Shown: piece by piece, positions 1 to 64,000 of the stretch
How the letters are laid out: every line of letters starts with the position of its first letter
Position numbering within the stretch: the first letter of the stretch is position 1
Origin: Phyllosticta citribraziliensis
Taxonomy: Eukaryota
Assembly: GCF_038025025.1 (NCBI RefSeq)
Contig: NW_027117342.1
Span: 62,001 to 126,000 of the forward strand
Length of the DNA stretch: 64,000 nt
Direction of reading: 5' to 3'
Made by a program: the position numbers and the translations under genes
Notes under the pieces: model-generated
Databases searched by the model: none
What the model saw: only the letters and a program-made list of their open reading frames with translations
What the model was told of the DNA's origin: nothing

Positions 1-3000
1 TTAATTTTATCTTTAGTCTTACTTTACTATAATTAAAGCTTATACGCGGTTTAAAGCTATAATATATAAAGAAGGGGGATATGCCTATAGACGCGTTAAC
101 TAGCATATTAGTTATAAGTTTAGTAATTAGTAACTATATATCCTAGTTGTCTTATCTCTAGTTAATAAAGCTATATAAGTACTTCTTAAGCTCTTAGTTA
201 GCTTGTTCTATTTAGCTATCTAACTATAGGTAATAAGGAGTTATTAGCTTAGCTATTATCTTTAGCTACTATAGTACTTCCTTCTATAAGTTAGTAATAA
301 ACTAAGGGCTATAGTCTAAGATAATAGTCCTTAGTAGGCTATAGAGGCTAAAGACCTACTTAATTATTATCTTAGCTATCTTAGCTACTCCTATCCCGCC
401 GTCTTCTATACTATACTTAATATAGTACTTAGATTTACTAAACTAGTTATATACTATAAGAATAGTATTATAGCCCTACTTAGTTCTCTTAAGGCTAGTT
501 ATAAAGTCTATAGTAAGGTCCTCCTATAGGTGCTCCTCTACTAGTAATAGCTATAGTAGGCTATTTATCTTATTATACTTCTAGCTATAACTATAAAGTA
601 TATAGTTCTTTATAAGTTAGGTGATCAGCTCCCTTATTTTTAGGAAATAATACTAGCTTAATACTATAGGGTATATCCTAGCTATACCTAGGTATCCTAT
701 TACTAGCTACTTATATATATACCTAAGTAGGTAGATATATAGGTTGTCCTCCTCTAGGATATATAGCCTATTAGCTATATATAGTAAGCTATTATAAAGT
801 ATATATACTTTATACTCTCCTACCTACTTATAGAGAGAGTCTATTTCTAGTATTATTTTATAGTTATACTATTTAATTACTTTAATAATATCCTCTAGGT
901 CTACTAGGTCTAGTTAGCTAGTAATAGCTTTAGAGTCCTCTTCCTAGGTGCTGTTATTATCTTTCCTTCTACTAGTTATTAGGTTTACTATACTAGTAAA
1001 AGGTAAAGTAAGTAGAGAAGGAGTATTATAGCCTGCTCCTCTTAAGCTTAACTAATTAATTAAGGTCTACTCTCCCTATTTATAGTTGCTAATATTGTTA
1101 CTTATAAATTATATTAGGATAGGGGAAAGTACTAAGCTAATAAGTAGTATTAGTTACTTATTCTCTAGCTTTACCTTAGTATACTCTAGGTTATCTTTAA
1201 TAATGCTATTATTATACTTACTAGGTTTATTTATAATAGAGTTAGTCTAGTCCCCTTTTAATAGCTTTAAGTCCTACTATTTATAAGACTTATCTAGTCT
1301 TTTAGGGGGGAGTAGCACCTAATACTAGTACTAGTTATAATTATTATTTTTAGTTACTTAGTCTTATATTTAGTAGGTAAGAGTATTAGCTTTACTATTT
1401 ACTTTTCTAAATTAGTAGATAATCTTAAAATAGTATCCTACTAGCTCTTTATTCTACTAAATCTAACGCCTCTAAAGCTTCTTAGTTATTATAAACCACT
1501 ATAGTATTTAGTAATTGGTATATATAGTAAATAGCTCTAGATCTACTAATTTTAGTTCTAGCTCCTAGGCTTTAAGTACTATAATAATAGCTAATAACTC
1601 CTTATTATAGATCGCGTAGTTAGTTTTAGCTAGAGTTATAGTATATAAGAAGAAGGCTACTAGGTATATTTATCTATTAATCTTTTAGGAGAGGACTCTA
1701 CTAATATTAATATTAGATATATTAGTTTCTATAATAGTCTTAAGCTTTAGGTTAAAGTAGTATAATATAGGTACGCTTATTATAGTATCTTTAAGAGCCT
1801 TAAATACTTATTACTAGTCTAGTCCCTATATAAATAGGATGTCCTTCCCTATTAGTTATATTAGTAGCTTAGCTTTACTACTAAATCTATAGATAAAATG
1901 CCTATAGAAGTTTATAAATCCTAAGAATAACTAGATATTATATACTAAGTATAGGGCCTGCTAGCCTATAATTACTTTAATCTTTATAGGGTCTATCCTT
2001 AGTCCCTTAGTAGTAATAATCACCCCTAAGAACTTTATTTCTTATATATAGAAATTATACTTATTAATATCTACTTATAAACCCTAGTCGTATAGGTATT
2101 TTAATACTTTATAGATATATTACTAGTACTTATTAAGTGTCTTACTATAGATTAGTATATTATTAAGATATACTATATAGAACTTATTTAGAAACTCTAT
2201 AAGGTATTAGTTAATAAGATACTACTAGACTATAGGCCTATTAGCTATACTAAAGGGCATCACTTTATAATAATACGCACTAAACTTTATTTAGAATGTT
2301 ATAAGATTATATAAATCTTTATCTACTAGGATATAGTTAAAAGCTTATCTAATATCTACTTTTATAAGATATTTAGCTCCCTAGATAAGGGTAATAGTTT
2401 TATTAATTAATAGGATAGCGTGCCTATCCTTCTTTATTATATTATTAAGCTACTAGTAGTCTATATAGAATTATACTCCTCCTCTAGGTTTATAGACTAA
2501 TAGGATAGGGGATAAGATAGATAAGTAGCTCTTTTTAATAAAATCTTTAGCTTTATTCTCTTAGATATACTATTTTACCTTACTAGCCATCATCTTAGAT
2601 ATATATAATAGTTAGCCATACCTAATACTACTAGTATTACTACTTAATTTAATCTTAAAGTCTAGGCTAGGGTAAGAGGGTAGTAGCTTATTAGAAGCTT
2701 CCTTAGAAAATACCTTAAGTAAGTTATAATACTCTTTTAGTACCTTAGTTTTTAGGTCTATAGCCTCCTTAGAGTACTTATCCTACTAAAGATTAAGGTC
2801 CTTCTAGCTAATATAGTTTACTCCTTATACCTAGTTAATAGCTTTAGGGTAGTTAGTATTAATAAGGTAGTAGACTATTATCTTAGATCCTTTATCTTTA
2901 TCTATAAGTATAAACATAGTACTATAGGCCTTTAGGCTATACTTCTTAACTATCTTCTTATATATAGTCTATAAGATAGGAGTAATATCTTTAGTACTAT

Positions 3001-6000
3001 CCTACTTTACCTATATCTTATATAGAGACGGTAGTAGGGCCTTATATTAGATTATTATAGTAATTAATTCTTTACTATAAGTACGCCTAGTATTAGTTCC
3101 TATTAGGGGAATTTCACCTTTACCTAATTCTACTAGTAGAACTAACTAGCATAGCATCTTGCTCTCTAATTAGCCTAATTCTACTAGTAGAATTAGTTAG
3201 TAAGCTTCTTTATTATTTAATTAGTTAGATTCTACTAGTAGAATCCTCTTTAAGATCTTAGGTATTATCTATAGTTTACTATTTTTATAGAGTAATCCTA
3301 TATTTATATTTACTAGTTATTAAATCTCTAAGATGCCAGCTCCTATATTAATTATAAAGCTATACTACTTTTAGTACTCCTAGCTAATATATATATTATA
3401 ATCCTTACTAAGCGGCATGATTATAAATAGTATAGAAAGGTTATAATATAGTCCTACCCTTAAGTAGAAGTTTAATTAGTGTATGAGTTAGTAGTAGTCT
3501 TTTCTAGTAAAGCCTATTATAATATAAGGCTTTTCTAGAGGCTACTTATATATGCTATACTAGTAGAGATAATTTACTAATAAAGTATTAATATATATGC
3601 GCCCTCTATAACTAGTATCTACTAGTACTTAAAGAGGGATAGCTTATCCTATAATATATATATAGATAATATAAGAATAGGATAAAGAGAGTTTATTACT
3701 ACTTAATCTATTCTTATCTAAACTATTATCTTATATGCCCTACTCTATAACTTTAAGTGAGGCTACTTATTTTCTAAGTTAGTATTAATAATATAAATAT
3801 ACTAGACCTTTTCCTTAGTCTTATCTAGGTAATTATAGGAGATATAGCCTAACTTATTATAGTTATAGCACTTTACTATAGATATATTATACTTACTAGT
3901 AATATCCTTATCCTTATTATCTATATCTTTATTATCTATATAGGTAGTATTAGTACTAGTAGTACTACTACCTTAGCTACTATAGAATCCTCTATATCTA
4001 CTACGTCCTCTATAAGAAGTATATCTACTAGTATATATATTATTATCTCTATCCTTATAGGTCTTAGTACTAAAGGTATAGTTATAGGCAGCCTAAGTAT
4101 TAGTAGTCTCTATAAGGAATAAGACTATATTATTAAGGGAGTTGTTATATTAAGTAAGTATAAGGTAGTAGTTACTTTATAAGAGCTTAACTAATAGGCT
4201 TTCCTTTATAGTTATATTGTCCTAGCTAGTAGCTATAATAAGAGACTAGAACTTAATAAGGAACTCCTTTAATAGGGTTATACTTTATATAAGAGTGCTA
4301 AGCTTAGTAATAGTATTGCCCTATTTATTCTTAATACTATATATAGAGTTAAGCTTATACTTTAGCTTAAAGGATATAATAGTAATAATACTGTCCTTCT
4401 AGTACCTAGTAAAGGCCTTGCCTACTTTAGTAGAGAGGTAGAATAAGATATAGGCTATAACTTTAGTATTATTATCCTAGGTAAGTATATTAAGATAGAG
4501 CTTAGTATTAAGTTTACTATACTAGTCTTTATACTTATCTAGGTTAGTATTAAACTTATTAGGGTTATAGACTTAGGGCTTAGAGTAGGAGCTACTAGTA
4601 GTAGAGTAAATAGCAGCCTTATTATAGAGGGCTTTAGTATTATCCTAGCTTATAGCTAGCTAGTTATAAAGGTTATTAATTATTATATATAGGTTATTAG
4701 GCTACTAAGCCTTATACTTATTATACTTATTTTAGAGGGCTATTAGTTTATTCTAGAGCGCCTTAACTTTAGTTTTATACTAATAGTAATACTTATCTTT
4801 ACTATAGTAGTTAGTAATAAGCTAATTAAGAACTACCTAGTACTTATTATTCTAGCTATTAGTAGTTATCATGTTCTTAATGCCCCTAACCTTATTAATT
4901 ATATTCTTTATTAAGTTAAGATCCTCTATACTAATTATAACTTACTCCTTAGAAGCTATAATATTAGTAGGTATAGCTATCTATACTGCTTATAGTACTA
5001 TATCTTATTTTAGTAACTTATCTAGTTAGTATTATATAGTGGCTAGATTTTGTGCGTTATATATATATATAGTAGTTTTAATCTAAACCTATCTAATAGA
5101 GTAAAAGAAGAGTTATTAGCTTAAGTCTTTAGCTAGGATAGAAACCTAGGCTCTTACTTAAAGAGATAATAAAGTAACCTTATAATAATATTATAAAGTA
5201 GTAAATTAGTACTAAGTAAGGTGAGTTAATTAGCTAATAATTAATAATTATAAGGTAGAGTAGTAGGGAGGATATAGAGCTATAGCTAACTTAGCCTATA
5301 GCTTACTTAGGCGCGCATACTACTATATAACTAAGGTTTAGCTAACCCTATACCTTAGTATCCTTATAGGCCTTATAGGCCTTATACCTACTCTACTACC
5401 TATCTACTCTATCTACTATTAATTCATCTTAGGATGGTCCTTTAAATACGTAAATAGTTTATTATATAATATAAAATATATTAGATAGAGCTAGTATCTA
5501 TATAGTAAGACTAGTTAAGTATTATTTAGGGTCTTATTACTAGTACCAGCTAATAGGCCTAATAGGGTAAGGTTAATAAAAAGTATAAAATCCTTATAAT
5601 AGTAATAAGCTATATCTTCTTCTATAGTATTATTATCTACTAATACTTTATTACCTTTATCTAGGCTACTATCTAATACATCTCCTTTATCTTCTTTACT
5701 ATTACTACTATCTAAGCTACTAGTATAGTAATTAGGCTATACCTTAGCTAGGCCCTTACCCTTCTAGTTCTAGTATTAGGATTTTAAATTAGTAGTATTT
5801 CTAGTACGCTTAGGTAGAGCAGGTAGGGCCTTCTTCTTAGGGTATATAATCTACTTCTTAGCTATAGTATTACTTATATAACCCTAGCCCCCTTAATAGG
5901 AGTTATTAGTATTATAGTAGGGATTTTATAAGAATCCTTACTAATTAGTATTACGCGTAAAAGGTTACTTACTTACTTATAGATATACCTTATTATATAG

Positions 6001-7549
6001 CTCGCGCTATATATACTAGTATAACTTAATATCCTAGATAAATTCTTCTATAGTAGTATTAGCCTATAGGTATAGGATAAGTATATAGTATTATACCTCT
6101 ATCTTATTTTAAGCCTATATTAATTAGCTATATACCCTAGTAAGGCTAGATACCTTACTATAATAGATATAATCTAATATAAAATCCGCTATTAGGATAT
6201 TATTGCGTACGCTATATTTATTAAACTTTATTTTATCTAGCTACCTTATAGCTTTATAGACTAGTAATCCCTATTACTCCTATAGTACTTATACCTAGTT
6301 ATTAATACTATTACTATCTAGGAGTGTATCCTAGTAGGTCTTTATTAATTATTAGATATACTATTTAGTAGCGCGACCCTTAAGGTATTACCCTAAGTTT
6401 TTATAGACTACTTATACTAGAATATATTATAAGGATATATCTATAGCTTTAATAAATTACTTAATATCCTAGTAGTAGGTCTAGGTTCCTTTAATTATAA
6501 TATTACTAGGCTTAAATTTAGCTTCTAGGAGGTATAGGTTAAAGAATCTAACCTCCTTAAGGCTAAACTTTAGTACTAGTAGCTACTACTAGTAATAAGG
6601 AGGAAACTACTAATCTAGATCTAGAGTAGTCTATAGACTAGTATTATATAGGCGTCTCTTAGCCTTTCTTTTATAATCTACCTACTAGATTATAGCTCTT
6701 AGGCTGTCCTAATTAGCTTAGGCTTTATAGATAGTATTATATTAGATTTACTAGTAACTCTCTAGGGATTTAAATAATTTACCTAATTATATATTAATTT
6801 TACTTATACTAGTATTAATTATAGTAAGCCTTATTCCCTACTAACCTAGTAGCTTAGATTAGTTACCTAACTATATATTAAGGTTAGTAATAGCTATATC
6901 CTAGGCGCTAAGGTTAGTTTTAAGGTACTAGGCTTAGGCCCCTATAAAAGGTAGTAGGTCCTCTATATTACCCTATCTACTACCTCTAGATCCTTTACTA
7001 GATCTACTAGCCCTAGATATTATAACTCTCTAGTAGTATTAAGAACCTATACTTAATTAGCTAGTAGGATAGTATTTAGGCGCTCTAGGGGGTAGGAGTA
7101 TAGAAAGTAGCTTATATTAGTTATATTATAGTAACTTAGAAGGTTTTAGTAAGGGAAATTAAGTATCTAGGTAGTTAGTATTATACTAGATAATTATATT
7201 AAGGGATCTACTATATAAATCTAAAGAGAGGTTATTACTACTTATATTATAATAGTTAGGGAAATAAAAGGCTCTATAATAGCCTAGTTAGTATAGGTTT
7301 AGATCTATAGAGTAGGATTTATAGCTTAATATATAGGAGTAGTAAAAATAATTAGAAGGTATATATAGAGAAGATAAATATCTAAGGGATATATTAAAGG
7401 AGGGAGTATTAAATAGTTATTATTAGGCGTGGCTAGGTATTAAAGGACTAGTAGATTCCTAGGCAGGTAATAGTAGGCGCGTTATATCTATATTAGGGCC
7501 TAGGATCTAGTATAGTAACTACTATTATAGTTACTTAGTTACTATAGTA
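1..7549 (-). mobile_element. RIP-degenerated Ty3/Gypsy LTR retrotransposon (5' LTR, gag-like regions, PR, RT, RNase H, integrase; continues beyond window start)
   Basis: Minus-strand translation gives RIP-altered motifs in Gypsy order: protease VLVDTSYRG (~3610-3630, =ALVDTG), RT KVMPFS...VYLNNILIYS (~2145-2270, =VMPFG...YLDDILIYS), RNase H IETNISNINISRVLS (~1690-1735, =ETDASD.GGVLS), integrase EDLTIDFITSL (~490-525) and IILDYSP*F (~300-330, =IVSDRGPQF). CpA/TpG are nearly absent, TpA abundant, stops frequent. Confidence 0.95.
7124..7549 (-). repeat. 5' LTR of the Gypsy element (426 bp)
   Basis: Bounded by 12-bp inverted termini TATTATAGTAAC (7124-7135) and GTTACTATAGTA (7538-7549), 11/12 match, consistent with RIP-converted TG...CA ends. 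Lies directly upstream of gag. The partner LTR is outside the window. Confidence 0.75.
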
Positions 7550-10457
7550 CCTAGTTATTATATACTATCTTTATAACTAGTAGATCTATATAGACTAAAC
7601 CTATAGAGGGCAATTATACTATACTCCTTAATTATACTCTAGGAAGACTATTATACTAAGGGTACTTATAGTATTAAAGGGTAGATTAGAGTTAATATAT
7701 ATAGTATTATAATATATTAAGGAGTAGTAGGGGTTAAAGATATAGGTACTAGTATAGGTAGCGCGCTTATAATACTAGCTATAAAATATATAGTATCTAT
7801 AGATTAGCTTATTAGTACTAGTATCTAGCCTATAATCGTCTAGGATTAGCTAGAAGAACTAGGTAGTAAGCCTATAATAATAGGTAGTAGGATAGAGCCT
7901 TATAACTAAATCTTATAGACTAGTATACTAATCCTAGTAACCTAAGTAGTATACTTATTAATAAACTCCTATATAGCGCGCGAGAGGGTCTATTAGCCTT
8001 TAATAGTAGAACTCTAAGTAATAGGGTATCTAGGAAGAGCCCTACTAGCTAGATTCCTTATACTAGCCTAGATCTTAGGAGGATTAAACTATTATATAAA
8101 GGTAAAGATTAACTAATAGGTTAGAGTAAGGAGTAGATCCTAGAGGGACTATAGGCTAGTATCTAAGAGGTTCTATAATTACTAGGTAAGTAGTTAAAGT
8201 TTTATAGGTAGTTCTTATTACTCTATAGTTATTAAGGCAGACTAGATTAGAGATTAGATTCTAGGTATAGAAGGATCTTAACGCGCTATTAATATAGTAG
8301 AAGACGTATTACGCATTTAGATCTAAGTAGCTAGTATAGTAGTAGTAGAAGTAGTATAAAAAGAGGTTTTAACTTATAGAATAACCCTTTTTAGCTACTA
8401 TATATAATAATCTAACTAGATATTTATAGTACTAATTTAGGTATAAGAGTTGTCCTATTACTTAGGCTATCTATATAGCTAAAGTACCTATCCCCTATAA
8501 CTACTAAGCTTACTAAGCTTACTCTTAGTATCTAATAGCTATACTAGATCCCTATAGGATCTACTACTATACTTATAGCTAAGCTTATAGAGGCCTATAA
8601 AGTTAAGATCAATTAGTACTACTATAATAGAACCTAGTATAAGTACTATAAGCTAACTAATATAGTACTTCTTCCTATTAAGTAGGTATAGAGTTATAAA
8701 GGGGATATAGATAGACTACTAGCTTTATTTAAGGTATAACTTATTATATATAGTAATAAGTAGTACCCTAGTCTTAACTACCTATAGATATATATAGTAA
8801 CTATTTATATAGCTATATTAAAGATTCTTATTACTTTAGCTATTATTAATAATTAGTATATCTATTAAGATGATATTATTATAGTATTTCTAAATAGAAA
8901 GATAGACTATTCTAGTATTTATATTTATATACCTATAGGATATAAAGAGTATAATAAGTATAGAAATAAGATAGTTAGTAAACTAGTAAAGGCCTTATAT
9001 AGCCTTAAGTAAGTACCTCTCCTTTAGTAGTTAGAATTTACTAAGTATATAATAATACTTAGATATAAGCCTCTTAAGGCTAATCCTTATATATTTAAGA
9101 CTCTATATAGTAGCTACTTAATTATCTATATTAATAACTTATTATACTTATACCTAAAGCTTAATAGTAGTATTAATACTATAAAGAAGGATATCTACTC
9201 CTATTATAATATATATAACTTAGGTAAACTAAAGTACTACTTAGGTATATACTTTATTTATTATAATAATACTATACTTATCTTATAGGACCTATATATT
9301 AAATTAGTTATAGAGAAGTATAGTATTATAGGTACTAAGCCTACTCCTATACTAGTAAAGGTAATACTTATCCCTAATAATAGTAAACTAGATCTTAAGA
9401 GGATAGTAAGATACTAGAGTATTATTAGTTCTATTAGATATATAGCTAATATAATATATCTAGATATTACCTATACTACTTATAAGCTATACTAATTCTC
9501 TTATAACCCTAGTACTTACTATATAGATCTTATACTTTATTTACTTTAATACCTAAATAGTTATTAGAACCTTATAATTAGGCTTAATAGTAGTAATTCT
9601 ACTAATAGTAGTAGGCTAAACCTTTATAGATATAGTAATACCTTATATAGTAATAACTATAATTACTACTCTACTAGTACCTATATCTTTATAGTAGCTA
9701 GTAGAGTAATTAACTATAAATCTACTAAGTAGATAGTAGTAGTAATAAGTATAATATATACTAAATATATAGTACTTTTATCTATAGCTAAGGAGGCTAT
9801 ATAGCTTTAGAAGCTACTAAAGTAGCTCTCCTATAATAATAATAATAATATTAAACTAGCTAAGCTAATAAAGATCTATAGTAATAATACTACTTTACTA
9901 AAGCTTACTAGTCTAAATAACTATAACTCTAATAAGATAAAATACTTTAATATTACTTACTACTTTATCTATAAGTATATTACTATAGGTAATATTACTA
10001 CTAAGTATATACTAATAGTAGATATAATAGCTAATAGATTAACTAAGGTACTTAAACCTAATAAGTTTACTACTTCTATTAAGTAGCTTAGACTTATCCC
10101 CCTTAATTTAGATAATTAAATAACTATATAATAATAACTTTACTTAATTTATAAAAAGGGATATTATTAGTTCTAATAGTAATAGAGAATTACTTATTTT
10201 TAATACCCCCTCCCCCCCCCCTTTTAGCTACCTTTTTCCTTACTTATTTACTTTATTTTTACTATTTTAGGCTACTACTTACTGCCTATACCTTATAGCT
10301 ACTAAGCCTTAGGGGGTGTAATAGAGGATAGAGTCTCTAGTAGGTAGTAGAGTTATTAGATAGCTAAGGTACTAGTCTATAGATAGTCTAGTATGGTGCT
10401 GCTATAGGTGTTATCCTAGATAATTTCATAACCTGACTCACCTACTCAATTAATACA
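7550..10457 (+). mobile_element. RIP-degenerated Ty1/Copia LTR retrotransposon, 3' half (RT, RNase H, PPT, 3' LTR)
   Basis: Plus strand: FKV*LII (=FKARLVV, ~8728), DDIIIVFLNR (=DDVITAFLNG, ~8870), KALYSLK*VP (=KALYGLKQAP, ~8990-9020), IIYINNL (=YVDDL, ~9121-9141), RNase H YSNTLY (=YSDASY, ~9631) and IIANRLTK (=MVADGLTK, ~10025-10050), then purine tract AGGGGG at 10311-10316. Confidence 0.95.
10317..10457 (+). repeat. Probable 3' LTR of the Copia element (141 bp)
   Basis: Starts TGTA immediately after the polypurine tract and ends TACA exactly where the RIP composition stops. No second copy in the window to confirm it. Confidence 0.65.
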
Positions 10458-10598
10458 CCTTTGATTTCACACCTTCGTCGGCCTCAGACCTCCTTCAGCA
10501 TCACCAATGTCCAAGGAGAATCTGAATCGGCTGGCGCCTTCGACAACAGAAGCATGTCTGCCTTCGACACCGCGCGACACTCGGCGTCGACGCGCCGC

Positions 10599-10757
10599 CA
10601 TAGATGCACCATCTGTGGCATGCAATTTGTGCGCATCGAACACGTCAAGCGCCACACCCGCACCAACACAAGATTTAGAAGCCTTTTGCGAGCACAATGT
10701 GTGGTAGAAAGCTTTCGCGTCGCGATCACATGGTGCAGCACCAAAAAAAAGCAGCAC
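10599..10757 (+). pseudogene. Degenerate tandem C2H2 zinc-finger pair (transcription-factor relic)
   Basis: Finger 1 HRCTICGMQFVRIEHVKRHTRTN (last His to Asn), frameshift in the linker, finger 2 KPFASTMCGRKLSRRDHMVQHQKK/QH (first Cys to Ser, frameshift in an A8 run). The host ORF begins right at the Copia LTR end. Confidence 0.8.
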
Positions 10758-13700
10758 ACACCTTCCTCAAAAAATGTCAGCGCAAAGGCCAAGGACAAAG
10801 ACAAGATCGAGGATGAGGACAAAATTAAGGCCGCCTCGAAGCCCTCTTAAACACCATCTTCAATGCAAGTGAACAAAATCAGATCATTAGCCCGCCGCTG
10901 CCGCCTGCGGTAAGTGGATCCCGCGTTATTCACCCCATCATGACCTACCGAGAAAGAAAAAGAAATGCCCATGGCTAATCTCAATCAGGGATAAGCAACA
11001 GGGACTCGAAAGAAGAACAGAATCCATGACTTTTGCGTCATTGATTTGTGGTTCAATCTATCCCGCACCATTACCACCACCACCACCATCAGCAAAGATG
11101 GCGCCGCCGCCGCCGCCGCCGCTACAGACTGCCGCACCCACGAGGCCGTGGAAGCGGGCCGCAGCGGCCGAGAAGAAAATCCACGACGACCTGGCGCAGC
11201 TGCCAGGTGCGCGAGCCGACGGGAGGAAGTGGAAGGGTCAAGGACACCGAGGTGAAGAATTTCGGTCGTCGCGCATCGCCTCGTTCTAACTCATCTCTTA
11301 AATTCCCTCCCCGCTCAAAGCGCTCAATCGCAACGTCGTCGAGCAGCAGCTCCTCTGAAGAGCCCTCCAGCCGCGAGGCCTCTCCCAATCCAGCGACACG
11401 TGGTGGCCGCGAAGAAGGGCCCACTTGGTTTTCAGGCATTCCAACATCGCCGTCGGGCGGGCTCAGGTACGCACGCGGTGGGTCTCGCTGGAGCTGCTGG
11501 CTGGCGGCGAGGACGCAGATCGAAACCATCCAACTGCGCGGCCATCTCCCCCCTCATGGGCACGATCGATCGGCCGACGCCCCACCACAAGACGTCCAAC
11601 CTTTCTGCGTGCGTCAATTGCTCGGATCGGTGATGGTGAATGAAAATTGGCTGAGCGCGGGCTACCGTTACCTTTTGGGTCCACCTTGCGCCTTTTGCTT
11701 TGTAGTGCCTTGCACTCCGCCACAGTCTTTACAGTAAACAATACGTACAAGTTGCTCCCCTTCCATCTCTTTCTATTGTGCTCGAGAGTCGAATCCAACT
11801 CGCGGCCAGCCACGTTCGGAATCTGCTCGCGCGAAACAGCTCCGGAAGGGTGAAAAGAGCGCCGTTATAAAGAGAAGTCTACTTCATTCTGGTGATAGGG
11901 GTAGGACGGCGTGAAGACCATTAGTGACGCTGTGGGCTTGTTTGTCTGACTCGCGCTCTTGGGTCTCAACTGGATGCTTCTTTGTCGCCGCTCTTGACGT
12001 CTCCTGCGGTAGGCCTGCCGTTATCCTCGAGATCAGTCTGTACAGAGCCCTACATGTTACCGCCGATCTGGTTGGCTCCGCCAGAAAGGTTGTCGTCTTT
12101 GTTGCTCTGGGAGTTCTGAAATGCAGCCAACTTGGATTGCTTGACGCTGTTAGAAAAGACGCGGCCGTTAATCACCTTGCGGGAAGGAGTTGAGGCCGCA
12201 GACAGGATGAAGAGAAAATCTTGGAAGTTAGGTATGCATTTGAGGAGGGTAGAGTATCCCCGCTCTCATGTCTTCATCCTAACTACCAAACAAGCCGTTT
12301 TACGTTTTGGCAGCCCCAGCGCCCCTGTCGCCGTCGGCATTGAGTGTGCCGCTTGTGTGGCGTCCGTCTCCCTCGTCGCCGCGGCACCGTCTGCGCTGTA
12401 CTTGTTCGAGGTTATTGGTTGCATCAGCATACAGGTGAGGAATTACACGCGAGAATTGGGGTCTCAGGAAGGAGGAAAGACGAAAGCAAGGACGCTTGAT
12501 GGGTCGGTTTCGAGTCTGGTGCTGGTGTATGTTGAGTCTGGCGTCCCCCGCGCGTTTAGAGTTGGATAAACTACTGGGAGAATGTCGCGCCCTCGTCGCC
12601 GTCGGCATCGTTTGCGCCTCGGGGTGTGCGCGGGTCTCCGCAAGCCTCGAGTCGACGACGAGCGTGTTATCAAAGGAGCAAGTGGAGGTCGGCCGGTTGG
12701 TGGTGTCAAGCCTTGTCGAGCATTCGCGGCTTGAAGCGCCTTGTCAAAGCATCAGCAAGACCAAGTCCGTAGAGGTAGGGATGAAGTGCAGTGACAGTGA
12801 ATCAAGATATCCATGTCGTGGGTTGTGCGAGCAAGGACATTCAGCGAGCGAAAGATGCCCAGGGGTGCCAGAGGACGGAGGTTTGAGAATGACGCGCGAG
12901 CGCACGGGTTGCGGGCGCGAGATATATCAAGACGGCTGTGACAAGTGGTATTGACACGCAAGGGAACAATGAAAAGCCGTCTCTGGTGATGAAAGCTCGA
13001 GGTTAGCGGTGGATTAGATCTGAGATTCAACGGGTCGCTGAGGACTTGCAGGTTGGCATTTGCGACGAATGCTCAAGATTCGCAGTGGACCTTGAGTCTG
13101 AGATTGAGCGGCTCGCCGAGGACTTGAAGGTCGTGTCAGAATCTGTGCTTGGCTTTGCGCGATGAAAAGGCCACCGTGAAGTGTTTCCAGTGGTCTCGCC
13201 CACGTCGGAGAATGTTGGTTGGGAAGAGCTGATGCGGACGAGGACGACGCGCCGCATGGCCTGGCGTGATTCACAATGATGGAGCTCATGACAGCGGCAG
13301 TAACAAGTACGTGTGGCAATTTCAACGGAAGAGAGTCCGTTGGTGGGTGTTGAGACTAGGAGCTCCTCGAGAAATCGAATGCTCCCGGAGGGACTGGAAG
13401 CAAAGTCGAGCAAGGGGCTGCGCCTGGCAAGGACGCTGCCTGTCGTTGGTCAGATCGTTTTCTCTTGCCCTTAGTCCAGCCTAGCCGGGGCCCAACCATC
13501 AAACAACTCGCGGGAAGAACTGCATGTAGCGCTGCATCCTCCCCTTGAGGTCGGCGACAAGCCCTGATTCTATTCGTCCCCGCTGGAGATACTTGCTACC
13601 GCTGCGTGCGGCCCCCACCTGTCAGCAGTCTACATATGCTGCATCAAATCAGCCTCGGGAGCCACGTAAATGAGGACTCCGTAGTTAAAGTCCAGGCTGA

Positions 13701-13970
13701 GAGCCGCTTGGAGTTCAGCGGGTGGATGAATCAACTCAGACAATTGATAGGCGATTTGCAAAGGTCGAGGCTCGGCCCCATCTTGCTGTCCAATTTTCCC
13801 ATCGAGACGTCTCCAGAGGGCCAAAGACCTTAGAGTACCTACACGACCGCACCCTATGCACGCCGCAGGTGCAAGTCAAGGTGCTTGCTTCTCGAGATGC
13901 AAGCCCTGGGCGGCGAGTCGATTTGAGTCAAGGTCGCGAGCGATTCCTCTGCGAACGCCGGCGCGCGGAC

Positions 13971-14064
13971 GGAATCATACTCGCTAGCGGGAATGGCCTT
14001 CTCGCCAGCGGGATTTGCCTTTTCGCTGGCGATCTCGCTAGCAGGAAGCACCCCCGCTCGGCAT
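13971..14064 (+). repeat. Short copy (locus A) of the dispersed CTCGCC(A/G)GCG palindromic repeat family
   Basis: GGAATCATACTCGCTAGCGGG...ATCTCGCTAGCAGGAAGCACCCCCGCTCGGCAT; shares its start with loci C/D and its tail with loci B/C. Confidence 0.85.
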
Positions 14065-14176
14065 GTGCCTCCTTCTTTGAATCGAGGCAAACAAGGGCTT
14101 TTCTGTGTTCCCGGCCGTGTCTACGCCTCAAGGTCGAATTTCTCTGCCAGCGTCACAGCTTTTGCGACGACGACGC

Positions 14177-14372
14177 CTATTTGCCCCAGACCCTGCGGAT
14201 GCGCCGCGCCAGTTGGATGTCTTTTTGCGTCAAGGTGACGCGCTTGGCGTGTATGGCGCAGAGGTTGGCATGTTCCGTCCATTGCACCATGTACATCTCA
14301 GTGGTATCCTGGAGCGCCTCGATCGCCGACGCCTGCCAACGTAGATGTTTTTCCCGGGGCTACTTCGCGCAC
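14177..14372 (-). pseudogene. cenH3: Centromeric histone H3 (CenH3/CENP-A/Cse4)-like fragment, C-terminal histone fold only
   Basis: VREVAPGK/(frameshift)[60 protein letters not shown] (not LRFQ) and the RRIR.VWG end are CenH3-type. Preceded by an intron-like segment 14448-14373 (GTGAGC...CTGAC...TTGCAG). No alphaN/alpha1 found upstream. Not in the ORF track. Confidence 0.9.
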
Positions 14373-14961
14373 CTGCAAGATCTGTCAGTCATGTGGACCG
14401 GGCGAAGGTGGATGCAAAGGAAAGGTGTGTAGAACCTGCGCGGCTCACGTTTGTGCTGACTCCGGGCCCTTGTTCTTGATATTCTCACGCATTTCCGCCT
14501 TGTGCTGTCGATGGGCGAGCGAATACGGGCCGGAGTTGATGAAATGGCTGGGGCGTGCGTGTGTTGGGCGGTCGGTCAAGGTCAGCAGTGGAGTGGGTGG
14601 ATGGAGAAGTGTTTGGGTCTCTGGAGGCAAAGGAGAATAGATGGTGTTGTGGGTGGGGTAAGGTAGGTAACACGCGACGCGCCGGTTTCGCGTCTCGTCG
14701 CGCAGCGCTACCTACCGTGCCACACCCACACCCACAACACCATCCCCCGTCTCGCCCTGTCCATCTCAACCGATAGTCACGACGCTCCGCCTCGTGCGCT
14801 CCTTGGCCCCATATTTGGGATTCTCTCCACACGAGCCGGCTGGCAAACCCTCCCCCGACCCACCACAACACACGCCAGCCGACAAAATGCCCTAAAGCGT
14901 TAGCCAGTATCGATGGCTTCGACTGTGCGGGCGGTCCCGTCTCTTTTGGAGCAGATGGAGA

Positions 14962-15744
14962 ATGGATGAGAGGAGAAGCGTCTTGGTGCGGCAAGAATAT
15001 GCACCTTCCCGTCTGGCTGCCCATCTCCAACTCTCACTTTGCTCCATCCGCTCGCGCCCATCGCGACCCTCGCCCCCGCGAAGCCAGAAGTGGAAGAAAG
15101 GTCGTGTCGTGTCCCCCAGGCCCGTCGCAAATGTCTCTCTTGCTGACCTCGTTGATGCTTGTAGACACTACCTCCAGACAACGCCGAAACTTGCGATGCA
15201 TCCTCCACCAACCTGTCATGACGACGTCAACCCGGCGGTCTTGACGAGCTTGCTACAGGACGTTACCAAAGCAAGAGCCCGCGTGCGCCAGGCCCGTCAG
15301 CAGCACGACACCACCGAAGGTTTGATCAGCTCCACCACCCAAGACCTCATCAAGGCGAAGGACACAGCTGCTGCAACCGACAAGGAGGCAACCAACCTCC
15401 AAAAGGCTCAGGTCGAGGTTGAAAGGATCGCCCAGCAATCGGCGGCCATCGAGGCTCTGCGCCAGATCGCCGCGCACAACAAACTGGAGCTCGACGGCGT
15501 GGCAGAAGCCGTCCGCACAGCCAACGACGACGTCAGAGTCAAGAGCCTCGCCAAGACGGAGGCTGAAGCGCACCTGGAGGAGCAGAAGCTCGTTCTTCGC
15601 CAGGAAATGCAGCATCTCCAGCAGAAAGAGGAGACCGTTTCCAGGGTCGCCTCGATAGACCATCTGCAGACTCTAGCAAGCGCCCTCGGACAATACCTAG
15701 AACATGAGAGAGGAGGACCGCCCCAGAAGAGGTCGAGGATTTGA
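14962..15744 (+). CDS. Orphan coiled-coil protein (260 aa) with C-terminal NLS-like PPQKRSRI
   Basis: Long ORF with heptad-like A/E/Q/K/L-rich helical composition; start codon uncertain. Confidence 0.6.
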   Translation: MDERRSVLVRQEYAPSRLAAHLQLSLCSIRSRPSRPSPPRSQKWKKGRVVSPRPVANVSLADLVDACRHYLQTTPKLAMHPPPTCHDDVNPAVLTSLLQDVTKARARVRQARQQHDTTEGLISSTTQDLIKAKDTAAATDKEATNLQKAQVEVERIAQQSAAIEALRQIAAHNKLELDGVAEAVRTANDDVRVKSLAKTEAEAHLEEQKLVLRQEMQHLQQKEETVSRVASIDHLQTLASALGQYLEHERGGPPQKRSRI

Positions 15745-18114
15745 CAACCGAGATCAAGGTATGTACCGGTGGGCAGTGCTTACTCCCCACATCCCTGACT
15801 TGGCGTCGATTTGGGCTAACGCTTCAAGGTAGTTTGATCGCCGAAGGTCCCAGGCTAAACACTCCTTTCGTACGCGTCGCCAACCATTTTTCGCCACCCT
15901 CAACCGTCAGGCCGTGTATCGCCGGCGCAGCGCAAACCACAATCATCTCCACAGCTCGTTTCAAATCACCACCACAATACCAGATTTAGGAGAGCAGAAA
16001 GGACAAAAGTGTGGTGGGACATGTGAAAATATGGGTTGCATATATGCGGAAGAGGGTTCTTCAAGGACCTGGGGTGATGCTATGTAGTGTATTAGCCAGG
16101 ATCCAGCATTTGGGACGGTCTGCGCGGATTGACCATCAAAACCCGCCGCCGTACTCTTCAGAATCAAACATGGGCGGTGCCATTCGACGGTCGCACTGTG
16201 GTTGACAAAGAAGATGGAGACGTGCAAGAATCCGGGTGAGGCTGGCGGGGGGTTTCGTGGTGGGAGAAAGATTCCGGGGTTTCTGAGCGTCGCATCGCAT
16301 CAGCTGCCTGCCTGCAGGTGGCCAGGTGTTCGGTTGTCGCCCCTGTCGTGAGGTCGGTGCTTTTTACTACCCACCCGAGACTGCGCTCCGCCTCCTCTCC
16401 GCCTGTCTGAAGACCCACTGCGACAACTGACACGGACGACGACCATGACCGACCGCGACGCGAATGCGCCTTGGCAATCCTGTCCCCACACGCCTGCAAC
16501 AGCTCGGAACGCGTTTCTTCTCGAGCAGACCGACTGTTGACAGCCGCAGCTTACGCCTCAAAGGTCCTGGCACCATCGACACCAACCCGCGAGCTCGCGA
16601 CGCTCTTGCGGACGGGACCTGACAGGCTTCTTCCGGCGGCCAAAGCGCTGGACAGCTCGGACCCGTGTGCCTGGTGGGCCGACACGGACAACAGTTCCTT
16701 GGCTCGGCCCTGCTCCGTACGACCAAGTCTTCTAGTTTCGCAGATCTTGTGTATCACCAAGTCATGTCCGATTGCGCCGCGTATCTAGCTACCCAATCAA
16801 TTGCCTCTTCCCCTCTCTTTGGCACACTCGGCTGCGGCTGCGGCGTCGAAGAATGACCCGCGAGAAACAGTCGGCGGTAGGCCCTGCGCAAAAAAGCAGC
16901 CAACCAACCAACCAATTGCTTTTGTCTCCCACATCACAGCACAACTTGCATTCGTCCTCAAAGAAACCGTGGGCAGACGGGAGCCAATTGTTGAAGCAGC
17001 TGCGCATCTACCTACCGAACTTCAGCGTTGTCGTCATGGTCGCCACGCTGGTTTCGTCTGGCGTTGGAACGGGCGAGGGCAACAGAACCAGCAAAAGACC
17101 GCGATGCAAGTCTTTCTCTACATGCAGAATTCACCTTCCATAGATCGTGCGCTTTCTCCCTAGCCCATGGACGTCTCTCCATAAAAGGATTCAGCAGCAG
17201 CACAGACGAGATGGACCTGGATCAATCCACACCTCCGCGCATCTCGCAGGGCACGCTCCAAGACGATCGCGGTACGGAGAGCGGCTGAAATGCATGCTTT
17301 GCAGCGAACCACTGTCCCTGCAGCCAGCGGCAGCCCGAGGGTACCGGCGGGCCGACGGGCGCACAGAAAACGACAAGGAATGCTCTGTGCCTGCCAGTCA
17401 GAGTACGGCAGGGCAGGGCAGCGTTCGCAACACACAGAACAGCAATCCCAAGCGGCATTGGATAAATCATCGGGCTCCTTTTCCCACATGTGGAGTATAG
17501 TGGTCCTGAAGTGAGTCCAGACGACGTGAGAAGGCTCAATTCTACACGCCCCGCGGCTACCTGCAAAGCCTCGGTCACGTCTCATAGACCCACCGATCGA
17601 ACTCCATGATATTTTCACCCGCGCGCAACACCCCTCTTCTAGTGTTCCAGATGAGATTGTGAGCGGGAGGGACGTGCCGAGAGACCATTCTCCATCATTG
17701 CTTGCTGGACCTGCCAGTGCTTTGCGGGATAATTACCAGAGCAAGCAGCCGGCTGGGGATCAACATCATCACCTCCATTTTCTTCTCTAGATCATATGGG
17801 ATGGCAGGACTGCGGGCGGGAGGTGAAACAAGGTGTCGGCGAAACTTTGGCAGTGTGCGTGGGCTGGTGGACGAAGAGATGGACTAGACGTCGTTTGCCC
17901 GCGGGCCCGTTTGCTCTGCTGCCACCAAGCAGCCTTTTCAGTTTATTGACTAATTGCATCCTCAGCCACCTCATTTCTTGACGCGACGACTAGTGTCTTG
18001 GGAAGAGACATGCTATGAGAAGCTTGGGATAAAGATGACTGCCTGGCTGGTTTCTTCACTACGTGTCCACCACCGACCAATGTCCAAAATACCACAACGT
18101 CCACCACCAAAGAA

Positions 18115-18774
18115 ATGAATGATGTTGCCGCAGAACCGTCTTCTTCTTCGTCCGCTTCTCCTTCTCCCCCGAACTCTCCTCTGGCTTCTTCTTCTTCTTC
18201 TCCTTCTCCTTCTCCCCTGGCTTCTCCTCTAGCCGCTTCTTCTTCTTCTCCTCCTCATCTTCGTCCTCGTCCTGCTCCTCCTTCTTGTCGGCCTCTCTCT
18301 TCTCCAACTCCTGTCCCGAGTTCTCCTCCGACCTCGCCAATCTCTTGGCTGGACCTAGAGGGGCAGGAATGTTTATCGGCAACGACGAAATCGGCACCAA
18401 AGACTCCCCGGAAGCAACAAGCATGTCGGGCTCCATCATTGCCGCCCCCTGTGTGCAAGAAGCGTCCACTGCTGCTCGAGGTCAAGGCAGACGAGGCAGA
18501 GCTCCGAGCATGGCTACTAGCTCCATCAACGCCAACACCGATTCGCAAGAAGCGTCCACTGCTCGAAAATGAAGCATCGGCTCCATTAATGCCAACACCC
18601 ATCCACAGGAAGTGTCCACTGCTCGAAGTCGGAGCAGACGAGCTAGAGCCTCAGACTAGTCGCAATGTACGCCGCCGGCTCTTCCGCCACACCAACACCA
18701 ACACCAACAACATCGACGCTGGGACTGGCGGCGGCACATCACCTGCACCTCTTCTCCTTGGGGTCGGGCGGTGA
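18115..18774 (+). CDS. Ser/Pro-rich disordered hypothetical protein with three KKRPLL(E)-type repeats and VRRRLF
   Basis: 219-aa ORF; module AAG(C/T)GTCCACTGCT repeated three times (~18459, 18550, 18610); N-terminal third is pyrimidine-rich microsatellite-like sequence. Confidence 0.4.
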   Translation: MNDVAAEPSSSSSASPSPPNSPLASSSSSPSPSPLASPLAASSSSPPHLRPRPAPPSCRPLSSPTPVPSSPPTSPISWLDLEGQECLSATTKSAPKTPRKQQACRAPSLPPPVCKKRPLLLEVKADEAELRAWLLAPSTPTPIRKKRPLLENEASAPLMPTPIHRKCPLLEVGADELEPQTSRNVRRRLFRHTNTNTNNIDAGTGGGTSPAPLLLGVGR

Positions 18775-19443
18775 TTGAGAGGGAGGGAATGTACAGCAGA
18801 TGAGAGAGGGAGAGGGAGAATTTGTGAGGAGGGCGTTCCGGTCGGTGGGTCAGGTTAGAGACACGGCCGCGGTCGGTCGGCGGGGGGCTAATGGTGGTTG
18901 GGGGGTTTCTTAAACAAAGTACATTCAATCCATCCCTCAGCTCATTGGCATTTTGTTTCTGTGCTTGTTCCTTCGGCTGTCCTTCAATTCAACAGTACAT
19001 ACGTGCTCGTATGGGTATTGGTCGGATGCCGTGATGCCTGGGTGTGGTTGGTGAGCGATGACGTCACACCTCCGATGCGTGATCAGATTCGATTTGATTC
19101 ATTCATGGCTTGAGGCGACCGAACAGGCGTCAAAGAACATGTAACTTAGGATGGATTCTTCTGCGGTGGGGAGGACGCAGCACATGGATGGCTTTGGTTG
19201 TTCCCCAAGTCCCAAGTCCCCACACTCGGTACCTCGGTTACCTGGGGGGTAACCGGGGCGCCGGCGGCATACATTACGTAAGGTTTCGGTTGCCGGCAAA
19301 TCGCCGTGGGTGCCTGAGGTGCCAATCCCGCCGGCAACAGCATTCCGTCGAGTCCCTCCCGTCCCCGCTCACGTCTCGACTCCCGTCGTCGCAACATCCA
19401 TCCTTTCCATCCACAGCTCTTCTTGCATGTCGTCCAACTGAGA

Positions 19444-19524
19444 ATGGCCATAACGCGCAGGTACCCATCCGCCCGCCAATCCTTGGACAGCGACGTCGAA
19501 CCATCGGTTGGAGACCCGCGCAGC

Positions 19525-19558
<34 letters not shown>

Positions 19559-21870
19559 GCGACGACGGTAACAGCCAAGGCGATAGTGGGACTGACGACG
19601 GAAATGACGACGGAAATGACGACGGAAATGACGATGGACATGACGACGAGCAACTCTCCGAGGACGGCATCTCTTCGACTCATTCTCACCCGTATCCCAA
19701 GCTCGCCAACCAGCTGGCAGCGTCGAAATGGGGCCTAGGCAGGTCCGTTTTTCTCCAACACTTCGACAGCGCTGCCTACAATTCGCGAACTTTCCTGCGC
19801 CAGCTTGTGTCCTGGGTAGAACATGGCTCGCTGGAAATGGATGAAATTCACCGGCAGATTCAAGCTACTTGGCACCATGTCTTCAAATGGCCCCCAAACC
19901 ACCCGTTCAGCCTAAAGATTCTCACCGTCACATTGGAGCGGCTGCAGGCCCAAGGGCTCGAAACAGACGTGCCGTTGCGAAAGGATAATCGAAAGAGGCC
20001 TACGAAGGGAAGGGCCCTCCAGATAGAGGCGCAAGGCGACGATGGCCTTGCTGCTCGCAAGTCCGCGCCGCCGGCGACAGAGGCTAGAAGAAACCCAAGC
20101 GCAAGTGCTTTCCGCGTCCAGGTTCAATATTGTGTTCATGAAACTAACTTCTGAGACACGCAGACTCTCCGAAGCAAGTTGGCGCGACCCACAGGTGTCG
20201 ACATCGACAACGACGAGCCCAATGCAGGGAATGCCCGCAAAATGACCCGTACCACTGCTGTTGCGCAGCAGCCTCGAGGTGAAAAACGCAAGCAGGCGGA
20301 CACCGCAATGGATTCGGACCTATTTTCTCCTGGCAAACGCGTAAGAGCAAGAAGCTCCACAACCAACATCATCACATACTCAAAAAAGCCAACGGCTACG
20401 CGGCTGGGGAATGCGGTAAGTAGAAGTGAAAACTCAACATATCTGGATACTCATCTGCTGCCAGCCTCTGTCAAATCCACGTACGCGCACGAGATCCCCA
20501 CCCAAAAGCGATCGTCCTAGAACACCTCAACCGAGACAATCCCCAAGCACTCCTTCTCCCGAAAGAGGCCGCGACGCAACTGACGAAATCCCCGACGAGG
20601 TCCCACACTTGGAGTAAGAGCATACACATCAGAGATGATAGGGAATCTAACGTTGAACAGTAGTAACATCTTGGACGACCAGGCCGAGGAGTCTCAAGAA
20701 ACAGTTTATGCGACCGGTAGTGAGGGCAGCAGGACCACTGAAAAGTCGATGGAAACTGAGTGGACTTCGGCTCCATTCATTCACGATGCTCTCAAAATTT
20801 TTGCCCCAGCCTCCTGCAGAATTCTGGACAGTTCGACCCTCAATCTTGATAGAAGAAGAGACTTTTCTTTTGGAACGCTCACGATTGGCAAACATGACAC
20901 AGAAGCAGCCCTCCCTGTTTTGAAAAACGGGAACCACTGGGGTCTCGCCACTTTGGATTTACAAAGCGGCACGGGCAAGTTTATCGACTTGCGCGACACC
21001 AAAGGCGTTGTTTCCCCAGACGTCAATGATGCTCTGGTGGAACTTGGGACGCGATTGTGCGCGGACAAGGAATGGCGTTTTTCCACGATGCCGACCGCCG
21101 CACCGCAACTCAACTCTGATGACTGCGGTCCTTACACTGTCGCTGCTGCTGCCATGAATCATTGGTATAGCAATGACTCTTTCCCCCTGGAGTCCATCGA
21201 CGCAGCCTTGTGGAAGGTCACTCTGGAAAGGGCGGTAGCGGAGTTCAGGTCGCCTTCAACACAAACCGAGCCATTGGGGCCCCTGGACTATGAACAGACG
21301 CCGCATCAAGAAATGCAGGAATTACTCGCCTCGAATTCGGAAATAGGTTCCCTCGACGATGCGTCCCTCTTTAGACTTCAACAAAAACTGCGGGAGAAGA
21401 TCGAGGACGTGATTCGGGACGTTGTACCGATTCGTTCACAACTGAGCGATGGGGGCTTGAAGAAGATGCTCGACGGCAGCAAGCAAGAGGCCGACAGGTT
21501 GCTGCAAGAGATGGACCAAGAAAAGAGGTTTCGCGAGGATTACGTCGCCATCAATGACGTAGCGAAAGAGCGAGCCAAGGCTTCGCGCCACGCTCTCCAC
21601 AAGGCCAAGCTCGAGAGTTGGGGCACGGCCGAGATTCGCGCCTACGACCAGGCGCTTGCGGGCCTTGCGAGGCGCAAGCAGGAGATTGGAGACGCCATGC
21701 GCGGAATCGAGGCGGCGATCCGGACGCGCGACCACGTTTTGGGGAAAGCTCTGGAGCAGCAATTGGAGGTTGGAAATCAAATTAAGGATTTGAATGCGAA
21801 GGTGGAAGAGGAGCTGGCCGCGCGGAAGAATAAGGTGTGGGAAGATTGGAACAGTGCCATGATGGGATGA
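19444..21870 (+). CDS. Ulp1/SENP-like cysteine protease (peptidase C48), 4 exons, 755 aa: acidic N-terminus, helical domain, disordered linker, C48 domain, coiled coil
   Basis: Exons 19444-20100, 20164-20415, 20465-20613, 20661-21870 join in frame (introns GCAAGT..CTAAC..CAG, GTAAGT..CAG, GTAAGA..CTAAC..CAG). Catalytic His (LPVLKNGNHWGL), Asp (FIDL), oxyanion Gln and Cys (PQLNSDDCGPY) are present. Confidence 0.85.
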
Positions 21871-23120
21871 TTGGCAGGAGGAGGTTCCAGGCTAGTTGGT
21901 ACATGCAGGTAATGAATTGGTCGAGTCGCCCCGGGGTCCCGTCGCTCGTCCCGCCACCCACGACACCACCCACCGCACCGCAACGATGCTGGCCCAGTCT
22001 ACATCCTTCGACCATCCATAATTCATCCATCCATCCAGTCATCCTCTTTTGCACCGGCCGTTCCTGTCAATCCGCGTTCGGTCTTTGAGCGGCCCGCGCA
22101 TCGACTCCCGTCGGCGAGCGACATGGATCATGTTCCGTTGATCGACGTGCCGTGGGAGAAAGAGATGGTGTTGGTAGCGTCCGTAAATTGCTGCCCAAGA
22201 TATATGGACCTTTCAATTCGGAAGTACTTGGCCGCCGGCGGCAGCAGCTCCCATCTCTCCTCCTACCACACCAACCACACAAAAGCAGTGCTCGACGCCA
22301 CAAACGCTTCCACCGACTCCGCTGCGCCCAGGAATGCCACAAACAGCCACTCCTCGACGCAGACCTACCTATCTTTTCAAGAACTCGGCCCGCAACTTTC
22401 GCCGCCACCTTGTTTGGGACAACAGAAAACAACAGCAATCGGACGGAATCCTCGGCGGGGGGAGCCTCACAGCAATCCACCAAGCCATCGCACTGCTCTT
22501 GCGAGAAGTGTCGATTGCAGGAGCATTGTCCGCAGCTTCGAAATCGCCACCACCCCGGCAACTACGAGCAGGAGGGCGCTTCTTCGGCCGTCGTTTTTGG
22601 CCTGCATTCTGCGGTTACCGGTGGCCATTCTGTGCAAAAGGAATGACTGCCCTTCGCATTTCGCGAATGAGATTCGCCACGACAGTGAATTACACTCCGC
22701 CTCGGGGCCAGGTCACGGCGGCTCTAAGCGTGGGCGGCCACCGCGAAACAGATCCAAGAGCAAGAGCATGACGAGTCCTCCTCCTCCTCCTCCTCTTCTT
22801 CTTTGAAGATGAGGCCAAATATGACGACAACAGTGAAATCGCCAAGGATGCCGACGAGCTGGCCTCAGAGAAGAGCGCTGCTGTCATCTTCCCTGATCCT
22901 CCTCAGGTACGTAGCTCGACGCGAGCGGCGCGTCGCGGCGCAACAACAGCGTCGGCGGCGACACATGAGACGCAGTCAGCGGTGCGCCTCCTCGCGTATC
23001 CTCTTCCTACCCTTCTACAAACGGGCGTTTGACCAGTAACCCCTATGACCAGGCAAAACCAAACAGCAACGGAGACTCCTTTACGGCGTCGACACCCACA
23101 TCTCCTTCTGGAGTGCCGAT

Positions 23121-23180
23121 CGACAGCATGCAGTGCCGACCGACAGCATGCAGTGCCGACCGACAGCATGCAGTGCCGCC
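23121..23180 (+). repeat. 20-bp tandem repeat x3 (CGACAGCATGCAGTGCCGAC)
   Basis: Directly visible. Confidence 0.95.
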
Positions 23181-23250
23181 CGATGCGGGTCGAGAGTCTC
23201 GCCCAGTGCGTCCAGCCCCCAAGAACTTTCACATCGCAGCGCCCCTTAAA

Positions 23251-23292
23251 GACATTGTGCTTGGACCGCCCAAGACTGCCTTTGCATCAAGC
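23251..23292 (+). pseudogene. Short fragment DIVLGPPKTAFASS matching a motif of a conserved Pezizomycotina protein (putative eIF4E-binding family)
   Basis: Motif recalled from memory; only 14 aa, embedded in ORF 23029-23451. Confidence 0.4.
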
Positions 23293-23542
23293 GGCGGCCG
23301 AGCGCGTCAGCATTCACGACAAGGTTTGCAAATGCAAGAGCGAGCGGAGCAAGAATGGGACCTTGAGCAACCATCGGGACACGAGATTGCGGACAAGGAG
23401 GACAAAGCTTCACACAGTGGCGTCATCGTCGCGACACCGCTGGACCCATGACAACGAGCACGGATATCAAGGAGGACCCTCGATGCGGCTCATGTTGTAG
23501 ATGGAGACTTCTCGGTCGTCAAAGCAGCGGTGGAGGATGGCC

Positions 23543-23628
23543 AGCACATCTCGCTAGCAGGAAGCACATCTCGCTGGCGGGAAGCACATCTCACTGGCGG
23601 GAAGCACCCCCGCTCGGCATATGCCTCC
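23543..23628 (+). repeat. Locus B of the dispersed repeat family: 20-bp unit x3 plus conserved tail
   Basis: AGCACATCTCGCT(A/G)GC(A/G)GGA x3, then AGCACCCCCGCTCGGCATATGCCTCC, nearly identical to the tail of locus A. Confidence 0.85.
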
Positions 23629-24249
23629 AACTCACCCTTCTCAACCGGACCCGAGCCCATCTTCTCGTCCAATTGCACCCTCGTCACAATCAGCTCCCTC
23701 AGCGCCGTCGGTCCTGTACCGACAATGTTCAGTCGATTTTGAAAGGATCCATTGGCTTGGGAGATGCTGTTGACGGTCACTATCAGGGGATCCCCAGGAT
23801 TTTGGCCTGTTCGTTCCATCGAACTCCGCGCATCTTCATGAGCCATCTCCTGCGCCCTCCACTCTTCTTAACTGTGCAACACAATGAGCCACCATCCAGC
23901 AGCGACGATGAGTGCCAGAATGATACGGCGCTGCCTGACGACCGTCTTCGAACATTAGAACACAACTCCCCCTCGGAATCGCCATTCCATACTGCCAAAT
24001 CTCATAAAGTAAATGTCACCGGGCGAACCTTTCACCTGACCTGCCGACCAAACGCGTTTCTGCATCCCATCCACTACTCACCACCCATGTGCGGTTCTCA
24101 AGACGCGCGAGGACGACATACATCATTCATCTCTGCTGACCAATGCCTCTTTCATCCCCCATCTGCGCGCTTTGCCCATCGCTTAGCGGCCATGACTGCC
24201 CCGGTCCTCGACGCACTCTTTAAGGCCTACATCACGAGGTGCGTCCTGC

Positions 24250-24419
24250 ACGATCTCTTCCACCACAATGGCCATCTGAGTTGGGCCTTTGTAGGCGTAG
24301 TGCTTGACCATATACCTATAGGTCTCGCGCGCAGTCTCCACTGAGAGAAGTGAGCGCTTGAGCTGCTCGCCAGTCGAGTTGAGCATGACGCTGCGAACGC
24401 GACTGTCCTTGGCAAGCCA
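24250..24419 (-). mobile_element. Copia gag (UBN2-like) fragment, not RIP-mutated
   Basis: WLAKDSRVRSVMLNSTGEQLKRSLLSVETARETYRYMVKHYAYKGPTQMAIVVEEI fits the Copia gag pattern W..KD..AR..I.............TA.E.W..L...Y. Confidence 0.65.
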
Positions 24420-24683
24420 CAAGCAACGCCCTGGTCTCGACTACCTGCAGACCTACACCGCCACTGTTCGCGCAGCCACATTGAAGCTGCTACTTGCGCT
24501 TGCGGCGAATTAAGGATGGTTCATCTTCCAGGACGACGTGATCGCCACGTTGCTGAATGGGAGGATAGACCGCGCGGGTGTCTACATTCACCTGCCCCCT
24601 GGTTTCAAGGAGACCGATGGCCAAGGCGTCGAGCTTGTCGGCGAACTCCCAAAATCGCTGTACGGCCTGAAGCAGGCCCCATG
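24418..24683 (+). mobile_element. Copia reverse transcriptase (RVT_2) fragment, not RIP-mutated, one stop codon
   Basis: HKQRPGLDYLQTYTATVRAATLKLLLALAAN*GWFIFQDDVIATLLNGRIDRAGVYIHLPPGFKETDGQGVELVGELPKSLYGLKQAPW; collinear without gaps with the RIPped RT at ~8755-9020. Confidence 0.93.
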
Positions 24684-27246
24684 GCGCGACAACTCCATCA
24701 CCGCGCGCGCTTCCTCCTACTCAATACAACTATTTTCGCTCCTTCGGACTCGCCACTGTGCCTGGCGTCCATCAGTCCTGCAGGCCTGAGAAACGATCCG
24801 ACAGGTGGCCCAAAATTGTGGCTGACGAGGAAATCTTGTCTGAAGAACCGACAGGAGCCCGTTTGCGACACGACGACTTTTCAGCATAGCGCCACTCTTT
24901 CATGAGCAAGCGGGGAGATTGGAGCAAAAGAAGACGGTAATGGCGAAGGGAACAGTTGAACAGAGGCAAAAAGAGAGGTAAGAGATAAAGTAAAAGCGGT
25001 TGATGGTTGGCCTACTGCTAACCCGTGGCTGTATTTGTCTCTTTGTTTAGGCGTTTACACGTCCCCCGGTGACCCTAAAATCTGACAGCAATTTTGAAGA
25101 CGAAAAAAATCATGGTCATCACCAAGCCCCCCATGCCAGTCCATGCACGACTGGCCGTCTTCGTGGTCAATATATCGTTGAATCGACGGCCGTCTCTGCG
25201 GCTCGGAAGGCTGCTGGTGCTGCTGTGACACCGGTCTCGGCATGTCGATGAGGCGCTCAGGGACCCAGCTGCGCATCTTCGGCAGTGGGTCGTGTGCTAT
25301 CGGGCACAACATGGTATTGTTGGTTCAGACGAGGAGCCGGCGCGGGAAGGCTCCTTACGAAATGACTTTATGGTCGTCTCCGTGGTGAATTTGTGCGCGC
25401 CGAAAGGGCGGGGAGCAGGGACGATGGAACAAGACAGGCGGGAAGGGCTTCGAAAGGAATGACTTGATGGTCTCCACGGTTGATTTGTGCACGCCTCCGG
25501 ACCATGGCCTCCTATCGCCGTCGGGACCTCTGCATCGCTCACCACCCACGCGCCAACCCATTCGTACATTGACCCAGGACTGCTCGCCATCGAACAAAGA
25601 AAGCGAGGTAACTAGGACAACAAGGTTGTGGCGCGCTGGGGCAGAGGACGGAATACAAGCAATTCAAAGAAACTCCACGACACCGACGGTCGACCCAAGT
25701 CTTTTTCGACGTCAGAAATTGCTCCAGAAATTTTCCAACGTCCTTTGAAGCGAGGCTCTAAGGAACGTGATGGCCACCAACGCAGATTCAACGCCACTCT
25801 GAACGGCCTCAATGTCGATCGAATTCTTGGTTGGCTTTCCTTCCCCTTCGTAAAACGGGGCAAGACGTGAGGATACGATAGGCACCGACCATTTCGAGAG
25901 CCTTGGTGACAGGGTTCTTGAGCCGCAGGAGCAAGTTGGGCAGCAAAAGGAGGACGAACAACATGTATGGGGCGCACGAAGAATCGACTCACCATTAAGT
26001 CGACGACCATCTGTACATCGCCCTTGAGGATGCTCGTCGAAGGGAGTTGCTCCGGTTTCGAGTTTCTACCTTCTCCTCATCCTATTTGACTACTGTTCTG
26101 GGCGAGCCTCTCTTTACACTCTTGCAAGGTCGACAGCATACAGGATCGGTCGCGTCATGCACTCTGCTGCGCGGGGGCAGAATGGCAGATCACCCATGTA
26201 CGCGCCTCGGGCGACGGGCCAGCAGCCGGGGACTGGTACTGATGTACTACGCCCTTGCTTGAAGTGGCGCATCTGCACCGGCCGTAGTACAAGGCTTTCT
26301 TGACAATCCCTCTTCAACTGTTGTGCCACTTTATGTCCGTACCAATGAGAAACTGCGAAGAACCAGCCACCTGCTTTTAATCGTTACAGTAAAGACCTCG
26401 ACGCAACTGCATGCACATATTGTCAGACATGCGATGCAGACACAAAGGAGCCACGGTGCTGTTCAAGGAAGCTTGGACATATTTCTAATGCCCCTTGCTT
26501 TGGACAGAAGGGTGGCTTTGAAACGGAGCAGGAAGCACTCCGTCTTGATGGCTGGGAAACAACAAACTCATGCGTGCTCTGAATCCACCTCCCTTCTTCA
26601 ATCTCAATGGCCACCCCATCACGCTCTTCGACTGTCGCTTTTTAGTATTGGCCTGCAAAACTATTCAACATCTCTTTTCGGCAAATTACTAAGACTGGGG
26701 TCGAGGGCGCATCGACCGTCCGCCGCTACCCCATTACGCCCCACCGGAGCTCACCGATGTTGCGTTGAACGCCGCGGCGATTGCAAAGGGCTCAGCTTGC
26801 GGCAAGTCTTCCGCCCTTACAGACGTTGGGACCAAAAGCCTTGCAACAACCCGCCGGCGGGAAACTGACTTCTAGGTGGGAAAAGTCACATCGCCGTCTT
26901 AAGACCTTTAGTATCGACTTCCGTGGAGCCTCTAAAACCCATTAGCTAACGCGTGTTATAGTGCATCCAATGCCGCAAAAGGAAAATCCGCTGCAGTGGT
27001 GGTCGCAACGAATGCAACGGGTCCAGCTCGGCCTGTGCCTGATGCTCCATTGCTGGCGTTTCAGCTTCGTGTCAATTTTGAAGGGTATATCTACTTACTT
27101 GCCTTTCCAATTGGAACGCTTTCTTGCTGACACGGTATGTATGAATATACAGATCAGACAGGTAGAAGTTTCACGCCTCCGGTCCAAATACACACCACCG
27201 CAACGTCGTTCTGCCATTCGCCCTGTTCAATGCCCCTGGCGCTTCG

Positions 27247-27417
27247 CAGAATCGCCAGATTCTTCGTATCCTTGAGTGCCTCCTTGGAGACAGCAGACCC
27301 ATTCGCAGCCTTGACCTTCTCGCGGCCCCTGCCGCCGACGGGGTCAGGCGCCGTGACGAGGTTCTTGAGGCAGATGACGCCGCGGTGGCGGAGGTCGTCA
27401 GCGGGGTCCTCGAGGAG
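27247..27417 (-). pseudogene. SHE4: Fragment of UCS-domain myosin chaperone (She4/CRO1/UNC-45), C-terminal end
   Basis: LLEDPADDLRHRGVICLKNLVTAPDPVGGRGREKVKAANGSAVSKEALKDTKNLAIL carries the UCS C-terminal LRHRG(V/A)VC..N motif; flanks are unrelated. Confidence 0.75.
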
Positions 27418-29565
27418 GGAGGCCTCGTCGCAGCGTCCTGACCTGACCTTCGACAACCCTCCCGACACAACATTCAAAATGGTACGGCTCCACACCCCGA
27501 CCGGAGGAAAGGAGCAAAAGAAGAAGCGGTCCAAGGAAACCCAATGTTGCAACTGGCCAAGGAGGCGAGGGCAGTAAGCAGCCGCCGGGAGAAGACCAGG
27601 TCGTCATGGCCGCTCTTCATGGAAATGAGCCTGGCAGCGTTCCCGCTAAAGCGAGCCCCGGCCGTCGCCATCCAGGCACTATGGTGGTGATTGTTGAGTT
27701 TTTCCCACAGGACCTTCCTTTTCAAATCATGTCATCGACAGAGATCTACAAATACATTGAGCGCGTCAACGGTCGGTCGGTTGGTTGCCGTTCGCCCGGG
27801 GCGCGTCCAGCTCCACAGGCAATGCACGGAGCTGCGCGAGCATTTCAAGAAGACCGCCCCTGAGAGATCTCTAAGGTACGAGATCAACATCGACTGAAAC
27901 GCCGTGGCCCGAATATCTAGACCAGTTGCGCAACACCCAGGCAGAGCGCACCGACATGTCAACACAAAACAAACGGCGTCGCGCTCGCTCGCAATTGTGT
28001 CCACATGACCTCACCACGGCTGCGCAAAAGCGAAGCGCAAGATCACGTCTCACGCACGCAGACTGGCAGCAGGAGCATCCACTGCGAGCAAGCTGACACC
28101 GGGACTCTGCAATAGCAGACGCGGACCGCCACGGCGTTTGCTGTCCTGTCGCCGCGCGGACAGTTTCAACACCCCTAGGCCCTCGCCAGCATGATTTATC
28201 CGCTCAGCTGCAACGGCCTTGCGTCATGCTGCTTGAACAGGCTGATGGCTCCAGAATCCCAGCTGTTGTGCAACTTGCCTCGACGACCTGGATGGTCGCG
28301 GCCTGGAGGCCGAGATTACGACGACGTCCAGTTGACAAACGCCGGATTCCAAGCAAACGGCGGACGTCGCACCGAGCCCTTTCCACGGGCTCAACCTGCC
28401 ATTGGTGGTCGTGCAGGCCCAAAACAGCCTTCTACATGGATTTTGTCTCCGCAGCAGGGGCGCAATTCTCTCCAGCTTCCGAATTGGCGTTACAGAGTCG
28501 ACCAACGCCAGTCCCCAGGACACGGAGAGACGGGAGGCGCCGAGCGCCCTTCTGCCCTCTTGAATCCCTGCGAGCAAGCCGTGCCCTGCTGCGTGGACGG
28601 GTGTGTACGTACCCAAGGACCGAGAATGCACAGGTCTGGCATCGCCTCCTTTTTTTCAACACTTTGCCTCGTTGGAAAATGCATGCATGGGGCCCATTGG
28701 GTAAGAATCCCCCGGCAGACCTGACTGGCAAGGCAAAGAACTCACACCATCCGGATTTAAGTGCCACGTTGCTTCAAAACTTTGTTTGTCGCCTTGCAAT
28801 GCCCTCTCTCAACTGTCTTTCAACTCTACCGCATGAGAACGGCTTGAATGATAGGGCGAGACGAGTTTTCGTGGCACGTATGTCCAACTGGAGGCGCAAT
28901 GCGATATTTTTAACTTCCATACATGTATAGGCCCTATACAAACCCGCCACATCCGCCTCAGCATTGCGCTTCTCCTCAATCTTTGCCGCCGCAATCGCCT
29001 ACTCCTTCCTTCGCGTCTTTCCTACTCCATTCTCTCAAACCATTCGAAGCCTACCAAGCAAATGACTGGAACGTGGGGTTTCCGAAACTCCGCCGCAGCC
29101 ACCAGAGGGGACCGACACTTACACCAAAAGGTAGCAACCCTGCAAATCCGACGGAGACTCCGTTCCAGGGATGGGAGTGATTTTCAAGTCAATCTACGAG
29201 TTCCCGTTCAGAAGGCAGCAGGCCGCTTGGTGTTGCAGTTACACCAACAGTTCAGGCGTCATTTCTGGCTCGTGCGACGCACGCGTATGTACATACTAGA
29301 CCAACGGCAGACTGTTACGCAGGCCTGCCCGCAGCCTGGGGTTGGATATCGCAACGGTGTAAACGCGAGCGCAGCCTACAGGTTTCGATCTACCGCCAAC
29401 ATATTCTCTTATTTTACACCCTTCGCCATTCTCATGCTCTCCGCACTGTCCCTCCCCTACTACTGTTTCGTGGAGACTGCGTCCGCAATTCAAAAAACAG
29501 ACATTTTCCCCAAACCGCGCTTGAAATCCTCCGAAAATTGCGCAGAATGCGTCATCTAGTTCGCC

Positions 29566-30174
29566 GTGGCTCCAACACCCCAGGACCGTCGCCTTCTCGC
29601 ATCGGCTCATTTCACCCGGGCAGAAAACGTCGGCACTGTAAGTACCAACAATGTACCAACTCAGACCAAGAAAAAAGAGCTGATTGATGTGTGTGATGTC
29701 ACAGACTCCTCGAGTCCCATTCCTGAAGAATTCGCCAACAACGACGACGAAAGCGACGTCACGCCCACCCCCATTCGACGCAAAATCGCCGACGAAAAAG
29801 ACGACCCCATTCCCATCGATCATGCTGGAGATGTCCACTTCAGCAATGCAACCCAAAGGAGTGCCGAGGAAGAGAAGCCACCGTCTACTGCCTCGTCAAG
29901 CCCGCAGAGCCACCACGGCCATGACAACGACGACGACGACGACGACGACAAGGAGAACAACGCGGTGCTGTCGTCGCCGAGGCTGGAAGCAATGGCAGCC
30001 GACATGCGCGACCACGCCGCCATCATGGAGGCGTGGCTGGAAATCGTCAAGCTGAGTGGGGACGCGGACCTGCAGGATCGCCTGTGGCTTGCGCACAGCA
30101 TGGTCAAGGATCTGGCGTCCGACATGCAGAAATGGGTCGAGGATCGCCGTCCCCATTCGACGACGCCGGAATGA
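29566..30174 (+). CDS. Acidic disordered hypothetical protein with short helical C-terminal domain (possibly the last exon of a longer gene)
   Basis: 202-aa ORF with coding-like composition; begins just after a possible TAG acceptor at 29559; no recognised homology. Confidence 0.5.
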   Translation: MAPTPQDRRLLASAHFTRAENVGTVSTNNVPTQTKKKELIDVCDVTDSSSPIPEEFANNDDESDVTPTPIRRKIADEKDDPIPIDHAGDVHFSNATQRSAEEEKPPSTASSSPQSHHGHDNDDDDDDDKENNAVLSSPRLEAMAADMRDHAAIMEAWLEIVKLSGDADLQDRLWLAHSMVKDLASDMQKWVEDRRPHSTTPE

Positions 30175-31714
30175 AAACAGGGGAGGAGGAGGGATGGACG
30201 AACACAACAACAAGAGAGATGGGGAGAGAGATGGAAAGGTTAGTTGTAAGGAGAGTGTGCTGATCTTTCTAGTCTTTGAGAGTAGAATGACAGCAAAAAG
30301 TTTTCTCCAATCGAAAAGCACTTGTCACAAGCCACACCTCTTGCGCTCGATCACTCCGAGTATTTGCTGTCCCACTGAAAGAGAAAGAGAAAGTTCAGAA
30401 TACATGTGACATGTAGCCATATTCAGCGACGCGGTAGGTAAGTCGTCGCGCTTTGCCGAAGTGAAGACAGTGGAGCCCCTCATGATGCTGAAGAGAAGCC
30501 GCCGTCACACACCAAGGGCGCCCGGCGGGACCTGATTAGAAGCAAGCAATTGTGACCTGTTGCACCCTCTCTCCGTGTAGTCGGCTCACATCAAATGAAG
30601 TATAGTTCTTTCCCACCGAGCCTGTCATAGCCGACTACGCCGAGCCTGCCTATCAGCAGCGGCAGCACCAGCACCAGCACCAGCAGCAAAAACATCACTC
30701 CCTGAGAGTATTCCCTCGACACGTATTAGGACAGTGGTGGTGCGCTTGTTGTAGAAAAACGTAACATTGACATGACAATTGCGCTCGGAGGTTCTGCATG
30801 AACAGCCGCTGCGCGCGCTGTAGTTGTTTATCTCGACCTCCAGATTCGAACGACGTGGCCTCCTTTGCCGAAATCACCATTATAGAAGAGGAGGAGGAGG
30901 AGGATATTCCCCCAATACCCATCAAGAGGGCTCCCATTTCTGGACAGACCGGCCGAATTCTATCGCGCTCCTTTGGCGGCAGTCGACCTATTGGTCGACA
31001 ACGACGCCGGCGGCGAGCCATTCAGCTGGCAATCCAGCCCCACCGGCAGACAGAACCGCAATGTCTGAATCAACGGGAACGCCGCCCGAAAGTCCTCCCA
31101 TGCACGCCCTTTCGAAAGAAGAAGGAGAAAAAGAGTCAAAGGTGCCATCTTCTTCAAGGTCCTTCCCGAGCAAACGAGGCGGTGCCATCATCTTTGAGGT
31201 TCTTGCCGAGCAGAAAAGGCGGTGCCATCAAAGAGAATCATAGACATGGCTGTCTTTTGCGAGGGCGAAGCCATCCCTTGGATGTAAAGAGACAATCCCA
31301 ATGCTCGCAACCACCGGTTGTTGGGAGGACTTTGGTAGAAACACGGCCAGGCTCGCCTGCTGCCGCCAGTCCAAGCAAAGGTATGACGGGACACGGCGGC
31401 GCCGGGCGCTAGTCACCAACCGGCGTTGCTGATTGTGGTCGACCTGCGTCGTTTGTTGCACTTGGGACTATGCTCCATTAAGCTCGGGCATGCGTGGTCC
31501 GCTAGGGGCGCTCCCAATGCGAAGTCTTGGTGTAGTCGGCTCCCGTATCTACCACCAACCAACATAAGCGCCTGCTGCGCCTCGGCGAATGGCTGTGTCG
31601 CTTTGGTATTCGTGTGTCATGGACGCCACTGGCCTGAAATGTCATGGAGGAGGTCTTCGACCTGAGGGGAGGGAGCTTGTCAAGCCGCCGGCCGCGCCCA
31701 AACGCCTGCCACCT

Positions 31715-31942
31715 TCAACCGCCCTTCCAAGGCGGAATCGGAGTGACCGTGGCTATCCCAGGCCGTTGTGGCTGCTGTCCTGACGCCTTCTTCTTCGCCA
31801 AATGGCTCTCCATAATCTTCCTGATGTGGGCGAGCGTCATTTCCTTGCCCTCACCGGCCTTGAGGTTGTTGAGCGTGTAGGGCGGGCCGAGAATCACCGC
31901 ATCGTCAATAACGATGGACTGCTCGTGCCAGCGCACGGGAAG
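31715..31942 (-). pseudogene. LSM12: Fragment of Lsm12 (C-terminal anticodon-binding AD domain, last exon)
   Basis: LPVRWHEQSIVIDDAVILGPPYTLNNLKAGEGKEMTLAHIRKIMESHLAKKK...PIPPWKGG* fits P.RW....IV..D.V.I.PPY....K.......L.H(V/I)RK. Preceded by CTGAC...AAACAG intron end. No N-terminal Lsm domain seen. Confidence 0.8.
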
Positions 31943-32343
31943 GCTGTTTCTCGTCGTCAGTCGCGACGTCCTCTTCCTGGGGGCGGCGTTATGTATCGCG
32001 CCAAAGCCGGCAAGCCAAATCAAGTCCTGCACTGCCTCATCCGTACTGGCTGTTGCTAGTGCTGCGCGTTGGTGCATGCGGTAAGGAACAACATCTGCAG
32101 TAGAAAAGGAGCAGGTCAGCCATATTCGTAAGAATGTGACCAGCTTGGAATGGTAGACGTGAGGGATACAAACCTGGCGGATTCACAACACCCAATGGCA
32201 GCACCATTACTCACTTCTCCAGACCTCTCCCAAAACTGGAATCCTTGCCCAAGATGCGCATTGGATCCAACCCACGGGAGTGGCGCGCCAACGCCAATTT
32301 TCCCCGGGTCACGATGGTCTCCATTTCGACCTGCTTTTGCGTC

Positions 32344-32710
32344 GTCTCGTCCACCTCGACGCGCACCGTCTCAGAAGCCGCCGTGCTGCTGGCCTCGCCG
32401 TTGACAGGATCTCGTGGGCGTCTCGTTCTCGATGCGCACCGTCAGAAGCCGCCGTGTTGCTGGCCTCGCCGTTGACAGGCTTGCCGCTGAACTCGGACGC
32501 CGCAGGGGTCTCGTCCACCTCGACGCGCACCACCTCAGAAGCTGTCGTGTTGCTGGCCTCGCTGTTGATAGGCTCACCGCTGGTCTCGGACGCCGTGGGC
32601 GTCTCGTCCACCTCGACGCACACCGCCTCAGAAGCCGCCGTGTTGCTGGCCTCGCCGTTGACAGGCTCACCGCTAGGCTTGGATCCCGCGGGGGTCTCGT
32701 TCTCGACGGA
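32344..32710 (-). repeat. 93-bp (31-aa) tandem coding repeat, about 4 copies, acidic (VDETPAASEFSGKPVNGEASNTAASE)
   Basis: Units start at 32508, 32601 and 32694 on + (93-bp spacing), with degenerate copies at 32344 and 32420. Confidence 0.9.
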
Positions 32711-32725
32711 GCAGTGCAACGCGCC

Positions 32726-33210
32726 GGGGATGCCCTCACGCGCCTCCTTGGCCGCCTTGCGCGTGGCTCGCGGCTTGCGTGGTGAGGCCTTGCTCGGAGA
32801 GGCGGAGCGCGCTGGGGGTACCCTCACACGCCTCCTTGGCCGCCTTACGCGTGGTTCGCGGCTTGCGTGGCGATGCTAGTTTGTGAGGTGAGGCCTTGCT
32901 CGGAGAGGCAGAGCGCGTGGAGTGCTCGAAGAGGCGGAGCGCATGGAGTGCTTGGAGAGGCGGAGCGCGCTGGGGATGCCCTCACGCGCCTCCTTGACCG
33001 CCTTGCGCGTGGTTCGCGGCTTGCATGGCGATGCTAGTTTGTGAGGTGAGGCATTGCTCGAAGAGGCGGAGCGCGTGGTGTGCTTGGAGAGGCGGAGTGC
33101 ACTGGGGGTGCCCTCACGCGCCTCCTTGGCCGCCTTGCGCGTGGTTCGCGGCTTGCGCGGCGATGCTAGTTTGTGAGGCGAGGCCTTGCTCGGAGAGGCG
33201 GAGCGCATGG
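32726..33210 (-). repeat. Modular repeat x4 encoding basic ASPRKPRATRKAAKEAREG
   Basis: CCCTCACGCGCCTCCTTGGCCGCCTTGCGCGTGG(C/T)TCGCGGCTTGC recurs four times with variable linkers and frame changes. Confidence 0.9.
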
Positions 33211-34254
33211 AGCATGTGCGCGTGTTTGTGGCGGTGGGGAGGAGCGATGCCTTGTCGGCGACGATGAAAAGAGCCCTTGCGTGGGCAAGTGTCCCAGGGA
33301 GTGGAGGCGGCCGAGAACATCTTGCTGGAGGGTCTCCGGGTGTGCCGCCAGGACTCTGCCGCGTAGCTGCCTCTCCCTGTACGTGAAAAGAAGGGAAAGG
33401 ACCCAAGTTCTGACGGCAGAGGTCGGGCATGGAACGGGCGACAGGTGTTTGTGGGGAAGAAGCGTGAGAAGAGCGGGTAGGAGGGCGGTAAGGAAGGATA
33501 TAGTCGGGAGAAGACGCTGTATCACCGTTAGCATGTGAGCCCGACGCCGGTTTTGATCCAAGCCATAGAGAGGGAGGCGAACACGTACACCTGCGAGATG
33601 GTGGGCGAGGAGCACGACTCGTTCTCCGAGTTCGTAATGAGCTCGAGAGTGCCTAAGCCCGAGGTTGTGGTCGACGTCTCGGCCATGGGTATGAGGAACG
33701 AGGCGATCATACGCGAGAGGAAACGCGAGATGAGGTCTAGCTCGTCGACAGGTGCGTGAGCTTGTTCAATTTCTTCTTCTCGACCAGGTCAGTCTCCTTG
33801 CACTCGCTCGGCATCTTGTGCACGACGTTCTCGGGCGTCATCCGCGAAAACCTGTGCGCCCTTGGTCGGAGACCTGACCACATCCAGCTCGCAGACCGCG
33901 CCTTCGATCATGTTCTCGTTGGCCGTGGCGACCACCAACTCGCCGTTTCTGAGTTCGTGTACAGCCACCCAGACCCGCACACGAGGTCGACCAATCACCC
34001 AAACTTTGTGCCAAAGGGGCGAAGAAAGCCTGACTTTGTTGTGTGGCGGGCCCAGAGTCGCAGCCAGCGGCCGAGAAAGCCTGTTTGAACCGACTGCTGC
34101 TTGGCCTGCTGCTCTCCTGGTTCTCGACCAGCTGCTCTTAAGGCGCTTGTGGGATTTGCGAATTTCTGCGAGGTCGGAGGTGGGCTGATGGGAGAGAGGA
34201 CGGTTTGGGACGAGGTACAAGTTGAGGAGCGACAGGAGCATGGAGAAGGGCGCG

Positions 34255-34462
34255 GCGAAGCTCTGCTCAATGTTCTCGAGCGCTCCGCCCCGCCTTCATC
34301 GTCTCCTCCTTGCCAGAGGAAGCTCTGCCACTGCCGAACCTTGTCGACGTACATGTGGCCAAGGGTGCGGGATATCTCGGGTGCTATCGACCGGAGGTTT
34401 GAACGCATCCGGATTGTGCGACCAGTGGCGAGCTCTTTGATGACGTGGAAGAGTGCGACGAG
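34255..34462 (-). pseudogene. KAP120: Fragment of importin-11/Kap120 (N-terminal HEAT region), frameshifted
   Basis: LVALFHVIKELATGRTIRMRSNLRSIAPEISRTLGHMYVDKVRQWQSFLWQGGDDEGGA/(frameshift)ALENIEQS; GGDDEGGA and KEL.T.R are recalled hallmarks of fungal importin-11. Confidence 0.8.
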
Positions 34463-34789
34463 TTGTCTTGCTGCGCCGTCAGGAACGCGGCCCAGTCTGT
34501 AGCGAGCGGAGGTTAGCAAGGAGGCTGAGGCGGCTGCAGTGGGAGCGTCCTGTACCTTGGATGATGTCCATGGTGAGGATGGTGGCGAGCACGGGTAGCG
34601 TAGCGGACAGACTGGGCGAGGACACCGGGGAGGGTGAGTAGACGGTCGCGTTTCCTCGGGCGGTGATTGACCCTTTGCCCGTCCAGGCCTGGCTGATGTG
34701 GCGATTGTTGTCTCGTTGTGTCGTGGTGTGGAGGGAGACGGCGGAGGAGCGAACGACGGGACGGCCGGGGCGGCGGCGGCGGCGGCGGA

Positions 34790-34824
34790 GACGCGACGCG
34801 ACGCGACGCGACGCAACGCGACGC
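34790..34824 (+). repeat. (GACGC)7 microsatellite next to a (GGC)n run
   Basis: Directly visible, one interrupted unit. Confidence 0.9.
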
Positions 34825-35204
34825 GTCTGGGCCGATGTTTATCCAAATGCCCAAGCCCGGCCGGGCACGCGGGGGGCAGCATCACAAGAAACACATGCCT
34901 CCAATCTTTCTTACAGGCACTCAGGAATGCATCCGTCGCACTGCTGGCAGAGAAGAGAAACGAAACTGGCCGACGCGCATCCGGCAAGGCGACTGGCCAA
35001 GAGAGATGACAGACGTGTCCGAAGACGTGTACGTGGCTCAGGGCGGCATAAGCGAGGATCCTCGAACAGTGCTCTACATCGTCTGTTGAATCTGTGGTGC
35101 CGTGGCAGGTGATGCGTCTGTGAAGGCGTTGGCGGGCTCTGCTGTTTCTCGTGTTTGCTTCTAGGTGGAGTCGTGGAACGGTGGTGTAAGTAGTGGCCGG
35201 TGAA

Positions 35205-35840
35205 TCTCGCCAGCGGGAATCATACTCGCTAGCGGGTGACTCAGCTACTCGCTCACGTGACCGGCATACTCGCCGGCGGGATTGGCCATACTCGCCGGCG
35301 AGTATGGCTTTCTTGCTCACGTGACCGGCTTTCTCGCCAGCAGGAATCAAACTCGCCAGCGGGTGACTCAGCCACTCACTCACGTGACCGGCATACTCGC
35401 CGGCGGGATTGGCCATACTCGCCGGCGAGTATGGCTTTCTCGCTCACGTGACCGGCTTTCTCGCTCGCGGGAATCAAACTCGCCAGTGGGTGACTCAGCT
35501 ACTCATTCACGTGACCGGCATACTCGCCGGCGGGATTGGCCATACTCGCCAGCGAGTATGGCTTTCTTGCTTATATGACCGGCTTTCTCGCCAGCGGGAA
35601 TCAAACTCGCCAGCGGGCCCGGTGACTCAGCCACTCGCTCACGTGACCGGCATACTCGCCAGCGAGTATGGCCATACTCGCCAGTGGGTGACTCAGCTGC
35701 TCGCTCATGTGACCGGCATACTCGCCGGCGAGTATGGTTTTCTGGCTCACGTGACCGGCTTTCTCGCCAGCGGGAAAGCCAATCTGGCGACTAGTCTTGC
35801 TGGCGACTAGTCGATCTCGCTGGCGGGAAGCACCCCCGCT
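35205..35840 (+). repeat. Locus C: largest array (636 bp) of the dispersed palindromic modular repeat
   Basis: Shuffled modules CATACTCGCC(A/G)GCG(GG/AG), GGTGACTCAGC, CTCACGTGACCGGC; includes the perfect 24-bp palindrome GCCATACTCGCCGGCGAGTATGGC. Confidence 0.97.
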
Positions 35841-36269
35841 GACACGCGTCTCCTCTAATCAATGCACCAACGACTGCTGTCGCAAGCTCGTGCGTCACTA
35901 CTGACCATGACCGAAATTTGTTTCTGCTCAGCCCAACGCGTCGTCGCGGCTCGACCGCTCGACTGCCCTGCGGCTGACTGGAGGACGCCCCGAACAGCTC
36001 GCGTCTCCCGCCAAAGCGTCTACTGCCGGACCGCAACCACCACAGCTTGCACAAGCTCAAGTCGCAATGCAACCTCCTACGGGCGAGGGCGAGGACAACG
36101 GCGACGGCGACGGCGACGGCCAGGTCGTTCTCGAGCGCCCAACACGCCCCAAAAACAGTACCGCACGGCTGCTCCAACACGGCTGTTTAAACGGAGGACT
36201 TGCAGCAGGCACTTCACAATCAGGTCACGTCACGTCAGGTGCAAGAGGTGGGTCAGGACATGTTTCATT

Positions 36270-36651
36270 CAATTCTTGCTAGCACAACATGTTTCTGATG
36301 CCTCCCATGCCAAAAGCGATTGTATTGCTGATGCGTGTCTGCAAGTTTCGTCAGTAAATGGTGGTCGGCTGAGTGAAATCGTGGAACTCCTTACCTGATT
36401 GCTGGACCGGTGCTGCGACGTTTCACAGGACTTGAGGTCTCTCCCCGTTGACTTTCACGCACGAGCGCCGAAAGTGACAGCTGCAAGCCAATTTCGTGTT
36501 GCGCTGAGGTTGCTTGTGGTTCCAATTCTTCAGGAGTAAGCATGATAGGCTGTGTATCCAGGGAGCCTTCATCTGCTGGTGTGTCTTGGAGCTTCAGGGA
36601 AGTTAGTAGGTTCCAGAGAGGGGAGAGGGGAATCTTGGAGGACGTTACCAT
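36270..36651 (-). CDS. Possible small spliced hypothetical gene
   Basis: ATG|GTAACG..CTAAC..AAG intron, ~65-codon exon, GTAAGG..CTGAC..GCAG intron, short last exon; no homology recognised. Confidence 0.3.
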
Positions 36652-38937
36652 ATTGCTCAACAAGTCTTGGTTTCTTGAGAATTGTCGCGACGAGAATGGG
36701 TGCGCCGACGAGGATGAGAGGACGATGAGACAGCGACCGAGGGTGCGAGGGGAGGCGGCGGGTATTTATACCTACCCATCCAGTGCCGGCGGCGGAGACG
36801 GGACGGAACGACTCACCCGCCGGGCGGGTCCGGTCGGGCCGGGTGCCGTGGCTGCTCCGCCGGCGGCAGACTCTACCAGGTAGCTCCCCGCCTCCCGTCT
36901 AGTACACCTCTCTCGTCGTCTTTGCCCCGTCAACACCCGCCCGCTTTGCATCGTCCGTCCGTCCGTCCGTCCGTCTGTCCGTCCTTCACTCGCTCAACTT
37001 TCATTCACTGACACGAAGAAATCCCAGCCAGGATCACGGCAGCGACAACCTCGCAAACCACCAAAAGTACGCTCGCTGCTCATCTACTCCTTCGAGGCTC
37101 CGAGACACGTCCGCAGGGGAGCCAAAGTCCGCCAGGCGCCCGTCGACCGCATCTTCAAAGTCGATCGCGCGAGAATCGCCATCTCCCCGCATACTCAGCC
37201 ACGGCAGAACTCTTGTGGCGCCATGCGGTTGCTGGATCCAAGGGTCGGAATTCAAATTGTGCCTGCAACCACCCACCTCCTACCGGTAGGACACTGCCCC
37301 CGATTTGTCCATGCTGGAAACCATTTGAATGCAATGGAGAAGGTTAGAGGTAAGCAAATTGCTTGCAAGCGCAATACTCTTACTAACAGACCAAGCTAGA
37401 GGAATTCAGCTACCAAGCGCGAGGATTTCCAGTGCAACACAACCCTCCCTCGTTTATTGTGGCGCGCCGCCAGTGATCAAGCTTTGCTCATTGCTCCAAC
37501 AAAGCTGAATAACGTTACTCGAGCGTCCTCAGCCTCGATGCCAGCACCAATGACACTAAGGAGAACGGCCACCTGACCACCTCAGTGCTCAATCAAGCCG
37601 ACGTCGCCTGTCTCTTCTTCAGTCTTCACCTTGACCTATCCAGCTCGCTGCAACACACGTCAGCCACCATTCACAGTCGCTCGCTGTGGTCCTGCGGTAT
37701 CCACCACACACACCTTTGAACCTCCTCGCGGACATCTCCATCATCACAACACCTTCGGCCCATCAAGAGTGCAACATTCACAACAACACAAATACATCGG
37801 TTATGCACTTGCGCGCCCCAGCCTCCCGGCGCAGACCAAAGCGCCTCGTTGCGGTTGCTGATCTTGTGACGTCGCGTCTGGAAATGGCCCTGGTTTGTCG
37901 AGTGGAAGAAGACTGGGAAACGGCGCAGGCAGGAGATTCGGATTGAAGGGCTTGGAAGGCGGCGGCGGCGGAAAAGCAGGACGAAGTCGTGGATTGATGG
38001 TCTTGACGGGTTGCGCTGAGCGAGTGGATCTCGTGGAGCTATCTGTGGCATACATAGGCGCGCTTTGCATGAATCCATCAGACTCTTCCAGCTCATCGGG
38101 CCACCAGCTGAACGCCGGTGTCGCCATGCGCAAGCCCAGTGAGGGTAGGTGCCGGCAGGAAGTTGTTCGCCGCGGCCAAGACCGTCGAGCGCGTCGATGA
38201 GAAGTGTCCTTTTTGGCTTCGCTCTCCGCCAGCTTCTCCGGCGTCACCCACCCACTCGTCGACGAACCTGGCCGGCACTTTCGCAGATGCGCCGCTTGAC
38301 TGATGTCGCGGAAGAGTGTAAAGCGTGCGTGGAGAAGGGCGATGGAACGAGCGCGGCAGCCCCCCGGTTTATGATCGGTGTCGGCTTGTCGATGGCTGGC
38401 TGGCGGCGATTGCGGCGGCTCTTGTTCCCCAGCCTTCGTTGGCAACTCGCTTTCCGGCTTGGGCGACGCGGCCTTCCTTGGGCAAACGGTCTACGCATGG
38501 CTGAGCTGACGTCTTCGCCCTCCGGCAGGCCCGCAGCTCCGTGTCCGGCAGCGTGTCGCCAATCATCTCCACCAAAAAGAGTTGCGAGGGACAGGGAGCG
38601 ACTGGAGACTTTGACGGCAATGAGGAGGGCATCGGTAGGTGTGGTAGAGGAGGTAGATGAGTAGGCAGGGGCAGCGGTCGAGGATGAGCAAAGCTGCTCG
38701 AGGGAAATTGCAACATGGCCTCGCGCTCCAAACGTTCCTTCATGTCGGCGGTGGGCACTTGGCAGTCTCGAGCGTCGGGAGGCCGTCAAAGTGCGGGCAA
38801 GACCGCGTGTCACTGGAAACAGAGCTGCAATTCACTCACAGGGCATCCCCAACATGAAGATCAATATCGATTAGCTAGGCACCCGATTTCTTAGCTACAC
38901 CTTTGGATTAATATTGATCAGGCAGGCACCTGATTTC

Positions 38938-40929
38938 TTAGCTAGACTGGACCTTCGACTTGATGATGTCGCATCTATCCTGAGCGAGCTTGCGGGCGGA
39001 AGCAAGTCCTGGCCGCAACGTCTGGAGCATTTGAATCCGCTGTTGTACAAACCCCACCTCACAGCGGGAGCGACGGATCCCCTGCGACAGCTCACGCTCC
39101 GCTTGGGTATTCTTCCTTGAGCAGAGCTTTATGCCCTTCAAAGCTGCGTGTTGCCGTTTCAAGTCGTTTTTTGCATCTTCGAGACGGCGCTGCGCCTGGT
39201 TGAACGCGTCCTTTGCGCGCACATGCAGCGAATTGACCACGTGCAGAGCGTCATTGGCGTCGTTGAAAGACCGCATCAAACGCGTCATGGCCTCAATCTT
39301 GGAATGCTGCTGTTTGCCCAGGCCATCTTCCTCTTCGTCTTGCTCACCACCTTGCAGACGTATTAGGACCTCACGCCAGAACTCCGTGTCCACGGTTGCT
39401 GGAAGGGACTCGCCGGCACCGAGATAGAGACTTATGACAGAAACGATGACACCGCAGTCGGTCAGATTGTTCTGGAGCGGACAAAATCGTTCTGACAATT
39501 GCTCGGGTGCGCAAGCACTCCACTGCTGTTGGTTGGCTAGGAAGCTTTTGACAAGTTCCGTGACTGCATTGTTTGATTTTCCGTCACCGAGAGGGTCCCA
39601 GTGTTCTGCACGAAGGCCGGCGGGGGTTTGAGTGCATCTCACTAATGTCCAGTGCCCATTTTGGCAAGCTGCGCCGATGATGGTGTTGCTTTCATCATCT
39701 GGGCAATCGAGGTACTCGAGATTGGTTGGGCGCGTCAAGTTGGTCGAGTCAAAGTACTTCCATCCAGGTCTCACTGAGGAGGCGGCTTGGACGAAAAAGT
39801 TGACGCTCTCGTCGCAGAGCTTCTCGTTGTTGGCCAAACGGTGGAAAGCTTCGTCGGATAAGACGCCCGTTCTGGAGTTTCCACTGCGTTCTTCCTTTAA
39901 GCCAGTTTCGTCCGCTTCATCTTCAGCGGTGGAGAGCTGGGATGTGTCTGAACGTGATTGCATCCAAGTTGATGGGACAGCAGGTTGCGACTCGGGAGAT
40001 TCTTCAATGATGCTCTCCAGTCCGCCATCGCCTGTGACAACCGAGTCCTTGGGAATTCGTCCTGTGCCGGTTGTGAGCGGTGTGGGCGGGGGGTTCTTGA
40101 AAGTCTTGGCCTTGCCTTTATGGTTGGAAAAGGGATTTTCGTCGCCAGTAAGTGGGAGTGTCTTCATGGCCCCGGCCTTATTCTTTCGCCTACTGTCCAT
40201 ATTGACGTTTCCAAAACCGCGCGAGGTTTGCTGCTCCATGGTTTGTTGATTCTCCATTGACCAAGTACCACGACCAAAGGATCGGCGTTTAACGGGCGGG
40301 GATAACTCTGGGTCTGAGCTAAAGGATCGACGTTTCACGGGCGCAGTTGCCTCTGGGTCTGAGAGTACTTCAGACATGTCAATGTCGTTTTCAGGCGGCG
40401 GATCCTCTAGAGGTGCTTCAGCACGGCGGGAGTTTTCGACTGGAGGTGAGGCCGGGCCCTCGTCCTCACTCAGCACACTCCACGCTCGGTCAGGCGGGTC
40501 CTCGACGGTGTCTCCAGTTCTCAAATCTTGCAAAACCTTGCGGGCGTCGCCCGGCGCCTGAATGCGCTCGCGACCGGCACCGCGCGGGTGGTGGGTGTCC
40601 TTGCGAATGGATCTCTGTTTAAACAGGCGGGCTTTGGTCTCGTCGAAGGACAACTTGTCGGCAATTTTGACCACGCACTGGAGAAAGTCCTTGGAATCGG
40701 GTTCGCCAAAAGTTTGTTGGATCGTGTCGAGGGGCACTTTCCAGGTATCTGCGAGTCGCTGCTTGTAATGGAGAATTACTTTTTTGTGTGGGTCAAGGGA
40801 TATTCCGTTGTCGCCCGTCTGGGTCGCGGAGTCGCTCTTGGACGACGTTTTCGCTCGGGTGGTGGTGTTGTTCGCTGTGTTCGAGCTGTTGGTGCGACTG
40901 TTGGTGCGGCGCTTGGACATCGCAGGCAT
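38938..40929 (-). CDS. Ulp1/SENP-like cysteine protease (peptidase C48), 663 aa, single exon, C-terminal coiled coil
   Basis: RLANNEKLCDESVNFF (W-L-x-D-E-x-I-N region), YFDS, His in NGHWTLV, Asp in HWDPL, Gln/Cys in PLQNNLTDCGV. Confidence 0.92.
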   Translation of the reverse strand: MPAMSKRRTNSRTNSSNTANNTTTRAKTSSKSDSATQTGDNGISLDPHKKVILHYKQRLADTWKVPLDTIQQTFGEPDSKDFLQCVVKIADKLSFDETKARLFKQRSIRKDTHHPRGAGRERIQAPGDARKVLQDLRTGDTVEDPPDRAWSVLSEDEGPASPPVENSRRAEAPLEDPPPENDIDMSEVLSDPEATAPVKRRSFSSDPELSPPVKRRSFGRGTWSMENQQTMEQQTSRGFGNVNMDSRRKNKAGAMKTLPLTGDENPFSNHKGKAKTFKNPPPTPLTTGTGRIPKDSVVTGDGGLESIIEESPESQPAVPSTWMQSRSDTSQLSTAEDEADETGLKEERSGNSRTGVLSDEAFHRLANNEKLCDESVNFFVQAASSVRPGWKYFDSTNLTRPTNLEYLDCPDDESNTIIGAACQNGHWTLVRCTQTPAGLRAEHWDPLGDGKSNNAVTELVKSFLANQQQWSACAPEQLSERFCPLQNNLTDCGVIVSVISLYLGAGESLPATVDTEFWREVLIRLQGGEQDEEEDGLGKQQHSKIEAMTRLMRSFNDANDALHVVNSLHVRAKDAFNQAQRRLEDAKNDLKRQHAALKGIKLCSRKNTQAERELSQGIRRSRCEVGFVQQRIQMLQTLRPGLASARKLAQDRCDIIKSKVQSS

Positions 40930-43560
40930 CGCTTATGGTGGCACGTATTCCAAGTGATTGCGAAACATGATGCTGGTTGGCTTCAGCCGTGGAGGTGGTA
41001 GTGGTGGTGGTGAGGTGGTGGTGAGGTGGAGGTGGTGGTGGTGGTGGCTGCAGTCGCGTCCACGGCAGTTGGTGTTGAGGCAGGCACCGGACGCCGGCGG
41101 CCCGGCGGCAGAGGCGTGCAGTCACGTGTCAGCGAGTCAGCTTGAGCGCTGACAAAGCATCCGTCGGGTTGCAGTGCCACCTCACCGCCACAACACCACA
41201 ACCACAACCACGATGCACAACACCCACGCGGCGACGCTATGGCGTTCTAGTGGCTCCGTATGGCCTGGGTGCTGTCAGATGGCGTCTTTCACCTTTTTTT
41301 GAAGTTGGTGGAGGAGCACACTCTATCAAACAACCCTGCCGTCACACCGCGTGTGAAATTCGAGGCAGCAAGTCGGTTCGCCAGCACGAGCGCGTCCTCT
41401 CCTTCTCTGTCTTCTTTTGCTGACTGTTTTCAAGGCCACCGCTGCAGCTCATCAATCGCCGACACCGGACATCGCCGCCGTGACCCATGGCCTCCTCTTT
41501 GCCCGTGCCGAATTCGCCGCTCTCAAAACCGACCACAAGTCTTCCGGCCACCTCGAAACCAGTTGACTCTGAAGAGCTTCAAGCAGGCGACATATTAACG
41601 AAGTGTAGGTACAGCTTCATGGCGACCGAGGTACATTGGGAGCCTGTAATACCAAAGACGCCGTGGACCGCGACACGTTGGCCTGCGCATCATCTACAGG
41701 AAGCCTGGGGGCTTCGGGCTTCCTGCGGGCCAAGGTTGCGGACATTTGCGGCATCAACCATGAGGGCGGTACCGGGTCCGTAAGTTGGAGTTGCAACTGA
41801 GTGGGAAGCGCAAAGAAGATGTACACTGTGACTTGATGCGCGCCAACGAAATGTCTTCCTTGCCCATGGCATCCCGCCGCTCTTGGTGGAGCCCTCGTTG
41901 GTATATTTTGTGGGCACACTCGCTCTGTCCTGCACTGCCCCATGGGTTCCTCGACGTCTCTGCGCGGTTTGATACCTCGGCACGTAGGTACGTACGCATG
42001 TTGTCTCTCACACCTCCCCGTTGACTCCGATTCAGAATTGCCGGCAAGATCACTCGTCGCTCTTGGTGTCCCTGCAAGGTGCATCCATGGGTGAGGGGGC
42101 GACAGGACTGATTCGGCGTTACGTCGAGTCCTGGTGTTTTGTGGCGGGCCTTCCGACGGGTCCTCATCCCATCTCACTCGGGCTCGCTATCGAGGGCAGA
42201 AGATGGGAAAGCAGATGGCCCAAATCAGTGCGTCCACCCGAGTGTTGACTCTTCCCACGTCTTGATACATGAAACCACTTGGTCGGCCGCCTTTTTGCTA
42301 CAGCAAGATCTTATCAAGCATTTGTTAAAATCATCAGGGTGTGAAAAGGACACAGGCCCCTCCCCCCAAACTCCTCGAGATCTTCCACCCCGTCTGGCTC
42401 ACCCATCGCCTGCAGACCCCGCCCTCAACAACGCACGCGACCTACCATCTGCCGAGTACTGCTACCATCTGTTCCAGCCAGGAGAGCATGCCAAGATGCA
42501 TGCCTTCCAAGGTTTGTGGCCGAAGCGATTGCACTTACGCATGTAGAAGTTGATTGCCGGGGAAAATTTAATATGATGGAGCTAGAGTGGTTTCATAATG
42601 GTATTTTGAAGTGTTCCTATTTGGAGTCATTCTTTGCCGCCGCCAGAAGTGGGCCGACGCGCATGACAGCGTAAACCCTTCTGCCGTCCCACAGCCAGCC
42701 AGCGCCCAAAGATAAAGAAGAAAACATGGCCAAGTATCCATCCCGTGCGTTGTAAGTACGCGCCGCTAGGAAGCGGATCGGCACTTTCTACAGTTCCTAC
42801 CCTCTTAAAAAGAGCTGGACGGCGAACAAGCCGAGCAGCCAACTGGAAAGAAAGACCACGCTGCTAAAGGAACCGAGCTTGCTGAGCCGCGGCCTGTTAG
42901 GCAATCCTCCTTATTTCCTAGGAAGCTTTCCTCTGTGGATGCTCGCAACCTGTACCGCAGATCCTGGCCTTGTTCCCATCCCCTGTGCATGGTTCTTGCC
43001 CGGTCCCTCGCGCCCACCAACACCGACCGAGTATCCCACAGGAAGCTGGCAACTTTGTGCTATCTCCATCTCGCATGGCGGAGTTTGGCTCGGAAGCAGG
43101 CTGCACCATTCCTTTCCTTCTCCTTCTTCCCTTTTGTACCTCTTGCACCCCGCATTTCACGCAAGTTCTGTCCGCCAAGGTGACGCAAGCTTCGGGAGAA
43201 GCTGTGTGGGCGGGCAGGTTGGAGTTGGAGCCTCGAAGATCGGTCTTGGTTGACGAGTTGTGCAGGTAGTGCCGGCGTTGGCTGCATACTTTTAATGGGG
43301 CATTGACGCAATCTGTCGCCCTGTTCTGGTCAGCCCAAGGCTTGGAGCGAGAGAAGCCATGTGTGCGGGTTCAGCTGAACATGACTCGCGCACGAGCAAG
43401 AGAGAATCGAAGGTGTAGGTGCAGGTCAGGCAGGCGGCGGGGTCGGGCGGCGGGGCTGCGTGATTGTCCGCCGGCGGGACGACCCGCCGGCGGGTTTCCT
43501 CTCTGCCTTCAGGTTTACCACCACCACCATCCAACCCTCACCATCATCGTCATCATCACC

Positions 43561-44729
43561 ATGTCTCGCTCGCGCCAGCGCCGCGCCGCCGAGCGCCACG
43601 TCGCCGCCGGCACCCCCGGTGCCCAAGCCCACCTCGTAAGACTGTTCTCCATCCCTCAATGTATCTCCCTCTAACACGTACGTGATGTGTAGGCCGCCCT
43701 CAACCAGCGGGAGGTTGCCCGCAACCAGCAACGGCGGGCGCGCTCCCAGCCCTAGTAGGTCATCAGACCATGTCGTATTCTACCACATCATTCTGACGGA
43801 GAACACCAGTGCTGCTGCTGCTGCTGCACCCCCTGCTGGTCCTCCTCCGGGCCCCAAGTAAGTCCACGTCGTTCTCCTATCTGTCCACGAGTAGTTGCTG
43901 ATTGAGATAGCCTCCCTCCGGCTCCCCCTGCTGGTCCTCCCCCGGCCGCCATGTAAGTTCACGTCCTCCTGTCTGTCCGCGAATAGTTGCTGATTGAGAT
44001 AGCCTCCCTCTGGCTCCCCCCGCCGGTCCTCCCCCGGCCGCCATGTAAGCTCAAATGCTCCTGTTTCCCCATCGATATAGGTGTTGATTGAGACAGTCAC
44101 CCGGCCTTAGCTCCCGAGGCTGCCGCCCTCCCGGCCGCCAAGTGAGTTCAATTTCTCCTGCCTGCCTGTTTCCCGTGGATAGGTGCTAACGATAGTAGCG
44201 TTGTCCCGCCCGCCGCCGCCGCCAACGACGACGACGACAAGTAAGCTGCAGTGCATTCTCCATCCACAAGTTAGATGCTGATGAAACTAGCGCGGTCCCG
44301 CCCGCCGGCGCCGACGACGACGATGACGCCATGGATGAGGAGGGCGAGGGCGAGGAGTAAGCTGCAGTGCATTCTCCATTCACAATTTAGATGCTGATGA
44401 GAACAGTGTTGTCCCGGGCGCCGCCCCCGCCGACGGCGACGAGGACATGGAGCTGGACGACGAGAAGTAAGCTGCAGTTCTTTCTCCATTCACAAGTCAG
44501 ATGCTGATGGAACTAGCGCGGTCCCGGGCGCCGCCGCCGCCGCCGCCGCTGTCGCCGACGAGGACGACGAGGAGGAGAAGGAAGACGACGAGGACGACGA
44601 CATGTAAGCTACAAGATCACTCTCCATTTGCGTATGGTATATACTAACGAGAATAGCGCTCCGGGCGCTCGCGCGCCCTTTTTCCATATGACGCTGCGCC
44701 CCCTGGCCCGCCGCAACTACAAGCTGTAG
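43561..44729 (+). CDS. 11-exon micro-exon gene, 213 aa: basic N-terminus, Pro/Ala repeats, acidic repeats, basic C-terminal motif
   Basis: Exons 43561-43635, 43693-43754, 43810-43857, 43911-43952, 44003-44044, 44097-44141, 44199-44240, 44291-44356, 44407-44466, 44517-44603, 44657-44729 total 642 nt and read ATG to TAG without a stop. All ten introns are GT-AG, 50-57 nt, with CT(A/G)A(C/T)-type branch sites; nine are phase 2. Confidence 0.88.
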
Positions 44730-45822
44730 TTGTTTTAAGAAATTTGTAAAAATAAAAATGGATTTCTCCCTCTCCTCTCCATCTCTGTCCGTCCGTCGAC
44801 TCTTCTCTCCGCATTGCATTTTCTCCCCCTGTGAAGTGGTAGACTGTCGACTTGCCGTTCGCTATTTGCCTCCCTTCCTCGCTCGTTTTATTGATCATTC
44901 ATAGGGAGGGGGGCATGCATGCGGTGTCGCGGCGAGCGGAGTGGCTGCTGTACGGGCAAGAAGATGGATGGTGCCGGAGACGCTGCACTCACTCACTCTC
45001 CATCGGCCCTGCACTCATTCGACAACAAGGAATTTTGCGAGGCGAGAATGCCTCCCGCAGAGAATTTTGACCGCGCACCTTCTCCCCCCAACGACCACGC
45101 TGCGGGCCACAAGCCGAGCGCGGACCCCGAGACGGCCGTGGATTTCCGGTCAAGACGCTGACGAGGAGGCACCCCCGCGAACAAACCCACCCGATGTCGT
45201 TGACCTATTCGCAGACACTCCCGAGGAGGACCTCAAGAAGGGCGGACCACGCTGTGGCGTAGCAGCTGGCTGGGCCACGATCAACCTTTAGTTCCCCAAC
45301 GCCGACGGCCGCCCTAGCTAGCTCCGCAAACCTAAACAAGGAACCTACCTGCTTGCCGCTCCCAACGTCCAGACGGACTCTCGAAATGGCTCGAGGTCGC
45401 GGTATACTGGGAGCCAGGGGCATGGGCGTGGGGCGTGGCATCAGCAGCGCAAACACAAACCGCGGCGGCGCAAACAGCGGCGGTGCAAGGAGCTCACTGG
45501 GAAAACTCAGGGGAAAATTCAACGCCAGGCGTGACGCAAACGCAAACGCCTCCGCAACGGGCAAGGGAAAGCTCAAGCGCCCGCGACTCGCCAGCTCGAA
45601 TTTTGCAGGTAGCGGCGCGGAGGATATTGGGTGGTGATGGTTGGTATATCCGGTTCACTTGCCGCCGGCGGCGGCTGACATGCGCAGAAACGAGAGCTTG
45701 GCCGGCCCTTTTACTGCTGTTTCGCTCTGGGCGTGCGTGTAGAGAGTAGGATTCCTCAGATTCTCAACTCACGCAAGCCCGGGCAAATTCCAAAAAGTGG
45801 CCAGTGAAGTTAATTTTTGATG

Positions 45823-46056
45823 AAGCTCGCTGCTGCTCCTCGACCCGATCCGTCCAACTACAACCCGGCGGCGGACAGACAGGGTTCGTGCTGAGGAGCC
45901 TGTAGTCCTCGTCATTATTCCGGTCCGGGAGCTTGCTGTCCAGATCTTTGATGAAGCTCTCCTTCTACTCAATACTTCGTCCTTGCGTCATCTGTGGCGG
46001 CGGTCCTACTCCTCATGACCAGTTGGCCGAACTGCGAAAGGGGTTGCGACATTTTA
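45823..46056 (+). pseudogene. Fragment of a Ded1/Dbp1-like DEAD-box RNA helicase (motif Ia to GG), several frameshifts
   Basis: KLAAAPRPDPSNYNPAADR/VRAEEPVVLVIIPVRELAVQIFDEA/YSILRPCVICGGGPTPHDQLAELRKG/CDIL; PTRELAxQI, GG and GCDIL are recognisable. Confidence 0.88.
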
Positions 46057-46329
46057 GGACCATTTGTCACCAAGTTCGCAAGCTTGTTAAGAGGGCTGAG
46101 TAAAATCCATACTTCATCAACTCAGTAAGCTAAACTGTGGCATGTATCCAGACAGCAAGAACAGGTTCCTCGCCCGAGGTTGTGTAATTTTTGACCACAC
46201 CAACGCTGACACAACTACACTCGTACACGCCCTGTCTAACACCAGGAGGGCTCCTTTACCACATCAAGTTCCTCAATCAATTGATTCTCCCAATTGTCCC
46301 CTCTGGCCAGCTGTATTCTCTGTTCTGGA

Positions 46330-46383
46330 GTTTCCGGTAGATGTTTCCGGTAGATGTTTCCGGTAGATGTTTCCGGTAGATGT
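46330..46383 (+). repeat. 13-bp tandem repeat x4 (GTTTCCGGTAGAT)
   Basis: Directly visible, perfect copies. Confidence 0.95.
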
Positions 46384-47024
46384 CCTCTCCCTTGGGTGGA
46401 TCAATTGCCCAAGGATCCACCTTTTCGTTGTGGCTGGAGATGGCCGCATTGAGGGAAAAGCTGGAGCAGTGCCTTTTGGGCGCAGGAGTGGTGTGTACGG
46501 AAGCGGTCTCGCGGTTGGCGTTGTTCCAGGGCGAGAAAGGAGGGAAAGGAGCGCATTGAGAGAAGGGAATTGTGTACCAGACGGAAGCGCTCTCGGTGTT
46601 GGTGTCGTTCCAGGGCGGGAAGGGGGGAAGGGAGCGTATCTAGAGACGGGCACTTCTACTGGTTCCGGTTACCCTCGTCTTTCTGCCTGCCGCCGCTGTT
46701 CGGCTTCCTGGTCGAGTTGTTGGCGGGCAAATTCCTCGTCTCCACTGCTGCCACCGCTACTAACTGGGCCCGGCTGTTCTCACTATTGGCGTTGTTGCAG
46801 GGCGGGAAAGGAGGGAAAGGAGCGAAGTCAGGGACAACCTGGCACCGCTGTTCGGCTTCCTGGTCGAGTTATTGTTGGCGGGCAAACTCCTCGTCTCCGC
46901 TGCTGCCGCCGCTGCTGACTGGGCCCAGGCTGTCGAAGAGTCTTCCACTGAAATGAAGGACGTGGTCTTGATCATGTGCTCCCGGCATGTTCAAGAGGGT
47001 GAGGAGAACAGCCCTGCTGTCGCA

Positions 47025-47303
47025 AAGCCCACCAGGCCGACCAATTTTTGACGGGGGGCCCTTGTGCGTGAACACGAAAAAGATGTGGGAATAGAACATG
47101 CCGGCCATGCATGCGCGTCGAGGCTGCGGGGGTCGACGTTTGAGAGGCGCGGACCGGGTGTCGTGAAGCCCGCCAGGCTGACCGATTTTCGACGGGGGAC
47201 CCTTGTGAGGGAACACGAAAAAGATGTGGGAATAGAACATGCCGACCATGCGGGCGCGTCGAGGCTGCGGGGGTCGACGTTGGAGAGGCGCGGGCCGGGC
47301 GTT
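47025..47303. repeat. 141-bp tandem duplication x2
   Basis: GAACACGAAAAAGATGTGGGAATAGAACATGCCG at 47070 and 47211. Confidence 0.95.
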
Positions 47304-48451
47304 GTTGAGGTGGCGTTATGCTGCTGTTCTTGCGGATTTTGGTGTTGCGGGAGCTGCTCTCTGCTCTCATAGGAGGGCACGCCGCGGAGTGTCTCGCCGG
47401 TGTAAGGATCACCTTCATCGGCAGGAGACGTGGTGGACGTTTGGGCGCGTGGTGTGGCCGTAGTGTTGGTGCTTTTGCCGACGCGATTGCTGCGGTTTGC
47501 TGGCTCGTCTGCCTTTCTCGCGCTCCGTGCCCTGGCGGTTCAGTGACGAGCGGCTGGTGCTCTGGCGCAGCAGTTTCGGGGCGCTGGGCTCTTCGCTCGT
47601 GTCCTCGAAGGTCTTCAAGGACGGGGAGACGAGTCTTCGCAAGCTGAACGGTTGGAAAGGAATACCCGTTGGCGGCGCGGATGACCACTTGAACCCCTTT
47701 CTGAGAGCGGTCACTAATTAGCGTCACAGGAGGGGGCTCAGATTGAGGTCGAGATGACTTACCAAGAAATCAGCCGTGAGACAGCTGGCCTTGTTGTGGC
47801 CCTTGTACAGCTCCCAGGTCGGCTCATCCTAGAGCCAGGCTTGTTCCACGAGTCCAGATACGACTTCACGCGCCACAGGCATCACCGTCTTCGAACTCGT
47901 AGTCGCGGCAGGCAGCGCTCTTCTTGGCCGCCTTCTTCGCTGTCGGGACCGTTGTCGTCTCTTCTTTTTCTGTGCTGGAGAAGACACGCTACAACGATCG
48001 ACTGTAAGGACGTGGTTGAGGGTGGGGTTTCCCTCTTCTGGTGGCGTGTTTCAAGAGCCTCGAGGAGATGAGCAGCGTGCATGGGCACGACTCGATCCGC
48101 TACGGGCCCTGTATGTCATCAGAAGCGTGCCCAAAGAAATTCGGCAGAAGGGAAAAGCGGGTTGCTGACATACCTAGAACTCATACGCTACGGCAAGCAA
48201 GCTAGAGGGCACCGGGTGAGTTGCAGAGGGAGAGAGAGAGGTGGAGAGAGAGGTAGGGAGGGAGGTGGAGTGAGAGAGGAAAGGTTGAGCCTAAAGGTAA
48301 ACACGGCGAGGATGGGCATCTTTGTAGGCAGTGGCAGGGAAACACGCCAGGCAGTCGGCAAGGTGAGGTCAAGAGGGAGCGAGAGGGAGAGAGAGAGTAA
48401 AAGTAGGAGGTGAGGAGGGCAGCGGCCCGGCGGCGCTTACATAACATCAAT

Positions 48452-48694
48452 TCTCGCCAGCGGGAATCATACTCGCCAGCGGGTGACTCAGCCGCTCGCT
48501 CATGTGACCGGCATACTCGCCGGCGAGTATGGCTTTCTGGCTCACGTGACCGGCATACTCGCCGGCGGGTATGGCCATACTCGCTAGCGGGTGACTCAGC
48601 CGCTCGCTCATGTGACCGGCATACTCGCCAGCGGGAATCATACTCGCCGGCGGGATTGGCTTTCCCGCTGGCGAGTATGATGCCTGCTAGCGGG
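48452..48694 (+). repeat. Locus D of the dispersed palindromic modular repeat
   Basis: Begins TCTCGCCAGCGGGAATCATACTCGCCAGCGGGTGACTCAGC like locus C; ends in a hairpin with a 19-bp stem (one mismatch). Confidence 0.97.
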
Positions 48695-49653
48695 TTACCC
48701 CATTTGGGTAGCAACAACTTACCTAGAGCACAAATGGTGTTTCTTGCCCTAGTCTCTTTCCTACCTCATCTTTTTTCTCTTCCCTTCAAACTCTCTCCTT
48801 ACCGTTCCAGGCACAAGAAACAGCACGTCTGGTGGCGGCGCACGCCATCGCAGAAATGGGCGGTTTTAGCTAGCAAGACCACTAACGCGCAGCAGGAGAG
48901 GGAACTAGAATTGAGGGACGCGACCTCATATATAGAACACCTGTGTTATGAGTGCGCATTTAACATGTCTACAGCCGGGAGATGGATATCTGAGTGCCTG
49001 TAGAAACATGATATGAGCATCTTGTCCCGCACTAACCCCACCCAATCTGCACCACGCTCTCTAGCCAAGCACGTCTCACACAAGGCCCATCAAAGGCACC
49101 CACTACGGGCTTTATGGCGGAGGAGAACTGAAGCCGGAGAGTCCAGAAAGGGCGGTAAGAGCAGCATGAGGGCAGAACTTTACTCGTATTCTACACGTCG
49201 TCAGCGGATGTGCGACCGAATCCGCGTGACCCACTTGGTGGAGCGCGAAGGCGGGTTTTTAGTATCAAACTGCTTGATGTCGTTAGCTGGTGGGTCACTC
49301 ATGGACAAAGGGCGGAAAGTGGACAATGCGACAACAAGATGCCGTCCATGTGGGCGTTCGAGGGGGACGCCTGGGCTGGGTTCCCGTCGGGCCCGTCCTC
49401 CCTTGCCGCATTCTCTCGTCCACAGCTGCAACACCACGACGACGCCAACGAGACAACGACCGCACTCTACAATTCTCGCCACACCTGGACCAGTCGAGAG
49501 AGGCAATGGCAAGCCTCGTCGTCCTTCGTTGTTGCTGGCGATGCCCCAGAAGCCGCCGCCTCGAGCTCAGCCGCTTGCCGTCGAGTGTTGTGACTTGGCG
49601 AGTACGCTCGGTCAACTGACTTTGGAGGAGGGTGGAGCGAAGGAATGGAGAGA

Positions 49654-49721
49654 ATGGATGGATGGATGGATGGATGGATGGATGGATGGATGGATGGATG
49701 GATGGATGGATGGATGGATGG
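49654..49721 (+). repeat. (ATGG)17 microsatellite
   Basis: Directly visible. Confidence 0.97.
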
Positions 49722-52700
49722 TTGATGGAGGAGATGGTGGATTCATGAAAGAGGGGAATGCGTCATCGCACGGCTAACCGTTTTGGGTATGGCGCATTCC
49801 AACCACAAAACACCCGCGGCGACCTTCATGTCCCTGGCCTCTCTACAACATACACAACCCTCACCACTGCACCCATCCATGTCCATCACCACCGCACCAG
49901 CATTGCATCATTGACCCCAGGACGCCGTTCCACTCCCCTGCGACACGTCACCAACGGGCCCACCCCGCTTCCTCCTCCTCGCCCTCCGCCGCCGCAGTAC
50001 AACCTCTTGGTCTCGAACTTGCGCATCTTGCCAACGAGAGCAATACAAAGTTGGGCGACGATCGACCGAGATCCGCAGCGACAATGCTGGTCCAGCTCGC
50101 GTACCGCGACCGAACAATGGCGCTCAACCGCTCTCTCCGTCGCCTTCAGATCGCAGGCCTCGCCCAATGACCGGCAGTCGCAAAGCACAAGTCAGCGCAT
50201 TCCAGTCTCTCTGCCGCGCGTCGAAGCTGCGGCTCTTCGTCCGCAATTTGCATCGCTCGCTGCGGCTGGGACGCTGCACCCGGTGCTGCCTAATTCTGTA
50301 TGGCGCGTGTGGCACGAGCGAGGTTGGCTATGGTGATGAAACCACTGTGCCCGCTGTCACGACGAGCGAGCGTGGGCCGGCACATGGCAAAAGAGCAGTA
50401 CGACTGGTGAATTGGACCTGGAGGCTACACGGGCTCGGCCACCAGAAGTTGGAAGCGCCAAGTCATCGCCGACCTGAGAGACCAGCAGCCGTCTGCACGT
50501 GGGGAAAGGGGAATCCAGGCGGGGGACAAGGCGGCGCGCGCAGTCTCGCAAGATGTTGGGGATCAAGAAAGCGCTGACCAGCCAGGGCCAAACAATCGAC
50601 GCTGCCATCCACGCCCTCGTCGCCAGAAACACCACCCTCGTTAACTCCTTGGCACCCTTCTGACATCGCTCTCCTCCTCGTCATCCTCCTCGCCTACCGC
50701 CACGGCCGCCGCCCTTCAAGACCCAATCCACACCACGGCCCACGCCGCCATCCAGTACCCACGCGCTGGCGCGGTTATGCGACTCATACTTTGATTCAGA
50801 ACAGATGCATGCGGGCACGCGGCAGCTGAGCCGGATGCTGACGGACTTGGGGCAGTATTCTGCATTGCCCTCCTGGCAGCAAGAACAAGGCCGCGACGAC
50901 CACAACAAAGGCTGCGGCGGCGCCCAAGGAAAAGGCAAAGCCTGCCCCCAAGGCCAAAGCCAAGCCCACCGCCGTCCCTGTCGTCGAAAAGAAGGCCACC
51001 GAGCTCAGTCCTGCGGCCAAGGCATAGGGCGTGCGTCTGCGGACAGCACGTGCAGCAATGGTTCATGGTGGGAGCGGCAGCGGATGTTTTCCGCGCGGGC
51101 AACGGCGCTAGGAGTGCCAGCTGTGATACTGCCGCGGCGCCTGTGATCAAGAGATACGGATGAGGCCGAGTTGATGGTTGCGGACATGCCTGTGAGGGAG
51201 GGCTCCTCCGAGGCGTCGTCGCAAGAACTGGTTGACTTGTTTGACCTTGATCCTCCTCCGACACAGGCACCGTCGCTGCTGCTGCCTCAACTGCGAAATA
51301 CGGCTTCGCTCACGCCGACCGACTAAAGCTGACACTCCAACGCCAAAGCCACAACCGTACCTACACCTTCTGCCGCAATACTCCCGGTCTCGGCGCCGCC
51401 CGTTATGCCTCGCCATGGCAGCCGCATGGATGCCAGCCGACAAATACCTTTCCGTCAACTCCGGCCCTTGGCTAATGGCTCCAACTGACGCGAACGCGGG
51501 CCATTAATCCGGTGGGGGGTCCGTAGTTCCTCCTCGTCGAACAAGCAAATGGAATCCGGCTGAGGAAAGCTCGGGCGGGGATGTGAACAATCTACAGTAA
51601 AGAAAGACGGTGGGCTTGAGAGCCAGCGTGATGGACTTGGTCAACGGGGCATGGATGATGACCTGCCGCGCACAAGTTGGCTGTCGACCCAGCATTCCTG
51701 GAAGCATGACGTTCTCAAACTTCGATGCGTCGTGGTCGACGGGAACAACAATCATTTGAAAGACCTCAAAGACACCTTCCAAAAGCGCACCGACGGCTGA
51801 TCATTGCGAAGCGAGCGACTTTGGGTGGTTCGCCGCAGCCTCATGGAGGCGTTCGGAGCGCAGGACAGAGGCAGACTCGATGGAGGAGACGGCGAGAACG
51901 GATAGGCATGCGACCGACGGTGGTAGAAAAGTTGCATCACCGTCACCGCGCACCGCCCCCACCATTTCTCAAGTCGTTCCCAGAATCAAACCACCGCTGC
52001 CAGATTCTCCTCCAGTTTTGTGCTCACATCTTGCCCCGCCTTGGCTCCATTAACTGCCCCGGCCGAGAGGCAGCTGAGCAGCATCCTGCCACTTGGGATT
52101 GTGAGAAGGGGACCCGGCAGAGCAATGCAAGAGTCTGACAGCGTCGCAGATGATGAAGACACCAACATCAACGTGAAGATGGAAGACAGCAGCAACAGCC
52201 TGCTTGGCTCGTCCCGTCCTGCTTCCGCCTCAGGGATTCCCGCCGCAGATTCCCGGTTCCCTCCAGAGACATTCCCATCACGGATTCCTGCCGCAGATTC
52301 CCTCGGGCATGTTCCCTCCAGAGTTTCCACCACAGGTAGTCGGAACTGCAGCGCAGGCTGTACGAGAGAAAGCCGGTGGGAGGCACCAGAAGTTACGATG
52401 CGTCCGCGGCCGGTTGGGCGACAAGTGAAAGGGTGGTAGTAGAGCGGGAGATGAGACGGTCAGCATGCTGGATGCAGTGAGCAAGGCGAGGGTGGCGAGG
52501 CGAACGGGGTTGAGAGGACGGAGTCGAGAAAATGAAGACACGGAGACGACGCAACACACTCTTCCCCTCGTGCAGATCCATCGCCAACTTCTACTCTGTC
52601 TCATCACCGACTAGCCGCTCTCACTGTCCAACACATTCTTCTCGTTGAGCTTCACGCCTGTTGAAAACAAGTTCGCCTGCCTTCTTGCCCAGTGGCTAAT

Positions 52701-53650
52701 TAGGACAAGGGCGATTCGCATTCATGTCACCAGAATATCCCAAAGCTCTTGTGTTGACGACGACTTGGACACGCCAGCCATTCTCAACAAGTACGGCCTG
52801 AAGACAGGCATGGCGCAGAGTCATCTTGGGGACAGTGTCGTACATGGACGCGTCGGAGCCTGGAGTGGCCTCTTCAACCAGCGAGCGGAGACTGTATTGA
52901 CGACAAGTCCACGCGTTTCTGCACTCTCGTCTTGTAAAGGCCCGCACCCCATGCTTGCCTGCCAGTCACGGCGGCAAATTGACATTTCGCGCCATCGTGA
53001 ACCCACTCCGCTGCCGAGCGCTGCCAGGCTGCTTTGTCACACTCCGTCCTAGCGACAGAGCGACGTCTCATCGCTAAAATTTTACCAAAGCTCGTTTTGC
53101 GTCAATTCAACCGTCACCCGCCGGCCTGGCTGTGAGAGGCACCTCTTGTCATTCAGCCGACTGCTCCGTCGTGCCATCAAGACGGCCAGCATAGTCTCAA
53201 GCAAGCTCCCCAATTCCTACCCGCATGGGATGATACTGTTCGCGCCCTTAACAGCACGGCTGTTAATATGAAGCGAGTATCTAGTAGGACTAGAGGAGAT
53301 ATCCCTACTAAGCCAGCAGACGCGATGCACGTCGGACGCCAACTAAAAGAGTTCCGGTCAGTCCATATATATTACTCTTCACTTAATCCGTCTACACGAT
53401 AGTCACTGACGTCACAAAAGCTTGCCAAAACGGCCGAGTGCCGCCTTCCCATGCTCTTATCTCTAAGGGCGACGACAACACAAGTACGCGGTTGTAGAAT
53501 CACAGGCGCTGTGGAGCTTGCACAGCCAATTTGGAGCTACCATCGTCGAGTGAGATTAGGCACATCGTCTTTCACATAGACACCCCTGCTCTCTGCTCTA
53601 CCGTCAGGAGACCTTGCCGATATTGTTTCTCCGACCGCGCTGCATCCATC

Positions 53651-54160
53651 AATAACCACCACGCGTTTGAGCATCAAGTGAAACTTTGTCGAACTGTTGC
53701 TTGCTGGAAGGTTGAAGACAACATTGCCCAACTCTTCCTACTTGCCGACGTTCTTTCTCCGGTCGCGCTGCCTCAACAACCACCACGTGTTTGAGCATCA
53801 AGTGAAACTTTGTCGAACTGTTGCTCGCTGGAAGGTTGAGGACAACATTGATCTCTTCCTACTTGCCGACGTTCTTTCTCCGGTCGCGCTGCCTCAACAA
53901 CCACCACGCGTTTGAGCATCAAGTGAAACTTTATCGAACTGTTGCTTGCTGGAAGGTTGAGGACAACTCCAGTTGCGCCATCAACAACCACGACACATTT
54001 GAGCATCAACCGAAACTTTGTCGAACTGTTACTTGCTGGAAGGCTGAGGACAACTCCAGTTGCGCCATCAACAACCACGACACATTTAAGCATCAGGCGA
54101 AACTTTGTCGAACTGTTACTTGCTAGAAGGCTGAAGACAACATTACCTATCTCTTCCTAC
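53651..54160 (+). repeat. Five-copy tandem repeat (72-bp core, units of 124, 121, 87 and 87 bp)
   Basis: Core AACAACCACCACGCGTTTGAGCATCAAGTGAAACTTTGTCGAACTGTTGCTTGCTGGAAGGTTGAGGACAAC at 53651, 53775, 53896, 53983, 54070. Confidence 0.95.
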
Positions 54161-55283
54161 GCAATAATCTTCCAGGATCTTGCATACTCTCTCGAATACT
54201 GGTGCACTACCGCCAATCTCAGAGTCCTGCGCTTGCTTCCCTCATCTGCGAAGGATGAGGCGCGACGCATCAAGGTCCCCAAGACTATCGCCACCGTACC
54301 CCATATCACTGAGGAAATCCCGACTGGAGATCATGTTCACAGTGAAGACTATTTCAGTGGCTGCAATGGTTTTGTACGGCATCTAGCATCCTTCAGTAAA
54401 CACAACACCAAAATTCAAGTCAAGTGCCCCGAAACTTCTGGATGAACCACAAAAAAGGCGCATCAGACGACGAAATTACCAAACCCTGTCTCTTCCAGCA
54501 GGCGACGTCCGACGCCGGCCGTTAGAGAGACGATGAGTCTCTTCTTCCTCTGCTTCATCTGAGCAATTCGTTACGCGCTTGACAGGGCGCTGCTAGACAA
54601 GAAGATGGATGCTTCATGAGACGACGCAAAATGAAACACTACTAGACAGGACGTTTTAGGACCAAGCGTCGCAGTCGCCATTGGACAACTTGTCAATCGA
54701 TGCGATGAAGATCCTTCGGAAGAAAACAAGGCGTCCTTACTCAAAGTGCGACGGGAAGTTGGGGTCCTGTTGCAGCAAAATCGCAAGGTCGATGTACGTC
54801 TTGCGGCCCGCATCCTGTAGAGCTTTAGCAGCAAGCAAACTGGCGGTCTTTCAACGAACTACACCTTCCTGTGCCCTCAGCCTCTACCCATCCTCAATCC
54901 TCCACTCATACCCAGCATCGCAACCACGGTACTTGCTCCTTGGTCCTCCGAACCCTCTTGCCGCTGGGAAGTGGAGATGTCTTTTCTCAGGTCGTATTCA
55001 CCAACTCCCGACTCTTTGTATATCTTGCACCACTCACTCGTCCGTATATCCCTTTGACCTTGTGCAACAAGCTCCACCGATTCATCTCATCTGCCTGTAC
55101 CAGTCAGCAAGAAGCCGGAACGGGATCACGGGTCTTCTTCCTGTTCTAATTCTGGGCGCGCGCAAAGTCAGTGGCCGCGGCGGCTTAACCACGTCGAACT
55201 ATGCTATTTCCTTCAAATAATCATTCTCGCCAACGCCGTCTCCTGGTCATTCTCCTTGTCCTTATCCTCCTCCAATTTCTCCC

Positions 55284-55997
55284 GTGGTCGACACTGGACG
55301 CCGCTCTTGCTTCTACTATTTATTATGCGTCCAACATGTACGTGTCTGCTGCTCCGGTCGTGGCCTTGCTGCCATTGCCATTATCTATCTACGGGCGCTG
55401 CCAGCGGGTCCAAAGAGAGTTTCCAGAAGGGGGGAGGTGGACTGGACCAGCATAGGGGTCTCTTGCATCCAACGCAGTGCCTGCCCGTTTATACCTCAGC
55501 TCGAAAGCGGGGGGCGAGCGATGGGGGGCTTCAGGCTGAACGAGCCGGACGAATTGGTCATCGTACAGCCGCCGGCAGGTGATCTGTTACGGACAACCAC
55601 CTCAGCCTCACTCCCGTCCACATCATTTGCTGCTGCACACGCTGCGGAGAGCCATGGCGGAAAAGCCATCCCATCACCCGACGAAGTAGGAGGAGGAGCA
55701 ACAGCACAGCAGCCGCCGCCGCAGCAAGACGGCCGTTGTCGCATCGATTCCCTCGAGGCCGTGGTGCGGGGACAGGATGCGAGGTGGGTCGAAGCCGTCG
55801 CCGCCGCCAAAGAGCGCCTGCGCGCTGCGTTTAGCGGCCTCGACCAACAGGTGGAGCAGCTCGTTGATGTCCTGCGCGGCATGCAAGCGCTGTGGCAGAG
55901 GTCCTCCACCTTGGCTCGCAATCTCACACTCCGGCACCACCTCATCCACCTCATCCCCCACCAGGTCAAGGCCAAGCAAGCTTTGCCAGCCCAGTGA
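55284..55997 (+). CDS. Hypothetical protein with C-terminal coiled coil (true start possibly 55521)
   Basis: 237-aa ORF; RIDSLEAVV...LDQQVEQLVDVLRGMQAL is heptad-like. Confidence 0.4.
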   Translation: MVDTGRRSCFYYLLCVQHVRVCCSGRGLAAIAIIYLRALPAGPKRVSRRGEVDWTSIGVSCIQRSACPFIPQLESGGRAMGGFRLNEPDELVIVQPPAGDLLRTTTSASLPSTSFAAAHAAESHGGKAIPSPDEVGGGATAQQPPPQQDGRCRIDSLEAVVRGQDARWVEAVAAAKERLRAAFSGLDQQVEQLVDVLRGMQALWQRSSTLARNLTLRHHLIHLIPHQVKAKQALPAQ

Positions 55998-56048
55998 CGA
56001 TAAAGAAAAAAGACTTGACCTCTACCTCTCATTCATCAATCCATGACT

Positions 56049-56192
56049 TGGGACCAAAGCTTCCCCGGTGGCGATTACGACGCCGTCGCCCGCCGCAAGG
56101 CTTCCGGAGCTCCAGCTGGCGTTGCTCCAGCCGCTGCTCCCAGCACCGCACGCCGACCAGCGGCTTTTGGCAACACCGGTGCGACAAGAGCC
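56049..56192 (+). pseudogene. BIM1: Fragment of EB1/Bim1/Mal3 (end of calponin-homology domain plus linker)
   Basis: WDQSFPGGDYDAVARRKASGAPAGVAPAAAPSTARRPAA matches the EB1 W/FD...(P)G.(D/E)YDAVARR signature; rest of the CH domain and the EBH domain absent. Confidence 0.85.
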
Positions 56193-59162
56193 CTCTTGTA
56201 CAAAGTCAGAGCTTCTGCAGAAAGCACGGGAACCATTCTCAGGTGCTTTGCTACTTGCGCGTTTGCCATTTGGGATATACAGACCAGACGGATCAGTATT
56301 TTAACGACTTCAGATGGCTGCCGTACCTCTGCAAAAAACAGTTTGCAATTTAGTCGCCAGCAAGAGCAGCCTTGACCATTTTGTGGTAATTTAAATGTAT
56401 CCACAATTCTCCGGTCCCTCTGCTTGACAAAACCAAGGACCGCCACGCTCGGGATTCGTCCTCGTCGTCAACACCTTCGTTCCCGGCCAGACTCTCCCTC
56501 TGCTTTGACCCTGGTGCGGACCGACCATGGACTTGGCCCCGAATGCCCGCCCCGGATATGATGACGACTTCGCGTCATGCATATTGCCACCACTCCAGCG
56601 TCGTCGGACGGACCCGTGAAACCACGGTGCAAGGCCGCCGTGGTTGGTGTGGTTCCTTGGGTTCCTACAGGTCTACTCCTACATGTACCTTAGCGCCGCC
56701 AAAATATTCAGTATCAAGGCAGACTTCTCTGCTCACGACCCTCCTGAAAATGGCGCCAAACCCATGCGCGAGCGCCGCCTCTGCTGCCGCCACCGTCTCT
56801 GTTGCCGCCGCCAAAGTCTTGAATATTTGACCCATCCGCCCGCATCTGAAAAGGAGAAAGACATATATTAGCACTCCGGGTGACATGTATTTTTGTAATA
56901 GGAGGTGGTCGAGTTTGTCAGAAAACTTCCCTGCGTCGACGGCGGACGAGGAAGGGTGGTTAAATGCTGAATTTCCACCGCTGATAATCTTACGCTTTCG
57001 CAGTAGCAAAGCTTCCCACCCTGATGCACCTCGCCCACACCCGGGATCTGAAAATTACCTTTGCAGTTGACGTTGTCCGACGGGAGTGCTGGGTCCGGAG
57101 GAAAATGCGGAGCGGGCGGTGGATACACGACAACTTCCCGGTCCTCTTCTCAGACCTCTTCCACCACCACGTCACATCAATCTTGACTAGCACCTACCAC
57201 GTCGCGCTGCCTCAACATGGCCAAAACGGGGTTAGCTCTGCTCCTACCACGCCTCCCAGGCCAATTCCCAGGCTGTCGAACACCACCACGATCACCACCA
57301 CCGATGCAGGCGAAGCCCGACGGCGAAGCGACAAGATTTCAGGAGTGGTGATGGTGTTGTTTCGTCATTGCGGCACCCAGCGACTGTTGTCAAAGATGCA
57401 GGGGGGGAAGAACGGGAGTAGTCAGTCTCCGGATATGGATTCCTTTACCATCTCAGCTCTGCTCCACGTCCGCCTCATCAGCAAGCAATGAGTACTCTTC
57501 CACTATCCCTGAACGTTGTCAATGTCCACCATGTCTAAGGCCCCAGCCCCGTCGGTCAAGACGCTGTATCTTGTCATCCACCTCAACTGACGTGGGCCCT
57601 TATTCTCTTATCCAACTTACCTTGTTCTCTCTCTCGCAGCTTGAGCCGCCTACTTCTAGGCAGTCAGTTATCCTTACCGTCGCGACGCCCGGCCTGCCCA
57701 CGCTTCCTCGCGCGCGCCGTCCCTTTCCCTCTCGTCATTTCCTCATATCAACCCAACCGTTCCACGCAACGACGCGTCTTGCACTCATCAGATTAATGGA
57801 TGGATCCATGGGAGTGCGCCATTTCGGATAAAACTCAGTCCGGTCGCGTCGCATCGTCCGGGTTCCCATCCCCCCGCCATCTTTGACTCTCTACAGCCGC
57901 AAGCCACGACATCAACGACACAACGACCGTGTCTATGATGCCTTGCCCACCAGGCCTGGATGAGTGAAAGGCCCAACCACGACTTCTCCATGCTGCTTTA
58001 ACCTCTCTACTTACCCTCTAGACAGGCACACTAGCTGCTCTTACATTATACTGCCTTCAGACCTACCCCTTGCTACAACCTGCCTTCTCTCATCTATTAA
58101 TCTACCATCCAACTCGCTCAAGCAGCTTGAGCGTCTCAAAGGAACTGGCGTCTTTTTCTTACTTTACTCTCCACAACTAGTGGCGTTTGACGCCGGCCAT
58201 GATTGAACCATCTTGTGGCAACGCGTTCCCTCGAGCCCGCCGGTGTATTTCACAACGCACGACTCACGGCGGCATGCTAGGACATCATGTCAGCGGCAAA
58301 GCGCCCGCAAATTGCTGGCGCCGCTCCCCGCTATAAAACGCGTCTGCCAAAGTCCCGTCCCTCGTCTCCACCATGCGCACGCTGGGCTACTCACTGGCCT
58401 CGGTCCATGTTTCAATCTCTTAGCGCCGCTCTTAGCCAAGTCCTGGAATTGGACATCGGGAGGGCTCATAGGGCGGCGGCGCCGTCGGTGAGGGCGGAGC
58501 TTTTGCGACGGAAACTAACACGAGAATGGACATGTCCAGGTCGTCTTTCTTGTGGTCTACGCACAAAGGAGGGGGACCTTTAGCTGGCTCCAGTCACCTG
58601 CTCCTGAATCCGAGCGCATGATGCTCGAACTCGCCACTATTCCGCAAGAACCGAGTGGCTCGACGCCGCGTGTTGCGCTCCAGTCCGTCCAGCAAACTGA
58701 GCTGGCCTGCACGACATCAGCCTGGCTACCTAGCCGAATGGCCACCGTGCCGATGGCGTGGCCGACGCGCGGGCGGCCTGCTGGCCAATCATGCAAGCTC
58801 GCGCCGTCTCCTCCTGCGCCTGAAAGCGGCCGTACTCTCCCTTCCACACGTTGACCCAGTAGGCGAGGCCTGTGGAAGGCGGACACAGCGCGTGCGAGGC
58901 ACCGTCGACAGTGTGGACGGACTCTGCGGGGAATAACTTCAAGTCCCCTTTTTTCTACTTGCTTTAAGGCGACAAGAACAGCGTCACACTCTCGTCCACA
59001 GCCCCTTTCGCAGGATACGAGGACAGATTCGTCAGTCTCAGATCTAAAAGACCCTCATCTCTCCACGCTATCCTTAGGGCTTTCGTCCATAGCAGTGATC
59101 TTCTACTTAATCCACCACCTCCTCCAATACCGAGGCCAATTGCGAACATAAAGCCATCGTCT

Positions 59163-59333
59163 CAACCAACATCAGCGAATCAAAATCAGTCGGGCAGCCT
59201 GAAGGCTTCTATAGGGGAGCGTCCTGGGCCTCCACCAACACCAGTAAATCAAAATCAGTTGGGCAGCTCGAAGGCTTCCACAGGGGAGCGTCCCGGGGCT
59301 CCACCAATACCAGCAAATTAAAATCAGTCAGGC
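59163..59333 (+). repeat. 69-bp tandem repeat, about 2.4 copies
   Basis: AAT(C/T)AAAATCAGT at 59178, 59247, 59316. Confidence 0.9.
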
Positions 59334-60785
59334 ACCCTTAACCTCCTCTCCCGACTAACCGTGATCTCGGCCAACCCTCAAACAAATTCAAGTGGCACCC
59401 ACTACCATGATGGCTTTTCTCATAGACGGCTATATTTATAGCATGACATAGTGTTATAGTTAGTATAATTACTCGCTCTCCCTACCTTAATAAATCACTA
59501 GCAGCATTAGTAGGACTACCTGCTTTACTTCCTTATCCTCATCTTTGATTAAATCTTAGCTGACGGCGTCTTCTTTATTATTATGTGCAGCAAGATGAGC
59601 GGTAGAGATAGGAAGAGAAGGGCTAAGTTGAAGTGCACGGAGAAGAAGAAGGTAGGGTAGTTTATTTTATCTCTCGTCCGCGCTCTTCTCCGTTAACCAA
59701 CACTGATTATGACGTTGTCTCTTAATCCATCCACGGTCCATCATCCCTTCTCCGTCCTCCAGCCAACGCACGAGCCGTGTTTTGTGGGTCATCGAGAAGC
59801 CGAATGCTAGCAAGCAGCGCATCGCCGTGGCAGATCGTGCGCCCACAACCGACTAATCGAATGACCTGTCAAGATCCCAGAGGCAGGTCAAGGCATCATC
59901 TGAGGTTGAGTGGATTTTATGTTCTCTAGATGCATGACGATGTTGCTTTCCGCCTCCCGTCCCTCAACCTACACCACCGCTAACAGGACATCCCGGCTCC
60001 TCGCGTCCTTGTGCCATTTTCCAATTCCTTCATGTCATCGAAATGAAATTTGAGGTAGCGGCCTATTGAAGCTCGTAGGCGTTTATCGACGACGTACGGC
60101 GAGGCGAGGCTCGTACAGCTCGTGAGCTTGCCGGTGAATTGTCCGCTGTCGAGGCTCATCGAGGACTCAAAGCGACCCCCAGCATTCTCTCCTCGCCAGT
60201 GAAACACACAGGGCCGGCTGCCGCCCCTGGTAGCTTGTCAGAACGGCGAGGAGGTTCGCGATCTTGGGCTGATGACCCGGCACAGAAACAGAGGGGGGGA
60301 CAGGAGGGAAGAAGCTGAAGTGAACATGTATATGGCTGGAATTAGACAATGCCCGGTTTCTGTCGTGTCGCGTCGCATCGTCCGATCTGCCTCGCTAGGG
60401 TTAGGTGCGGACATAAGACTTGCAACCTACAAATCAGTATAAACGAGAGAGGGTGAGGTTGAGGGAGGCGTAATTCTCTGGAAATACCCCTGCTGACGAC
60501 GAAACGAGGACCTTTGAGGCAACTTGAGCGATACCGATGACGCGATGAGCCCGCGGAGGGGATATCCTGCGCGTAGTAGTCAGTCAGTTTTGAGAAGCTG
60601 TTAACGGAGCCTTGCGGCAAAACAACCTTGAGGCCATGATGGCTGTTGGGAATGGTCGCCCATCTCACCGTGCCCAAGATGTCCTTGATGTATGCCGAGG
60701 AAAATGATGTGGGCCAGAAGGCAATCCAGGACAACAGCGCGGAAACGTCGGAGTGTAGCTTGGAGGGCCAAGATTGGTGGATTTG

Positions 60786-61141
60786 AGGACAGCGGCCAGA
60801 CGGCGAGGTGATTCCTTTGATGCAGACTTCGTACAGTTCGGAAGAACGCACGAAGAGAGGAGCGCCTCTTTGAGGCTTAGAGGAGAGCGGCCGGGCGGCG
60901 AGGTGTTTCCTTCAACGTAGAGTCCGGCCTGTCGGGTATCGGTCAGTACAGCTCTGAAGGAGAGGACGGCGGGAGGAGTACTTGTCTGAGAAGCATCTCC
61001 CATGGAAGAGCCAAGAGATGGACGGCTTCGAATGCAGAGGACAGCGGCCAAGCGGTGAGGTGTTTCTTCCAAGCGTACCAGTCAGTACAGCTCTGAAGGA
61101 GTGAAGCGGCGGGAGGAGTACTTCTCTGAGCAAGCATCTCC
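60786..61141. repeat. Degenerate ~140-bp modular duplication
   Basis: GTCAGTACAGCTCTGAAGGAG at 60942 and 61081; GAGGA(C/G)AGCGGCC..GCGG.GAGGTG three times. Confidence 0.8.
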
Positions 61142-61460
61142 AACGGACGAGTGCAGTGAGCGAGCGGATGGATGGCGGATAAGGGGAGCAGGGGCGGGCG
61201 ATGAGGGTGAAGCTGGCGAGGCGGCGGGAGGATTGCAGCGATCGATGATGGATGAAGTGGACGAGAGTGGAGCGAGAGAGGGTGTCACTACATGTACCTT
61301 ACCTTACCTTCAGTAGCAGTGCGTGACCTGCCGACGCGACCTCACCTCAGGTCCCTGAGAGACTCCAGGTCGGCCCGCAACGCGAAATCACGTGACACCG
61401 CGACCGTCTGAAGGAACCGAACGCGATGGGACCGGACCGGACCCGCTAGTTATCTCAGCA

Positions 61461-61779
61461 GGTGACTCAGCCGCTCGCTCACGTGACCGCCATACTCGCC
61501 GGCGGGAATGGCAAACTCGCCGGCGAGTATGGCTTTCTCGCTCACGTGACCGGCATACTCGCCAGCGGGAATGGCAAACTCGCCAGCGGGAATGGCCATA
61601 CTCGCCAGCGGGAATTATACTCGCCAGCGGGTGACTCAGCCACTCGCTCACGTGACCGCCATACTCGCCGGCGGGAATGGCAAACTCGCCGGCGAGTATG
61701 GCTTTCTCGCTCACGTGACCGGCATACTCGCCAGCGGGAATGGCATACTCGCCAGCGGGAATGGCCATACTCGCCAGCG
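61461..61779 (+). repeat. Locus E of the dispersed palindromic modular repeat (higher-order ~170-bp unit x2)
   Basis: Same modules as loci C/D; GGTGACTCAGCC at 61461 and 61631. Confidence 0.97.
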
Positions 61780-64000
61780 AGAAACGACATTACATAAGCA
61801 CTACCTTGCTACCTGGACCTAGCTTTTCTCCCTACCGCTGCATACAACAGATCCTTGCGCGCTACTGTACCGTGCCGTCACCTCCATCACCATGCCCGCT
61901 CCCACGCCCACGCCCGCCTCAACTGCGCGAACATCTCTTTCTCTTTCTCTCGCCGTGCCATCCACATACGACGCCTGAGCCGCCGCTGCCACCACCGCCA
62001 TTGCAGGCACAGCAAAAATGGCGACAATGACTCCTCCCAACTGCGCTGGCGGCTTGGCGCAGGCCAGTTGCTCCATCGGTTCTACATCACGACGACAGAG
62101 GAGACTTTGGGCTGAGACTACCTGCCCGGCTGGGGTGGCGGCTTGCTTGGCTGAAGGGTTTAGGTCCTCGTCCTCATCCGCCCGTCATGATGGCAGAGAA
62201 AACCACCCACAGCAACAGCCAGCCTGGCCCCGGGTCGAAACCTAGCATCGCCACCACCAGCACCGCTCCAACTGCGCCCACACAAGCAGCATCAGAAGAC
62301 CTCAATCCAGCCCGCTCACAGTTCCGGAAACAACGCGCTGGTCGCACTTGGTTCGAGGTCGAGCCGCGGGTCTTCTCGCTGAGCCGACACATCTTTTTGT
62401 CAAGGCTCCCAATACGGTCGGCCAGGCGGCCACAGACGCATCCTCAGAGAGGCTGCAGCAGAACCTTTTGCTCGCCCGCACCGGTGACATTTCATAGGTC
62501 CAGGTTGACTGGGATATACGTCAACAGCCGATCAACATCCTCCTCGAGGCGCACAAAAACCCCCGATCGCGAGTATGCAGACGCCGTCGAAAGAGGCCTA
62601 GCCAAGAATACTGGATGAGTTGGTGGGCCGTGGTGTCACTCCAAGCGTGCCAGGAGCTGGCGTGCTTGTCGTTAGAAAAGGATGATGAATGGCATGTGGT
62701 CCAGCCAGCCGCAAAACGAGATACGACGCTTCATCGCGCCGGCGTACTCCCATAGAAACCCCTGCTTCCTAGGTAGGTCTCCCATCGGTCAGCCCTCTGG
62801 TCTCGTTCGTCCTTCTCAGCATCCCACCTCTGCATCGGCAGGTCCCATCTACGCTTCCACCACCACATATTCCTCCCATTCTATCCCAATTACAGCCTCT
62901 GCCGCTTTGCTGCTGCTGCTGCTACCGACGCTTCCACAGCCGCAACTACCACCGCGAGCTACCAGCGCAAGAGACTGCGCCGCAGCAAGAAACAGAGGTT
63001 TCTGGGGCGTTCGGAGCCTCAGAAGCTTCAGCAACGGCGTTTCCACGCGCCATATCGTCTTTTGGGGCCACGGAGATGGATATCCGCGACGGGGACAAGG
63101 GAGCGTGGGAAGAGACAGCGCCTGCCAATGTCAACCGTTAGGCCTTCAGCAACGATTCTCAGTTGATATTCATGAGGTGGAGGACGAAGGCTGTGGCGGA
63201 ACTTGTTACCAGTCCCTATCTCTTCCTTTCTTTCCTTTTCCCGTTTCAGTTCTACTCCACAAATTCTATGCATGCGGGGGCAAACCCCTGCTTAGCGCAG
63301 CTACAGACGCAAACATCCTTCATTTCCTGTGCATGGATCATCATGATGTGGACGCTCAGAGTTACTGCTTTTGGCCACTTGACAAAAAAGAAAGAAGCGG
63401 CGGCCCCGCTTGCGCCTCATTCGCCTTAAAAACAAATTCCATTAGACTTGTCATTAATTGTTTGATGGGGAAAGAAAAGAGAAAGGAGAAATGATACATA
63501 TAGCAGTCTTCACCTCCTCACCTGGCGACCATCCTGTTCCTCAACCGCTCAGATTGAAGACGCGGACTCAAAATGCCGCGACACACCCAGCACCTGCAGT
63601 TTGCCAAGGGCAGCACACGTTCAAGGGTATTCACCACCAAAACAACTTGCAAGTTAGACGAAAGCTAAGCATAAACACAACAGCAAAGCCGCTCTCAACC
63701 TTACAAAGCACCCATCATTAATCCATGGATTCCGTTGTACAACCCAGCAATTTCCCACCAGCCCCATTGCGCATGCGCCCACTGCTACTGGGAGTGGCTT
63801 TCAACAACGCAAACGCCGCACAAGATGCTTGGACGACTGGGGAGCCCGTTCAGCGTCGCAGCAGACACGCGCGGGACGCGCCCAAGGTCGCGCCGCCTGA
63901 TGCACCGCGGAGACGGCTACGCCAACGCCTTTGCCTGGACCGTGCGGTCTGCCATGCGGCTGGAAACCATCACGACTGACGTGCCCCTTGTGCATCCCCC

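Follow-up and report, generated by a model that had tools for sequence, protein, structure and literature searches.

Isolated short fragments of unlinked core genes in a transcribed, GC-rich region of the Phyllosticta citribraziliensis genome

Maize Helitrons and rice Pack-MULEs capture gene fragments and assemble them into chimeric spliced transcripts, while the parent genes stay intact. Short copies of distant DNA are also inserted at repaired breaks, as templated insertions or filler DNA, and through MMBIR/FoSTeS, leaving the donor unchanged. The pattern found in a 64,000-nucleotide stretch of the Phyllosticta citribraziliensis genome (the window; contig NW_027117342.1, positions 62,001 to 126,000) appears to resemble such systems from fungi and plants, the closest being the accessory chromosomes of Zymoseptoria. 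The dispensome of Z. tritici, as described by Goodwin et al. 2011 (PMC3111534), comprises accessory chromosomes that carry truncated copies of core genes. As in that description, the host here is a Dothideomycete, annotatable genes are few and many genes are unique and of unknown origin; few conserved genes are accompanied by shortened copies of core genes. Unlike what is described there, the stretch lies on a contig of about 2.47 Mb and is common to a second species, its pieces (~60-230 bp) are much shorter than truncated genes, and its GC content is high rather than lowered.

The locus sits on a contig of 2,469,777 bp, and a second assembly of the same species also carries it (598,952-bp contig). 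RIP indices reveal heavy RIP in the first ~10.5 kb (1-10460) and none in the remaining ~54 kb, which adjoin this degraded repeat block (Table 1). Transition differences between the window and its X1 contigs show a balance, numbering 21 for C>T, 21 for G>A, 27 for T>C and 33 for A>G. Positions 10461-64000 are GC-rich and hold many local tandem duplications. A Pfam scan of 572 stop-to-stop ORFs of at least 60 aa left three above the curated cut-off, each with a partial domain only (Histone, AD or RVT_2), and the first 128 (10148-28701) of 383 ORFs of 38-59 aa gave no Pfam match. The view taken in a first-pass annotation, that the region has no recognisable intact conserved gene, is thus upheld at the Pfam level. 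The 54 kb are not empty of genes: they contain intact lineage-specific ORFs and spliced transcripts.

Table 1. Coordinates of features in the window
Feature	Position	Strand	Evidence or remark
AT-rich block with heavy RIP signature, adjoining the mosaic	1..10460		GC 27.5%, TpA/ApT 1.89, (CpA+TpG)/(ApC+GpT) 0.08
Possible C2H2 zinc-finger pair, second finger in other frame	10599..10757	+	Weak Pfam zf-C2H2
21-nt repeat array, copy 1	13971..14072	+	
CenH3-like histone fragment, C-terminal half of fold to stop	14180..14374	-	Preceded by intron-like 3' end (CTGAC...CAG)
Intact 428-aa orphan ORF, HW...DCG motif, coiled-coil tail	20584..21867	+	GC by codon position 0.58/0.43/0.61
21-nt repeat array, copy 2	23529..23628	+	
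Copia-type reverse-transcriptase scraps, two frames, not RIP-mutated	24322..24786	+	Pfam RVT_2
Claimed She4/CRO1 piece	27247..27417	-	No Pfam, PDB or Atlas match
115-bp piece in a high-depth contig that diverges from the window at both ends	27421..27536		X2
Lsm12 fragment, last 73-77 aa to native stop, frame intact	31718..31945	-	Pfam AD, tblastn
P0125, 137 aa, "AD domain-containing protein": new N-terminal part plus Lsm12 piece	31718..32207	-	Annotated
Tandem repeats of 93 and 132-158 bp, within minus-strand transcript	32343..33212		
Importin-11 fragment, aa 161-229 of 1042	34259..34468	-	tblastn; 195-bp core 34259-34453
21-nt repeat array, copy 3	35205..35840	+	127-bp higher-order unit
Intact 664-aa ORF, annotated orphan protein P0003 (662 aa), transcribed	38941..40932	-	Exact self-match only
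Tandem repeats of 92-116 bp	43826..44548	+	Unit looks like mini-exon plus GTAAGT...CTGAT...TAG intron
Ded1/DDX3-type DEAD-box fragment, motif Ia region, frame-shifted	45866..46056	+	Pfam, PDB
21-nt repeat array, copy 4	48434..48704	+	
EB1/Mal3 fragment, end of CH domain, ~20-27 aa	56046..56126	+	PDB Mal3 aa 101-126
21-nt repeat array, copy 5	61447..61783	+	

Eight pieces had been named in the first-pass annotation as a mosaic of gene fragments. Five of the eight are true isolated fragments, namely of a CenH3-like histone, Lsm12, importin-11, a Ded1/DDX3 helicase and EB1/Mal3; they are degenerate, derive from unlinked core genes and are scattered over both strands. The histone piece (14177-14372) is confirmed: ORF 14180-14359 on the minus strand scores 74.6 bits with Pfam Histone (E 1.1e-20; cut-off 26.4 bits), and the match takes in no more than profile positions 70-122 of 122. 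Six H3-family proteins, chosen from at least 120 listed, aligned by tblastn solely at residues 83-135/137 (window 14344-14183), and the N-terminal half of the histone fold was found nowhere in the window with these queries. The piece reaches the stop codon; at an A5 run its frame shifts by 1 base, and "VREVAPGK" is read in another frame. Similarly, the piece read as Lsm12 (31715-31942) covers positions 44-90 of the 90 in the Pfam AD profile (E 1.6e-8), and the full-length 240-aa protein P0128, whose 90%-identity cluster includes a Lasiodiplodia Lsm12-like protein, matches only with aa 168-240 (31945-31718). The start of public ORF-caller products coincides with the position of this piece. Intron-like ends lie upstream of both the CenH3 and the Lsm12 fragments (ACTGAC...CAG before the latter); they could be local or due to chance.

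The importin-11 piece (34255-34462) is equally well founded. A 1042-aa protein of Phyllosticta citriasiana matches only with aa 161-229 (34468-34260); 61 aa align at 85% identity, and the frame shifts near 34289. Even at E up to 10, the remaining ~970 aa found no match in the window. The piece is followed by 75 aa of faint similarity (31%). A word search with the importin ORF returned one cluster only, with P. citriasiana and P. citricarpa members and without the host's own protein. Full-length importin-11, H3-family and Lsm12 proteins thus matched the window at the pieces and nowhere else, and full-length coding sequence of CenH3, Lsm12, importin-11, Ded1 or EB1 is absent from the window, where only partial matches occur. 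The pieces therefore do not belong, as exons, to split genes that are intact in the window. The GC content of 55-62% and the real short introns would suit ordinary gene-rich DNA, in which the pieces are simply those exons of whole, intron-containing genes that are conserved best, but that reading is next to impossible given the lack of further exons in the window, the frame shifts inside pieces and the three partial domains among 572 ORFs. It was rejected because the full-length importin-11, H3 and Lsm12 proteins find no other exons.

For the DEAD-box piece (45823-46056), matches over 27 aa to DDX3X (E 0.021) and Ded1 (E 0.18) in the PDB and a continuation in another frame favour a helicase fragment, whereas the Pfam DEAD match (E 0.0095) stays under the cut-off. 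The EB1 piece (56049-56192) holds as a short fragment that corresponds to aa 101-126 of S. pombe Mal3 (PDB, E 6e-4); no CH or EB1 Pfam match was found there. The C2H2 pair (10599-10757) is weak, with an E-value of 0.0024 and 18.7 bits against a zf-C2H2 cut-off of 25.2. With ~700 queries, chance alone is expected to give matches with E between 1e-4 and 1e-2. The She4/CRO1 assignment (27247-27417, minus strand) found no support in Pfam, PDB or Atlas, and the ORFs that cover the GPPKTAFAS motif have no Pfam match.

Contigs from three sets, X1, X2 and X6, bear on the history of these pieces. X1 and X2 behave as RNA, since 13 of the 15 joints listed have GT..AG or CT..AC ends. X6, a run from another organism, shows none of 13 intron joints and thus behaves as DNA; it is collinear with the region from 27.5 to 46 kb at ~87-94% identity (6-13% differences), and one of its contigs (45305-46084) spans the helicase piece and both flanks. 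The region is therefore transcribed, spliced and common to another species. Some X1 and X2 contigs match pieces alone and then diverge from the window (27421-27536, 44005-44139, and an X1 loose end at 31942 in the Lsm12 piece), and small indels relative to the window occur at 31743, 34281, 45870 and 45893. Over the importin, Lsm12 and helicase pieces these gaps comprise 5, 6, 4 and 3 bases, with non-local contigs showing the 5-base gap at 34281 in the importin piece and the 4- and 3-base gaps at 45870 and 45893 in the helicase piece. The X2 contig that matches the 115-bp piece (depth 9483) comes loose from the window at 27421 and at 27536, and has indels at 27483 and 27492. Furthermore, 45 of the 87 X1 contigs placed on 20 kb match at below 99% identity. 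Expressed, parent-like transcripts thus exist elsewhere, and the parents are probably intact in this genome. Parent-like contigs reach depths of 9483, 6855 and 3411 among the matches listed, figures that are biased because the best-supported matches come first.

The notion that such transcripts served as templates deserves consideration. The inserted pieces could be cDNA of expressed genes, which the reverse transcriptase of a retrotransposon would have made with template switching or 5' truncation. It is consistent with this idea that parent-like contigs represent expressed sequence, in part at high depth (in a listing biased to the best-supported), that reverse-transcriptase scraps lie nearby, and that the pieces, like processed pseudogenes, are damaged copies of expressed genes found apart from the parent, those of CenH3 and Lsm12 being 3'-terminal. 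Such an RNA origin is nonetheless quite unlikely. No poly(A) was found after these two pieces, the whole 53.5 kb contains a single A8 run, intron-like 3' ends stand directly upstream of the same two, and most pieces (importin, helicase, EB1) are internal. The branch-point-plus-AG character of the ends before CenH3 and Lsm12, together with the missing poly(A) and the start of ORF-caller products at the Lsm12 piece, points toward a DNA template, as does the placement of the importin piece within an exon.

At the importin piece, a joined form in X1, X2 and X6 omits exactly 34259-34453 and has 8 different letters instead, X6 having two variants with 8 or 13 replacement letters; this form is deeper in coverage than the local contigs. 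It is read here as a copy of the flanks that lacks the importin insert, though it may be a paralogue that lost the piece instead of the ancestral site. The replacement of a few target bases by a 195-bp piece would fit templated insertions, as would the 13-nt direct repeat (45816 and 45947) at the helicase piece; so many of them within one 54-kb stretch would be unusual. In 19 related loci that cover aa 136-229, no break occurs there, which places the piece within an exon and indicates that its ends do not follow mRNA structure. The intron upstream of it is clearly local.

Taken in this light, there is about an even chance that this is a lineage-specific stretch that holds short, DNA-level templated insertions of core genes, some later used as exons. 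Short stretches of genomic DNA would have been copied in during break repair or by replication template switching, and would then have drifted, acquiring frame shifts and 10-20% divergence, and passed to at least two species; local transcripts and orphan gene models would have recruited several of them as exons. Both the template, presumably DNA rather than RNA, and the break-repair route are inferred. Hane and Oliver 2008 (PMC2621366) quote a limit for RIP of ~400 bp in length and 80% identity. The verified pieces are all shorter than ~240 bp, in agreement with the first-pass annotation, which had placed all pieces below the RIP size threshold. Because each copy is far below the length RIP needs, neither copy nor parent would have been mutated, and this escape would explain their survival.

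Duplicated genes that were once whole, or a duplicated segment, with the rest since deleted or mutated beyond recognition, would likewise leave old pieces, in keeping with the frame shifts, the divergence of 10-20% and the presence in another species, and the faint continuation after the importin piece could be such a remainder. Decay of this kind is very unlikely, as identity drops from 85% to nothing at the sharp importin edges, no match was obtained, at E up to 10 or 1, for ~970 aa of importin-11 or for the N-terminal halves of the histone and Lsm12, the pieces come from unrelated genes and lie on both strands, and full-length duplicates would be RIP targets, yet the region is without RIP.

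That the pieces could be raw material for chimeric genes, as first proposed, is supported by chimeric gene models that include some of them. The Lsm12 fragment forms the C-terminus of the annotated proteins P0125 and P0126. P0125 matches by tblastn at 100% over aa 12-137, and its intron (32095-32173) is supported by an RNA joint at 32094/32174 with CT..AC ends. The P0126 model, predicted from another assembly, links the Lsm12 piece to the importin piece, yet the introns observed in X1 leave no ORF that runs through both. Since ordinary gene duplication is destroyed in a RIP-proficient fungus, the stretch could even be a gene nursery, in which exon copies below the threshold (<400 bp) are repeatedly pasted and built into spliced genes and may feed small RNAs, a proposal that is decidedly unlikely. 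If it were true, the expressed 137-aa protein that ends in an Lsm12 anticodon-binding-domain piece would be one product, some pasted exon copies would bring their own splice acceptors, and sense and antisense pieces might yield small RNAs acting on the parents.

As in Helitrons and Pack-MULEs, short pieces of unlinked genes lie adjacent to one another, in either orientation, and enter chimeric RNAs by transcription and splicing. The stretch could thus be a chain of old non-autonomous elements (Helitron, Pack-MULE or CACTA) that captured gene pieces, with the 21-nt arrays as subterminal repeats. The five arrays share one orientation and are spaced 9.5-13 kb apart, the last three ~13 kb apart, so that they could be remains of mobile elements, and the Copia scraps fit this setting (RVT_2 profile 34-72 at E 0.0013, and 75-129 of 244 at E 1.3e-8 with 35.2 bits, the cut-off being 31.6). 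Capture by transposons is unlikely, however. None of the 572 ORFs of at least 60 aa in the window is a transposase, a Helitron Rep/helicase (Helitron_like_N, PIF1-type) or a DUF3435 recombinase, no terminal inverted repeats surround the pieces or units, the only inverted matches in the whole window lying inside the palindromic 21-nt arrays and low-complexity runs, the sequence between arrays is unique within the window, and a second species has the region in collinear form. Unlike in the maize and rice cases, the host is a fungus. The absence of a Pfam match to a Starship captain (DUF3435) applies to the window, beyond which an element could extend. An accessory compartment, or the interior of a giant element with repeated acquisition, as the region was first interpreted, is likewise not supported, in view of the 2,469,777-bp contig, the second assembly, the collinearity with X6, the lack of transposase or recombinase and the state of the pieces, whose frame shifts and 10-20% divergence make the mosaic look old and static.

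The remaining content of the region is largely repeats and orphan genes. Array copy 3 contains TGACTCA, CACGTGAC and a 20-nt palindrome. The tandem repeats at 43826-44548 match Ribosomal_60s weakly (E 0.0013), and a foreign contig matches 44005-44139 only. The 428-aa ORF is a possible CE-clan (Ulp1-like) protease, judged from a weak RickCE_cat match (E 0.16) and a motif recognised by eye. The 664-aa ORF has no Pfam match; it is covered at 100% identity by an X1 contig (37965-40984), and its central part resembles the Ulp1/SENP (C48) proteases, with Atlas Peptidase_C48 clusters at a score of 0.92.

The short copies of core genes found in the window are largely a real observation. A Pfam scan that took in all 572 stop-to-stop ORFs of at least 60 aa returned only three that reach the curated cut-off, and every one of these is a partial domain (see the table), which bears out, at the Pfam level, the claim of the first-pass annotation that the region holds no recognisable intact conserved gene. 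About a dozen further Pfam matches, with E values from 1e-4 to 1e-2 and including zf-C2H2, DEAD, JmjC and Ribosomal_60s, are the number expected by chance from some 700 queries, and the 128 of 383 shorter ORFs (38-59 aa) that were scanned gave no Pfam match.

Table. Domain matches, orphan ORF and repeats in the window.
Feature	Position	Strand	Evidence or description
Histone, profile 70-122 of 122	14180-14359	-	Pfam, E 1.1e-20
Lsm12 AD domain, profile 44-90 of 90	in 31718-32182	-	Pfam, E 1.6e-8
Copia RVT_2, profile 75-129 of 244	24514-24786	+	Pfam, E 1.3e-8
Orphan ORF, 664 aa, intact	38941-40932	-	Self-match only: annotated protein P0003, 662 aa, contig of 2,469,777 bp
21-nt repeat arrays, five of one family	13971-14072, 23529-23628, 35205-35840, 48434-48704, 61447-61783		All in the same orientation
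Tandem repeats, 92-116 bp	43826-44548		Unit like a mini-exon plus a complete short intron (GTAAGT...CTGAT...TAG)
Local tandem duplications and (ATGG)22 microsatellite	32343-33212, 46497-46933, 47018-47305, 53613-54160, 59161-59334, 49654-49742		Duplication units 69-158 bp

The P. citriasiana importin-11 (1042 aa) matches the window only through aa 161-229 (34468-34260, 85% identity, with a frame shift near 34289), six H3-family proteins only through aa 83-135/137, and the full-length query P0128 (240 aa, Lsm12-like cluster) only through aa 168-240. The initial expectation that the pieces are exons of intact genes is ruled out by the partial-only domains and by full-length relatives that match the pieces alone. 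The EB1 piece aligns with Mal3 aa 101-126 (E 6e-4), and the helicase piece aligns with DDX3X/Ded1 across 27 aa (E 0.021-0.18), the homology carrying on in a different frame. Among the genes originally named, CenH3, Lsm12, importin-11, the helicase and EB1 therefore stand as isolated partial matches; the She4 part found no support in Pfam, PDB or Atlas searches, and the C2H2 pair has a weak Pfam zf-C2H2 match only. No close fungal CenH3 came out of a word search that used the 60-aa histone piece as query, which yielded nothing but fusions of several histones, at 57-72% identity; the assignment to CenH3 over H3 relies on an identity of 66-72% between the piece and canonical H3, and on sequence motifs. 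A PDB search with the Lsm12 ORF gave no useful match. At its start and in its interior (45816 and 45947, 131 bp apart), the helicase piece has two identical 13-nt direct-repeat copies that code for FDEA, and the upstream copy (45816) goes on like the parent helicase, FDEAR. This repeat suggests a template-switch or slippage event.

The AT-rich block 1-10460 carries a heavy RIP signature (GC 27.5%, TpA/ApT 1.89, (CpA+TpG)/(ApC+GpT) 0.08). The mosaic that follows, 10461-64000, has a GC content of 55-62% and RIP indices of 0.50-0.65 and 1.20-1.26, indicating that there is no RIP there. Similarly, when the window was compared over 27000-46999 with contigs of X1, a public sequencing run of the same species, substitutions were balanced (C>T 21, G>A 21, T>C 27, A>G 33) and no RIP direction was seen. 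PMC2621366 quotes the limits of RIP as about 400 bp in length and 80% identity. The Copia reverse-transcriptase scraps at 24322-24786, about 465 bp, have normal GC and no RIP signature, despite a fully RIP-mutated block 14 kb away.

Four public runs (X1, X2, X3 and X6, the last from another organism) were compared with 27000-46999 at a likeness of at least 80%. Of the 15 joints listed for X1 and X2, 13 have GT..AG or CT..AC ends; these spliced joints, the sole basis for reading both runs as RNA, indicate transcription and splicing of 27000-46999 on both strands. X1 contigs are identical to the window over 27421-29911 (with two introns), 29887-30932, 37965-40984 and 42338-45638, and 45 of the 87 X1 contigs aligned to 27000-46999 show less than 99% identity. 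Other contigs match short patches only and then diverge (27421-27536 and 44005-44139; one match stops at 31942), or span pieces apart from short gaps of 6 (31743), 5 (34281), 4 (45870) and 3 bases (45893), the 5-base gap coinciding with the tblastn frame change in the importin-11 piece. We infer that the patch-only and gapped contigs are parent-gene transcripts. Contigs of both X1 and X2 also connect 43827 with 30885, which lies some 13 kb back, through 5 intervening letters; either a paralogous arrangement or an artefact of low complexity may account for this.

X6 behaves as DNA, as none of the 13 intron joints is present in it. Its contigs are collinear with the window over 27.5 to 46 kb, with 6-13% differences, and one of them (45305-46084) crosses the helicase piece, so that the mosaic is older than the split of the two organisms. 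The proposal of an actively collecting accessory element is not supported. Pfam gave no transposase, Rep/helicase or DUF3435 domain in the 572 ORFs, and the window showed no flanking inverted repeats. Searches of the window for tRNA and Rfam families also returned none. On present evidence, neither a new kind of mobile element nor an actively collecting compartment is revealed. Among described cases, the Zymoseptoria dispensome comes closest: according to PMC3111534, its genes are "usually truncated" copies of core genes, drawn from most core chromosomes. No account of a short core-gene-piece pattern in Phyllosticta was found in the literature searched, including the main text of PMC9073689.

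X1, X2 and X6 all contain a joined form from which 34259-34453 is missing, a stretch that coincides exactly with the importin piece's 195-bp core, and which has 8 other letters instead; X6 has a second joined variant with 13 letters in that place. Because X1 is of the window's species and X6 has the character of DNA, the flanks must also exist as DNA in a copy that lacks the importin piece. This form may represent either a site of ancestral type or a paralogue from which the piece was lost.

Immediately upstream of the CenH3 and Lsm12 pieces stands CTGAC/ACTGAC and then, 12-14 bases on, CAG. Many public ORF-caller products of 36-99 aa start at the same Lsm12 position as the piece, which suggests that the last exon of the parent Lsm12 starts there. 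The idea that the pieces are whole exons copied from lariat intermediates was rejected on the importin piece, which is exon-internal in 19/19 related loci. In 25 fungal metagenome loci, the importin-11 HSP breaks after aa 135 in 9 and inside aa 136-229 in none of the 19 spanning that range; the piece is thus exon-internal, and the RNA-supported intron directly upstream of it (34497-34555) is local. No poly(A) was found after either 3'-terminal piece (CenH3, Lsm12). Taken together, the intron-like upstream ends, the exon-internal importin piece and the lack of poly(A) favour arbitrary genomic segments of about 200 bp over mRNA as the copied template, short of proof. Most likely, the pieces would have originated as old, short DNA-level insertions invisible to RIP, part of them now exons. 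If so, very short DNA copies evade RIP and can enter new transcripts, and the region offers a concrete, datable case of a RIP-active fungus reusing pieces of essential genes.

The gene of the annotated protein P0125 (137 aa), on a contig of 2,469,777 bp, opens with a new N-terminal exon, has an intron at 32095-32173 that RNA supports, and ends in the Lsm12 piece, native stop included. P0126 (556 aa), a prediction from a second P. citribraziliensis assembly, concatenates array-coded sequence, the importin piece, tandem repeats and the Lsm12 piece, its N-terminus reading through part of a 21-nt array; once the introns observed in X1 are applied, no ORF joins the importin and Lsm12 pieces. On the reading of captured insertions, models such as P0125 ("AD domain-containing protein") and P0126 are a warning for annotation, as they would be built on captured scraps and not true Lsm12 or importin genes. 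In public collections, many "proteins" of 36-99 aa are the Lsm12 last exon alone, on Botryosphaeriales-like contigs, and probably reflect bacterial-style ORF callers applied to fungal DNA.

Two intact orphan ORFs, 38941-40932(-) and 20584-21867(+), share an HW...D...DCG motif and coiled-coil tails. In the Atlas, the former matches clusters of Peptidase_C48 (Ulp1/SENP) with a score of 0.92; the latter has a weak CE-clan match only (E 0.16), and BLASTP between the two gave no significant similarity. An AlphaFold model of P0003 residues 340-560 has a mean pLDDT of 47, too poor for fold use.

Within the 21-nt arrays lie TGACTCA, CACGTGAC and a palindrome of 20 nt (CATACTCGCCGGCGAGTATG), and the last three arrays are spaced by about 13 kb; a promoter element or a mobile-element remnant is possible. 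The 92-116 bp tandem repeats are an amplified exon-intron cassette, for which a weak Pfam match (E 0.0013) hints at a gene for an acidic ribosomal protein as the possible source. Local tandem duplications are unusually many, and slippage or unequal exchange seems to occur readily in this region.

Follow-up and report, generated by a model that had tools for sequence, protein, structure and literature searches.

The five palindromic arrays in a 64,000-nucleotide (nt) stretch of contig C5 of the citrus-dwelling, endophytic fungus Phyllosticta citribraziliensis (hereafter the window) raise the question of what such elements do for the DNA that carries them. The arrays (A to E, Table 1), which the original prediction described from the letters alone, are real and stand above chance: the core pattern matches the window 30 times on the plus strand and once on the minus strand, always within an array. 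They are a minisatellite of 19–23-bp units with a CGC-YR-GCG core, with E-box and TGACTCA variants of the unit besides; lengths run from 73 to 641 bp and unit order varies. Array C contains 15 cores, 7 CACGTG and 5 TGACTCA motifs. The finer anatomy proposed for the large arrays was recovered as well: a 20-bp palindrome occurs at 35287, 35414, 35717 and 48512, 12 of the 13 window copies of TCACGTGA lie in arrays C, D and E (the other is at 61388), and these arrays hold nine copies of TGACTCA, with two more elsewhere in the window. A tail common to A, B and C lies at 14044, 23600 and 35826, the first 25 bases of C and D are identical, and the TTACATAA variant lies at the 5′ edge of D; C and D are 13,247 bp apart, D and E 13,009 bp. 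Array C folds far more strongly than its shuffles (z −9.7) because of its palindromes; a structured RNA was rejected on that account, and an Rfam scan of the window gave no match.

Table 1 Features of the window, with strand and the span of core matches in each array.
Feature	Position	Strand	Remarks
Right end of 40-kb AT-rich RIP block	1..10500	.	block C5:32.2-72.5 kb splits the compartment
Array A	13971..14058	+	3-4 palindromic-core units and common tail; no skew switch; core matches 13980-14045
Broken CenH3-like histone gene	14178..14485	-	stop and frameshift
Diverged Ulp1-like paralog	20584..21867	+	profile E 2.6e-9
Array B	23543..23615	+	three 20-bp units and common tail; overlaps unannotated open frames; core matches 23550-23581
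Frame with anticodon-binding (AD, PF09793) domain	31715..32182	-	domain match
Spliced transcript left of array C	33326..34560	-	CT..AC joints at 33516/33589 and 34496/34556
Array C	35200..35840	+	~30 units, 127-bp higher-order repeat; core matches 35206-35827
Ulp1-like protease gene P0001	38938..40929	-	H-D-Q-C motif lines up with five C4 paralogs
Array D	48434..48700	+	12 units; left flank G-rich, right flank pyrimidine-rich; core matches 48453-48675
Array E	61456..61790	+	15 units, 169-bp higher-order repeat; skew switches G to C; core matches 61495-61759

Genome-wide, a 15-mer core pattern matched 140 times, against once for its reversed control, and a two-unit pattern matched at 53 sites, against none. 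Among the 100 core matches listed (of 140), 95 lie inside two orphan-gene compartments, as do all 50 two-unit sites listed (of 53), none of which falls in the other 31 Mb; for both patterns, the matches beyond those listed equal the number expected from mirror copies on contig C13. One compartment is a 149-kb end common to C5 and C13, which includes the window, and the other a unit of 252 kb on contig C4; this concentration bears out the expectation that copies would be confined to accessory-like regions. Contigs C17 and C18 were rejected as further compartments, since 13 sampled 10-kb stretches and the contig starts held no array and no likeness to compartment frames. The fixed 13-kb period suggested by the window did not survive: spacing ranges from 4.7 to 50.6 kb over the whole C5/C13 unit, where it is not regular (raw coefficient of variation (CV) 0.92, p 0.54), and from 0.8 to 145 kb on C4, where the arrays are clustered. 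Leaving out the RIP block, a post hoc step, makes the C5/C13 spacing more regular than expected at random (CV 0.40, p 0.002). Co-orientation stands within the window and fails beyond it: of 19 parsed array segments, 3 are minus-strand on their contig, and an array unique to C13 still points the other way from the window arrays when C13 is turned to match C5.

Interspersed imperfect palindromes of repeated unit length, and the even C5/C13 spacing seen without the RIP block, would suit origins or origin-enhancers like the hr regions of baculoviruses, or a small non-autonomous transposon; we nevertheless regard this reading as very unlikely. The genes are spliced and of fungal type, five Pfam scans gave no viral hallmark above cut-off, and the exact pattern had 0 matches in metagenome or viral contigs. 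Nor do the arrays look like the mobile unit once proposed, having no TIR, no TSD and no common flanks: the longest direct repeat at their edges is 4–7 bp without a common length, and a flank of 18–121 bp is common to some array pairs. A MITE was rejected on the same grounds and on the variable length and unit order of the arrays.

The compartments are gene-poor and orphan-rich relative to the core (the Pfam cut-off was passed by 1 of 77 compartment frames versus 15 of 46 adjacent core frames), they contain many other tandem repeats, and we infer that they are accessory. The C4 unit ends in (CCCTAA)10 at 2,235,030 and a degenerate (TTAGGG)19 at 2,487,353, with an inverted 160-bp satellite inside both; the C5/C13 unit has one such telomeric end only. 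In another assembly, two C4-unit proteins, P0096 and P0098, share a contig of 253,010 bp; the C4 unit itself measures 252,437 bp. Because of these fossil telomeres, the inverted end satellite and the contig elsewhere, the C4 unit is probably a fused mini-chromosome. Telomere-associated elements are another potential source of such tracts, and an opposing tract sought on the core side of the C4 unit was not found. Homologs in P. citriasiana lie on contigs of 236,132 and 240,513 bp, a contig size not being a karyotype. Inverted 2-kb repeats had suggested a giant TIR transposon, which was rejected because the telomere traces lie outside the repeats and no transposase domain was found in the frames scanned, a set that left out about 1,400 short low-scoring frames. 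DUF3435 had no match in the frames scanned; genome searches for it and for the DEPDC5 C terminus were blank, their controls likewise silent.

Extra genes for CenH3, for Scm3 with tandem Myb, and for Brr6-like and Ulp1-like proteins are present in both compartments. Two intact CenH3 paralogs, one on C4 (68/68% identity to core CenH3/H3) and one on C5 (63/58%), have pN of 0.22–0.28 versus pS of 0.65, and both keep the intron position of core CenH3. Each has a longer loop 1, an F-to-W change and a divergent N-tail, features given as CenH3 criteria in the available text of bioRxiv 10.64898/2026.09.15.751753, and the top three Protein Data Bank matches of the C4 exon are Cnp1/Cse4, narrowly above H3; the compartment histone genes are thus CenH3-type by sequence. 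Over about 56 amino acids, the last exon of the broken gene in the window matches core CenH3 at 68% identity and H3 at 60%. Array A lies directly 3′ of this gene. Among the other proteins, P0095 falls in an ESM Atlas Scm3/Myb cluster at 0.80, a lead-level match, and P0001 is covered by RNA-type contigs. Residues 1–189 of the terminal gene product, P0002, give a middling match to a PH-like fold (Z 7.7, rmsd 2.9, 114 residues aligned), and its ESM Atlas relatives form unnamed ascomycete clusters. It was rejected as a DNA-binding factor or recombinase: besides the PH-like fold, 26 relatives showed no Pfam family above cut-off and Foldseek gave no match at E 0.001.

This gene content suggests another role for the arrays, as sequence-defined CenH3 loading or partition sites at which compartment Scm3 Mybs would bind CGC-YR-GCG and a Cbf1-like host protein the E-box, with Scm3 depositing the CenH3 variant of the compartment. 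Each intact CenH3 gene adjoins one for Scm3 with two Mybs. The Myb regions are basic, with net charges of +13 and +6 versus −4 for the same-length core segment, and no other domain of sequence-specific DNA-binding type was found in the compartments. The arrays contain 42 RTCACRTG sites. In yeast, Cbf1 binds CDEI, and GCG-containing motifs of about 20 bp are required at some centromeres (available text of PMC13017519). However, the arrays are GC-rich without an AT-rich core, many, dispersed and at promoter-like positions; the E-box occurs in 7 of 17 arrays and in none of the other ten; core Scm3 has a Myb repeat too; and the units are now part of core chromosomes, on which additional active centromeres would presumably be unstable. 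Zymoseptoria centromeres have no consensus motif (PMC4589918). We consider this role unlikely, and hold as improbable the wider picture of selfish mini-chromosomes, each about 250 kb, that bring a segregation kit of their own (a diverged CenH3, two-Myb Scm3, Brr6-like and many Ulp1-like proteins) whose DNA address would be the arrays. Nor do the arrays match a point or proto-point centromere, with 11 and 6 GC-rich arrays per unit versus one AT-rich CDEII core flanked by motifs per chromosome. Were CenH3–Scm3 loading true, the centromere or partition identity of the mini-chromosomes would be set by sequence and not by the host epigenetic system, giving them a segregation or drive system of their own.

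The arrays mostly have promoter-like flanks. At 14 of 17 arrays a G-rich left flank meets a C-rich right flank, a skew switch of divergent-promoter type, against 3.6 expected and with none of 5000 random placements reaching this number; the two-sided switch at 300 bp is absent from the other three, and array A is nearly skew-free on either side. Upstream of core genes the sequence is C-rich at 5 of 5 exact and 28 of 37 approximate starts. In two studies spliced contigs lie on both sides of array C, and the right flank of D is also covered by contigs. Runs X1 and X2 are taken as RNA from their spliced joints, no listed run being recorded as RNA, and X1 may include DNA because it has contigs over array sequence too and covers 30 of 30 bins. 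Cover by X2 is low over arrays C and D, which carries no weight as evidence. Ulp1-like genes with an array upstream occur at C5:20.5k and at C4:2245k, 2394k and 2408k; several arrays stand ahead of broken genes, many genes of the compartments lack an array, a 145-kb stretch of C4 has none, and none adjoins either intact CenH3/Scm3 pair.

Of 171 palindromic units in the arrays, 165 and 159 retain the outer CpGs and 48 the central one; among 45 E-box units, the same outer CpG persists in 25 and TCACGTGAC is exact in 36. These are not independent events, since the units are related by descent; with identical units collapsed per array, the contrast is 89 of 95 versus 11 of 26. By these counts conservation tracks motifs, moving from the CGC half-site to the E-box with unit type; gene conversion, or mutation bias tied to sequence context, could produce some of the same pattern. 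A neutral, recombination-prone fold-back minisatellite, GC-rich and carried by gene-cassette duplications, with its motifs as by-products, would account for the derivation of all units from one 19–23-bp repeat, the higher-order repeats, the folding of array C, the wealth of other tandem repeats and the flanks common to some arrays. It would not predict the shift in conservation, the skew switches or the lack of listed two-unit sites elsewhere, and we think it distinctly unlikely.

The light RIP noted at the arrays was confirmed, GC-rich compartment DNA having core-like RIP indices and a CpG o/e of 0.97. These values, like the even C5/C13 spacing, would fit anti-silencing platforms resembling VANC targets, where a factor encoded in the compartment would bind the motifs and clear methylation or heterochromatin from many kilobases of DNA. 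Yet no transposase or VANC-like protein was recognised in the frames scanned, the clustered C4 arrays leave about 98 kb of array-free GC-rich DNA that is equally RIP-free, and the skew signal is local and promoter-like; we give this idea little credence.

The reading we favour, with some reserve, is that the arrays are compartment-specific enhancer/UAS platforms, placed mostly at divergent promoters and propagated by slippage and ectopic exchange. Confinement, promoter-type position and motif-tracking conservation all agree with the compartment-specific cis-acting element of the original prediction. One ancestral unit of about 21 bp with a symmetric CGC-YR-GCG, the putative site of a dimeric factor, would have been amplified by slippage and unequal exchange, and substitutions would have produced the E-box (TCACGTGAC) and TGACTCA units. 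CACGTG is a bHLH E-box and TGACTCA the Gcn4/CpcA bZIP site; such units could recruit host bHLH and bZIP activators, which we take to be their factors and whose genes gave 10 and 12 matches, all of them outside the compartments. Segmental duplication and ectopic exchange may then have spread the arrays within these compartments only, and the likely effect would be to keep orphan, Ulp1-like and chromosome-function genes transcribed in otherwise silenced chromatin. Conservatively read, the arrays would, if this is true, represent a chromosome-specific regulatory code arising from minisatellite evolution. The system bears on how non-essential fungal accessory chromosomes stay expressed and get transmitted: it supplies a cis element that can be named, trans factors as candidates and a natural comparison of fused and free units; its CenH3 and Scm3 paralogs are a testable case of a chromosome supplying its own centromere proteins.

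We found no report of a fungal chromosome with its own centromere proteins in a literature search that included Phyllosticta and reached few subscription papers. Some plant B chromosomes encode kinetochore gene variants, and the 2-micron STB locus is among the closest yeast systems. Starships are giant transposons with a DUF3435 tyrosine recombinase as first gene and orphan cargo; the Phyllosticta units resemble them in size range and orphan cargo but show no DUF3435 captain in the frames scanned (genome-search controls silent), a PH-like terminal gene and, on C4, ends made of an inverted satellite and telomere traces. Baculovirus hrs are dispersed clusters of imperfect palindromes at enhancer-like positions in a compact gene set. 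The Phyllosticta arrays share all three features, but lie in linear fungal chromatin with spliced genes and no recognised viral genes. Like the accessory chromosomes of Zymoseptoria tritici, as described in the available text of PMC4589918, the units are small, gene-poor and orphan-rich; unlike those described there, they carry CenH3/Scm3 paralogs and a private motif array. B-specific repeats are described for plants in the accessible parts of PMC9508019 and PMC9846793. With yeast point and proto-point centromeres, as far as PMC13017519 and PMC5371998 were available, the arrays share a CDEI-type E-box, short GCG motifs and the company of CenH3 and Scm3, but they are many, dispersed and GC-rich, with promoter-like flanks and no CDEII-like AT-rich core. 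The target motifs of Arabidopsis VANC proteins, in the available text of PMC5735166, are short, tandemly amplified in non-coding DNA and specific to one selfish family, VANDAL, much as the Phyllosticta arrays are short tandem motifs in non-coding DNA, specific to one kind of element. In Phyllosticta, unlike VANDAL, the carrier is a chromosome-like unit of 150–250 kb with telomere traces and no transposase in the frames scanned, and the arrays themselves incorporate E-box and TGACTCA motifs of host type.

The window's five arrays (A–E, at 13971, 23543, 35205, 48452 and 61461) are probably enhancer- or UAS-type arrays of predicted binding sites, private to an accessory mini-chromosome lineage. 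The common core, palindrome, E-box, TGACTCA motif and tail ascribed to them in the original prediction are all present. Across 19 parsed array segments of the genome, a single family of 219 head-to-tail units of 19–23 bp is found, most carrying CTCGC-YR-GCG-RG; higher-order repeats measure 127 bp in array C and 169 bp in array E. E-box units (45 of 216 in a stricter parse) share the register of palindromic units, TGACTCA (19 sites) lies within the spacer in some units, and GGAATG, which we take to be a TEA/AbaA-like motif, is frequent (43 sites). Other tandem repeats of 87–158 bp, unrelated to the arrays, occur at window positions 32343–33233, 43829–44582, 47018–47299 and 53608–54141.

A pattern scan of the genome (31.35 Mb, 22 contigs), in which the window is C5:62,001-126,000, bears out the predicted compartment specificity, placing listed matches almost wholly in chromosome-end regions. 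A 15-mer core pattern yields 140 matches and its control 1. Of the 100 matches listed, 95 fall in three such regions; those not listed number 40, as many as are expected for mirror copies on contig C13. A two-unit pattern has 53 sites, with 50 of 50 listed inside the same regions. The unit common to C5 and C13, counted once in our tallies, holds ten arrays, plus one on C13 past the breakpoint; C4 holds six, between 2,244,655 and 2,409,080.

The outer CpGs of 171 palindromic units are intact in 165 and 159, and every YR state occurs at the centre (CA 63, CG 48, TG 35, TA 22). Among the 45 E-box units, 25 retain that same outer CpG and 36 have an exact TCACGTGAC; after per-array collapse of identical units, the outer CpG survives in 89 of 95 palindromic versus 11 of 26 E-box units. 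Because palindromic units keep the outer CpG and E-box units the E-box, constraint thus appears, at sequence level, to track the motif carried by each unit, the pattern expected of binding sites. It could also stem from common descent or biased mutation. Local duplication is a general tendency of the compartment; weighed against this motif-following constraint, a neutral minisatellite is quite unlikely. Under the enhancer reading, host bHLH and bZIP factors would read the E-box and TGACTCA, as genes for them (10 and 12 matches) are found only outside the compartments.

With 300-bp flanks, the right flank is C-richer than the left at 16 of 17 arrays, and a G-rich to C-rich switch crosses 14 of 17 against 3.6 expected, a score reached by 0 of 5,000 random placements within compartments; with 500-bp flanks the signal weakens to 10 of 17. 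Since core genes are C-rich upstream of their starts (5 of 5 exact, 28 of 37 approximate), we infer that the switches mark divergent promoters. Among four sequencing runs compared with window 33,300–49,600, X1 and X2 have joints of the GT..AG and CT..AC types on either strand around array C, antisense joints also to its right, and contigs to the right of array D. Run X6 carries the label of another organism and has depth in every one of the 30 bins; its long pieces differ at about 5–13 letters per 100 and its contigs align on array C, implying that a relative carries the region.

The predicted spacing of about 13 kb holds for C–D (13,247 bp) and D–E (13,009 bp) but not as a general period: raw C5/C13 gaps are consistent with random placement (CV 0.92, p 0.54) and C4 arrays are clustered (CV 1.9). 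With the RIP block taken out, C5/C13 gaps measure 4.7–16.1 kb and, in a post hoc comparison, are evener than chance would give (CV 0.40, p 0.002). Old duplication of array-plus-gene cassettes could account for this; remnants of Ulp1-like and CenH3-like genes are found repeatedly along the unit. Strict co-orientation fails, with polarity reversing near C5:139,930 and at C4:2,394,677.

Possibly the region's most surprising feature is its CenH3 paralogs beside Scm3–Myb genes, additional to core CenH3 (C9:1,545k) and core Scm3 (C2:2,381k).

Intact CenH3 paralogs in the compartments (G000, P. citribraziliensis genome)
Feature	Position	Locus
CenH3 paralog beside Scm3 + two-Myb gene	G000:C4:2,326,869-2,328,345	L060:6869-8345
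CenH3 paralog beside Scm3 + two-Myb gene	G000:C5:127,910-129,550	L038

Both histone genes have a longer loop 1, an F-to-W change and the core CenH3 intron position (identity to core CenH3 68% for the C4 gene and 63% for the C5 gene; pN 0.22–0.28 versus pS 0.65). Each neighbour joins an Scm3 domain to two basic Myb repeats; the part of core Scm3 examined has one Myb. Broken CenH3-like copies adjoin array A and the array at C5:5,160. The arrays might serve this private pair as loading or partition sites, a reading that we regard as unlikely. A lone 170-bp piece on C11 (L108, C11:1,325,730-1,325,900) is 89% identical to the C5 Scm3 paralog. In what makes the system interesting, the putative CenH3/Scm3-bearing mini-chromosome weighs equally with the arrays.

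The C4 unit appears to be a mini-chromosome that has joined the end of a core chromosome, other assemblies being compared by homologs and size. A 160-bp satellite, RIP-mutated and inverted (83% over 1,815 bp), flanks its GC-rich compartment on both sides; a genome search located this satellite only at the ends of the compartments and within the AT-rich block of C4. Outside the satellite lie two telomere-type tracts 252,437 bp apart, (CCCTAA)10 at 2,235,030 and, in degenerate form, (TTAGGG)19 at 2,487,353. Another assembly of the species has a 253,010-bp contig that encodes an identical Scm3–Myb protein and a close ortholog of the unit's Ulp1-like protein (P0096, P0098); P. citriasiana homologs are on contigs of 236,132 and 240,513 bp, and most P. 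capitalensis homologs on contigs of 1.5–3.2 Mb. Against fusion, no opposing telomere trace was found on the C4 core side, and interstitial telomere tracts can stem from telomere-associated elements. Each compartment has an AT-rich block of 40–47 kb; that of C4 centres on a large inverted repeat (about 98% over 5 kb; C4:2,350,586-2,370,989) containing a piece of the end satellite. Such blocks are unreliable centromere marks in Zymoseptoria, according to one study (PMC4589918). The words 'accessory', 'dispensable' and 'Ulp1' are absent from the main text of the Phyllosticta genome papers searched.

C13:1,209,415-1,358,182 has an inverted copy at C5:1-148,770. This 149-kb terminal duplication is near-identical and without RIP: its two aligned ends are 99.97% (10.6 kb) and 99.99% (18.2 kb) identical, and between them array matches mirror each other. 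At the C5 junction the frame of the core gene IML1 breaks off some 745 residues in, pointing to a recent translocation or a misjoin. An NRPS cluster, presumably ETP-type (C13:1,150,000-1,200,000, L085-L046; dipeptidase, O-methyltransferases, P450s, ABC and MFS transporters, oxidoreductase), directly adjoins the compartment without an AT-rich border. Beyond the telomere tract at the C13 contig end lie 2.2 kb of GC-rich DNA (L088, C13:1,358,243-1,360,433), possibly an assembly artefact, with no match among the sequences compared.

The Pfam cut-off is passed by 1 of 77 compartment frames, versus 15 of 46 frames in the neighbouring core. The compartments have 1,960 frames of at least 80 aa; the domain inventory drew on the long ones and on 298 of the best-scoring short ones, with roughly 1,400 short frames and some that span locus borders outside it. 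Besides the H3-fold and Scm3 genes, it comprises two Brr6-like genes, one chromodomain and the Ulp1-like proteases, for which there are six long frames bearing the catalytic motif as well as four or more diverged or broken copies. An uncharacterised family with a PH-like N-terminus and helical C-terminus adjoins the end satellite, once per compartment (L031:2864-4804, L076:2496-4535; 62 representatives, named ones in Botryosphaeriales). Related frames of a small family lie at C4:2,279,256, 2,281,980 and 2,324,423 and C13:1,201,943; three have an HPD motif in a J-domain-like helix pattern, and the family has no Pfam match. A reverse transcriptase fragment (RVT_2) occupies GC-rich window DNA without heavy RIP (24514–24786).

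The arrays do not qualify as MITEs, viral hr regions or point centromeres, and an origin or MITE is the least probable reading. A role as VANC-like anti-silencing platforms is as improbable as a neutral minisatellite; in layout the arrays are like VANC target repeats (PMC5735166). The layout of baculovirus hr regions is similar to that of the arrays as well.

Follow-up and report, generated by a model that had tools for sequence, protein, structure and literature searches.

The window analysed here is a stretch of 64,000 nucleotides from Phyllosticta citribraziliensis (assembly GCF_038025025.1, contig NW_027117342.1, positions 62,001 to 126,000 of the forward strand). At 43561..44729 on its + strand lies a compact gene of 11 exons and 10 introns, as modelled by script on the window sequence. 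The model opens with the ATG at 43561, its stop codon ends at 44729, and the spliced frame holds 213 codons, giving a product of 213 aa. The features are listed below, where "contig" means an assembled contig from a public sequencing run.

43561-43635, + strand: exon 1, 75 nt; its 25 codons begin with the start ATG and form a basic N-terminus; contig continuous over 42800-43635
43636..43692, + strand: intron 1, 57 nt, phase 0, GTAAGA..CTAAC..TAG; contig joint 43635>43693 over a GT..AG stretch
43693-43754, + strand: exon 2, 62 nt, second basic segment; contig piece 43693-43754
43755..43809, + strand: intron 2, 55 nt, phase 2, GTAGGT..CTGAC..CAG; contig joint 43754>43810
43810-43857, 43911-43952, 44003-44044 and 44097-44141, + strand: exons 3-6, Pro/Ala-rich
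44199-44240, 44291-44356, 44407-44466 and 44517-44603, + strand: exons 7-10, each starting with a Val/Ala-Val-Pro motif followed by an Asp/Glu tract
44657-44729, + strand: exon 11, 73 nt, basic C-terminal tail with the stop codon TAG at 44727-44729; contig piece 44657-45400
43810..44198, + strand: sub-array A, exons 3-6 with introns 3-6, in units of 101, 92, 94 and 102 nt
44199..44656, + strand: sub-array B, exons 7-10 with introns 7-10, in units of 92, 116, 110 and 140 nt
43381..43560, + strand: possible N-terminal extension, from an in-frame upstream ATG at 43381 and stop-free to 43561

Exons 1-11 measure 75, 62, 48, 42, 42, 45, 42, 66, 60, 87 and 73 nt, and introns 1-10 measure 57, 55, 53, 50, 52, 57, 50, 50, 50 and 53 nt. 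Intron 1 is in phase 0 and introns 2-10 are in phase 2. The eight internal exons 3-10 (42-87 nt) are all multiples of three in length. Every donor is GTAAG, GTGAG or GTAGG and every acceptor is YAG (10 of 10 introns in both cases). A branch motif of the familiar CTRAY type (CTAAC, CTGAC or CTGAT) was located in nine introns; the tenth, intron 5, has TTGAT. The initial annotation, made from the letters and a list of open reading frames, had described eleven exons, nine phase-2 introns, exons 3-10 as multiples of three (42-87 nt) and the main peptides of the product. The scripted model reproduced the structure, all of the checkable numbers proved correct, and the peptides agree with the 213-aa translation. 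Its remark that the gene is invisible to ORF calling was also a fair one. Read without splicing, the frame is shut after 37 codons, and the longest stop-to-stop open frame on the + strand that touches the gene runs to 134 codons, only 25 of which are coding.

Starting at 43381 instead of 43561 would add 60 codons (273 vs 213). The start at 43561 was preferred because the stretch between both ATGs is pyrimidine-rich and leader-like; 43381..43560 is more likely such a leader than an N-terminal extension.

Evidence of splicing was obtained from one contig of 3447 letters in a public run, X1, which matches the window with zero mismatches over its placed part (contig positions 463-2536, covering 42800-45400). 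Eight joints were listed for it (43635>43693, 43754>43810, 43857>43911, 43952>44003, 44044>44097, 44141>44199, 44240>44291 and 44356>44407), all of which skip GT..AG stretches corresponding to introns 1-8 at the predicted borders. Positions 44516-44603 had been masked as repeat during placement of the contig, and junctions 9 and 10 were therefore read by coordinate arithmetic. In the contig, exon 9 runs to position 1705 and exon 11 begins at 1793. The 87 unplaced letters between them equal the length of exon 10, which gives the joints 44466>44517 and 44603>44657, with introns 9 and 10 removed. No joint occurs in the flanks covered by the contig, 760 nt before the ORF and 670 nt after it. Run X1 is marked as RNA by guess and is not on record as RNA; the contig is taken to be cDNA because the ten GT..AG stretches are absent from it. 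The share of sampled words of 43300-44900 present in the run was 0.46. By arithmetic, the fully spliced form alone should supply 744 of the 1571 31-letter words of that interval, or 0.47, so the run seems to contain the spliced form only. We conclude that a fully spliced transcript exists. The initial annotation had made its gene depend on spliced transcripts, and the one contig fits all ten of its junctions, eight as listed joints and two by arithmetic.

Assembled contigs are blind to exon skipping, intron retention, rare isoforms, transcript ends, strand and level. If the contig is unspliced outside its placed part, it would extend by arithmetic from about 42338 to about 46311, ends that are extrapolated rather than observed; this span represents either a leader of about 1.2 kb with a trailer of about 1.6 kb or a merger with overlapping transcripts. 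Three further signals from the search were set aside. A joint of the type AC..AG, 44432>44657, with 22 letters on one side, was read as the masked end of exon 10 placed on its look-alike in exon 9. The letters CGCG at 44466/44411 were treated, like this joint, as a placement artefact bordering the masked repeat 44516-44603. The last signal came from a further pair of contigs, which resemble the gene at 90-95% for about 30 letters (44301-44332 and 44431-44463) before continuing into unrelated sequence; they represent other acidic-tract genes.

The coding status of the spliced frame was examined separately. A single ATG-to-stop frame encloses the ten introns, with the ATG in exon 1 and the stop in the last exon, and the non-repetitive ends of the gene (exons 1, 2 and 11) are likewise in frame. 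Codon usage is strongly biased (GCC in 37 of 56 Ala codons, GAC in 21 of 24 Asp codons, GAG in 15 of 16 Glu codons), and the third position is A in only 5 of 214 codons. Retention of any single intron (10 of 10) introduces an in-frame stop within that intron; for the nine phase-2 introns this follows from the G|TAA, G|TGA or G|TAG at the donor. Exons and introns differ sharply in G+C content, 0.75 vs 0.45. On this evidence the 213-codon frame is predicted, with good confidence, to be translated.

Two competing explanations bear on the transcript and its frame. The transcript might be spliced and yet be untranslated, or only trivially translated, as a young lineage-specific product of a gene-poor region; its frame would then be open simply as a side effect of G+C-rich triplet repeats. 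Of 2000 dinucleotide shuffles of the spliced body, 5.7% were free of in-frame stops. Just two stops interrupt each of the two remaining + frames, and an ORF of 242 codons runs antisense. The open frame is weak coding evidence, because that share of shuffles is open and the other frames are nearly so. The multiple-of-three exon lengths could have come from triplet-repeat slippage without selection, and the youngest unit pair shows differences at 3 of 42 positions in the exon vs 4 of 41 in the intron, with no excess of exon conservation. Were the contig one transcript, its leader of about 1223 nt would carry 15 ATGs, a poor fit with efficient translation. No homologue was found in the searches described below, the pieces of the protein had no Pfam match, and the neighbourhood has a non-coding look (no Pfam match among 19 long ORFs, translations mostly random-like and G+C-rich). 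Against this stand the inclusion of ten introns within one ATG-to-stop frame with the stop in the last exon, the coding-type third-position bias together with the composition contrast between exons and introns, and the in-frame reading of the non-repetitive exons 1, 2 and 11; an untranslated transcript was judged unlikely on balance. The other explanation takes the joined contig for DNA, namely an intron-less, retro-processed allele from another isolate, and draws on run X1 having no record as RNA. An exact loss of ten introns between flanks that are identical for hundreds of bases is the signature of a cDNA assembly, however, and the run's word share is close to that expected of the spliced form alone, which leaves an allele of this kind exceedingly improbable.

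The middle of the gene is repetitive. Tandem Repeats Finder reported an array at 43829-44093 (period 92, 2.8 copies, 84% matches) and another at 44230-44542 (period 116, 2.8 copies, 79% matches), with a period of 110 also reported in sub-array B. The repeat search returned families with four members each, spaced at 95/92/97 and 92/116/110, and the periods of the two sub-arrays are about 92-97 nt (A) and 110-116 nt (B). Families D3, D5, D6 and D7 fall in sub-array A and families D1, D2 and D4 in sub-array B; D1, D3, D5 and D6 cross exon-intron borders. One D6 pair, 43870-43961 vs 43962-44053, is 92 nt long at 91% identity and reaches from within intron 3 to within intron 4. In the unit alignment, parts of the exons are repeated along with the introns, and the first 20 nt or so of exon 11 are still like the exon starts of the B units.

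The ten introns were aligned with one another, and z scores were calculated from 300 shuffles after the donor hexamer and acceptor triplet had been removed. Identity was 87% between introns 3 and 4 and 84-90% among introns 7, 8 and 9, which are 50 nt each, and these closest pairs scored z of about 10. Intron 5 was 62-69% identical to introns 3 and 4 (z 5-7), and intron 10 was 58-64% identical to introns 7-9 (z 3.3-5.1). Between the introns of sub-families A and B identity was 50-57%, with z of 2.5-4.5 for introns 3-5 vs introns 7-9. Introns 1 and 2 showed no likeness to any of the other introns (23-38% identity, z -1.1 to 2.0). The mutual homology of introns claimed in the initial annotation was thereby upheld for 3/4 and 7/8/9 with the splice signals left out of the scores. 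Exons 3-10 with introns 3-10 are read from the alignments as one array of eight cassettes in two sub-families. A common origin of sub-families A and B is probable; the likeness between them is modest and includes the shared branch-site motif.

Tandem duplication of units made of an exon plus its intron is, by strong inference, the best account of introns 3-10. The middle of a spliced, lineage-restricted gene of a filamentous ascomycete would have grown by tandem copying of a micro-exon with a complete short intron. Since every cassette would bring its own donor, branch site and acceptor, each new copy could have been competent for splicing at birth, and as the cassette exon is a multiple of 3 nt placed between phase-2 introns, gain or loss of a unit would keep the frame. 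An older round of copying may have given sub-family A (the Pro/Ala-rich exons 3-6) and sub-family B (exons 7-10, Val-Pro and then the acidic tract); later rounds may then have produced the closely matching introns 3/4 and 7/8/9. The in-frame variation in exon length would be due to subsequent slippage of triplets (GCC, GAC, GAG). What took place is the multiplication of a pre-existing intron along with its exon, and not the creation of an intron from exon sequence. The probability that this is a real gene, that it is spliced as described and that its array arose by cassette duplication, taken jointly, was put at roughly 0.78.

The initial annotation had called this a recent intron gain by intragenic duplication. 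Intragenic tandem duplication of exon-plus-intron units was borne out by the arrays, the homology of the introns and the duplicated exon flanks. The rest of the phrase needs restating, as no new kind of intron arose and "recent" is a relative term. Between the two youngest units 8 of 92 positions differ (transitions in every case, 4 at CpG), and the divergence among introns 7-9 is 10-16%; "recent" holds only relative to introns 1 and 2.

The order of events within the array can be read in more than one way, and other routes to look-alike introns had to be weighed against cassette duplication. The array might itself be old, with the likeness of introns 3/4 and 7/8/9 maintained by gene conversion or unequal exchange (concerted evolution). 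Features of the B units speak for this: in the unit alignment exons 7 and 9 share one set of start characters and exons 8 and 10 another, whereas at the fourth codon exons 7 and 8 share one state and exons 9, 10 and 11 another; introns 7, 8 and 9 also share their differences in a manner that is not tree-like. Block duplication or conversion therefore took part, as the mosaic characters of the B units indicate. The graded fall-off in intron identity (87-90%, 58-69%, 50-57%) fits successive duplications equally well, however, and an old array homogenised in this way was considered possible but clearly the less probable history. Separate insertion of the homologous introns by a mobile intron, either an introner-like element or a low-copy intron, would agree with the general picture in fungi, where introner-like elements account for most near-identical introns (1226 of 1610 multi-copy introns in 24 species, by the figures in the sections of PMC3609843 used here). 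At this locus, by contrast, the exon sequence on both sides is repeated too, and the repeat unit crosses the intron borders. No copies of the introns were found in the remaining ~62 kb of the 64-kb window, where only chance matches of 11-13 letters occurred. Introner-like elements, as a candidate class, are expected to be long, structured and present in unrelated genes; the introns here are 50-57 nt and unstructured (for the six that were folded, stability did not exceed that of shuffles, z -1.2 to +1.3), with no copy elsewhere in the window. Insertion one at a time was accordingly rated very improbable. Slightly lower still was placed the model of Rogers (1989), as presented in the part of PMC4974935 consulted, by which introns are created from exon through tandem duplication of an AGGT-containing segment. 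The region is indeed a tandem array with each unit border close to an AG|GT-like site, but a new intron should then be a copy of exon, and the introns (G+C 0.45) are unlike the exons (0.75), aligning with one another and not with exons; moreover, every unit contains a complete intron with its own branch site. Cassette duplication, with a share of block duplication or conversion in sub-array B, was retained as the preferred account.

The surroundings of the gene were characterised across the window. Positions 1-10000 have a G+C content of 0.275, a TpA/ApT ratio of 1.89 and a (CpA+TpG)/(ApC+GpT) ratio of 0.08. By the thresholds in general use for RIP indices, the first ~10.2 kb is a RIP-like, AT-rich block with extreme dinucleotide indices, which marks the organism as a filamentous ascomycete. 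The other 54 kb contain 19 frames of at least 220 codons. None of these matched a Pfam family, and their translations mostly resemble random G+C-rich sequence; the gene therefore lies in a gene-poor, orphan-rich region. An Rfam scan of 41500-47000 gave one sub-threshold chance match (sR53, 21.7 bits vs a gathering score of 49), and a tRNA search of the window found none. The neighbouring large ORFs at 20584-21867 and 38941-40932 were considered as paralogues and rejected (BLASTP E 2.3).

The 213-residue product contains 56 Ala, 34 Pro, 24 Asp, 16 Glu and 14 Arg, and its net charge by segment is +8 (residues 1-46), -1 (47-105), -36 (106-190) and +5 (191-213). It is most likely intrinsically disordered; the head is basic, a Pro/Ala spacer leads to a strongly acidic tract, and the tail is basic again.

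Relatives were sought with separate pieces of the protein. Exon 1 with the upstream frame, exon 2, exon 10 and exon 11 matched no Pfam family at E up to 1. The open frame of exon 1 and its upstream extension (85 aa) gave 1514 candidates among proteins of 150-2000 aa, all of which fell above an E of 10. In a word-indexed search among proteins of 71-2000 aa, zero candidates came up for a 40-aa open frame that ends in exon 11. With HMMER against 1.84 billion representatives, the same frame had 3 matches at E up to 0.001 and no relative; the three were rejected as long repetitive proteins matching through repeats. The ESM Atlas yielded no usable match to the exon 11 and exon 1 peptides, and scans of metagenomes gave 0 matches to the consensus of introns 7-9 and 0 to a degenerate pattern for 13 residues of exon 11. 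When the full model protein was compared with the window by tblastn, only low-complexity Pro/Ala sequence was hit outside the gene (best E 6e-5, filters off), and no paralogue was seen. As a control, a neighbouring 664-aa frame was searched and matched only its own 662-aa record, from which it follows that the protein collection includes the ORF calls of this genome but no close relatives. The blank homology searches are weak evidence because the queries were short unjoined pieces and the control finds only itself.

The basic-acidic-basic layout had led the initial annotation to propose a chromatin or histone-binding protein. That proposal draws on the charge layout, and no Pfam match and no relative was found among the searched pieces to sustain it. 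From composition alone, a nuclear disordered protein whose acidic tract would bind basic partners such as histones is a doubtful candidate function. Prothymosin alpha and the acidic tails of nucleoplasmin-type histone chaperones are acidic disordered nuclear proteins. The product resembles them in having long Asp/Glu tracts beside short basic clusters, with a charge of -36 in the acidic segment, but differs in that no sequence relationship to them was found and the likeness is compositional only.

The suggestion of combinatorial isoforms found no support in the results either. Cassette exons could, by arithmetic, be skipped in frame, but the one form observed was the fully spliced one, in contigs that are blind to rare forms. 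A bolder version, which must be called improbable, would make the array an actively length-variable module, its number of units differing between strains like an intron-carrying minisatellite and in-frame skipping of cassettes adding isoforms. To our knowledge no such variable, intron-carrying array is known as a mechanism in fungi. If it were true, the spacer and the charge of an orphan acidic protein would become tunable through the array. Skipped exons make up about 3% of fungal alternative splicing events (PMC3925392, in the part used here), which sets the prior against the isoform idea. Introns that break up a repeated coding sequence may, for their part, alter how RIP sees the repeat.

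The locus gives support at the level of junctions for a simple rise in intron number: ten introns within 1.17 kb were reached without the invention of a new intron, and one cassette, a 42-nt exon with a 50-nt intron copied in tandem, suffices for the increase. It is also a warning for annotation, as the gene is unseen by ORF callers and homology is no help; in orphan-rich, RIP-flanked regions such genes are found only by transcript evidence or by splice-aware prediction. Copying of an exon together with its intron is a known route of intron gain that is rarely so tidy.

The closest known systems are the fungal introns ascribed to same gene duplication (SGD). The survey by Collemare, van der Burgt and de Wit (2013, PMC3609843), in the sections drawn on here, counts 82 such introns in 24 fungal species, with a maximum of 16 per species, and half of the cases also have duplicated exon sequence flanking the intron on both sides, which amounts to a segmental duplication within the gene. 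The present gene shares with that class, as described in those sections, near-identical introns within one gene that are of ordinary length and ordinary folding energy, and its flanking exon sequence is duplicated too (families D1, D3, D5 and D6). Near-identical introns, duplicated exon flanks and splicing, the last in a run marked as RNA by guess, were all found here. Of its introns, only 3/4 and 7/8/9 would clearly qualify as near-identical in the sense of the survey, which applied a BlastN cut-off. The gene differs from the cases in the same sections in that eight introns of one gene stand in one array, in two diverged sub-families and between exons of 42-87 nt.

Outside the fungi, the portion of PMC4974935 used here separates the multiplication of pre-existing introns by tandem duplication from the creation of introns out of exon. 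For multiplication by internal tandem duplication it cites the Arabidopsis gene TOUCH3 (Knowles and McLysaght 2006) and the survey of Gao and Lynch (2009). As in those cases, so far as they are described there, the whole intron was copied with flanking exon and the number of introns rose without a new kind of intron; unlike them, with few copies in plants and animals, this array is fungal, has about eight units and carries introns of 50 nt. The introner-like elements of Dothideomycetes and other fungi (PMC3609843; PMC4457414, both in the parts used here) are similar in forming families of look-alike spliceosomal introns, and the introns of this gene differ from them in being short, unstructured, repeated together with exons and absent from the rest of the window. 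Set against the class as it appears in those parts of PMC3609843, the gene is a further case of fungal same gene duplication, a clean addition to a small class that leaves the picture of intron evolution unchanged.

In each of the nine phase-2 introns of the main gene (introns 2-10, 43755-44656), intron positions 2-4 were found to make up a stop codon in frame with the preceding exon, formed at the donor as G|TAA, G|TGA or G|TAG. Any retained copy therefore stops translation no more than two codons past the exon end.

The youngest unit pair, which runs from inside intron 3 to inside intron 4 (43870-44053), differed at 8 of 92 positions. All eight differences were transitions, four of them in CpG context, and both copies had changed; in this very small sample, the changes might reflect deamination or mild mutation of the tandem repeat resembling RIP (repeat-directed mutation). 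Among the B units, the sub-array of exons 7-10 with their introns, and the similar start of exon 11 (44199-44680), common characters were distributed as a mosaic. In the unit alignment, exons 7 and 9 formed one pair by their starts and exons 8 and 10 another; the fourth codon instead united exons 7 and 8 in one group and exons 9, 10 and 11 in a second. As read from the alignment, this pattern hints at duplication of a two-unit block or gene conversion. In-frame length variation among the B exons likely has its source in the following repeat:

44529-44601, trinucleotide microsatellite, (GCC)n then (GAC/GAG)n, making up most of exon 10

A possible alternative start was located upstream of the main ATG at 43561:

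43381-43560, upstream in-frame ATG, stop-free up to the main ATG

Initiation at 43381 instead of 43561 would give a product of 273 codons rather than 213. The spliced contig, a 3447-letter public-run contig in which the introns are missing, extended beyond the open reading frame by about 1.2 kb upstream (about 42338-43560, with 15 ATGs) and by about 1.6 kb downstream (44730 to about 46311), both extents being taken from coordinates. No convincing open reading frame and no Pfam match were found in either overhang; the overhangs may be UTRs of unusual length, or may come from the merging of adjacent or antisense transcripts into the contig.

The surroundings of the gene (10000-64000) are a gene-poor, orphan-rich region. 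It contains 19 frames of at least 220 codons, counted from stop to stop; none had a Pfam match at E 0.001, and the translations of most were Arg/Ser/Pro-rich and random-looking. No tRNA genes were found across the entire window. One neighbouring frame looks like a genuine protein:

38941-40932, minus strand, open frame of 664 codons resembling a real protein

No Pfam family scored above cut-off for this frame, and its sole match among 5.8 billion clusters, over the length band that was searched, was its own 662-aa record, on a contig of 2,469,777 nt.

The start of the window was distinguished by base composition:

1-10250, AT-rich block, G+C 0.275

Near 10250-10500 the G+C content shifted to about 0.55-0.6. 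Dinucleotide indices for 1-10250 were 1.89 for TpA/ApT and 0.08 for (CpA+TpG)/(ApC+GpT), which, judged against index thresholds, we take to be a strong RIP-type signature.
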